In this document: in pieces, positions 1 to 64,000 of the stretch
Layout: every line of letters begins with the position of its first letter
Numbering within the stretch: position 1 is the stretch's first letter
DNA from: Malacoraja senta
Taxonomy: Eukaryota
NCBI GenBank assembly: GCA_038087875.1
Contig: CM075980.1
Span: forward strand, 26,846,001-26,910,000
Length of the DNA stretch: 64,000 bases
Direction of reading: 5' to 3'
The notes under the pieces: generated by a model
What the model was told of the DNA's origin: nothing
Seen by the model: only the letters and a program-made list of their open reading frames with translations
Database searches by the model: none
Program-made: the position numbers and the translations under genes

Positions 1-2688
1 ATGTATACGGAACCTCGTCATAACAAGCGCAAGCGCGCATCCTGCAGTCACTGCACACAATGTGCTCACCAGTATGCAGATACATAATGCACACAAATGT
101 ACAAATGTGTGCACAGTTTACACAATAAAGACATAGTGGTGTGCGTGAACAGATTCACACTTGTATAGAATACATTCAGAGTAGACACTAGTATCGTACA
201 TCTCCTGCATACTCTATCTCATACAGACAGGCCTGCTCACATACTCCCTTTCCCACCACTCCCCAACCCCCTCCCCGCTCACACACACGTGCTACAAATG
301 CAGACAAGCAATTATTACGGTTTGAAATCAATTAAAAAAAAACAGTCAAGGTCATACCAAATGGAGAATCGTTTCTTTGGCACTATCCACGTGTGTCTGG
401 AGAACCGTGCTGACACCATTCTCAGCTTTAACCGAGGAGAGGCGGCGGTGAGCATAACTTCACACCGGCATCAAAAGTGTGCGAACACGCACACGTGTGT
501 GGCCTGAGTGGAATCCGATTCATACATATGTCACAACAAGGAACTGCAAATACAGGCTCATACCAAAGAGAGACACAATATGCTGTAAAACACAGCGGGC
601 AAGCAGCATCTCTGAATGAGATGGCTAGGTGGACCACATATGCCTCACCATTTTGGAAATCAAACTGAAAACAATAAACCCTGAGTCAACATTTGTCTTT
701 TATTTTCGTTTTATGTTGATAGGGAACACGCTGCGCCTTTCCACCTGTGGTTCTTTTAAATTGGAATATTAGACTTTGAACAGTTAATAACTTGGAGCAG
801 GTAAGTATTTCCCCCCAGACCAAAACATTATCAGATCATTAATGTCTTTGTATTAAGGTGCCCAATCATGGGTCTCTCCCTAACTACATGGTGCAAAAGG
901 ATTTACATAAATTTGCAGATTAAAGTTCAGGTGGGTGTTGGTTTACTGAAATACCAAAGCCCCTAACAGAAATCGGCCATTAAAAGGTTGGGGTTCCCTC
1001 TGCAAACTGGGGGTCAGATCATTTAAACGACACTTGGATAATGTACATATGAGTCATTAGTCTTTGTAAAGCTTATCGCATATTCCCTTTTCATGCACAC
1101 CATTGGGGTTCATTTGATTGATGGCTCATTGGCGATAAACCCAACACGGTTAAAGACTTAGAATGAATGCGTCCAACGGGAAAGTGGATTGCAAAGATTC
1201 TGGAGGAAATTACACTTAAATATTAAATATACGTCATGTGAAGAAATATCAGTAGAACGATTATGTTAATGGTGACAACACAGCGCTGTTGGCAGTTGGC
1301 CTCTGTACTGTTTCTTTAAATTAAACAGGCGTCTTATTCTGCACTGTGACTAAAAATTACATTCATAATGGGCATCCATATTATTTCAATTCTCCCCCAA
1401 AAATATTATTAGTTATATATGACGCCAGTGAAATAGAACTGTGGAAACAAAAACTGATAAGATCGGAAGAGTAAACTTGTCGCGGTCGCTCATATGATTA
1501 TTTCTCAGGAGAAACCCTTTAGCCGCGCTATTTAAACCTCTTACTGGGGGAGATGGTTTAATTAACCGTCAATTCTGCCCTTCGCCACCTTTTAACTGTT
1601 TTTTTCTGTTTTATTAAGGTCGGGTAACCAAAAATGTGCTTTAGGTAAGCTGACTGAATGAGATCTCAGCAATTTGCGTTCAATTTCTGAGCTGACCCAA
1701 CACTTAAGACAATTTAATGATTCGTACAATAGATGCAAGATGAAAACTTTGAATTAATTTGTTGGAATCGCAATACATAATGAGCACGGCAAGTAGGATT
1801 TTTAAACCAACTCCAATATAAACCCGTTTTTGTCAACGCACATTTGTGCGGTCTTGCATCTTGTAAAATACCATGAAAGCTGAGGGCAAGTTGTGAGCAA
1901 TTTATAAAGGATAGCAGTTAAACCATTCCGATCACAAATATATTGGCATGTGAATATATTTAATGTCACAAGGTTATGCATTAGCATCACGCTGAATTAT
2001 TGCTTATTCTCATTGGTTTCGTTCTGACAAGGCAGGCAGTGAAGTCATGAGAAGGGATTGAGGACACTCTTGCTGTCTTCGAGACAGTGAGTATTATAAT
2101 AGATTGTAAAATAGCGGCTTTGCTGGATATATTTTCAAGGGTTTAATTTCGAATTTTATAATCAACATTCACTGCACTATATCCAGCAACTTTGTGCATT
2201 CAAGCTACGTGTTTTAATGATAGATTAAACATCAAATCTATTCAGTTCTACCCATTGCATGCTTTGCCTGAAGTAAGGCAGCGATTCTATCATCTGCTCT
2301 GGCCGGCAGCCACGAACCCCAGTTGCTATATTCTATGTTGGATGCTGTCTTACAGTGAACGAGCACATACTTATGGACAATCTTATCACCCAGTGCAGTT
2401 AACAGAGCAATATTCAGAATAAAGCACTCCTGAAATAAAGTTTTCTGTTCACTCTTTGTAAAAAAGGGATATTTATTCAAGTTTTACTTTTTAACATCAA
2501 TGGTGACAATTTTACAGTTAATTAAAGAAATTTAGAAAGATGTCACACGGGAGTGTCTGGGGATGGTGGGATGCGAACTAACTACCCAAAGCACTAAAAG
2601 TGATTGTCATCATCGATGCCAGATTCTTTCTCTATGACTGATGGAAAGATGGATTGTCGGATGATGGCGGGTGGAAACTAAAACGATC

Positions 2689-2694
2689 TTTATT
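2689..2694 (-). terminator. Candidate LHX5 polyadenylation signal AATAAA (a second one at 2472-2477)
   Basis: TTTATT on the plus strand about 430 and 650 nt past the stop codon; which one is used cannot be read from sequence. Confidence 0.5.
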
Positions 2695-3125
2695 CACATC
2701 GACAACAGAATCAGTAACTCTATTAATATCCAGTGCCTTCGTCCCACACTTACTGCGGAGCCGGGCTCTCAGCGGGACGCTTCTCTGCCACTGCGCGTCC
2801 CGGGCGCGCCGCCGACGTGCGCGCCACCAAACTAAGCGTGCGCGCCACCAGCTTCCTCGCCTCTCGCTTTGAGGTCACTTGCATGAGATGGTGTTGGCAA
2901 TAGGTCATCTCACCTCTGCCTCTGCGGGGAAGGGAGGGGAGGGGGTAGGTAGGGGAAGGGAGGGGGGAGGGGTGGAGGAGGGTTTTGGGGGGGGGGGTCC
3001 GGGAAGGGATGGGATGGTTTTTAGCAGAGGGTTTCAAAGAGCAGAAAGTTGACTAACCCAATGCCAGCGTGGGGCGGGTCTCCCCACTTGTCTGTGGAGT
3101 GGATTCACTGTGGGGCCGATCCGCT

Positions 3126-3511
3126 TTACCAGACCGCAGTCTCGTTCATCTCCTGATTCGGATGTGAAAGCGGGCCGCTGTAACCACTGTTACTCGACAT
3201 GGAGAAAGGCGGACTGGGTCCTCCGCTGAACACTTCTCCCGGGATCGGGTGCAGAGGTCCAGTCATACCTGGCTCTGGGCTGGGAGTGTCGGGGTGGGAT
3301 ATCATGTCCGTATACCTTTGGTTTTCGCTGCCACCGATAGTGGGAGGGTGGTGGGCGGATAGGGGAGGCTCGAGTACTCCGAGTGAGGTCGCTCCGGGTC
3401 CTGAGGACTGCATGTAGCCAGAATCTGCCGGGGAATGTGCTTGCGAAGACGGGGGGCCGTGCGGGAAAAAGTCATAGTTTGTAGCCGGGCCATAGTAATC
3501 TCCTTGATATT
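3126..3511 (-). CDS. LHX5: LHX5 coding exon 5
   Basis: Acceptor ttttccttctgatgcag|AA; [30 protein letters not shown]...[12 protein letters not shown] then TAA. Confidence 0.96.
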
Positions 3512-6500
3512 CTGCATCAGAAGGAAAATAAAGTAGTTTAGCTTTGCAACGAAACTCCAACTGATTTCACGTAACATTAAAAAAAATGCAGTTGGGAGTC
3601 TTTCTCGCCCACCCCACCGACCATTGTAACTTTTAAATCGAAGAGATGGTGTCTGAAATGTAATTTGAGTTCTGCTCAAAATATTACCAGCAGTTAAAAT
3701 ACAGCGGTTTACATAGTTGTCTGGTGATGGCTTGGTGGACCTCATCCATCAAACCGACAACTAAATCCCACTCACTGAACTCTCAGGAGTGTGAGTCCAT
3801 GCTGTAACTTGCAAATGCAGCTCAAATGTATGACGCTGACTTTTATTTAATAACACTTTGCAACAAGCCTTAAATGTCCGGTTTAGGGCCGTCCAAGTGA
3901 ACCCTACTTTGTAAACAATTTCTGGATAACATCCTTAGGGGTGGGGAAAAACGACATCGTTTGTATCTTCTAGGGTTTTCTAATCCTAAAGTCAATACAG
4001 TATTGTTCCTTTCCTGTCTCCTCGTTCTACACAGTGTGAACACACATGATTTGTGATTTCTTGGGTCATTATTTATAATGATCACTTTAACCAGTTTTCT
4101 TGACCTTACAGTGGCGTTAGTCAATTGACTTCCACCTGACAAATGAAATGTTGTTTCCTATGCTAGAAAGGCTGATTGCTAAAGCAAACATTAATACTAA
4201 CATATGCAACATTTGTATGAATACCTTTAGATGGAACAATGACTTTTTTAGTAAATATCTGAAGACGTCAATTTAAGCGCCAATGACCAAAGGAATATGT
4301 CGTGGTTACATAATGTCTAAAATAAAACATATACTAAGGTAAACAAGGTATTAGTCCATGTGTCCTCGCTGTCTGTTTATCTAGAAGATTACTTCGTGTG
4401 CATGATACGATAGTATAGTTTCCAAATGGATAATGTTTAATATACCGGTAATTCATAATTTCAATTTGAAACTTGTTGAACGTATGTTGTTGTTCTTAGA
4501 GCTGCGATTTTGATACCCTACCAGTTTGCTGAAAGTTTATAAACAAATCAAGGAAACATACTAAGGTGTGTATTTTATAATGGTCAGTACTCTCCATGCT
4601 AAAAAAGCATGCCTAGCCAAAAATATTATTTCTTTTGTATATCTACGAGACATTGTGTGTTGCAATAAGGGTTTGATCCTAAGTAAAGGCGGCGCAGTGG
4701 CGCAGCTGGTAGAACTACTGCTTCACAACGCCAGTTTGTGTGGAGTTTGCATGTTCTCCCTATAACCACATGGGGTTCCTCCGGGTGCTCCGGTCCACCC
4801 CCACACATTCCAATGATGTGCGGGTTAGTGGGTTAATTGGCCGCTGCAAATTGCCCCTAGTGTGTAAGTGAATGGTAGAATCCGGGGGAATTGATACCAT
4901 AATGGAGAGAATGAAGTGGGATTAGATTAGTGTAGGATTAGAGTAAATTGGTGGTTGACGATCAGTGTGGGTTTGGTGGGCCAAGGGGCCTGTTTCAATG
5001 CCAATCTACAATTCGGATTGACAAAGTGAAGTCAACGCGAAGTCAATCCAAAGCCTCTAGTTTGCTGAAAATAATGAGACTGGCGCAGTGTCGAGAAATG
5101 ATAGTGCGCCGATTCTTTGTTGTAATAGCTATTTAAAATATATATATATTCCACAACATCCCACCAAATTTATAACAAAATGTATAAAAAACAAAAAGAT
5201 CGGTTTCAAGTAAGGTGTTGCAATTAGTAGAAGCATCAATAAAATATGACTGCTGTGATTTTTTGGAAAGGTCTTTCTATTATTATATCTATTAACGTTA
5301 CAGCGTTAACTTGTTGCCTTAACTGCGCTGCCGCCGTCAAAACTGAACTCACCATATTTAGTGGCGACGGACAGATTTGGGAACTTCTGCAGTACACTTA
5401 AAAATAGGTATTGAGGGTGAAATTATTGGGTTTCTTTGGCCAAATGGTTAATTTGGTGAGGGTGCTGTTTTGAAATCAGGAAGCAGAAGGCCGCGGCAAA
5501 CGGCAAATAGCGGAGTCGTGGCGCTCTGCAAGCGACCCTCCATATGCTCGAAGGGTTCGGGGTAATTGGAACAAATCCTGGGTGAATAAGCGACAAAAGA
5601 CTGCAGCTGTAGCTTTGTTCGCGGAAACACAAGAGAAAGTGCAGGCTGAATGGGTTAGGCTTCTCTTCAAAAAGACAGCTTCATCACAATGCCGAGCTTT
5701 ATCGGGCGTAACTTGGCCAGCGCCGGAGCGGAATATCTTACAGAAGGATGGGTGGGGAGGGAGAGGGGAGGGGAGGGAGGGGAGGGGATTAAAGAGCTCA
5801 ACAGGCTGCGATCATTCTTTCAATACCCGTGCAGATGCCACAAAACGAGTAGGAAAGGCATAGCAACCGGGCACCTTAACTTGGACGCTCGCAAGGTAAA
5901 GTAGGCGGCTATCAAATGAACACTTGGCTTACATCTAGAGTGGCTCGGACGGCTCGCAAAAATAAATGAAAGCGTCTCAGCGAAACGTTTAGACAATTAT
6001 TGTGGGTTACAAAAATAAAATGTTCACGTCTACCTCCCCTTCACTCGCGGTGAAAGTAGGGTGGACATGACACAAAACAGATGACTCATATAATGCACCG
6101 TGACTAACGCACATCCTATCTGTCCTACCCCGCCCCTCCAAAAAAAAGTGATAAGTGCATTATTTTAAGACTCGGAAACTATTACATTTTGCAGGGAAAA
6201 ATAATCTGCTCCCCCTTTTTTTATAATCTCTTAGAAATTGGTTCCACGCGAAATGTAATTTGGAGATAGAGCAATCTTATATTCAGACAAGTGCCTCATC
6301 TAATGAAGTAAATGGGCCCACTTTTGCAGCCGGGTTATACAAGGACCCGTCCAACGTGGTTAATAGTTGATGTTCTGATTGCAATTGGGAGCAGAGTGGC
6401 ACAGCTGGTAGAGCTGCTGCCTCCTAGCGCCAGAGACCCGGGTTCGATCCTGATCTTGGTTGCTGTCTGCATGTGTTTGCATGTTCTCCCAGTGACCGTT

Positions 6501-7588
6501 TGGGAGTCCTCCGGGTGCTCCGGTTTCCTCCCGCATCCCAAAGACGTGCGAATTTGTAGGTTTACCGGCACCCTGTAAATTGCCCCGAGAGTGTAGGGAG
6601 TGGATACGAAAGTGGGATGACATAGCACTAGTATGAACAGGTGATCGATGGTCGGCATGGACTCGGTGGGCCGAAGAAAGGTCTCGACCCGAAACGTCAT
6701 CTGGTAGACAAAAAATGCTGGAGAAACTCAGCGGGTGCAGCAGCATCTATGAAGCGAAGGAAAATATTCCCTTTCTCCAGAAATGCTACCTGACCCGCTG
6801 GGTTACTCCAGCATTTTGTGTCTATCCTCAGTGGGCCGAAGGGCCTGTTTTCCTGCTGTATCTTTCAATCAATTCAATCAGGCAAACAAAAGTAGGAGCT
6901 TCTGGCAACTTAAGAGTGCACATTTCTCAAGCTATCTCAGTGAAGTGGGAGGAAATAGTAACATTATAGTGTTAGGGGAATAAAACAGTGCTGGTATTCT
7001 TCTTTGGTTGGTGTGTGGGCTGGTGTGGATGTGTGTGAGTGAGTGTGTATGTGTCTGGGTATGTCTGGGTGTGTCTGGATGTGTCTGTGTGTGTGGGTGT
7101 GAGTGAGTGTGTGTGGACGAGTGTGTGGGTGAGNNNNNNNNNNNNNNNNNNNNNNNNNNNNNNNNNNNNNNNNNNNNNNNNNNNNNNNNNNNNNNNNNNN
7201 NNNNNNNNNNNNNNNNNNNNNNNNNNNNNNNNNNNNNNNNNNNNNNNNNNNNNNNNNNNNNNNNNNNNNNNNNNNNNNGTGAGTGTGTGTGTGGGCGAGT
7301 GTGTGGGGGTGAGTGTGTGAGTGTGTGTGCATGTGAGTGTGGGTGTGTGTGGGTGGGGAGTGTATGGATGGGAGTGTGTGTGGGTGAGTGGGTGTGTGTG
7401 AGTGGGTGTGTAGGCAAGTGTATGTGAGTGTGTGGGTGAGTGTGTGTGGGCGAGTGTGTGTGTTAGTGTATGTGGGTATGGGGGTGAGTGTGTGTGTGTT
7501 GGAGTGTGGGTGTGCGTGGGTGTGTATTTGTGGGTGTGGGAGTGTGTCAGCATGTTGGGAGTGTGTGTGTGTGTGTGTTGGTGTGTAT

Positions 7589-7633
<45 letters not shown>

Positions 7634-10600
7634 TGTGTGGGTGTGTAAGGTGTGTGTGTGGATGAGTAGGTGTGTGNNNNNNNNNNNNNNNNNNNNNNNN
7701 NNNNNNNNNNNNNNNNNNNNNNNNNNNNNNNNNNNNNNNNNNNNNNNNNNNNNNNNNNNNNNNNNNNNNNNNNNNNNNNNNNNNNNNNNNNNNNNNNNNN
7801 NNNNNNNNNNNNNNNNNNNNNNNNNNNNNTACGGAGCAGACCCCATCATCTCTGACTCGTCCAAGCGCCCTCCCAAAGGGCGCATGCGCCTGGGACTTCG
7901 GAAGAAAGCGTGCCGCCTCGCACCCAGAGCGCTCAACTGCTTCATCCTCCGCTCCTTAGATCTTCTGTTCTGAAACCAGACCTGGCAAAACAATGGCCCG
8001 TGCTTTAGTGGAAATACAGGAAATAAATCACACCTACCCACGCGAATACTGAACCCCCGGCCCAAAGAAACCGCGTTATATCTGTTGATGTAACTAGTCC
8101 CCCCCCCCCCCCCCTTGTAATGAAGATATTGCAACCTTAATATGGAATGGTCAAAATGTGCGACGTGTTTTCCTTAAGCAATAATGCCTTAATACTTTGA
8201 GGGTCGTAGTAACATCGTACCCGTAGCATCGTTGGACAGGCCGGGTAGATTGACGTTAAAGGGGGAAATGGGTGTGATTAGGGACAATGTAGGGCCGCGT
8301 TGAGTGTACATGTTTAGGGTAGGACAAAGCAGCTGGCTGGTTGCACGGATGTGGTCCTGCCAGGAAACTCTAGTAGGGAAGACCCGTCGTGTGCCCACAC
8401 TCTCACGGCCGTGCCCGTACACGCCACGCCTTTCTCCATGCAATTCAAAGTTAAACACGTATTCATGAAATAGCAGCGGTCCGCTGTCTATAATCATTGG
8501 CGTCGCTTCGAAATATCTGAGCCTCAATTTAATACAAAAGTAATATAATATATATCTGCGCGCACACATAAAAGATGAATGCAAAATATACAATTTTCCA
8601 CCGCATCCTTTCTTGATTTAGAGCACGAGCTCATCAAAATTAACTGGGAGTGGTGTATGGATGAAGAGAATCTGAGTTTATAGAGGCAAGTGGTACCTGA
8701 ATAACCCGCATGTTGAGGCCTGTTTCCTGAGCAAGCTGCTCCCGTATGTGTCGCGTCGGCTTCGGGGTGGCGGCGAAAGCGGCTTTCAATGTTTCTAACT
8801 GTTTGGCTTTAATTGTGGTGCGCGGGCCCCTCCTCTTGGTGCCGGTGCTCTGCTCCTCATTCTCGTTATTCTGCGTCTCTTTGTCTGACGAGGTTGAGTT
8901 GTCCGTTTCTTTTGTATCGTCTATACTCTGATCCTGGATATCAGGCGATAAGCTCCGGTCTGTACACGAAGATACTGCAAGACAAAACCGGCTTTTTTTG
9001 TTATCAACCCGACCGAGGAAGGATTCAGTGAAAACCGTTGACAAGATTACAGCATTAAACCATTGAAAATTACTCGCCGGTTCGCACGAGAAGGGAAATT
9101 GTGTCAAATACAGAAAATACGAAGTAATGATTCAAATCATTCGCCAAATTTAAAACATGCTTCTAATAGAAAATGCACCCTTACAATTTTCCGAATCGAG
9201 TTCTGGTTTTCTAGTTTCATGCCATAAACCCTTTAAATCTCCCATTCAATCTTAATGGTATGTTATTCTCATTTATTTTTTATATAATCCAGTTAAACAT
9301 TTTCAGTAATAACAGAATCCCCGAATACAGCCTAAAATGTTTAAAATATGTAATATTTGTAAAATGCAGTGGGCTGATTTAAATTACATTAAAACCAAGG
9401 AGATAATTCCGAAGAGTGACAATTTTAAGGTCATAAATCATCTCAAAATCTTCTAGTGTATTGACGTCCAGAAATCAAACGCGCGGGATGTGGCCAAAGA
9501 GTTTGAAGAAATGAGGACGATTGTATGAAGGGTTTTTTCCAGCACAGATTCAAGAAGGAGGGGGGAAAGGGGGAGATACTTTAATACGTCTTGAATTAGC
9601 GACATCCCATAAGGAAGAAACACAACGACAACGACAACAACAAAAAAACAATTCCCGCCCACCACAAGCACTAACAATTGGCTTTATTTAACAGCCGCGC
9701 CGTCTTCGGGCCTTACCTGAATTTAAGTTGGTGTCTTTAAGACTGCTAGTGCTCATATAATCTTCTTTGCACACAAATTTGTTTTCGTCGATGATATATA
9801 GTTCCTCGCCAGTCGACAGTTGTTTGTTACAAACCATACAAGTAAAACAGTTGAGATGAAATACTTTATTTCTTGCTTTTCTTACGAGGTCACTTGGAGA
9901 AATCCCTTGATAACATCCCGCACATTTCGTACCAAACCGCCTGTGAACAGAAAACGGGGGACATGTAAAGATATACCACCTCTAGAGTCCAATAAGCCTT
10001 TACCACCTCATTGCGATATGTGTGCAATTAGGACAGTCACGAGGCCCTTATATAATTATAAATAGTCATCTGAGTCTGATTGACCAGGTTTGCTCCTTTC
10101 GCAAGACGCTAATTCCATTTCGGGCGGTATGTGTCATGAAGAATGTTCGCGTCTACATTTAAATTAAATCCACACTCACTTGTGTTGGTCCATGATTGCA
10201 ATGGAAGCATCTTACAGTTTTAAGATTACAAAATATGTAAGGTGGAAATTTGAATATATGTTAATATTGTGAATAATTAATTAGAGTGGAAAATGATAGC
10301 AATCCATCAGTGTAAACAGACCCAGAAGTTCTAACAAAAAATAGTTGGAAAATTAAGGCAAAAATGTTACCCTTGCGAGTATTAGATTTCATTAAAAAAC
10401 GCTGTATTGTAAGGGAGATGCATATACTCACGGTATCTCATATGAAATGAGAGGGAGAAAAATACTTCTGAACATTTTCCTCATTACTTAATTTAAGTTT
10501 AAGATTCTGTTGGGATAACTAGCATTTTAACAGGGAATGTCTCTGGGTCGGAACATTGCTGAAGATCCCGGGACAGGAGCTCGGTTCGAGGCCAACATCA

Positions 10601-11833
10601 TCCAAGCTCAGTCGCTGGAAGTCTAGAGCACCAAGAGTCATGCATCGCCCGACACAATTCCCAGCATTATTTCCGTGAACTCAATCCCACAGCTGCCGTG
10701 CCGACCGATTTTGGTGACAATGACGTTGATTTAGTAAAAGAATTAGAGATCATAAGTCATCTTTGTCTTATCCGCGGGGTGTAATTGGTTCATCTGCAGC
10801 TCAACAGACGCATTAAATACGTTTAAGTGTTGCTACATTAGGCATCTTAAAAGAATAGTCATATTGCTGAATAGTTTGTATTGGGAAGGAGTCGGGTAGA
10901 GAAAGGTTCCATTCTTCCCATGCAAATACACCTTACTTAGGCCCGGTATACACGTGCCACCTGCAGTTTGTAATCAGTTTTTAATACAATGCTTCGTTAT
11001 CTTATAAATAAGAATACATCTTCTGCGTTTGAATCACAACGCATACCAGTTCTTCTTTTGCTGATTTCTTCTCAAATCTTTAAAAGTTTCTAAACTTCGA
11101 CGAGGGCCGGGGTGGGGTGGGTGGAGGAGGAGAGGGGGAGGGAGGGGGGGGGGGGTAATCATGTACCCCTTCGATAATGAAATACACTAGATACTCTACA
11201 TTTGAAGTCCCCGTTTAAATATGTTTGGGATGTATGTATTAGAAGGGGCGCGGAAGTTTGAGTAGACCCGGAAACAATTAGACCTAGTTATACTAATTAT
11301 CAGATAGGCTGGGGATAATTGTTGTGGTGTTTATGTAAATTTTAAATTGCAGTATTATATTCCCACATTAACATCATTTGGGCTGTTCATTATTAAAGTC
11401 ACGGGCCTTTTCTAAATCCTATTGTAGGCCTGTACCAGAATCAAAATCATAACGCGAATATACTTACTGTTGCTGTTTAATTGTGTTTGAGTTATTTAAA
11501 CTTATCTCCACAAATACTCTATGTACAGACGAAACAATCCAAATGGCCAAACAACATTCGTCGGTCCGCTGCGTTTCATATTGTGGCACAAACTAGGCAG
11601 GCTGATGCTTTAAAAGAAAACCGTGTCGTTATAGAATGAGAACGGAACTTCATTTTAACTCACCTGAAGAAATCGTTTTTACAGTATAGCTTCCCTTCCC
11701 TGGAAAAGCATTTTTCAGTCAAATTACACTTGCATTCACAACACTGGACGCACTTCACGTGCCAGGCTCTGTCCAGCACATTTAAGAGAAACCTATCTAA
11801 AATAGGCCTCTCGCAACCAGCACAATGCACCAT
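3126..11833 (-). CDS. LHX5: LIM homeobox protein 5, five coding exons, about 407 aa
   Basis: Exons splice in frame with GT-AG sites (170+224+278+~166+386 nt): LIM1, LIM2, homeodomain and a C-terminus ending EMNETAVW. The linker [25 protein letters not shown] and post-homeodomain [12 protein letters not shown] match LHX5 rather than LHX1. Confidence 0.97.
4688..5010 (+). mobile_element. HE1-like V-SINE (B-box deleted), LHX5 intron 4
   Basis: tRNA head ggcgcagtggcgcagctggtaga, V-domain tggagtttgcatgttctccc..ccgggtgctccgg, tail gggccaaggggcctgtttc. Confidence 0.85.
6387..6878 (+). mobile_element. HE1-like V-SINE, interrupted by a Penelope insert
   Basis: A-box tggcacagctgg, B-box ggttcgatcc, V-domain and CR1-like tail. 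Confidence 0.9.
6677..6826. mobile_element. Penelope-terminus hairpin insert inside an HE1 SINE (LHX5 intron 4)
   Basis: ggtctcgacccgaaacgtc core plus inverted arm; 15-bp duplication ctc(g/a)gtgggccgaag at 6662-6676 and 6827-6841. Confidence 0.8.
7007..7676. repeat. Degenerate (GT)n microsatellite with internal gap 7134-7278
   Basis: Seen directly; it explains the spurious His/Thr and Val/Cys ORFs. Confidence 0.95.
7677..7829. other. Assembly gap covering the exon 4 donor (other gaps: 7134-7278, 16770-16914, ~52888-53086, 62566-62769)
   Basis: Runs of N. Confidence 0.99.
7830..7981 (-). CDS. LHX5: LHX5 coding exon 4 (3' end hidden in N-gap; expected to extend to about 7816)
   Basis: [50 protein letters not shown](Y); acceptor ttttgccag|. 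About 14 nt are missing by comparison with the recalled ortholog and the phase of exon 5. Confidence 0.95.
8697..8974 (-). CDS. LHX5: LHX5 coding exon 3 (linker and homeodomain helices 1-2)
   Basis: Lies within ORF 8640..9107: [11 protein letters not shown]...[47 protein letters not shown]; acceptor ttgcag|, donor CAG|gtacca. Confidence 0.96.
9717..9940 (-). CDS. LHX5: LHX5 coding exon 2 (LIM2)
   Basis: [74 protein letters not shown]; acceptor ttcacag|G, donor CAG|gtaagg. Confidence 0.97.
11664..11833 (-). CDS. LHX5: LHX5 coding exon 1 (LIM1)
   Basis: [56 protein letters not shown](R); start context ACGATGG; donor AG|gtgagt. Absent from the ORF track, translated by hand. Confidence 0.97.
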
Positions 11834-12049
11834 CGTGATTTGCTTCAGGGGCAGAATTTTGCTTTTCCTTTGGATAAAAAAAACGTAACTTCAAGTGACT
11901 GCAGATTGCACTTCAAAAATCCAGTTGCTCCGTTCAAGTTCCTCTTGTCAGATTCGCTGCTGCTACTTTCCTCCCCCTGACGAGGCTGGATGCCAGGGCT
12001 ACGGATTTTTCCTCCCTGAAGTTTGCCGGGGCTCGAAAATGCAAACAAA

Positions 12050-25362: not shown

Positions 25363-27668
25363 ACATTTCTTGATGGTAATACAAATCTTTTTAGCCAAAA
25401 TAGAAATCCCAGGACCGTCGTTGCAAATTTCATCTGAATGTAATTGGAAATAAACATGTAAGGCTTATGCAGACGTAAAGAATGGACTGCAATACTAGCC
25501 GTTAAGACATAAGAAAGGACTGCAATACTAGTCAACAGAGTACAGTCGTGCTAATGTCGCCTGAGAACAACACAGCACAACACTATTGTGTTTGCCAATG
25601 AGAAATCTTAAAGCTTCATTGACCATCAGGCGTTGTTCGTGCCCTGTAACGAGGGAGTGTGTCCACGAAAATAACGGCGAATCGGGATTGCCGCTGAAGG
25701 TGAGGCTGTCATGCGTAAGAAATGAGAAGAGTCATGTCCCCAAACAGGAACCTGGCACCGGACGCACAGAAACCACGTGAAATGGTCTACAGACGGGTAA
25801 CTGCAAGAAGGACCCGTCTGTCACCAACCGAGACGACATGGTTTCTACTGTATGCTTAGGCTAGACTAAAACATTTACTTTCAGAATAAGCCTGGGATCT
25901 ATATATATATATATATATATATCACTGAAACCCTCTTCTTAATTTCTCAATACTTTGTTTAGTGACGTTGGGTCATTGGTGACATTATTTAGTTCAAAAT
26001 CCGAAACTCACTCCGAATATGTTAGTCCAACAAATGGAGTTAATTTCCAAATTATTTCCAAAACTACCCAGATGATGAAAAAAACCACACCGAAGTAGCT
26101 TTTAGAACGCAATAGGTTATCACCAAAATAACTTTATGGAACGATCAGTGCGAATAATGCGTGTTTTGAACGCGCGGGTGATTTATTCCATCCAGTGAAA
26201 TTGATGCCCGCCGACCATATAACCCGCAGCGAAATGCTCGGAGTGAGATTATAAACCATTATCTAATGCGAAGCATATTATAACGAACACACTGAACGCC
26301 TTGGGTGTTGACCGTTATGCAGAGTTGGTTCACAATGCTTACATTCATGTGCGAGGCCTGTGAACTAGATCAATGCAAAATCACTTGCACAATCCAGGGT
26401 CGATGCTTTGATTCAGTTTGCCTCCAAAACGTTAATGTTGTGACAATGCTGGCGTCGAATCGTTCCACTGAAGTGTCACCCCAGAACACATAACAAGCAT
26501 TTGCCCTTGTAGAGTGCGGTACTTGAGCATGGGTTTCACTGATATTTCAGTAGTAACGAACAATCGTCCCCATATTGGTATAAATGTGTACAATTGGCGT
26601 AACACCAACACAAATAAGATGGACGGAGTTGTCACTTTATTTGTACTTTCGTGTCGCTCCGAATTCCGCCGTCAAAATATCCGGATAAAACTTCGATTCA
26701 CCCACCGGTCAAACCGCAGCTCTTTCCTAGTGCACAGTAGTATACACTGTGTACACTAGTGTACACTTGAACCTAGTGCATAGTAGTGTACACTGGGGGA
26801 TCACATGTTATAACAGTGCACTTTTCGTCACCGCTTGTACCACTGCCGAAACGATATCTGGTGTTCACTTCCTATGCTAATTAGACATTAAGATGTTAGT
26901 TTTCTTCAACGCCAGGCTTGGTGGATTAATATAAAAGGCGTTAATTGGCACCGTTAGGTGCGATCGCGAATTATTTGGAATTTACAGCCAAAAATGTGGC
27001 CACAAAGATCCAGCCCTCGGTGTCCATCTTACCAACTGACCTCTTAAGTGCATTGTTAAAACTGGGTGTCACCGTTGTGAACGGCGGATCAAACAACACC
27101 AAATATTTATATTGTTACATAAATAAACATACTGCTGTGATTACTGGGGATTAAGCACATTCCAAGCAAATTAAAGATGTTTTGTTTCAAAATAATTTGA
27201 ATAAAAAAGATTGGTGTTAAATATTAAAAGAAAGTAAAACTATACCTTAATTTGTTCTCTCTTGAAGTGTTTTTGCATCAGCACCATCAGGAGAAAATAT
27301 ATGACCGGATTTCAGTATATGCGTATGTGTTAAAAATTAATATTTTTAATACAAAATGGGAAAGCGTACTCACTGCCCTTTAGCAAAATGGAATTAAACA
27401 TACAATTATAATTTTAACAAGTATCACCTTGTAAAACAAAGTATAACATATGCTAGGGTTCGCTACTTTAACTTGAGACTATTGCTTACGGTGTTGCAAT
27501 GCAATCTAGTCTTGTGTGAACTGGTGCCTGACTAGAATTTATTTTGGGTTCCTACATCAGTTTCTGTATTTAAGTTGCCAAAGCATAAATCAAACACCAA
27601 GGTAAATGCCTGCAAATGCATCAACTTACTATGGAATTCATGTTATCCCAATCTTTAAAAATGTTTCT

Positions 27669-27869
27669 GTGTTGGAAGGAACTGCAGATGCTGGTTTACA
27701 CCGAAGATAGACACAAAATGCTGGAGTAACTCAGCGGGACAGGCAGCATCTCTGGAGTGAAGGAATGGGTCTTCAGTCTGAAGAAGGGTCTCGACCCGTA
27801 ACGTCACCCATTCCTTCTCTCCAAAGATGCTGCCTGTCCCGCTGAGGTACTCCAGCATTTTTGTGTCTT
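27669..27869. mobile_element. Penelope-terminus hairpin insert
   Basis: Inverted arms around ctgaagaagggtctcgacccgtaacgtc; decayed ~16-bp duplication at 27653-27668 and 27870-27885. Confidence 0.85.
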
Positions 27870-28403
27870 CCTTAATTATGTTTCTTTCTGATTTTGCTGA
27901 AACAACATTGGGAGTGGTGGAATAATGCCACAAGCCGTATGTTATGTTTGAGTAAAGGGGATACAACACAAGAAGGATCCTGACCTGAAACACTGCCTGC
28001 CCAACCCCCACCCAATCCTCACCTCCAGATGCTGCCTGGCATGCTGAGTTCTTCCAGCACTTTGTGTTTTGATCAAAATTTATGTTCAAGTTCCATTCAT
28101 TAATCTAAACAATATAACATTACCGAGAGATTATCGTGGAATATATTGCACATCAAGATTAGTATGCACATCATATAATGCAATATCTGTGCATTATTCT
28201 GCGACACTGGTTGTTTACTATCACTCCAATCATATCTGTGATTAATGTGCACTCTGAATCTTCTCAGCTGCTTTGATCAATGCTGATCGTGGATTCCACG
28301 TGGAAAGTTTTTACAAATCATCAATATGTACCTCAGGATAACGTAATTGCTGTGCCAACTAAGTTTGCAATTAGTAGAGACAAGATACTGGCTAATACAC
28401 AAT

Positions 28404-28490
28404 AAGACACAAATTGCTGGAGTAACTCAGCGGGTCAGGCAGCATCTCTGGAGAACATGGATAGGTGTTCTGGACCATTGTTCAGACTGA
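28404..28490 (-). mobile_element. Penelope-terminus insert
   Basis: agacacaaattgctggagtaactcagcgggtcaggcagcatctctggag..ttcagactga. Confidence 0.75.
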
Positions 28491-30739
28491 CATTGCCCAC
28501 TCAGTCCAAGGATGGATTGGCTTTGATTGATTACGACATTGGGCCATTAAATAAATATAGTAACAATTATGTGAAAAGAAGACCTAAAGCGTGGAACCAG
28601 TTGGTGAGATTGTACAAAGCGCCTACGCAGGTGCACGAGAAAAGTCAACTGGCCAAAGTTGACCACATAAAGCACAGGTAATCGGTCTTTTCTTGATCAC
28701 TTGGCTATTTTCGACCAAGATAAAATGTTTGGTTGCGCATGCGCCGGCAGCGCTTGTTCAAGAATAAGTGCACAGACTTATACACTCTCTAATACATAGG
28801 AGAACACACACCACTATGATCACATCCGAACATCAAACCCGTGGCAGATTGCCTACAGTTATCAACCCCCCCCCTCTCCCTTCCAGTTAAACCAAGATAA
28901 CAAATATAATGTAATATTTGGATTCCAATCACATTAAAGTAACATTATGAAAACTATGAAAATAAATATATTTTGTGTTGCAAAGCTATTGCATGGAGGG
29001 AAGTAGCTGGCCAATATACTTTTAAAGTTCCCAGGTACATCCAGTTGGGTCGCGTTATTTGGAAAGTATTCCGTTTGTTTGAAATTCTAACAAATTGCAG
29101 TCCATCAATTTGAAAATTGTTTGGGATTAAAATGATTGTGGTCCACTTATTTGCAAGTGGCGTGTTTCATATCTGCGAACTTTGCACTTCGAAAAACGCC
29201 GCTGTGATTCATGGCCTCAATTTTGTACCCATTTCTACATTTTGTAAATTAAATATGCATTCTGCTCATGTACTGTGTTTGTCATTAACAATACTTGACT
29301 GCTCTGGCTTGCATCAGCACTTTGCTTTTCACCTATGCAAATTCCACTTATGACTAGTGCTGCATTTTTTGACTGAAGCATTGACCCATAACAGAGTGAA
29401 TACCAAAGGAGTCGATCTTGTTTCACCACGTAATCTCAACAGCCAGCAGGGCTATCATCAACACTACATATTATTAAACAGACGATTGTGCCCTTGTGCG
29501 GATTTTACCTGAAATCGGCTTTCATTTATATCACATTTAGTTAGATTGTCAAATAGAGCCTCCAGGATATTTTTAGATGAATACATGAACCCCAAAGTTT
29601 TTCTGCCAATGTTGAATTTCTGCATATGGTGAATTAATTCTACTATAAAATAAAAAGGTATTACTTAAAATACACGGTCGAAACGGGATCTTAATTATGC
29701 TTATATATACCTGTATTTGTTAACAGATAACTAAATGAGATACTGTTGGATTACAATGTCCCGAAGACTAAAATAGTGTCTAATTTCTATGATTTTTGCA
29801 GGGAAGTTTATTGTGTGATTCAGTTACAGATTGCAGATGATTTTTAATCAAAAATAGGATATGACTACGATAGCCAATTTAATTCACCATGAAAGAGCTA
29901 CCAGAACAGAAACAAAGAGTATGAAGTGCAGCAAAGCAAGCTGTTATCATGGGTTCAACTGCACATCATTTTGCTGTTTTTAAACACAGATAGACCAGAT
30001 TGTATAATCAGATGCTGGATAGAACAGCCTTTGGAGCAATTACTTTTTGATACAAATTTCACAATGCTTCATTACTAATTTAACAATAGTCTTTAAAAAA
30101 AGTTAACTCTAGAGAATATTTACGTTTAAATACATACATTCATGAAAACAACTCAACCTCCTCCACTGAAACTTTTGATTGCCAATTACCTCAGTGTTTC
30201 TCAACCCTGTTCCAGTTTTGATTATTTTATTCCCCCTCCCCCCCCCATTAGTTCTTAGCTCTGAGGTAAATGAAGTCTTAAGTAAGATCTCCAGTGATTC
30301 CTTGTGTTTGGCAGATCGAGAAAACAGTTATATTACCTCTTTTGTGTCGGGTAAAGTAGTTTCAGTTACACAATGAAGTGCAATTCACAGAATAAAGCAA
30401 TAATGGAGCTTTACAAACATGAGGCAAAAGTTTTTCCAAGAAGCTATCTCAGATTTGTATCTTCTGGAAGAGATTCATATCCAGCATGGGCTCATTTTAA
30501 ACTTTGAGATGGTCCATTAGAATTTGCAAAGCTTAAAATGGAACATTCTTAATGTCACATAAGAACAGATGGTCCCATGCACAAGTTGTCTTACTGGTTG
30601 CTGGTAATTCAATACTTTGCAGAACAAATATGAGGATACATGTCGATTATTACTGTTGTTTCTCACATCTAGTCACAGGGAGATGAGCTCTGAGGCAACT
30701 GTTCTTGGTTACATTCAAGATAATTATCCTATCTGCCAA

Positions 30740-31505
30740 CATCAAGCAGAATTTGCAAAGCAGAGCAACCTGGTATGTTGCATTAGGTACTCTTGCTGTG
30801 GCCTCCTCTATTTTAGTGAGACCACGCACAAACTAGGTGACCATTGTGCCGAGCACCTGCGCTCTGAGCACCATAGCAACCTGGAGTTCCCAGTTTCTGG
30901 TTGTTTCAATTCCCTTTGCCATTCCCACACTGACTTGACTGTCCTTGGCCTCCTCTACTGACAGGGTGAGGTCAAATGCAAACTAAAAGCACAGCGTCTC
31001 ATATTCCACCTCAGTTGTCTCCAACCCCATGGCATAACATTGAATTTTCTCATTTCAGTTACCTGCTCCCTTCTATCCATTCAGACGCTCCTTCATATGC
31101 CCTTCTTTCCTACAACTCCTCGTACCCTCACTATGCTTCTTTCCCACCCACTGCCCCCGTCCACAACCCACATGCTCCTCCCATTGAGTCCTCTACCCCA
31201 CTCTTTCCATCCGCCCACTTCTATGTTTGGATCCACACTCCACCTGTTCACATCAGATTCCATCATCTGCAGCTACTGGTTACCTCCACCTCCAAGTCCC
31301 AGGCTCTGTTGTTTTTTCCGTCTTTCTCTCCCCCACTTTACTTCATCCACCAATCCTCCCCTCTTCACCTGGATTTACCTACCACATGCCAGTTCTTGCC
31401 CCACCACTCTTTCAGAACAGAGAAAGGGTCTTGACTTGAAATATCAACTGTCCATATCCCTCCACAGATGCTGCCAAACATGCTGAGATCCCCCAGCAGT
31501 TAATT
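30740..31505 (+). mobile_element. Penelope-like retroelement 3' part: decayed GIY-YIG endonuclease, CT-rich UTR and hammerhead-type terminus
   Basis: SNLVCCIRYSCCGLLYFSETTHKLGDHCAEHLRS..PVSGCFNSLCHSHTDLTVLGLL..KLKAQRLIFHL..LQPHG resembles the PLE GIY-YIG motif (LYIGETKRRLGDRFAEH). The terminus agggtcttgacttgaaatatc..ccacagatgctgcc..gctgag matches the short elements. Confidence 0.85.
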
Positions 31506-31631
31506 TTTTTTAATCCACCAATTTTAGGTTCATAAACAAATGAAATGTTGTTGTTTATGCTGAGAGATTTTCTATCAGGAAGTTATAATGTTAGGATCTC
31601 CTTTCTCCTCTCACTAATATGTCCAGCATTG

Positions 31632-31940
31632 CAGGTTAATTGGCCTCTGTAAAATTGCCACTAGGGTGCAGGGAGTAGATGGGAAACTGGGATAACACAG
31701 AACTAATGTGAAGATAGACACAAAATGCTGGAGTTACCCAGCAGGACCCGAAACATCACACATTCCTTCTCTCCAGAGATGCTGCCTGTCCCGCTGAGTT
31801 ACTCCAGCATTTTGTGTCCATCTTTGGTTTAAACCAGCATCTGCAGTTCCTTCCTACATAGAACTTATGTGAATGGGTGATTGATGGTTGGCGTGGACTC
31901 AGTGGGCCAAGGGACCCGTTTCCGTGTTGTATCTTTTAAT
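31632..31940 (+). mobile_element. HE1-like SINE, 5'-truncated and interrupted
   Basis: ggttaattggcctctgtaaa..ggactcagtgggccaaggg..tttccgtgttgtatct. Confidence 0.8.
31711..31858. mobile_element. Penelope-terminus hairpin insert inside an HE1 SINE
   Basis: 18-bp duplication (2 mismatches) at 31695-31712 and 31856-31873. Confidence 0.85.
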
Positions 31941-32281
31941 AAAGACTGATCATCAGATCTGCAGATTCTGATTGTTGTCAGTTTCTCACTCCACAGAAAG
32001 TGCCATCAGAATCCTCGAAGACTCTCAGCTAGACCCTATAATCTGGAACCATTAGCTGATGGACACATTAGCTGATGGGATGTTAATTGATAGGGTTAAA
32101 AATAATGATAAGTAAGTGGGATCAATTGAGTACCTAAAGTAAATGATACTTCACTCTCTCTGGAATTAGACTGCAAAATGGGTAATTTCATATGATTGTA
32201 AAAAATACTTTTTGCAGGGATTTAATATCACTTGACTTTGCCTCACTTTGGCAGAGTGTCAGATTTCCAAGTTATATTGGC

Positions 32282-32457
32282 GTAACTCAGTGTGTCAAGT
32301 AGAATGTTTGGAGAAAAGGAATAGGTGACATTTCCGATCTTGACCCAAAACATCACCTATTTCTTTCTTCCAGAGATGCTGCTTCACCCGCTGAGTTACT
32401 CCAGCATTTTGTGTCTATCTTCGGTGTAAACCAGCATCTGCAGCTCCTTCCTACACA
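32282..32457. mobile_element. Penelope-terminus hairpin insert
   Basis: Inverted arms centred on the decayed core; full tail ..ccttcctacac. Confidence 0.8.
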
Positions 32458-32619
32458 TAAATATTTCAAGACTTGTATTTCTGGTAATATTGATGCAAAT
32501 TTACCTGAGATATCATCCAAAGGCACCTGCTTGTTGACACTTTATTCACATACAATATTAAGGTATTCAGATATTAAGGTGCATGAATCTATGTAACTGG
32601 CAATATTACTTGGAATGTA

Positions 32620-32704
32620 GGGTCTCGACCCGAAATGTCACCCTTTTCTTCTCTCTGGAGATGCTCCCTGTCCTGCTGAGTTATTATAGCATTTTGTGTC
32701 TATC
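32620..32704 (+). mobile_element. Penelope-terminus insert
   Basis: gggtctcgacccgaaatgtcacc..ttttgtgtctatc. Confidence 0.8.
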
Positions 32705-33505
32705 AACATTTTTGGGCAGGTTTTCAATTTACTATTGAGTATAATAACATTTTGTTTGAGAACAGAAATACAAATCACCCAGTGTTTGGCCGAAACACAA
32801 TGTCAGCTTGAGCTTGGTTGGCAGTCTAATCATACCCCCCTTTATTTAATTTAGTATCATCTATGATCAAGTAAAGAAACAAGACATAGCTATCTATCAT
32901 AGAACTGAGAAAGCTCATGATTACAAGTTTTCCTGTTTAATATGCATGCTTATCATTATGCTTGAGGGTGTATTTTCTGAATTGTATGACCTACCATAGT
33001 TTTGTTACAAGAATTAGAAATTCCAATTTTAATTTGTGGTTTATATGGATGCTTCATTATCTTTTGCTGAATCATTTCTGAATATCTTCAGTTTAATGCA
33101 ATTTTCTATTGTCTACAAGGGATCTATTCAGACATTGATTTGGTGCTGACTTGTGCTTTGGTTTATTTTATTCTAAATTTTGTATGCAAATAATGTGTAC
33201 TTTTTATTCGATGTTGGTTTAAATGAATCCAAGCACTGTCGTGGCAGTCAGCTGAGTTTCGAATCAAATCGAGTCAGGTTTTGCATGATCTAACCTACTG
33301 CCAGGGTTTGGGTCTCACCATGTTTCTGTGGCCACAGTGATTTTTTACACGGGTGTGGGAATGATCAGCCTGAGACTCTCCCTCGTGAACAGATTGATCG
33401 ATAAGTTGCAACTGGGCCTCACACAGAGGATCCTGAGATTGTCCCCAAAATGCCATGATAGTCATTTTTAACTTCACCTCTATCAAAGCCCTGTGCCTGG
33501 TTGAG

Positions 33506-33814
33506 ACTAGACTTTAGAGATACATTGCGGAAACAGGCCATTGAGCCCACCGAGTACGTGCCGACCAGATGATCACCTCGTGCACTAGCACTACCCTGCA
33601 CACAAGGGACAATTTACAATTTTATCGAAGCCAATTAACCTACAAACCTGTACGTCTTTTGAGTGTGGGAGGAAAACCGGAGATCCCGGAGAAAACCCAT
33701 GAGGTCACAGGAAGAATGTACAACCTCCGTACAGACGGCACATATAGTCAGGATCGAACACAGGTCTCTGGCGCTGTAATGCAGCAACTCTACCACTGCG
33801 CCACTGTGCTGCCC
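33506..33814 (-). mobile_element. HE1-like V-SINE
   Basis: Complete head, V-domain and tail on the minus strand. Confidence 0.9.
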
Positions 33815-33880
33815 TGGTTCTTAATAGCTTTGAAATGCCTCTGCTGATCAGAGACATTAAAAACAATACAAATTGATGTA

Positions 33881-34195
33881 GTTTTAGTTTCAGAGATACA
33901 GTGTGGAATTAGAATCTTTGACCCATAGAGTCCACACTGACCATTGACCACACATTCACACTAGTTCTAAGTTATCCCACTTTCTCTTCTACTGCCGCCA
34001 CACTGGAGGCAATTTATAGAGGCCAGTTAACCACCAAGCCCGTACGTCTTTGGGATGTGGCAGGAAAGCCGAGTACCTGAAGGAAATGCATGTGGTCACA
34101 GGGAGAACGTGCAAACTCCACACAGCCAGCACCTGAGGTCAGGTTCATACCCGGGTCTCTGATGCTGTGAGACAGCAGCAGTGCCACTTGCCAGC
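33881..34195 (-). mobile_element. HE1-like V-SINE
   Basis: Same architecture, more diverged. Confidence 0.85.
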
Positions 34196-35040
34196 TAAAC
34201 AAGCAAAATGATAACAACATAAGAGATTTACTTACAAGACTTCAAAGTACTTGAAATGAATAAAAACAAAACCAGAAGCAAACCACATGGTTTAAAACGT
34301 TGAAATTTGAAGGATACTAGGTGACCTCGGAAATGTGGCGACTCTTTGTATACTGGCTTTACTATTCGTACACTACAGTCGTTGCAGTTTTGCACTTAGG
34401 TATGATTGTACTTAATGTAAAGCAAGATTTCACTGAATTGTATGCAAAACAATGCAGTTCACTGTATCTAGTAACGCGTGACAGAAAAGTACCAATGAAT
34501 CATTGAAACTGAACACACCAGCACTTTCATACAAGGTTTGCACGATGTATACCAGTCATCCTGTAATGGCAATTTTAAACTTTTCCAATGTCCAACCTAT
34601 TATTGCTGTTACCTACACAGGCAGGGAGGAGTGGAATTTACACAGTCGATAACAAAAACGAATCCTCCAGTCGTTCTTTCCAGTTTCATTGATTCTTTAT
34701 TGAAGTAGTTGTCCAGACAAAGAAGTCAACGTACCAGATCCTCTTTATTCTTATACAAATTGTAGCTTTCCGTTCTTACTATCTGAACTGGTAAAAACTG
34801 TATTCCTTCTCCCGTGCCGGCTTCAGTCGATCTGACCACTCCCTCTGGACAAAATAATAAAATATGCTAACAGTAACTAGCCTAAGTATGAATGGCTCCT
34901 ACACATCCCAAGACTAAAGCTAGGGCGCAGGATGTGGTCTGATGAAGTGTATGTGGTCCCTGTGCTCAGGATCCGTGTGCTCGGACTTGGTGTTAATCTA
35001 ACCAGTGCAGGAAATAGTCAGTTGACATCCAATTCAGTTC

Positions 35041-35244
35041 TGTAGGAAGGAACTGCAGATGCTGGTTTAAAGTGAAGATAGACACACAAAGCTGGAGTAT
35101 CTCAACGGGTCATACAGCATCTCTGGAAAAAAAGGAATAGTTGACATTTCGGGTCAAGACCCAGAGTCTCGACCTGAAACGTCAACTATTCCTTTTTTTT
35201 GCAGAGATGTTGTTTGACCCGCTGAGTTACTCCAGCATTTTGTG
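35041..35244. mobile_element. Penelope-terminus hairpin insert
   Basis: Perfect 13-bp TSD tccaattcagttc at 35028-35040 and 35245-35257. Confidence 0.88.
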
Positions 35245-37407
35245 TCCAATTCAGTTCCTACTGTGCAGACATTGATATCAGGGACAAGCTGACTCACACA
35301 TGGAAGCTGATCGGTAGTTGCCTGCAAAATTACTGGCTGAAAATATAAATCAGCCAATTATATTATTTGCAGAAGTAAATTTAAGGCTAATGTAATCAGA
35401 TCACATTATCAGCTTTGGTTAAAAAAATATTGAATCTAACTTTCAAGTATTCAATATATCAAGGGATAGGGTTCAATCATGTAATTTGCAATTTTTATTG
35501 CCATTTTTATAAATAAATTAAAACCGGGGTTATGTATCGGCAAAACTGGGTCGGTCAATAGTTAATCTGAGAATGGTTTCTTGAGTTCTCCACCTGGATT
35601 ATCAACCCATATACATCGCATTTATTACAATCCAAATATAGGGAGTTCCCATAAATATCCTTTTGAAATTCTTGTTTGAGCTAAAGATTTCCAATATCTA
35701 GCACTCAGTGTGCCTCGGTATTGAAGGTTAAGTCTGTACTGTGTGTACTGAGACTGTGTAACATTCAGGGAATGCTTTATGCCATGCACAAATGGGTTTC
35801 CCAATTCCCACATTGCAAGAACAATTGTTCCTTAAAGGTACTTCATCACCTTAAAGGCACTGCATAAATGCAAGCTTTTCCTTTCTTGATAATCGGTTTC
35901 ACTAAGTGTGTTCACTGGAATGTTTTTGACCAATAACAATACATATTACTAAATACAGAAAATTGGTAGGCAACATTATTTTGAAAACTAATCGAAAGTG
36001 ATGTGCAAAAAGTAATTTAAATTTATTCGTGATCCCCCTCCCCCACCCTCGGATCAAACCACGTAGCCAAGGCAAAATGATATCTTCTTTGGCAAAAAAC
36101 ATCAGGTACTGATATATTTTCCCCAAGGAAAGATTAATCCTCAAAAACTCAAACTGAACTCAGTGTGCTAAGAATTCTAAATGAAACTAGTTCTCTATAC
36201 TTTACTTTAATAGCGTAATGTCATGGGTTTCTTACATTTCAACTTTCATGCCTCCCTCATTTCCACACCACAGTTAGTTGGAATTGCTTCTGTCTTTTCT
36301 GTTCATTCTCTTTATGAATCCATGCTTCAAGTGGCAAATATTGTTCCTTCATAGCTCTGGGCAGAATACCAATTTGCAGCCGAAACTCTACAATTGTTGG
36401 GAATTTAATCTTTTAGTCTTTATTTTGAAAGTAAATTATTCTAAGCTATATCTAATAGATTGTACACAATAATACTATAATTTTTGAGATGCGAGTGGTA
36501 TAAATATGTAGCTCAAAATAATAGTCTATGAATGATCACAATGGGTTGATGAAGCTTAATAATACCGTACAAGTTTTTAAATGACAATTCACTCTCTAAA
36601 ATAAATTTCAATTGCGCCGTAATTTTATGTTAATTTGAAGATGCTACTGTGCTGCCTTATATGCTGAAATGAAGCTAAAATTGGTGAATTTCATGAATCT
36701 CTGGACAGCGACATATTAAAACATTTGCCCATGTGCAAAATAAATTACAGAAATCGGGTGACAGAGGCATAAAATGACAGTTGGCATAATGGATCCACAA
36801 AATTTACACAGAATGGGAGTACAATGAATCTTGAAGCACATTCAATTGACAGGGTAATTACTTACACCCAGGACTGTCTTTTACTGTTCAGTGAATACTC
36901 TGTTGTTTTGGCAATAGTATGAGAACCAACACATCCAAGGCTCATTTTTTATGAATACACTCTGCAAATAGAAGCATTGTGTGCCTTCAATTGATGTCTG
37001 TGCAGCATAACATACAGTACTTCCTGAGATTTAAAAAAAAATTTGGGTACATGTACATTTAAAACGAAACCATGTTTTAATGAAACATAAATCTGCATGA
37101 AAGCATCCAAGCCTGTGCAATTTGTGTGACGAAGTTTAAAGGAAATCAAACTGACATTGATGGAAATTAGAAAGGGAAATAATATCACAAGTTTGTGAAT
37201 CCGGTATTGTCATGTTATTGAATTATTGTTGCTTACTTGTGCTGATATGAAAAGTTTGCTGTGGCGAATTCATGAATTTAAAGTGGGCAAATAATGAGGG
37301 CAAAATCCAATGGGTATAATTCACAAATCTGGAACTTGAAGACTCAGAATGGTTGGTGGATTTGCACAACTGAGAATGAAGTAAAAAATATTGTTTCTTT
37401 GGTAGAA

Positions 37408-38398
37408 GAAACATAGAAACATGGAAAAATAGGTGGCATTCGGCCCTTCAAGCCCTTCATTCAATATGATCATGGCTGATCATCCACAATCAGTATCTCG
37501 TTCCTGCCTTCTCCCCATACCCCTTGATTCCGCTAGCCCTAAGAGCTCTATCTAACTCTCTTTTGAATGCATCCAGTGAATCGGCCTCCTCTGCTTGAGG
37601 CCGAGAATTCCACAAATTCACTACTCTCTGTGTGTAAAAGTTTTTCCTCATCTCAGTTCTAAATGGCCCACCCCTTATTCTTATACTGTGGCCCCTGGTT
37701 CTAGACCCCCCCCCTAACATCGGGAACATGTTTCCTGCATCTAGCATGTCCAATCCCTTAATAATATGATATGTTTCTATGATCCCTTCTCATCATTCTA
37801 AATTCCACTGAATACAAGCCCAGTCGCTCCATTCTTTCATCATATGACAGTCTCACCATCCCGGAAATTAACCTTGTGAACCTACGCTGCACTCCCTCAA
37901 TAGCAAGAATGCCCTTCCTCAAATTAGGAGACCAAAACTGCACACAATACTCCAGGCGTGGTCTCACCAGGGCCCTGAACAACTGCAGAAGGACCTCTTT
38001 GCTCCTATACTCAACTACTCTCTTTATGAAGGCCAACATGCCATTAGCTTTCTTCACTGCCTGTTGTACCTGTATGCTTACTTTCAGTGACTGATGTACT
38101 AGGACACCCAGGTCCCATTTTTCAAAACCTGACACCATTCAGATAATAATCTGCCTTCCCATTCTTGCCTCCAAAGTGGATAACCTCACATGTATCCACA
38201 TTATACTGCATCTGCCATGCATTTGCTCACTTACCCAACCTGTCCAAGTCACTCTGCATCCTCATTCCCCCCATATCCCTTGATTCTTTCAGCCCTAAGA
38301 GCTAAGTATAACTCTCTCTTGAAAACATCCAGTGAATTGGCCTCCACTGCCTTCTGTGGCAGAGAATTCCACAGATTCACAACTCTCTGGGTGAAAAA
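37408..38398 (-). mobile_element. CR1/HER1 LINE 3' fragment(s)
   Basis: DLGVLVHQSLKV..LVRPRLEYCVQFWSP..RTRGHSIRIRG..FYTQRVVNLWNS; (TTTCTATG)n tail. Confidence 0.93.
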
Positions 38399-38874
38399 AA
38401 TTAGTGCATTAAAAAAAAATGTTTCTATAATTGGTACAATCTGAAAAATTGAGATTCAGGCACAGTTACTTGGAAAAAATATTCACTCTTTTAAGAGTGA
38501 ATATAATAAAGGCCTATAAAATATTCAGTATTAATCTCTTATTAAGTATTAATGCATTTTTATTAATCTCTGCATTCACAGCAAAAGCTAACAGATCAGT
38601 TAGCGTACAGTTATCAGTTTTAATATTTTCACTCCAGTAATTTAAAATAGCAGAATATCAACCGAGGTATCGTATTGGGAAAAGTGCAGATTGCAAACAG
38701 CGGGCATGGGGCAGTCAGGCATTTCACATTACTTCAATCTCTATAACCACAGTTCAGTCACTGCTGCTGTTGAGGAGTTGCGAAATGTTCATTTATGGGA
38801 ATGAAAATAGCAACTTCAACATTCTGTGTTTAATCTTATCCTCCAAAAGTGATGGAATAACTTGATTCCAGCTG

Positions 38875-39860
38875 AACATAACATCCCAACTCTTGTACTC
38901 AGTGTCTCAGCCTATATCAAAAGAGTCTTAATGAGATCGCATCTGGCACTGCGTATATTTTTTTATCTCCTTATCAAAAGAAGGATGTACTTGATATGGA
39001 GTTCACCAGCCTAGCTGCCGGGACGGCAGGTTTGTCATATGAAGAGATAATAAGCGGGCTAGAATTCTAGTTTCTAGAGTTCAGACGAATAAGAGGTGCC
39101 CTCGTTGAGCCACACAACATACTTAAGAGAGCTTGATAGGATTGTGAGCACCTCCTTGCTAAATCCAGAAAGGATGCCGGGTATACTGTATGTCAGTTAC
39201 AGTTATATATCAGTGGAGAATTGGCAGATGTGGTTTAATCTGGGCGAATGTGTGGTTTTGAACTTTGGGAGGTAAAATGTAAGGGGAAAGTACACAGTTA
39301 ATGGCAGTACCTTTAACTGCACTGATGTACAGAGGGATCTTGGGGCCCAAGTCCATAGCTTCCTGAGAGTAGCAACTAAAGTATGCCGAGTGGTAAAGAA
39401 ATCGTATCGTCTGCTTGCCTTCATCGGTTGGGTCGTTGAGTATAAGAGTCAGAAAGTTATTCTGCAGCTTTGTAAAACTGGTTGGGCTACATTTGGAGTA
39501 TTTTATGCAGTTCTGGTCACCCCATTACGGAAAGGATGTGGACGCTTTGGAGAAGGTGCAGAAGAGGTTTACCATGATGTTGCCTGGAATGGAGGGCATT
39601 AGCCATAAGGAGAAGTTGAACAGGCTTGGATTAGTTCTCTGAAGCATCTGAGGGTGAATGTGGAAATTCTCTACCCCAACCGGCTGTGTCGGCTCAGTAA
39701 CTACCTGGTCTTATGGCGGAGATCAACAGATTCCTGGATATTAAAGGATAAAGGGATAGGGCAGGAAAATGTTGTTGAGGTAGAAGATCAGCAATGATCT
39801 TGTTCAATGGTAGAGTGGGCTCGAAGGGCCAAATAGTCTACTCCTGCTCGTTCTTATATT
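38875..39860 (+). mobile_element. Nested decayed CR1 fragments
   Basis: HLEYFMQFWSPHYGKDVDALEKVQKRFTMMLPGM; tail gggctcgaagggccaaatagtctactcctgctc. Confidence 0.85.
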
Positions 39861-40154
39861 TTGGTGGAGCCTTGAAGCAACATACAAAATGTAACTTTAC
39901 TTTTCATTCATGTATCTGTATGCTTATGACTAATGCTGACAGATCCTTGATGTTCTGCTTTGTAATTCTTTTCAATATCCTTTTCAAATACACAAGTCTC
40001 AATTTTATGAACAGGAAAAATGTTCATATATATATATATATATATCTTTAATGAGATACACTGACTCTTAAAAATTGACTTATAAAACATTTGCAAAGGT
40101 TTCCCAAAATCTAAAATCACCAATATAACTTTAATTTTCATTATCATGAGTGAA

Positions 40155-40635
40155 ATCAAGTCAAGAGTTTTTTATTGTCACATGTCCCAAAACTGAACAA
40201 TGAAATTCTTACTTGCAGCAGTGCCGGAAACATGGTACTCTGTAAACACCATAATCAACACCAGGAAATAAGTTGTATATAAGAAACAAAAACAAGCAAT
40301 AATAATGCCAAGGCAAAAACAATGCCCCCAGGTTTATGCAGTTCGGTGCTTATTTGGAGGTTGTATTGTTTAATAGCCTGATGGTCGTAGGGAAGAAGCT
40401 GCTCCTGAACCTGGATGTTATAGTTTGCAGGCTCCTATTCCTGCCTTCCATTGGCATGAGTGAAATGAAAGCAGGGTAGTGTGGGTCTCTGACGTTGCTT
40501 GGTGCCTTTTGTAGCTAGCGACTCCTGTAGATCCCCTCGATGATGGGTAGGTCAGTACCCGTGATGGACTGGGCAGCGTTCACCATTTTTTGCAACCTTC
40601 TTGGTTCCTGGGCATTCAAGATGCCGAACCAGGCC
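40155..40635 (-). mobile_element. Rex1/Babar-like LINE 3' end
   Basis: Minus strand ..RDPHYP..RSLQTITSRFRSSFFPTTIRLLN, then a UTR ending tgacaataaa..cttgacttga. Confidence 0.8.
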
Positions 40636-40757
40636 TGTTTGCCTGTTTCCTTCTATTTCTGGCTTAGTCAATCTACTATGACTTACAGATCAGGAAGGTC
40701 ATATTTTAAACCTTAGCTTCAGCTTGGATTGTGGACAGAATAAAACACTTGGTCTTA

Positions 40758-40999
40758 AGGGCCTGTTCCACTTGGGCGTCATTTGCGCGTCACATAGGTG
40801 GCGGGCGATGACTTTGTGAATCCCAAAATCCTGGGGCGCCGCACGCGACCGCCTGTCACTGCCTATGCCACCACGTCTCACCACGCGCCATGCGTGCATA
40901 ATGCACGCTATGTGCGCATCATATGTGCATCGTGTGTCGTGACGCGTAAATGATGACGCGTAAATGACGTGCAAATAACGCCCAAGTGGGACAGGCCCT
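40758..40999. mobile_element. PIF/Harbinger-type MITE
   Basis: ~35-bp TIRs AGGGCCTGTTCCACTTGGGCG.. / ..CGCCCAAGTGGGACAGGCCCT with a TTA duplication at 40755-40757 and 41000-41002. Confidence 0.85.
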
Positions 41000-41294
41000 T
41001 TAAGGGCTGCTGATAAGCGAGCAGAAAATTGGCCTCTGATCATTGTCCTGTCACCTCCGAAGATACAGAGAGTCAAAAGATCAGTTGAGAGCAGATTACC
41101 CTTGACTGTGACTTTACAGTTGTTAAATAACTTGTTGTTGCTTAGAATCACATAGCACAAAGTTTATTTTGATGGAGAGGTGTGGGTGCCAGGTACTTAT
41201 GGATCTTTGTCTAAGGAAGAAATCAATACTTTTGCCAGAGGTGGGGGAGAAGTCGAGAGGTAAGATTCAGATCACCCATTTCACTTTATCACCC

Positions 41295-41640
41295 ATTTGT
41301 ATTCAATGAAAACTCAAAGATTGGTGGACAGTCAGAACCCTTTTCCCATGATGGAAAAATCAAATACTAGAGAGCATAGCTTTAAGAGGCAAAGTTTAAA
41401 GGAGATGTATGGGGCATGTTTTTTTTATACGTGAAGTGGAGAGTGACTGGAAATCGCTGCTGGGTGGTGGTGGAGGCAGCTACGACAATGGCATTTTAGA
41501 GATTTTTGTATCGGCACATGGATATGTGGGGAATGGAGTTTTCTGGGTTATGTGCAGCCAGATAAAATTTGGCATCATGTTCAGCACAGACATTATGGGT
41601 TGAATGACCTGTTCCTGTACTGTACTGATCTATGTTCTAT
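41295..41640 (+). mobile_element. CR1 3' fragment
   Basis: caaatactagagagcatagctttaag..cctgttcctgtactgtactgatctatgttctat. Confidence 0.75.
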
Positions 41641-42209
41641 AGAGACATTTTTTAACAAATTCAAATGAAGAAAGTCATTCAGTCAATTTGATCCCAACTT
41701 TTAACAAAACCTAAAAAGGGTTGGTCTGTTGCTATGGCAAAATCCAAATGGTGCAGCATCTTTGGATCTGCCCATTCTGAAGATCATATCCTATGCAGTG
41801 CAAGATTCTGCTGGTGGGTGACTGGAAAGTGTCAAAATGCTTTTGCCACTGGAGGGAATTATGACTTTGGTGAATGGACACAAAAGAAGATGACTTTGGA
41901 ATATGACCGAGAATTCCATAGCCTTCGTTTATTGTTAGATCACCCTATTTGAACATGTTAAGTCAAGAGCCAACTATCACTCAATGTCACTTTTTATCTG
42001 TATCCTTTCATTTAGGCAGTTACCATTCCACTTCTCCATTTTACCAGCTTGTCACTTGCTAACACTTGCGATCAGCTGACCTTTCTAGTAATGGAATTTC
42101 ATGCGAGATACTTTAAGTCCAAGGTACACCTCAGAACAAGGATGTTCACTTTAATCCCATCAAAGGAGTGAAACTATAATAGCACGTTTATCCCCTTTAA
42201 TCAAAGATC

Positions 42210-42420
42210 GAGCAACTGGAGTGGATTAAGCACAATCTGTGGAGGCTAATGGATAGCCAACGTTTCCATTCGAGACCCTGCATCTCAACAGACCATCCTG
42301 ATTGTTGATCCTGAACGTTAATTATCACTTTGCATCCACAGATGCTGCGTGACCCACTGAGTTCTTCCAGCAGCTTATTTCTTGCTCCTGATCCCTTCAC
42401 CTGCAGTTCCTTGTGTCTCC
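42210..42420. mobile_element. Old, decayed Penelope-terminus hairpin
   Basis: aacgtttccattcgagaccc..ccacagatgctgcgtgacccactgagttcttccagc..ctgcagttccttgtgtctc. Confidence 0.65.
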
Positions 42421-42724
42421 AGTAGCATTTTTGACATTCTTTTGATATTAATTATTAGATTATTCATATGCAGATATATTTTTTATTGTGTTTCTGATTA
42501 TTAATTCCATTGGTTTCCCATTTACAGAACCCATCTAAGGAGCAAAGGATTTGTTTTCCTGTACAAAATAAATTACACTTGCCTACTTCTGTCCTGACAG
42601 AGATTCAGCAACACAAAATTAAATCAGTTATCTTTTACATCAGCATTTTCTTCAGCAGAACATGCCACAAAAAGCGATTAAAAAAGTCCTTCTTTTCCCT
42701 AGTGTTAAATTCCATAATAATATA

Positions 42725-43645
42725 GGATCATAAGAAATAGAAGCAAAAATAGGCCATTCAGTCCCATGTGCCTGCTCTGCTATTCATGGCATTCCTCCAC
42801 CTCGCATCTGTTTTGCTGCCCGATCTCTTTGCCCCTTGTGTGTAGGGAGTGGATGAGAAATTATTTTAGTGACAAAAAAATCCATTGGTCACAGCCCAAG
42901 TTTGGATCTGTGTTTGTACTGCATTTACTTACCTACATCAGGATAAAAATAGAAATTACTGATATTACACAATAAGGCATAGGAACAAATATTAGGCCAT
43001 TCGGCCCATTGTGTCTGCTTCGCCATTCAATCGTGACTGATCTATTTTACACTCTCAACCCCATTCATCTGCCTTCTCCCTGTGATCGTTGACATCCTTA
43101 CTTCTCAAGGGTATTGTACATTACAATGATTGCTTAACAAGAACAATGCCTCCTATCCATCCCGATACATAGATCCTGTCCTATACACAGGCACCATCAA
43201 CAATTTTTTTCTCATGCTGCACAGAAACCTCTTTTTAAAAATCTTTCAGAGAACATTTTCTCCCTTCTTTAGAATCTTGTTATAGTGTCAAAGAGTCATA
43301 GCCATAGAATGTTACAGTGTGGAAACAGGCCCTTTGGCCCAACTTGCCCACACCGGCCAACATGTTCCATCTACACTAGTCCCACCTGCCTGTCCTATCC
43401 ATGTACCTGTCTAAATTATTCTTAAACATTGCAATAGTATCTGCCTCAATTACCTCCTCCGGTAGCTTGTTACATACACCCACCACCCTTTGTGTGAAAA
43501 AAATCACCCCTCAGATTCCACTTTAAATCTTTCCCCCCCTCGTCTCAAACCTACATCCTCTGGTTCTTGATTCCCCTACTCAGGGCAAGAGTCTACCCAA
43601 TTTGTTCCTCTCATGATTTTGTACACCTTTATAAGATCACTCCTT
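42725..43645 (-). mobile_element. Cluster of short CR1 3' ends (42725-42790, 42978-43110, 43292-43645)
   Basis: taggccattcggcccat tails. The 43292 copy shares its tail gggccaaagggcctgtttcc with the HE1 SINEs (known SINE-LINE partnership). Confidence 0.75.
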
Positions 43646-43979
43646 GAAAGTACCCCAAGTCTTCAACTTGTCTTCCTAGGAATTGTTTTTTATCCCAGCT
43701 GTCAAACCAGCCCTCGGGAGAAGAAGGATCCAATTGGTAATATTGTAAATTCCTTTGCAAAAAAAAAGATCAAAAGGGAAAACAAAATAGAAATCCAAAG
43801 AGCATTCAAACCTGATTCAACTTCTTCTTTTACCATCATAATTATGTCCAGTATGGAGGTCCCTTTTCTATTTGATCCCTAAATGTGGCAGTTTAGGCCT
43901 TGAACATTCTCAAACATTGAGCATCCACACTCTCAGAGATAGATGGTGTGTGAAGAAATTACTCCTGACCACCATAATG

Positions 43980-44282
43980 GAAAAGCTGGTAGATTTTCTG
44001 CCTTACAGCGCCAGAGATCCAAGTTCGATCCTGACCTCAGGTGCTGTCTGTGCGGAGTTTGCACGGTGTCCCTGCGACTCTGTTGGTTTACTCCCTGTAC
44101 TCTGGCTTCCTCCCACGTCCTAAAGACGTGCGGGTTTGTAGGCTAATTGGCCTCTTGTGTGTTAGGTGTGGATGAGAAAGTGGGATAACATGGAACTAGT
44201 GTGAATTGCTGATCGATGGTCGGCATGGACCTGGTGGGCCAAAGGGCCTGTTTCCATGCTGTATTTCTAAGCTAATCTAAAT
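43980..44282 (+). mobile_element. HE1-like V-SINE
   Basis: B-box agttcgatcc, V-domain and tail. Confidence 0.9.
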
Positions 44283-44379
44283 AATCAATCCCTTATCCTT
44301 CCACTAGTTCAAGCCTCTCCACTGAAAGGAAACACGATCTCTGAATCAGTCCTCCAAAGAACTACGTTTGGAGAAGGAC

Positions 44380-44461
44380 ATAGACACGAAATGCTGGAGT
44401 GCATCTCTGGAGAGAAGGAATCGGTGATGTTTTGGGTCGAGACCCTTCTTCAGACCCTTCA
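44380..44461 (-). mobile_element. Penelope-terminus insert
   Basis: Perfect 12-bp TSD tttggagaagga at 44367-44378 and 44462-44473. Confidence 0.85.
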
Positions 44462-45056
44462 TTTGGAGAAGGAGGATTATCTGAGCATATCTGGCCATAC
44501 GTGAAATCCTTTAATTTATTGTCTGATATTTTCATGGCATTATAGGAATGGTTCTGTGGCAATATTTAGGATGGGCTCTCTACCTTGAAAATGGGTGGGA
44601 GTGGTTTGGGTTATAAAGGGGCAGAGGATTTATTAGATGGAGATGGAAGGTGTGATGTAGAAGGCGTGCATATCATAGATTAATGCTAAAAGCAGGCACA
44701 CAATGGGTCACTGGGAAGCTGTGATAAATTGCAAACTATTCCTCAAGATATTTCAGCGCATACTCAACTTATGTTTAAAAAAAAGTGTAGGCTATGGCAA
44801 AAGAGTTTACTTAAGGTGTTACAGATGCACACATTTTCTTAACTTTAATTAAGTAGATATAAAGAGCAAATACCATGCAAGTCATATTGCAATGGAGATA
44901 TGGTACTTAGTTTAGTTTGGTTTAGAGATACAACATGGAAACAGGCCCTTCGGCTTACCAGGTTCATGCCGACCAGCGATCCCTGTACACTCGCACTATC
45001 CTGCACATTAGGGACAATTTACATTCTTTACCGAAGCCCAATAACCTACAAACCCA

Positions 45057-45256
45057 AGGTAGACAAAAATGCTGGAGAAACTCAGCAGGTGAGGCAGCAT
45101 CTAGGGAGCGAAGGAAATAGGCAAAGAACTGAAGAAGGGTTTCGACCCGAAACGTTGCCTATTTCCTTCGCTCCATAGATGCTGCCTCACCCGCTTAGTT
45201 TCTCCAGCATTTTTGTCTACCTTCGATTTTCCAGCATCTGCACTTCCTTCTTAAAC
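45057..45256. mobile_element. Penelope-terminus hairpin insert (subfamily B) inside an HE1 SINE
   Basis: Perfect 14-bp TSD aacctacaaaccca at 45043-45056 and 45257-45270. Confidence 0.9.
45129..45156 (+). ncRNA. Minimal hammerhead ribozyme core (Penelope type)
   Basis: CTGAAGA-A-GGGT(TTCG)ACCC-GAAAC-GTT: complete catalytic core, stem II with a UUCG loop; stem I partner truncated. Confidence 0.7.
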
Positions 45257-45655
45257 AACCTACAAACCCATATGTCTTTGGAGTGTGGGAGTAAACTGGA
45301 GTACCCGGGGAAAACCCACGCTGTCACGTAATGTTTTATTATCCAACTTACTTTAAGCCATTTGATCGGATTCTATACTCTTTTCCCTCTTTAGATTTTT
45401 GTTCACATTCAATAAATCTCCAATCACAAAATAAAGTCAGGACAAAACTAAAGGAAAATGTTAATTGGGCTCACAATTTACACTCAATATTTAGCAGTAA
45501 ATATGAATTAGTCAAAAGTAAATTTTGTCTTTTCATGATCAATTTGATTGAACGATGGAGAGAGACATGAAAAGGTGGACTCATCACGCAGTATCGAGGC
45601 ACACGGATTCTACAACTAAATATTCCGAAATACAAAGAATAGATTTAACAAAAAA

Positions 45656-45745
45656 AGACACAAAGTGTTGGAGTAACATAGAGGGCCTGGTAGCATTTCT
45701 GGACAACATGGATAAGTAACGTTTCGGGTTGGGACTCTTCGCGAG
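45656..45745 (-). mobile_element. Penelope-terminus insert (decayed)
   Basis: agacacaaagtgttggagtaac..aacgtttcgggttgggactcttc. Confidence 0.7.
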
Positions 45746-45760
45746 ATTGATCTGTTTTTT

Positions 45761-46210
45761 CATAGAAACATAGAAACATAGAAAATAGGTGCAGGAGGAG
45801 GCCATTAGGCCCTTCGAGCCAGCACCGCCATTCATTGTGATCATGGCTGATTGTCCCCAATCAATAACCCGTGCCTGCCTTCTCCACATATCCCTTGATT
45901 CCACTAGCCCCTAGAGCTCAATCTAACTCTCTCTTTAATCCATCCAGTAATTTGGCCTCCACTGCCCTCTGTGGCAGGGAATTCCACAAATTCACAACCT
46001 TCTGGGTGAAAAAGTTTTTTCTCACCTCAGTCTTAAATGGCCTCCCCTTTATTCTAAGACTGTGGCCCCGGGTTCTGGACTCGCCCAACATTGGGAACAT
46101 TTTTCCTGCATCTAGCTTGTCCAGTCCTTTTATAATTTTATATGTTTCTATAAGATCCCCCTCATCCTTCTAAATTCCAGTAAATACAAGCCTAGTCTTT
46201 TCAATCTTTA
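45761..46210 (-). mobile_element. CR1/HER1 3' fragment
   Basis: SRTRGHSLRIKGRPFKTEVRKNFFTQKVVNLWNSLP; (catagaaa)3 tail. Confidence 0.93.
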
Positions 46211-46583
46211 TAATTATTTTACTTCTTTTTACGAAGGAACTGAAATTGCATGTTGTACACGGGCTACTGAACTGCTCCATTTTCTGTCGTTCTTAACCAT
46301 GAAACTTTTCACTGCTTTTAATACCTGGAGATTTAAATTGGATAAGCACCAACAACTAATCATGATGTGTGATTAACCTGCACCCGTTGATTACAATGCA
46401 GGTAGCATGCCAACTTCATGCTGCCTGCTCATTCAACTCATTTCTGTGTCTGACCAGTCTTTGGCTGGGCTGATCAGCAGAAGGCCAGCACTTTGAGGAA
46501 CTAGTACGCTTAAAGCAAGGTTGTTACACTTAAAAGAAAGGTGCTTTGAAACAGCAGCTCTTGCTGGCATGCATTCAACGAGA

Positions 46584-47257
46584 TTAGTTTAGTTTAATTT
46601 AGATTTACAGCATAGAAATAGGCTCTTCGGCCCACAGAGTCCATAACACTAGTTCTATGTTATCTCACTCGCGCATCCACTCCCTGCACACTAGGGGCAG
46701 CTTGCAGAGGACAATTGACCCACAAACCTGCACGTTTTTGGAATGCGGGAGGAATCCGGAGCACCCGGAGGAAACCCACGGAGTCACAGGGAGAACGTGC
46801 AAACTCTACACAGACATCCTGAGGTCAGGATGGACCCTAGGTGTCTGGCACTGTGAGGCAGCCGCTTTATCAGTTGCGCCACTGTGTTGCCCTAAATGGG
46901 CCACTGTGCCGCCCCAAATCTACCAGCTGCGCCACTGTGTCTTTAGACTTTAGACTTTGGAGATACAGCACGGAAACAGGCCCTTCGGCCCACTGTGTTC
47001 GTGCCGACTGGCGATCACCCCGTCCCCTAACACTATCCTACACATTAGGGACCATTTACAATATTTTATCAAAGCCAATTATCCTATAAACCTGTACGTC
47101 TTTGGAGTGTGGGTGGAAACCAGCTTACCCGGAGAAAACCCACATGGTTATAGGGAGAATGTACACACTCCGAACAGACAGCACCCGTAATCAGGATCGA
47201 ACATGGGTCTCTGGTGCTGTAAGGCAGCAACTCTACCCCTGTGCCACCGTGCCACCC
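46584..47257 (-). mobile_element. Two tandem HE1-like SINEs (46584-46892, 46942-47257) with duplicated head fragments between them
   Basis: Two tail/V-domain/head sets. Confidence 0.9.
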
Positions 47258-47449
47258 TGAAAAGATCCGATCTTTGAAAAATATGATTATATGGGAGAGT
47301 TTTAAAGTTTTCAGATGCTATACTGTCGGGCTCATTGGAGGATGTCTAAAAGTAGAGAATGTGCTCTCTCGATATGAGGTTCAAGAGTGGTCATGGTCAA
47401 GATCAAGGAACTCATCTTGCGAATTTATCTTGCAGCACTCTCCCATACA

Positions 47450-47822
47450 ACCATAGGAGATGCAACACCAGCTCCCGTACCTCCTCTATACACAGCATCC
47501 AGGGACCCAAACACAGCATCCAGTTGAATTAACTTGCACTCCTCCCAGCCTAGTAGTTTGGAAATGGTGCTCACAAATGTGGTCCCCTCTAAAGTGAAGA
47601 AACCAAACTCAGCTTCTCACTATATTGCAGTGTGCAAGGGTGACCTTGAGCTCCCAGTTTCCTGTTACTCTAACCTTTCAACCCATTCTGCACTCTGACC
47701 TTTCCATCTTTGGCCAGCTTACATTGTTCCAATGGAACTCATCGTAAGATCGAGGAACAGCATCTCATCTTTTCTCTGCAGCTCATCAGCGATCAATGTT
47801 TAATTCAATAATTTGAGATAAC
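47450..47822 (+). mobile_element. Second decayed Penelope-like GIY-YIG fragment (possibly Neptune-type)
   Basis: Frameshifted RRCNT..TSS..SIQGPK..; GDLELPVSC..; HSDLSIFG..HCSN..HRKIEEQHLIF. Confidence 0.75.
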
Positions 47823-47869
47823 CAGCCTTTCCTGCTTGTGTCAGAATAAAATCATTAACCTGTAATAAT

Positions 47870-48240
47870 AAGAACATATATAAATAATAATAAGCAGAGG
47901 CAGGCCATTCTGCATCTAATGGTTGCCCACCATTCAATATGATCTGCCCTAGGCCTCATATTCTCTGTGCCATTTACTTTTGGCTTTCAAAACGTGGCTT
48001 TTCAAAAATGTGTATACTTCTCCTTAAATACCTTGCTGATCTAGCCTCGATCCTGTCTCCTGTTTCACCCCTCATTCTTCTATCCTCTGAAGAATACAGA
48101 TCTAATTTCTACAGTCCCCTGTGTTAGCATAACCTTGCACCATGGTAATTAATCGAGTGAATCTTTTTTGGACTGCCTCCAATGTTAGTAGTTCTTTTCT
48201 AAAATAAGGGGATTAAAACTGTGCACAGTACTACAGAATT
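47870..48240 (-). mobile_element. Decayed CR1 3' fragment
   Basis: aagaacata..gcagaggcaggccattc tail; aaataaggggattaaaactgtgcacagtact. Confidence 0.65.
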
Positions 48241-48554
48241 GGTAACCAGGAGCACTCCATCGCTCAATCATCCACTCTCCATAGATGCTCCCTGATCTGC
48301 CGAGCATTTCACCAGCAGCATCTGCAATCTGTATCACTAAGTTCCAACATTATTTTCCTCTCACTATTTACGCTCCTTCTAAAAGATCAGTTGAAAGTAA
48401 TAATCACTCATCACCTCCCGTCAGATGGCCTCAACCGCATTTGTGTCACCTGGTTTAACGTTATCCCTCTATTCTTTTTGTTCTACTCACCCTTCCCCCT
48501 CTTGAACTTTTCACCAGTTTTTCTCTCCACAGATGCTGCTTGATTGATTATCTA

Positions 48555-48936
48555 TTCCCTCCAGCACAGCGAGATTTCCACCGGGGAATGCTGCTGACTG
48601 GCCCACTCCAGCCTGCAGGAGTATGTGCTGAGGGGCTCACTGAAGCTCGGTGCAGCCAACGCCTGGGCTCTGCAGGGGAGGACCACAGTCTAGGGTCCTT
48701 GCGCTGTTGGACATCGAGGGGCTGAGTCCGGTGGAGACACCCCTTAAACAAGGGAAGGGACATCACCCCCAGAGGGGCACATGGGTGGCAATGGTGTGAT
48801 GCGTGAGGAAAAAGAGAAATGCTAACGCTACTGGCTGTAACACAAGCAAAATTTAATGTCGACAAACATAAGAGTTTTGCAGTTTTTATTCTACGCATAT
48901 TTTTATGAGGAATAAAGTTTGGTTTTGAAATAAAAA
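48555..48936 (+). mobile_element. Tx1/L1-clade LINE 3' end
   Basis: QHSEISTGECC*LAHSSLQEYVLRGSLKLGAANA..GRTTV* followed by a UTR ending aataaag..aaataaaaa. Confidence 0.7.
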
Positions 48937-49129
48937 TTACCTCCACATTTTATATTTTATTGCACATTTTCGTCATCTCCTGTTTTTGCACTTCCAATAA
49001 GATTTTGAAGCATTCAATTAAGATCATGTTTCTAAATTCTAAATTTTAAATAGTGGTGGGCTAGTCTGTTTAACATCTCCTGACAAGATAATCTCTCAAT
49101 CCCAGGGATTAATCAAATAACACAGCTCC

Positions 49130-49560
49130 CTAACTAACCAGAGCTAAAACTCTTGTTCATCACCTCCAGGCTCAATTTCTTCAACAAATTCTGTATGTGC
49201 CACAATAATTTCTTCATATGAACTCCAGCTCATTGAAAATTTGGAATTTGCACCATGCTCTTTTTATCTGTCCTCTTTGGCATAAAACCACCCAATTTAA
49301 AATTCTTGTCTTCATTTAAATATCTCCTTAAATTATTTCTCCTACATTTCTGCCACCTTCTCTGTCCCTAAGGCCTCTCTGCATCTTCTGCTTTTCTGAG
49401 GATCATTCTGAGTACCTGTTCCCACTATCACATGATGCAGCACCTTACTATGCCCTGCCCTTAATTTCTCTTCCAAAACCTCCTCTCTCTTCAAAAGCCT
49501 CTTCAGGGCTAAATATTTCCTTCCTAACTGTCCCTTGATCTTCTCCTACTTACTATTCAG
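49130..49560 (+). mobile_element. Highly decayed L2-type LINE remnant
   Basis: catcacctccaggctc (cf. VTSRLD) and tttaaaattcttgtcttc (cf. FKILIL). Confidence 0.4.
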
Positions 49561-49642
49561 CATCTAAAACATCCCTCACTGTTTAAAAAAAAAAGATAAT
49601 ACATAAAAGAACATTTTTACACCCTTGTGCATTAGTTTTATT

Positions 49643-50083
49643 GTTTAGTTTAGTTTAGAGATACAGTGTGGAAACAGGCGTTTCGGCCCACTGAGTCCGC
49701 ACCGACCAGCGATCCCCCACATTGACACCAGCCTACGCACAATTCCCACTTATTGGCACCAGCCTAGGGACAATTCCCACTTATACCAGATATACAAACC
49801 CATTCAGTGGCAGCCTTATTGGGACAAGTCCAAACTCAACACCTAACAGTGGCTCGTCAAAATAAATATGAAAATTACTTATTGAACAATCCAAAACTCA
49901 AAATTAACCTACAAACCTGTACGTCTTTGGAGTGTGGGAGGAAACCAAAGATCTCGGAGAAAACCCACATGGTTATAGAGAGAACGTACAAACTCCGTAC
50001 AGACAGCACCCATAATCGAGATCGAACATGGGTCTCCGCTGCTGCAAGCGCTGTAAGGCAGCAACTCTACCACTGCGCCACCA
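49643..50083 (-). mobile_element. HE1-like SINE with internal duplication and a ~100-bp insertion
   Basis: Tail at 49643; caccagccta..caattcccactta occurs twice; V-domain and head 49900-50083. Confidence 0.85.
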
Positions 50084-50162
50084 TAGCATAAAGTAAAGTG
50101 CTCCTTTTAATTTATTGGGTGAATTTTTATTGATTTAATATAGGGGTAAATATTCATCCTTG

Positions 50163-50336
50163 ATTTGTAATGGACAGCATTTGTAATGGACATTATTTGT
50201 AATTGGCACTACTTGTAATGGCCACTGATTGTAATGGCCACTTGTAATGGGCAGCATTTGTAATGGCTACTATTTGTAATGGCCATTATTTGTGATGGAC
50301 AGCATATGTAATGGTCACCACATGTAATGGGCACTA
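50163..50336. repeat. Minisatellite, 11 units with a 16-bp period, core TGTAATGG
   Basis: GTAATGG or a one-base variant starts at 50167, 50183, 50199, 50215, 50231, 50244, 50260, 50276, 50292, 50308, 50324. Confidence 0.9.
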
Positions 50337-51905
50337 ACCAAACAGTTTGGATTTTTGTGTTTCGCTAGGTCTTAAACTTTAAAAAAAAGGTGCTTAGTAT
50401 GTGTTAGATATTCATCACCACTTCTGTTATGATTGTACTCCTGATGTCTATCAAATTTAGGATCTAATATTGGATTATACATGCAAGAGGAATAACGTCT
50501 AATTACTGGGAAAAAAGTCTATTATGAGGATGTTTGGACTATATGCATTCTTTCAAGGTCCAGAAAAGATTAATTGACTTCATACAGTTTAAAGCATTTC
50601 TTATGATCAATTTAAGAGTTTAATGATTGTTTAAATTCTCCATTAACATTTACAGCATATTAATGCTATTACTTTGTCCTTTGGGCAATATGACTTCGAC
50701 CATCAGTGATCATTCTGGAAAAGGTGCAGAACGAGCTGCTGAATTATCCTGTTTGTTAATGTGGCCTCTCTGGAAAATTGGAATTGGCCATGGCTAAGGG
50801 GGAAAAAAAAAACTGAAGCCTCACACAAGCTATAAATATTTCATTTCATTTGTCTAATTTGTCAACACTCTGTGATTGACCTATTGACAGTGATGCTTAA
50901 AGGGTTGACAGATAGATGGAATTATGTATTGATGAAATAATTGATTGCTGCTTGCTTTGAAAAAAAAAAGAAGCAAACAGGTTCTGAGTTGGAGGTGGTT
51001 GTCTGGACATTTCTGATTTGGAACAGTCATTTAGATGCATCACAAGTGTGCAATTACAATAGCTCAGCAGCATAAAATGTTAACTCATTTGCAAAGCAAT
51101 AATTTTAATTATGAAATCTGTTTTAATATGCAGCAAATGACCCTATAGTTTTCCTTTAAATAAAACAATTAGATTTCCAATACATACACGCAATAAGGCA
51201 ATTACCTGCCTTTGATGGAATAGAAATGTTCATAATGCTAATCAGATTGTCAAACACACCCTACAAGTTTAACTTGTCGTCTACAGCAGTCAGAATAACC
51301 TACAATGTGTCCCTGTATATTATTTTTTGATCAGTAAGTTATCCTTATGGCAATTTTCATTACATCCCACACTTGTGAAAGTCAAAGTATAAATGATATA
51401 CAAATTGCAGTTCATTTTTTACATACCTTAAGGATGGAATTCTTCCTTTTATAAGAAATATGATGATGTTGTTTATGTCTCCATAATAAACAACCTTCGT
51501 ACAAATCGGAGGGAATGCGTAGATTTGACACGGACAATTCTGGAGAATCGTAGTAAATGAGCCATTTACAGAGCTGTTAGTTTTGGTGATTGGATGACAT
51601 GGGATTCGTGAAATCTTATTGGTATTTCAAGGGATCACATTTTGCGATATTTATTTATGCATGAAAACCTGCAAACCTGGGTCCCTTTCAAAATCATACA
51701 AAGAGGCTGTTTAAATGGCACTGACTGACCAGAATTCCAGTTTATTTTCATTACTTTGCTTTTAGTATTGTTATATGTAATTTTTGACTTTGCATTGTAC
51801 AATTCTGTTTGATTTCTCTGAACAACCAGTCACTAATTATGCAGAAAATAAGAGATTGTTTTCTTCTCCTTTAAAAGGAATAATGCTTTAAATTCCAATC
51901 TTTGA

Positions 51906-52208
51906 GGGTGGCACAGTGGTGCAGCGGTAGAGTCGCTGCCTTGCAACGCCAGAGACCTGTAGTCAATCCTGACTCCGGGCGCAGTCTGTACGGAGTTTGT
52001 ACGTTCTCCCTGTGACTGCGTGGGTTTTCTCCAGGTGCCACGGATTCCTCCCACACTCCAAAGATGGACTGGTTTGTAGGATAATTTGTAAACTGTTCCC
52101 AGTGTTTAGGATAGTGCTAGTGTACGGGGTGATCGCTGATTGGCGTGGAGTTGATGGGCTGCGTGGCCTTTTTCCCACTTTGTATCTCTAAAGTTTAAAG
52201 TCCAAAGT
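51906..52208 (+). mobile_element. HE1-like V-SINE
   Basis: Complete head, V-domain and tail. Confidence 0.9.
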
Positions 52209-52735
52209 CAGTGGCAAGCTGATATCTAGCCAATAAATGATAGTTTTAATAATAATCTTACCTGTCCATATATGTTAGGTTTGATAATATATTAATTGCA
52301 CAATTAACCAATACGAATGTAGATCCAACTGGTACAAAAGAAGCTAAAGACAACATTAGATCATAATATTGGTTAAGAAAGGATAGAAACTTAAAGTTGG
52401 GAAAACAGATTTGAGCAAAGTAGGACCAAGAATTTGATACAGAAATGAAATGTAGAACACAAGGATAATCTAGTAAGAGACTGCAAATGGTTGATAAATG
52501 TTCTAAAAGCAAAGGATTAACAGAAGTCACAGATGAATAGAGGCATATAGGCTATAGCACAGAATCACGCCTTTTTGCCCACTAAGTCTGTGCTGAACAT
52601 CAACCTCCCATTTACACTAATCCTACACAAATCCCATTTGTTAGACCCAAAAGATTTGGAGTGAATAAGAATCTGAAAGTAAGTAGCATTAACTAGAGAA
52701 ATGAATGGGGCAGAAAACCTGTGTCCAAGGGCACA

Positions 52736-52818
52736 GAGAGATGCAGCCTCACCCGCTGAGTTTCTCCAGCATTTTAGTCTACCTTCGATTTTCCAGCATC
52801 TGCAGTTCCTTCTTAAAT
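52736..52818 (+). mobile_element. Penelope-terminus insert (subfamily B, no core)
   Basis: gatgcagcctcacccgctgagtttctccagc..ccagcatctgcagttccttcttaaa. Confidence 0.8.
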
Positions 52819-53104
52819 ATCTTCAATGGAAGATCTTCTCATCTTCCAAAATGCCATAGACCAGTTAGCATGTAGTGAGGAGCAGGGNNNNNNNNNNNNN
52901 NNNNNNNNNNNNNNNNNNNNNNNNNNNNNNNNNNNNNNNNNNNNNNNNNNNNNNNNNNNNNNNNNNNNNNNNNNNNNNNNNNNNNNNNNNNNNNNNNNNN
53001 NNNNNNNNNNNNNNNNNNNNNNNNNNNNNNNNNNNNNNNNNNNNNNNNNNNNNNNNNNNNNNNNNNNNNNNNNNNNNNNNNNNNNNNTGGCTGAGATTTG
53101 TTTT

Positions 53105-53393
53105 TGGAGATGCAGTGTAGAAACAGGCCCTTCGGCCCAGCGAGTCCACGCCGACCAATGATCACTCATATTTCCCAGTATTGTATTTCCTACAAACCCA
53201 GGGAATTTACAGAGGGCCAATTAACCTACAAACCTGGACGTCTTTGGGATGTGGGAGGCAACCGGGGCACCCGGAGGAAACCCGCGGGATGACAGGGAGA
53301 ACGTACAAACGCCGTACAGACAGCACCCGAGGTCAGGATGAAACCTGGGCCTCTGCCGCTGTGAGGCAGCAGCTCCACCTCTGTGCCACCGTG
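53105..53393 (-). mobile_element. HE1-like V-SINE
   Basis: Complete head, V-domain and tail. Confidence 0.9.
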
Positions 53394-53976
53394 CAACACT
53401 GTTCATGGTTGTAACTGGCAGGATGGTTCACAAGAGAATCTAATGGATGGAGGGTATTTGAATCCTTGAGCAGCATTTGACAAGGTTCCATGTTGGTTAT
53501 TCCGTAAAACTAGGATAGTTCAGCAGATACAATACACAGTACCCTGTCCACGAATGAATCATACTGCGGCAGGGCATCACACCGAGTATTTGTTGTGAAA
53601 CTGACCACAGATTGACCATTACATGCACTGATTTTTCAGGCAACATAACTCAGGGACCCAAGCTTTGAAAGTAACATGACTTTTGTGAATTGGAAATTGT
53701 TGAATCCATTGATCTGCCTGCCAGGAAGTTTATGAAATATATTGGAGCTTGAGGATTCCGTGAGCAACTGAGTCAGTCATTTTCATTGACTTGTAAACAT
53801 GTACGAGATCATATTGTTAACTGCAGTTGTTCTAGTTCGATTCTGACAGTCTGCTCAATCATACTGCAGCACAAGTCCTGAGTCAGGGCCAGTGTGGAGT
53901 CATAACATGGGAATGGGAGATAGTGCCATCTTTCATGCGACAACATGTCTGAACTCTCATGATTCCTTAAACCAAT

Positions 53977-54710
53977 GGGTGGCATGGTGGCGCAGTGGTA
54001 GAGTTGCTGCCTAAAACCCCTGTCTCACGGTGCGAGCTGACCCACGAGGTACCCCGAACTTAAAACAAATTTAACCCATGGTAATCACATACGATTAATG
54101 TAGCGGGAACGTCGGAACTCGTGGACGCAACTTAGCGACTCGTGGCGCTAACGGCAGGTACCCGTGAAACTTGTTAACTCTTGAAAAAGTTCAAACATGT
54201 TTAAAGTTTTCCACGAGTAAAATGTACTCTTGAGGTTAAAAATGGAAACATTTAAACACGTTGTAAGAACGTAGTGGCCCGTGCGTTTACTTTAGTGACT
54301 CGTGAGTCTACCGTGGGAACTCTTTAACTCAGCGGGCAGGCAGCACCTCTGGAGAGAAGGAATGGGTGATGGGATGACATTTCCAAATTGGGGTGGGGGG
54401 GGAGGAGGGAGGAGGGGTGGAGGAGAGAGGGTGGAGAGTGGAGGGAGAGGAGGGGGAGACAGATGGGGTGTCTTCATTCACTGGCTGCGGGTGCCTGTCA
54501 CTGAAACAGGCAGGTGAGATTTCACATCCACCTTGTGTGTGTGTGTCTCTCTCTCCCTCCCTCCCTCTCACACAGGCTGAGAGACTGCCTCTGTGAGTGT
54601 ACGTCTCTTTCTCCCCCTTGTGTGTAGGATAGTGTTAGAGTGCGGGGATCGCTGGTCGGTGCGCACTCGGTGGGCAGAAGGGCCCGTTTCAGCGCTGTAT
54701 CGCTAAACAA
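53977..54710 (+). mobile_element. Composite: HE1 SINE head, truncated Harbinger-like MITE (54013-54320), Penelope terminus (54326-54383), G-rich tract, SINE tail
   Basis: Head ggtggcgcagtggtagagttgctgcc; aacccctgtctcac resembles the TIR at 40758; tail ggactcggtggg-like..gctgtatcgctaaac. Confidence 0.6.
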
Positions 54711-55185
54711 TGCCCACCTTGATGCCAGAATTATGGCTGGGCCCGACGTCCCCGGCAAGACTACTTTCTGCTGTCATCTGCTTTGCCTTGGCCGCTGGAG
54801 GTACTTGGTGTGAGCATTGAATGAGACCCTCCACCACTTTTGCTGCCATTAATGGGGCGGCAAGAGTCAGAGTTACAGATTAGAACCACACCAGAAGCAC
54901 CTCTCATGAACACTGCTGTGAGAGGACCAGGGTTATTGCTCACAGCAGCTCTTTTGGCTGCATTTAGCCTTTGGAGCCACCAGACGCAGGTAATCCTGAG
55001 GGAGTGATTCAGAGTTCCCATACCACCCACTGCCCTGCTGTCACGCAAGATGTGAGAGCAAAATCAAGGTGGCATCATGTTGGCCCATCAAGAATCATTG
55101 AGCAAGAGACATGCCTTGTGCCTGATCAGATAACGTGAGCTGTGATTACTGTTGACGTGGGGCATTGCAATGCCTCTTGAAAGGA

Positions 55186-55487
55186 GATCAAGTGGTGCAG
55201 CTGGCAGGGCTGCTGCTTCACAACACTAGAGGCCCGGGTTCGATCCTGACCTCGGGTGCTGTCTGTGTGGAGCTTGCACGATCGCGTTGGTTTCCTCCGG
55301 GTGCCACGGGTTCCTCCCACATCCCAAAGACTCGCAGGTTTTGTGGGTTAATTGGCCGGTGTAAATTGCTCCTTGTGGATGTGAAAGTACGATCACGTAG
55401 AACTAGTGTGAATGGCTGGTCGATGATCATCGTGGACTCGGTGGGCTGAAGGGCCTGTTTCCATGCTGTATCTTTCAATCAATCAAT
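55186..55487 (+). mobile_element. HE1-like V-SINE
   Basis: B-box ggttcgatcc, V-domain, tail ending in (tcaa)n. Confidence 0.9.
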
Positions 55488-55725
55488 AAAGATCGATCAG
55501 CAGGGCCGACAGATTCTGATTGTTGAGTCAGTTCCTCCCTCCGCAGAAGGTGCCACCAGAATCCTCAAAGAATCTCAGCTGGACCCCATAGACTGGACAG
55601 AGATGCACACATTAGCTGAAGGGAGGTTAATTAATGGGGCTGGCCTGTATGGCACTTGTGACTGCCTTCCTGAGAAATGCTGATTTTAAACAGATTATGT
55701 TGTTGTGAGACTCCATTAGAAGGTT

Positions 55726-55875
55726 TAAGAACGAACTGCAGATGCTGGAAAAATCAAAGATAGACAAAAATGCTGGAGGAACTCAGCGGGTGAGGCAGCA
55801 TCTATGGAGAGAAGGAATAGGCAACGTTTCGGGTCAAGACCCTTCGGGCCTCGACCCGAAACGTCGCCTATTCCT
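55726..55875. mobile_element. Penelope-terminus hairpin insert
   Basis: Perfect 15-bp TSD ctccattagaaggtt at 55711-55725 and 55876-55890. Confidence 0.9.
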
Positions 55876-57051
55876 CTCCATTAGAAGGTTGATTTCTTTG
55901 CACAATTAGCAATGCCGTGGTTCCTTATCTGGCAAATACAGTCTGCAGCAGCATTAAGAATGCAACACACCTGCATTCCTCGGGAACGACAGGCCCACGT
56001 GCCTTCTCTTTAATTAGCTACAATTTCAGTAATAACAAGCTCAACTTGCTTAATGCAAGTCTTCAGAAAATAAGCCATTTCCCCATTCAAGCAATTTGGC
56101 AGCATGTGCCAAACAGCTTTGAATATGTGTGTCATTCCATAGTGCTGAGATTACTCATCATTAACTTTGAAATAACAGCAGCTCTCAGAGCTAATGCACA
56201 GGATCAAGCATGCAAGTAAAATCACGCCTTGATACTGATGTTTAGGTTGTTTTAAAACTAAAATGTCCACATGACCAGTAATAAACATTTGCTTATACTC
56301 TGTCTCAACCCTCTAATATTATTTTTTTAAACAGTAAGGAAAAAAATTGTTTTCATTTTTTCTGACGTTGGTCACAAACCTGAGATTGTAAAGAAATCAG
56401 TGAAAACTTACATCTTGAAAGTATCATTGACATCAATTTGCTTTAAAAAAAAGATGTTTTGGAATGAAATCTGTCACCAGTTTGTTGCTATTCAGACATA
56501 CAAAGAAGGGACTATATTACACTGGAAAGATTACCCTGCACAATAGTCTGGGGTGAACCTAGAATCAGTGGAGTAACTACTTTAGAAATACTGAGAGCTA
56601 AATGACTGAAAAACTATGAACTGTTCCAATGCAGTCTGTCTGAGCACTCTGCGGTACAACTCCACAATTTTCTTCATTATGACTTGTATTTTATTACTAC
56701 AAGTCTTTTAAATCGCCTGAAAACCGTAAGTAAAAACTTACCTTCAGGTTTTTTACTTACCGGTTTGGAGGAGCTCTGCTCGCTCCAAACATCGGCACTT
56801 CGCTATGCGTCTGACGATATGACGCGTGTGCGGCTGGACGGGCTCTTCTTCACGTAGTCACTCACGTGACTCCGAAGTAAAATTGAACATTGATAGTAGC
56901 AGTAGTAAATTTTGGCTTAAAGTGCCTTGTGTCACTTTGAAATGGATGAGAAAAATGCCGTATTAAAGCACACCATTTTCTATCACAACCTCTGTGAAAA
57001 GAAGCTGGGTTGTCAAAGGTGAGCATCGCAGGAAAGTACTAGATTCCTCCT

Positions 57052-57380
57052 GTGTAGGAAGGAATTGCAGATGCCGGTTTAAACCAAAGATAGACACAAA
57101 ATGCTCTTCCAGTCCTTTATAAGATTAAGCCAGTTATCAAAACACAAAGTTAACAAACTCCATTTAATTCATTTGTTTTAATGTTCAAAGCCATAAGGAG
57201 GAATCTAATATTAGACACAAAATGCTGGAGTAACTCAGCAGGACGGCACCATTTCAGGAGAGAAGGAAAGGGTGACTTTTCGGGTCGAGACCCTTCTCAG
57301 CACGAAATGTCACCCGTTCTTTCTCTCCAGAGATGCTATGCCTGTCCTGCTGAGTTACTCCAGCATTTTGTGTCTAATAT
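57052..57380. mobile_element. Penelope-terminus hairpin insert with secondary inverted capture of flank
   Basis: 12-bp TSD tagattcctcct at 57040-57051 and 57381-57392. Confidence 0.85.
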
Positions 57381-57485
57381 TAGATTCCTCCTTATGGCTT
57401 TGAACATTAAAACAAATGAATTAAATGGAGTTTGTTAACTTTGTGTTTTGATAACTGGCTTAATCTTATAAAGGACTGGAAGAGC
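57103..57485. repeat. Perfect 142-bp inverted repeat (57103-57244 / 57344-57485)
   Basis: Arms compared base by base; no mismatch found. Confidence 0.95.
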
Positions 57486-58147
57486 TTGACCCTTTCAAAA
57501 TCTCCCTTTCTTCTAAAGCTTACAGAACCTCAGGCACGTGTAGCTTTGTGCCAAACGTAAGGCTCTGAGGTACCAGTGTTACCATCAGGGTAAAAACAAC
57601 TGAGAGGATCCACAGGGGAAATGAAAAGAACAAATCAACACAGGCTTCCTGTTGCTTCTTCAAATAGAAATATCAAACAAATACTTGATTAAAATAATAA
57701 TTTGCTTGCTTTATTCAGACAGCATCTGTGATGACTTCTTTCTATGAATATAACAGCAAGGAGCACAGCTCAGTAAGTACTTTAAGACGAACGCAGTCGC
57801 TCATTGTATAGGTTGAAATTTAAATAGAAACTAAATTCAAATTTTGCAAGATAGCCAGATTGTCATGCGTTTTATGGAATGGATATTTGTAGAATTAATG
57901 CAGTGGCGAACACTACGTTCATAAGTACTGTAACCTAGTTATGTCTAAACCATTCATTTTCATTTTGAACATCTAGGCATTATGTAATACTTCCTTGCAA
58001 AGGTAAACTATTACAGTGTTACATCCGATAAAACACAAAACAGTCGGGGTGAATCCTAATGTAGGATCAACTCTTGCCTCCCGTTCCCAATGACGAGCAT
58101 ATCTGTAATGAGAGTAAATTACTGAATGGTGTCGGTCATTATAAATC

Positions 58148-58282
58148 GTGCAGGAAGGAACTGCAGATGCTGGTTTACAAAGACGATAGACACAAACAGC
58201 TGGAGTAACTCCACGGGTCAGGCAGCATCTGTGGCGAGAAGGAATAGGTGACGTTTTGGGTCGGAAACCTTCTTCAGACCCC
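58148..58282 (-). mobile_element. Penelope-terminus insert
   Basis: Minus strand ggggtCTGAAGAaggtttccgacccaaaacGTCacct ... full tail. Confidence 0.85.
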
Positions 58283-58825
58283 TTGTGGATTTTCAATTCA
58301 ATTCAATGATACTTTATTGTCACATGTACCCAGGTACAGTGAAATGCTTTGTTTTGTATACAACCCGGTAAAAAACATGTAGAAGACCTCAGCTAAGCAG
58401 TACACAAGTGTTGCCATATTTTGGTGCTGACAATTGAATTGAATTGCACAGCCAGTGATGGGGCTGTTCGCTGGCTGCCTACGTCAGCTGGGTGCTAACC
58501 TCATGTGGCTACCACCACTTAAAGCCAATCTATGCTTCTTGAAGATACAATGTGGCTGTAGATGCTCGTGGCAGGTACTGAACTTAGTCGGGCCTGGGAG
58601 GCATTGAAGATTGGCATTTGTGCTCCAGGATTTTCCAATGTTGCTTGCAAGGAATTGTTACACTCTCCAGACCAACTCTGCGTAGATGGTAAGGGGCAGG
58701 TGGTTATGGTAGACAATGCCAAAGATTCAGCTCCAAAGACCTGGGACCAGTTCTTATAAAACGTGCAATGATCTCATGTGAGTCATTAATGCCTGTGATT
58801 GTATCATCAAATATCATATGGATTA

Positions 58826-59143
58826 ATCAATTGATTGATTGATTGAAAGATGCAGCATGGAAACAGGCCCTCCGGCCCACCGATTTCACACTGATCTCCA
58901 TTAACACTAATTCAATGTAATCCTATTTTTCATCAACTTTCTACACACTAGGAGGGAAATCTACAGTGGCCCAATTAACCTACCAACCTGCACATCTTTG
59001 GGATATGGGAGGAAACTGAAGCACCATGAGGAAACCATGTGGTCACAGGGAACACATGCAAACTCCCCACAGACAGCACCCGAGGTCAGGGTCAAACTCG
59101 GGTTTCTATTGTTGCGAGGCGGCATCTCTACCAATGTGCCACC
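58826..59143 (-). mobile_element. HE1-like V-SINE
   Basis: Tail (ttga)n, V-domain and head. Confidence 0.88.
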
Positions 59144-59670
59144 CTAAATATTCCATCCTAAGTTTCACCATGAGCTAATGCTCTAGATTGAGGCATGCAA
59201 CAAAACTCTTCATTCATCAGAACGCACACCAAACATTCTAGTTGACTTCACTCTCACACACTTGCCCCTGCTAATGGCCACACACACACACACACACACA
59301 CACACAACTCATAGCTTGCAGATGCTACTAGTGGGAATCTATTCAACTCAGGTTGTCTTCATCCCTGTACCAAGGTCACGCCAGCCTCTGTCACTATGTA
59401 GTAGAAATAAAGCCTGGAGAGCAGTAGGAATCACAGAGGGGATGAGAAGAAGGTCCTCCACCTGAAACGTCACCCATCCATGTCGTCCACGTTGAGGTTT
59501 ATTCAGGTTTATTCAGATTTATTATTCTCACGTGTACTGAGGTACAGTAAAAAGTGTGATCAGATATACCATTCGAGATTCGAGATTCGAGATTCGAGAT
59601 TCGAGATTCGAGATTCCTTTATTTGTCATGCATGACAAATTTGTCATACCATGCATAGAAACAATCAGTT

Positions 59671-61490
59671 CCTTCCGGTTGCATCATGAAGTGGTGAAGG
59701 TGCAGCATTGAACTCAGCTCCTGCTAAAATCGTGTAAAAAGACGTTTTTAAAGTCGGGACCGATTTAAAAACACCCACCGGGGCTGCTTGATGTTGTGGG
59801 AGTGACGAGACCCTCAGATGAGTAAAGGAAAACATCAACGGGGACCCAAGAAATCGACTATCAGAATCTTGCGGGAGGAAGACTTGGCAGCCCTCCAAAC
59901 AACAACTGAAAGCTCAGACGAAGAAGGTGATCCTCAACTAGCAGTATCTGAAATGGCTACAAAAGGAGATACAAAAGGGATAGAAAAGGAGAAAGAGATG
60001 AAACATAGAAACATAGAAATTAGGTGCAGGAGTAGGCCATTCGGCCCTTCGAGCCTGCACCGCCATTCAATATGATCATGGCTGATCATCCAACTCAGTA
60101 TCCCGTACCTGCCTTCTCTCCATACCCTCTGATCCCTTTAGCCACAAGGGCCACATCTAACTCCCTCTTAAATATAGCCAATGAACTGGCCTCGACTACC
60201 CTCTGTGGCAGAGAGTTCCAGAGATTCACCACTCTGTGTGAAAAAAAGTTCTTCTCATCTCGGTTTTAAAGGGATTTCCCCCCTTATCCTTAAGCTGTGA
60301 CCCCTTGTCCTGGACTTCCCCAACATCGGGAGCAATCTTCCTGCATCTAGCCTGTCCAACCCCTTAAGAATTTTGTAAGTTTCTATAAGATCCCCTCTCA
60401 ATCTCCTAAATTCTAGAGAGTATAAACCAAGTCTATCCAGTCTTTCTTCATAAGACAGTCCTGACATCCCAGAAATCAGTCTGGTGAACCTTCTCTGCAC
60501 TCCCTCTATGGCAATAATGTCCTTCCTCAGATTTGGAGACCAAAACTGTACGCAATACTCCAGGTGTTGTCTCACCAAGACCCTGTACAACTGCAGTAGA
60601 ACCTCCCTGCTCCTATACTCAAATCCTTTTGCTATGAAAGCTAACATACCATTCGCTTTCTTCACTGCCTGCTGCACCTGCATGCCTACTTTCAATGACT
60701 GGTGTACCATGACACCCAGGTCTCGCTGCATCTCCCCTTTTCCTAGTCGGCCACCATTTAGATAATAGTCTGCTTTCCTGTTTTTGCCACCAAAATGGAT
60801 AACCTCACATTTATCCACATTATACTGCATCTGCCAAACATTTTCCCACTCACCCAGCCTATCCAAGTCACATTGCAGTCTCCTAGCATCCTCCTCACAG
60901 CTAACACTGCCCCCCCCAGCTTAGTGTCATCTGCAAACTTGGAGATATTGCCTTCAATTCCCTCATCCAGATCATTAATATATATTGTAAACAGCTGGGG
61001 TCCCAGCACTGAGCCTTGCGGTACCCCACTAGTCACTGCCTGCCATTGTGAAAAGGACCCGTTTACTCCTACTCTTTGCTTCCTGTTTGCCAGCCAGTTT
61101 TCTATCCACATCAATACTGAACCCCCAATGCCATGTGCTTTAAGTTTATATACTAATCTCTTATGTGGGACCTTGTCGAAAGCCTTCTGGAAGTCCAGAT
61201 ACACCACATCCACTGGTTCTCCCCTATCCACGCTACTAGTTACATCCTTGAAAAATTCTATAAGATTCGTCAGACATGATTTACCTTTCGTAAATCCATG
61301 CTGACTTTGTCCAATGATTTCACCACTTTTCAAATGTGCTGCTATGAAGCAGTGGGAACAAACGGTAAGAGCTAATCTTACTAAAGATCTTACCACAGAT
61401 CTCATTAAGGAATTCTCCAAAATGCTTACTAGCATGAATAATAAACTGGAGAAGAAACAATCAGTTCAAACTCGTGCAATAGGTAGATAT
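59671..61490 (+). mobile_element. Probable L1-type 5' UTR and ORF1 N-terminus, split by the CR1
   Basis: Starts cttccggttg..; ORFs 59818 and 61314 join in frame (..EKEMK|[14 protein letters not shown]..) when the CR1 is removed; coiled-coil-like. Confidence 0.45.
60003..61343 (-). mobile_element. CR1/HER1 LINE, 5'-truncated, young, RT with a frameshift
   Basis: [44 protein letters not shown]; frameshift near the poly-C at ~60910; ATGAA duplicated at 59998-60002 and 61344-61348. Confidence 0.96.
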
Positions 61491-61561
61491 AGGGGGAAGA
61501 GGCATACTGCAGAATATTGTTCTCAGCATTGTGGCACATCAGTTCCAGACACAAAGTGTAG

Positions 61562-61835
61562 TTGAGTTTAGTTCAATTTATTGTCATGTGGACCGAGGTA
61601 CAGTGAAAAGCTTTTGTTGTGTGCTATCCAGTCAGTGGAAAGACAATATATGATAACAATTGAGCCATCCACAGTGTACCGATACATGATAAAAGGAATA
61701 ACGTGAATAACGTTTAATGCAAGATAAAGTCCAGTAAAGTCTGATGAAAGATAGTTGGCGGGAATGCAATGAGGTAGATAGTAGCTCAGGACTGCTCTCT
61801 AGTTGTTAGTAGGATGGTTCCGTTGCCTGACAATA
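61562..61835 (-). mobile_element. Rex1/Babar-like 3' UTR (related short ends at 21667-21955 +, 34310-34512 +, 58296-58430 -, 59495-59560 -, 62416-62850 -, 63941-64000 -)
   Basis: Shared terminus tttattgtca(c/t)(g/a)tg..aggtacagtgaaa with simple-repeat tails. Confidence 0.7.
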
Positions 61836-63035
61836 GTTTCTAGAGATGCTGCCTGACCTGCTGAGTTGCCCCAGCAGTTTGTATCTATCTGGCACTGTGT
61901 TACAGTCCATAGAGATGCTACATGCAAATGCTCATGTTTGGAAACCAAGCTCAAGACATCATTGACTTATTCAACAACGTGCGCAAGCGAATGGGCCTTA
62001 TGTTACACATCAAGAAGACATTGGTCCTCTATCCACCTTCACAGCATTGTCTCTGGACAACAAAGATGCATGAAAACATTACAATGTAAAACATGGCCCA
62101 GTAACATATTTTGGGAGCCTCAAATTGGAAGAAGTAGATATAAATTATGAAATTCTCCATCACCAGCACGGCCTGAGGTGATCAATACCTCAAAGCTGCC
62201 ACAGAGCTCACATTCTACTGGCCACCAGTGATCCCCAGCTTTGTTTCTGAGACGTAGGCTACAAACAGCAGTCACATTGGAGAGCTACCAGCAGCATGCT
62301 CCAAGTTCACTGGCAGAAAAATCAGTATCCTCTCCCAGGCTAACATCCCCAGTACCGAGGCTCGGATTGTATTGCATTGGCTCCAATCGTCAGACCACAT
62401 CACAGCAAGAGGGAAGAGTCAAGAGATTTTTTATTGCCATATGTCACGAAATAAAATAATGAAATTCTTACTTGCAGCAGCTCAACAGTCATCTAAACAT
62501 AGTACTTTGTAAAACCCATATTAGTTAAATACATATACGTATGCATATACACACAAACGCATGCANNNNNNNNNNNNNNNNNNNNNNNNNNNNNNNNNNN
62601 NNNNNNNNNNNNNNNNNNNNNNNNNNNNNNNNNNNNNNNNNNNNNNNNNNNNNNNNNNNNNNNNNNNNNNNNNNNNNNNNNNNNNNNNNNNNNNNNNNNN
62701 NNNNNNNNNNNNNNNNNNNNNNNNNNNNNNNNNNNNNNNNNNNNNNNNNNNNNNNNNNNNNNNNNNNNNGTATGTCAAAGTCAAGAATAATGTCCCAGGT
62801 CTATGCACTTTGGAACCGATTTAGAGGTTGTAGAGTTGAGTAGCCTGTTACAAGAAGCACTCCTGATATGCACTCTAGCCAAGCTCTATCGCAGCAGGAC
62901 AGTACCAGAAGGACAGAGGAAATGATGCAAGGATGTTCCAAAGCTTCTTTGAAAAGGTGTAACATGGCTTGTGGGAATCGCATGCCCGTGACTCCTCTAG
63001 ATGGAGAAGGAGCATTCAATATGGCATTGAATCAA

Positions 63036-63132
63036 AGGTACACAAAAATGCTGGAGAAACTCAGCGGGTGCAGCAGCATCTATGGAGCTAAGGAAATAGG
63101 CGACGTTTCGGTCCGAAACCCTTCTTCAGACC
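63036..63132 (-). mobile_element. Penelope-terminus insert inside the RTE remnant
   Basis: Perfect 14-bp TSD tggcattgaatcaa at 63022-63035 and 63133-63146. Confidence 0.9.
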
Positions 63133-63133
63133 T
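63097..63133 (-). ncRNA. Minimal hammerhead ribozyme core with stem I
   Basis: AGGT-CTGAAGA-A-GGGTTTCGGACC-GAAAC-GTC-GCCT; stem I AGGT/GCCT; one mismatch in stem II. Confidence 0.65.
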
Positions 63134-64000
63134 GGCATTGAATCAATCAGGTTATACGTAACCAGAAAGAAGCAGAGACAGTGCATCATCACCAAAGCAG
63201 CTCCGGCCTCAGTCTGTCACTCATGTTGGCTTCTTCAGTCACTTTAGAACCCCTAGAGGTGGAATCGAACAAATCATGCTTGAGTGAGAGTTTGCCCAAG
63301 AAAAATTGTGGCCATTGGGAGAATGGCCAGGGCAATCCTAGGGTGGATCCATTTGGTTTGCCCAGCATTAGGTGTGCACGGTTGTACCATGCCGGTTTCC
63401 TTCTGTTCCAGCAGATATTCATTCACTCACACACCACAAGCACATCAACTGTTTCCTGCATTGAGATGGCAACCAAAGGCTCTGCACTGTCTCATCAGTG
63501 TTTTTCACACCGAGTGTTCCAGCCTCTACATTAAATAGCCAGTAAATTGATGAATAATTCACCAGAACTCCATTCACTGGGCACAATCCTCCTCCACAGC
63601 CACTCATGAGCTGAATGTGGTCGCTGGTTTAGTGATCAGGCAGCACTGTGCAACATGAGTCATTTGGGCCAGTTTGTTGCTTGGAAACACCTTGCAGAGC
63701 CCTGATTACCGCTCCTGCAGGTTTCTCCTCAACCCCGCACGCACCTCCCCATCCCCCAGCTCAGCGGCAGCCTTTTCTCCTGCAAGATTGTGGTGGCCAT
63801 TGAGAGTTCTTTTAAACATCAACTCATTTGCAGTGGTCATCACATCAAAGAAGTGGCAGCTGCGAGCTCTTGCAAGAGAGATCCCCAACAGGAATTGCTG
63901 TAAACCCATTTTAATCTCAAATCTGTGGGCTAAATTTCAATTAGTTTAGTTTATTATTGTCACGTGTACTGAGGTACAGTGAAAAGCTTTTGTTGCATGC

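Follow-up and report, generated by a model that had tools for sequence, protein, structure and literature searches.

The window analysed here, 64,000 nucleotides of Malacoraja senta DNA, is strewn with short inserts, some of them fold-back and MITE-like, made of a unit that begins, where complete, with what resembles a hammerhead ribozyme core. What kind of element leaves such inserts? Using 11 copies to build an nhmmer profile for searching the window, we find 40 matches to a unit of ~139 nt at 26 loci, which total 3,350 bp (5.3% of the non-N window), or about one locus per 2.4 kb. The initial annotation had put the density at roughly one insert per 3 kb and counted more than 20 inserts with a shared ~130-nt unit, both of which the search upholds while adding one locus (537-630) beyond the noted range 6677-63146. 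Insert sizes span about 50-330 bp, and three subfamilies (A, B and C) are distinguishable in an alignment of the units, in line with the minimum of three proposed earlier and with tail endings close to the three quoted there. Exactly ten loci are head-to-head pairs by profile search, as against an earlier estimate of about ten hairpins: 6677-6830, 21409-21670, 27671-27877, 31713-31858, 32278-32456, 35041-35244, 42208-42414, 45057-45256, 55726-55875 and 57052-57380. The arms are 84-92% alike in five of these hairpins and of unequal age or subfamily in the other five, which may represent adjacent or nested independent insertions rather than single events. Among the profile matches in the window there are no head-to-tail pairs, partial tandems, pseudo-LTRs (pLTRs) or permuted copies of the unit, the lack of partial tandems being expected if every copy is shorter than one unit. 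Assembly gaps are irrelevant to the family, since no unit touches or spans one (the closest lie at 73, 257 and 301 bp). The features are as follows.

537-630, minus strand: single long (tailed) unit that covers positions 38-133 of the profile (E 6e-12) and has its 5' end close to where the cut is predicted; candidate 7-bp TSD.
6666-6841, plus strand: compound insert 6677-6830, a subfamily-A unit that an inverted subfamily-B piece splits near the cut site; TSD GTGGGCCGAAG at 6666-6676 and 6831-6841.
21409-21670, unstranded: two inverted old arms (identity 0.67) with a ~90-bp spacer containing a tail fragment, 21515-21546.
22512-22650, plus strand: single full-length tailed unit of the older subfamily C; exact core at 22519-22546, but A at position 10.1.
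25268-25362, minus strand: single 5'-truncated short-form unit (profile match).
27671-27877, unstranded: head-to-head pair (arm identity 0.92); left arm tailed, from unit position 38; right arm short form, whole motif present with GAAA changed to GUAA.
27970-28070, plus strand: separate older diverged unit (profile match).
28383-28488, minus strand: single old unit with an internal deletion within the motif.
31417-31517, plus strand: single old unit, subfamily C-like (profile match).
31696-31873, unstranded: head-to-head insert 31713-31858, left arm short, right arm tailed; TSD at 31696-31712 and 31857-31873, 13-17 bp with 1-2 mismatches.
32278-32456, unstranded: head-to-head pair, axis through the stem-II palindrome; arm identity 0.72, the left arm far more decayed than the tailed right.
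32617-32712, plus strand: single 5'-truncated short-form unit (profile match).
35028-35257, unstranded: head-to-head insert 35041-35244, left arm tailed, right short, axis just 5' of stem II; arm identity 0.85; TSD TCCAATTCAGTTC.
42208-42414, unstranded: old head-to-head pair of subfamily C, tail ending in ttccttgtgtctcc; arm identity 0.67.
44367-44473, minus strand: single short-form unit at 44379-44461 with its start 8 nt ahead of CUGAAGA; 18-nt internal deletion; 12-bp TSD.
45043-45270, unstranded: head-to-head insert 45057-45256 of subfamily B, nested in another repeat; left arm short, right tailed; exact core pattern at 45129-45156; TSD AACCTACAAACCCA.
45647-45741, minus strand: single old short-form unit (profile match).
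48275-48321, plus strand: weak fragment (E 4e-4).
48514-48543, plus strand: weak fragment, doubtful (E 4e-3).
52737-52815, plus strand: 5'-truncated tailed unit of subfamily B; assembly gap 73 bp away.
54325-54371, minus strand: fragment, unit positions 34-81 (profile match).
55711-55890, unstranded: insert 55726-55875, a full tailed minus-strand unit whose 5' end carries positions 18-55 again as a 35-nt inverted copy; TSD CTCCATTAGAAGGTT; shared with related species, the orthologous contig running into the tail.
57040-57392, unstranded: head-to-head insert 57052-57380; 12-bp TSD; orthologous contigs run into both ends; a perfect inverted duplication of 142 nt (57103-57244 and 57344-57485) disrupts the insert and takes in flanking DNA.
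58150-58284, minus strand: best full-length tailed unit (137 bits), GAAA changed to AAAA; present in related species.
59444-59489, plus strand: motif-bearing fragment, positions 10-55, broken off beside the 3' end of a CR1-type LINE.
61834-61890, plus strand: 5'-truncated short-form unit (profile match).
63022-63146, minus strand: single short-form unit 63036-63132 of subfamily B, starting 3 nt before CUGAAGA; 14-bp TSD; the most intact motif, with an exact core and a possible helix I.

Exact direct repeats flank seven loci, at lengths of 11, 12, 12, 13, 14, 14 and 15 bp, compared with a mean of 0.095 and a maximum of 1 in 200 trials with 26 random loci of the same size, and two further loci have short TSD candidates of 7-8 bp. 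The initial annotation had counted at least eight clear TSDs of 12-18 bp; the number stands, with seven exact repeats and an eighth carrying 1-2 mismatches, while the length range shifts to ~8-15(17) bp overall. The TSDs are not AT-rich, and the single-arm copies 44379-44461 and 63036-63132 have TSDs of their own. Empty sites are reciprocal for two inserts: a host-repeat paralog at 31874-31960 is without the insert 6677-6830, and the copy at 6560-6676 is without the insert 31713-31858. RNA reads and contigs of host-repeat paralogs jump from 45025 to 45257 and therefore supply empty sites for the insert 45057-45256. Three inserts (55711-55890, 57040-57392 and 58150-58284) occupy orthologous sites in four related species and are thus old.

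The outer ends of the inserts fall at two places. In the window, 18 units have 3' ends at unit positions ~96-116 and 13 at 130 or beyond, ~35 nt apart; where a TSD bounds them, short ends lie mostly at ~103 and long ends at 136-139. The same two ends recur as loose ends at 45221/2 and 45256/7 in thousands of paralogous reads. Five hairpins combine one short with one tailed end, and none of the ten loci is two-tailed. We considered whether head-to-head inserts must have one short and one long end and rejected such a rule, as the combination is found in 5 of 7 only and does not depart significantly from independent choice.

The unit starts with CUGAAGA-A-GGGU..ACCC-GAAAC-GUC, and the CUGANGA and GAAA boxes stand at the right spacing in the consensus of all three subfamilies. 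The pattern CTGANGA-N13-GAAACGTH has three exact and three one-mismatch matches in the window versus 0.04 expected, and the core pattern is enriched 75-150 times over shuffles. An extra unpaired A lies between A9 and G10.1 in every copy spanning the position, and at the G10.1-C11.1 pair (pair 18-29) 13 of 22 copies have G-C and 4 have G-U. Stem III is absent, the ACGU around 15.2-16.2 is palindromic, and position 17 is an H, the consensus and the intact copies alike reading GAAAC-GUC or GUU. The core reported earlier, CUGANGA..GAAA..NUH, thus appears sound, with a consensus that fits the published stem-III-less minimal hammerheads (min-HHR) of Penelope-like elements (PLEs). By analogy with these, the motif is of the stem-III-less hammerhead type, in which an active site would be formable only as a dimer, and its sequence makes it a putative ribozyme.

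Few copies could now act as one. The catalytic core is intact in only 3 of 40 units, decay having struck mostly at CpG sites. Helix I reaches 3-4 bp at most, in few copies (AGGU/GCCU at 63036-63132, GGGU/ACCU at 58150-58284); its cells are paired in 54%, no better than shuffles, and most copies are without native upstream sequence. Covariation scores for helices I and II in 22 copies lie within those of shuffles, and no helix II pair has changed on both sides, the power of such a comparison being low because the copies are decayed relics of few masters. Rfam hammerhead models, which contain the stem III that is absent from this motif, gave no match, either across the window at gathering score or with the best copy (63036-63132) at E<=10; exact-pattern scans of viral and metagenome contig collections likewise returned no matches. 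The RNA signatures proposed earlier do not appear in one polyA RNA-seq run, where ends do not pile up at the predicted cut (45156/45157) and no clear circular-RNA junctions occur; a few read joints that go back can be explained by rearranged paralogs. Since most motifs are mutated, the very large number of ribozyme motifs suggested earlier would consist mostly of dead relics.

We consider that the inserts were most probably left behind when a PLE enzyme, in which an RT is joined to a GIY-YIG nuclease, carried out target-primed reverse transcription. The family, its boundaries, TSDs, empty sites, two 3' ends, motif match and the age of three inserts are observed, and the min-HHR match, variable TSDs, heavy 5' truncation, inverted partners and paired 3' ends support the Penelope-type derivation that the initial annotation had favored. 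Work on the anole element Poseidon serves as the model for the presumed enzyme and for priming from both strands. Such an enzyme would make a staggered cut, giving TSDs of ~8-15 bp, and copying would begin at one of two internal RNA start sites ~35 nt apart, giving short-form or tailed 3' ends. After no more than ~100-135 nt, copying would nearly always have halted, either inside the minimal hammerhead that lies upstream of the start sites or just short of it. Either both cut strands would prime or a new copy would land on an old one, leaving two 5'-truncated copies head to head in a MITE-like arrangement. In the parent RNA, the hammerhead presumably aids the processing of multimeric transcripts. 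Snap-back self-priming as the sole route to hairpins is disfavored, as the second arm ends at the discrete short site that single copies also use, and arms are sometimes unlike in subfamily or age. The window holds no RT/GIY-YIG gene among its listed ORFs of at least 110 aa, ten of which were scanned in Pfam, and its only RT is CR1-like. Homeodomain matches occur in two ORFs, 8640-9107 above and 7547-8134 below the Pfam cut-off.

The 5' ends bear on what template was copied. Units begin within the first 29 unit positions in 28 of 40 cases, none extends upstream past the profile, and 10 of 40 have their first base at unit positions 3-9, which puts it 1-7 nt ahead of CUGANGA. Loose read ends place the 5' edge of the family at 45129, upstream of which 1,615 paralogous RNA reads diverge to flank-like conservation (agreement 0.4), as in the 3' flanks. 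We rejected 5' ends at unit positions 32-40 as marks of in vivo cleavage, with only 4-6 units there and the unit 537-630, which is bounded by a candidate TSD, starting a few nt upstream of the cut. So sharp an edge favors a second possibility, which we regard as rather unlikely though by no means negligible, that the ~135-nt unit stands on its own as a non-autonomous retroposon, SINE- or retrozyme-like, with its own short source RNA and mobilized by PLE enzymes; this differs from truncated copying of full-length PLE RNA only in the template. A summed k-mer depth on the units of roughly 1e5 times single-copy in four species points the same way, as does the proposal that animal retrozymes are non-autonomous PLE derivatives, whereas the window has no tandem arrays or permuted copies, promoter evidence is lacking, and the polyA run gave no evidence of circular RNA.

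It is less probable still that the hammerhead shapes integration at the DNA level, besides or instead of cutting RNA, with a dedicated ~135-nt template being amplified. Copying from the two adjacent start sites may then stop in or just before the motif, and two same-sense cDNAs from both cut strands may be joined via the self-complementary stem-II sequence. If this were true, skates would have a ~135-nt template RNA at 1e5-1e6 copies, and the sharp 5' edge would be part of the design of an ultra-short PLE parasite of a new type.

LINE-type target-primed reverse transcription also yields TSDs of 8-15 bp and 5' inversions, a CR1-like RT lies inside the window, and the motif stems show no covariation beyond shuffles, all of which would suit a SINE or 3'-end fragment moved by a CR1/L2-type LINE, with an incidental motif and hairpins made by twin priming. 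We hold this to be very improbable, since the 3' end has neither poly(A) nor a microsatellite, discrete 3' ends at two sites with 35 nt between them mark PLEs and not LINEs, the motif fits four PLE min-HHR features that lay outside the original search descriptor, and the CR1 3' ends from 59490 and 58290 onward are unrelated in sequence. Ten inserts do have the fold-back form of true MITEs, that is, deletion derivatives of DNA transposons moved by cut-and-paste, but this reading is contradicted by TSDs varying from ~8 to 15 bp and by the TSD-bearing single-arm copies 44379-44461 and 63036-63132, and with an axis anywhere from unit position 4 to 59 and unequal arms that end at two different sites and sometimes belong to different subfamilies it is hardly credible, the MITE look being superficial.

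With copying by a PLE enzyme as the preferred reading, the family is real but ordinary, an element kind already known: the literature has covered the motif class, its PLE link and its mass occurrence in other animals since 2014, and the skate family leaves existing knowledge of hammerheads unchanged. By rough k-mer depth, its copy number reaches 1e5 or higher in five or more related species. Its share of ~5% of the window and its high copy number mean that it matters for repeat masking, assembly and annotation of skate genomes, and its hairpins and palindromes are difficult to assemble. The copies form a very large natural sample of PLE integration products, with their two start sites, junction structure and presumed both-strand priming, that could be mined as a test of the in vitro model from the anole element.

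Among known systems, MITEs share small size and the fold-back form, whereas the skate inserts have no fixed TIRs or TSD length, unequal arms and mobile single arms. Animal non-LTR retrozymes (Cervera & de la Pena 2020, PMC7229834; Li et al. 2026 preprint) are likewise short non-coding hammerhead repeats with variable TSDs and a supposed dependence on PLE enzymes, but they have tandem arrays, canonical type I hammerheads and circular RNAs, in contrast to the minimal hammerhead of the skate unit, found without tandems or evidence of circles. Closer is the min-HHR of PLE terminal repeats (Cervera & de la Pena 2014, PMC4209133), for which cleavage as a dimer is credited to Lunse et al. 2017, as cited in PMC6765202. 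In both, CUGANGA and GAAA boxes occur together with G10.1-C11.1 and a single unpaired nucleotide ahead of stem II; helix I is short (putative in the skate copies) and stem III absent, the palindromic ACGU permitting a shared stem III in a dimer. Both are also massively dispersed, most motifs lying singly or on opposite strands, apart from full elements. Unlike schistosome min-HHR families, with a stem II of 6-8 bp, the skate motif has 4 bp and a tetraloop. The skate lineage is not named among the hosts in the cited PLE min-HHR literature; coelacanth and Xenopus have thousands of min-HHRs per genome, and the skate value of ~1 locus per 2.4 kb would be far denser if the window is typical.

PLE inserts are known for 5' truncation, an adjacent inverted 5'-truncated copy and an optional tail of 30-40 bp (Craig et al. 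2021, PMC8557442), the tail being the stretch that separates the two sites at which the RT can start (Frangieh et al. 2024, PMC11167929). The enzyme of the anole PLE both cleaves and extends each of the two strands, and no RNA-end pile-up at the cut site was seen in that study either (PMC11167929). The skate inserts differ in having no ORF and no partial tandems in the window, in their extreme shortness (about 50-330 bp) and in targets that are not AT-rich, whereas anole and Drosophila PLEs prefer AT-rich ones. They agree with PLE inserts in their head-to-head copies with 3' ends outward, variable TSDs and two 3' ends ~35 nt apart, and in a hammerhead ~65-100 nt upstream of the start sites, a distance comparable to the ~85-92 nt of the anole element.

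The shared unit was first recognised by a seed search with the motif of the initial annotation and by inspection of four copies, and a profile from 11 copies gave a unit consensus of 139 positions. A profile search of the window recovers 40 units at 26 loci, covering 3,350 bp (5.3% of the non-N window) at about one locus per 2.4 kb; together with the flanking duplications described below, these counts confirm the repeat family that the initial annotation had observed. Three subfamilies (A, B and C) are distinguishable in the alignment of copies. No unit in the window contacts an assembly gap, the closest lying 73 bp away, and the gaps are without effect on the finding of the family. The unit is laid out as follows.

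Layout of the unit (positions along the profile consensus)
5' start: GGU or AGU, a few nt
Hammerhead stretch: CUGAAGA, an extra A, GGGU-CUCG-ACCC, GAAAC and GUC; predicted cut after position 37
Middle: about 65 nt after the predicted cut, containing two well-conserved boxes (..AGATGCTGCC.. and ..CTCCAGCAT..)
First 3' end (short form): near position 103, ..GTCTAYC
Second 3' end (tailed form): optional, about 35 nt further, positions 136-139, ..CCTTCCTACAC or ..CTTCTTAAAC

The box AGAUGCUG (unit positions 57-64) can pair with CAGCAUUU (87-94), just 5' of the short 3' end, or alternatively with CAGCAUCU (115-122), inside the tail, as exemplified at window positions 45176-45240. These alternative stems adjoin the two presumed start sites of reverse transcription and are better conserved than any other part of the unit; they may be a recognition site of the enzyme.

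Evidence that the units were inserted comes from their flanks. At 7 loci the insert is bounded by exact direct repeats of 11-15 bp, against a chance expectation of 0.095 per set of size-matched random loci (at most one in 200 sets), and an eighth locus has a flanking repeat of 13-17 bp with 1-2 mismatches. The inserts 6677-6830 and 31713-31858 occupy different points in two copies of another repeat, and these host copies are collinear across both insertion points once the insert and one copy of the target-site duplication (TSD) are removed, so that each is the empty site of the other. This host repeat (6560-6925 and 31625-31960) is interspersed, its two copies being 73% alike with one unit insert each. 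At the insert 45057-45256, reads and contigs from host-repeat paralogs jump from about 45025 to 45257. This hairpin lies within a different, highly expressed repeat (44960-45042 and 45257-45330; ..acctacaaaccc..gtctttggagtgtgggag..), which we take to resemble V-SINE/HE1-type SINEs of cartilaginous fish.

Pairs of units in head-to-head orientation, their 3' ends outward, occupy ten loci, a form that the initial annotation had likened to MITEs, the short derivatives of DNA transposons. We reject a MITE identity because the axis of the pairs varies (unit position 4 to 59), the arms are unequal, single-arm copies (44379-44461 and 63036-63132) are flanked by TSDs of their own, TSD length is variable among the inserts, and arms of mixed age or subfamily occur within one locus. 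Between the arms, identity reaches 0.84-0.92 in five loci and only 0.67-0.77 in the other five, where one arm is often much nearer to copies elsewhere, and subfamilies A and B are combined at locus 6677-6830. The hairpin class is thus mixed: by arm comparison, some pairs look to have been born in a single event, while others suggest insertion of a new copy on top of or next to an old one, or the use of two templates. A perfect (100%) 142-nt inverted repeat (57103-57244 / 57344-57485, 99 nt separating the arms) is centred on a hairpin insert, with about 105 nt of flanking unique DNA reverse-copied, whereas identity between the inner hairpin arms is only 88%. Either the hairpin triggered a very recent fold-back duplication here, or the repeat is an assembly artefact.

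The ends of the copies are sharply placed. Among the units of the window, 18 have the short 3' end and 13 the long one; none of the 10 head-to-head loci is two-tailed, and 5 of the 7 informative ones combine one short and one long end, which is no significant departure from independent choice. The same two 3' boundaries recur, as loose ends at 45221/2 and 45257, in paralogous reads of an RNA-seq run and in contigs from three other RNA runs. These sequences also show a 5' boundary at 45129, upstream of which agreement is 0.4 in 1,615 reads, as unconserved as the flanks. The start of 28 of the 40 units falls within the first 29 positions, and no unit reaches beyond the profile on its upstream side, nearly all copies stopping at the hammerhead motif. 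This may be due to a dedicated template RNA that is itself short, or to a strong stop, and the stem-II palindrome is a candidate aid to the joining of two cDNAs.

A fixed-spacing pattern for the hammerhead core has three exact and three one-mismatch matches, against 0.04 expected, and the whole core is kept in just three units (22519, 45129 and 63102). Common changes fall on the motif's three CpG sites, and conservation in its non-CpG columns exceeds that of the remaining unit only slightly (0.90 versus 0.85). Pairing is seen in 81% of cells for helix II and 54% for helix I, with no stem covariation beyond shuffles among the copies in the window, and Rfam hammerhead models do not match the motif. 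In one polyA RNA-seq run, no pile-up of molecule ends is seen across the examined stretch and depth is equal in both read directions; the reads are therefore consistent with passenger transcription.

Four related organisms, each represented by one DNA run, have orthologous single-copy contigs for the locus, with about 4-5% letter differences in the pieces listed. They enter the inserts 55726, 57052/57380 and 58150, and these three inserts are therefore older than the divergence of those species. In all four DNA runs, k-mer depth summed over the units reaches about 1e5 times the single-copy level, a rough pointer to copy number only; locus 31-mers are also present in RNA runs from three further organisms, and scans of viral and metagenome collections returned no unit copies outside the genome. 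At 56632-56880, the orthologous contigs from all four species have about 73 nt in place of about 250 bp; given the very high k-mer depth of part of this stretch, it is probably another repeat whose insertion is lineage-specific.

The window holds no long ORF, and its only reverse transcriptase is that of a CR1-type LINE at 60255-61435 (-) (RVT_1, E 2e-21; typical C-terminal part encoded in the next frame), whose 3' end lies near 59490 with short tandem motifs. A similar CR1 3' end (58290-58370) adjoins the 5' end of a unit at 58284. Elsewhere, ORF pieces at 8640-9107 (-) (homeodomain match, E 1e-11) and 7547-8134 (-) (weak homeodomain match, E 0.004, below the Pfam cut-off) suggest a homeobox gene adjoining two assembly gaps, and GC skew is high at 4001-8000.

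We found no description of such a family for skates or sharks in the literature searched. Insertions of Penelope-like elements (PLEs) show strong 5' truncation and partial tandems, an inverted 5'-truncated copy adjoining the 5' end, and a tail of 30-40 bp, often at a single end (PMC8557442); the unit inserts likewise combine 5' truncation, an inverted partner and an optional tail of about 35 nt. The enzyme of the anole PLE Poseidon cuts and extends both DNA strands, and its reverse transcription begins at two adjacent internal sites, the tail being the stretch in between; its hammerhead requires protein for cutting and is dispensable for insertion, and no RNA-seq ends were seen at the cut site (PMC11167929). 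With the minimal hammerhead that Cervera and de la Pena described for PLEs, the unit shares the two catalytic boxes, an additional nucleotide following A9, the G10.1-C11.1 pair, the absence of stem III and a palindromic ACGU that could form a shared stem III as a dimer. The 5' truncation, inverted partners, two 3' ends and minimal-hammerhead match thus support the Penelope-type origin proposed in the initial annotation, and the family as a skate representative of a known type, namely 5'-truncated Penelope-type insertions with a minimal hammerhead.
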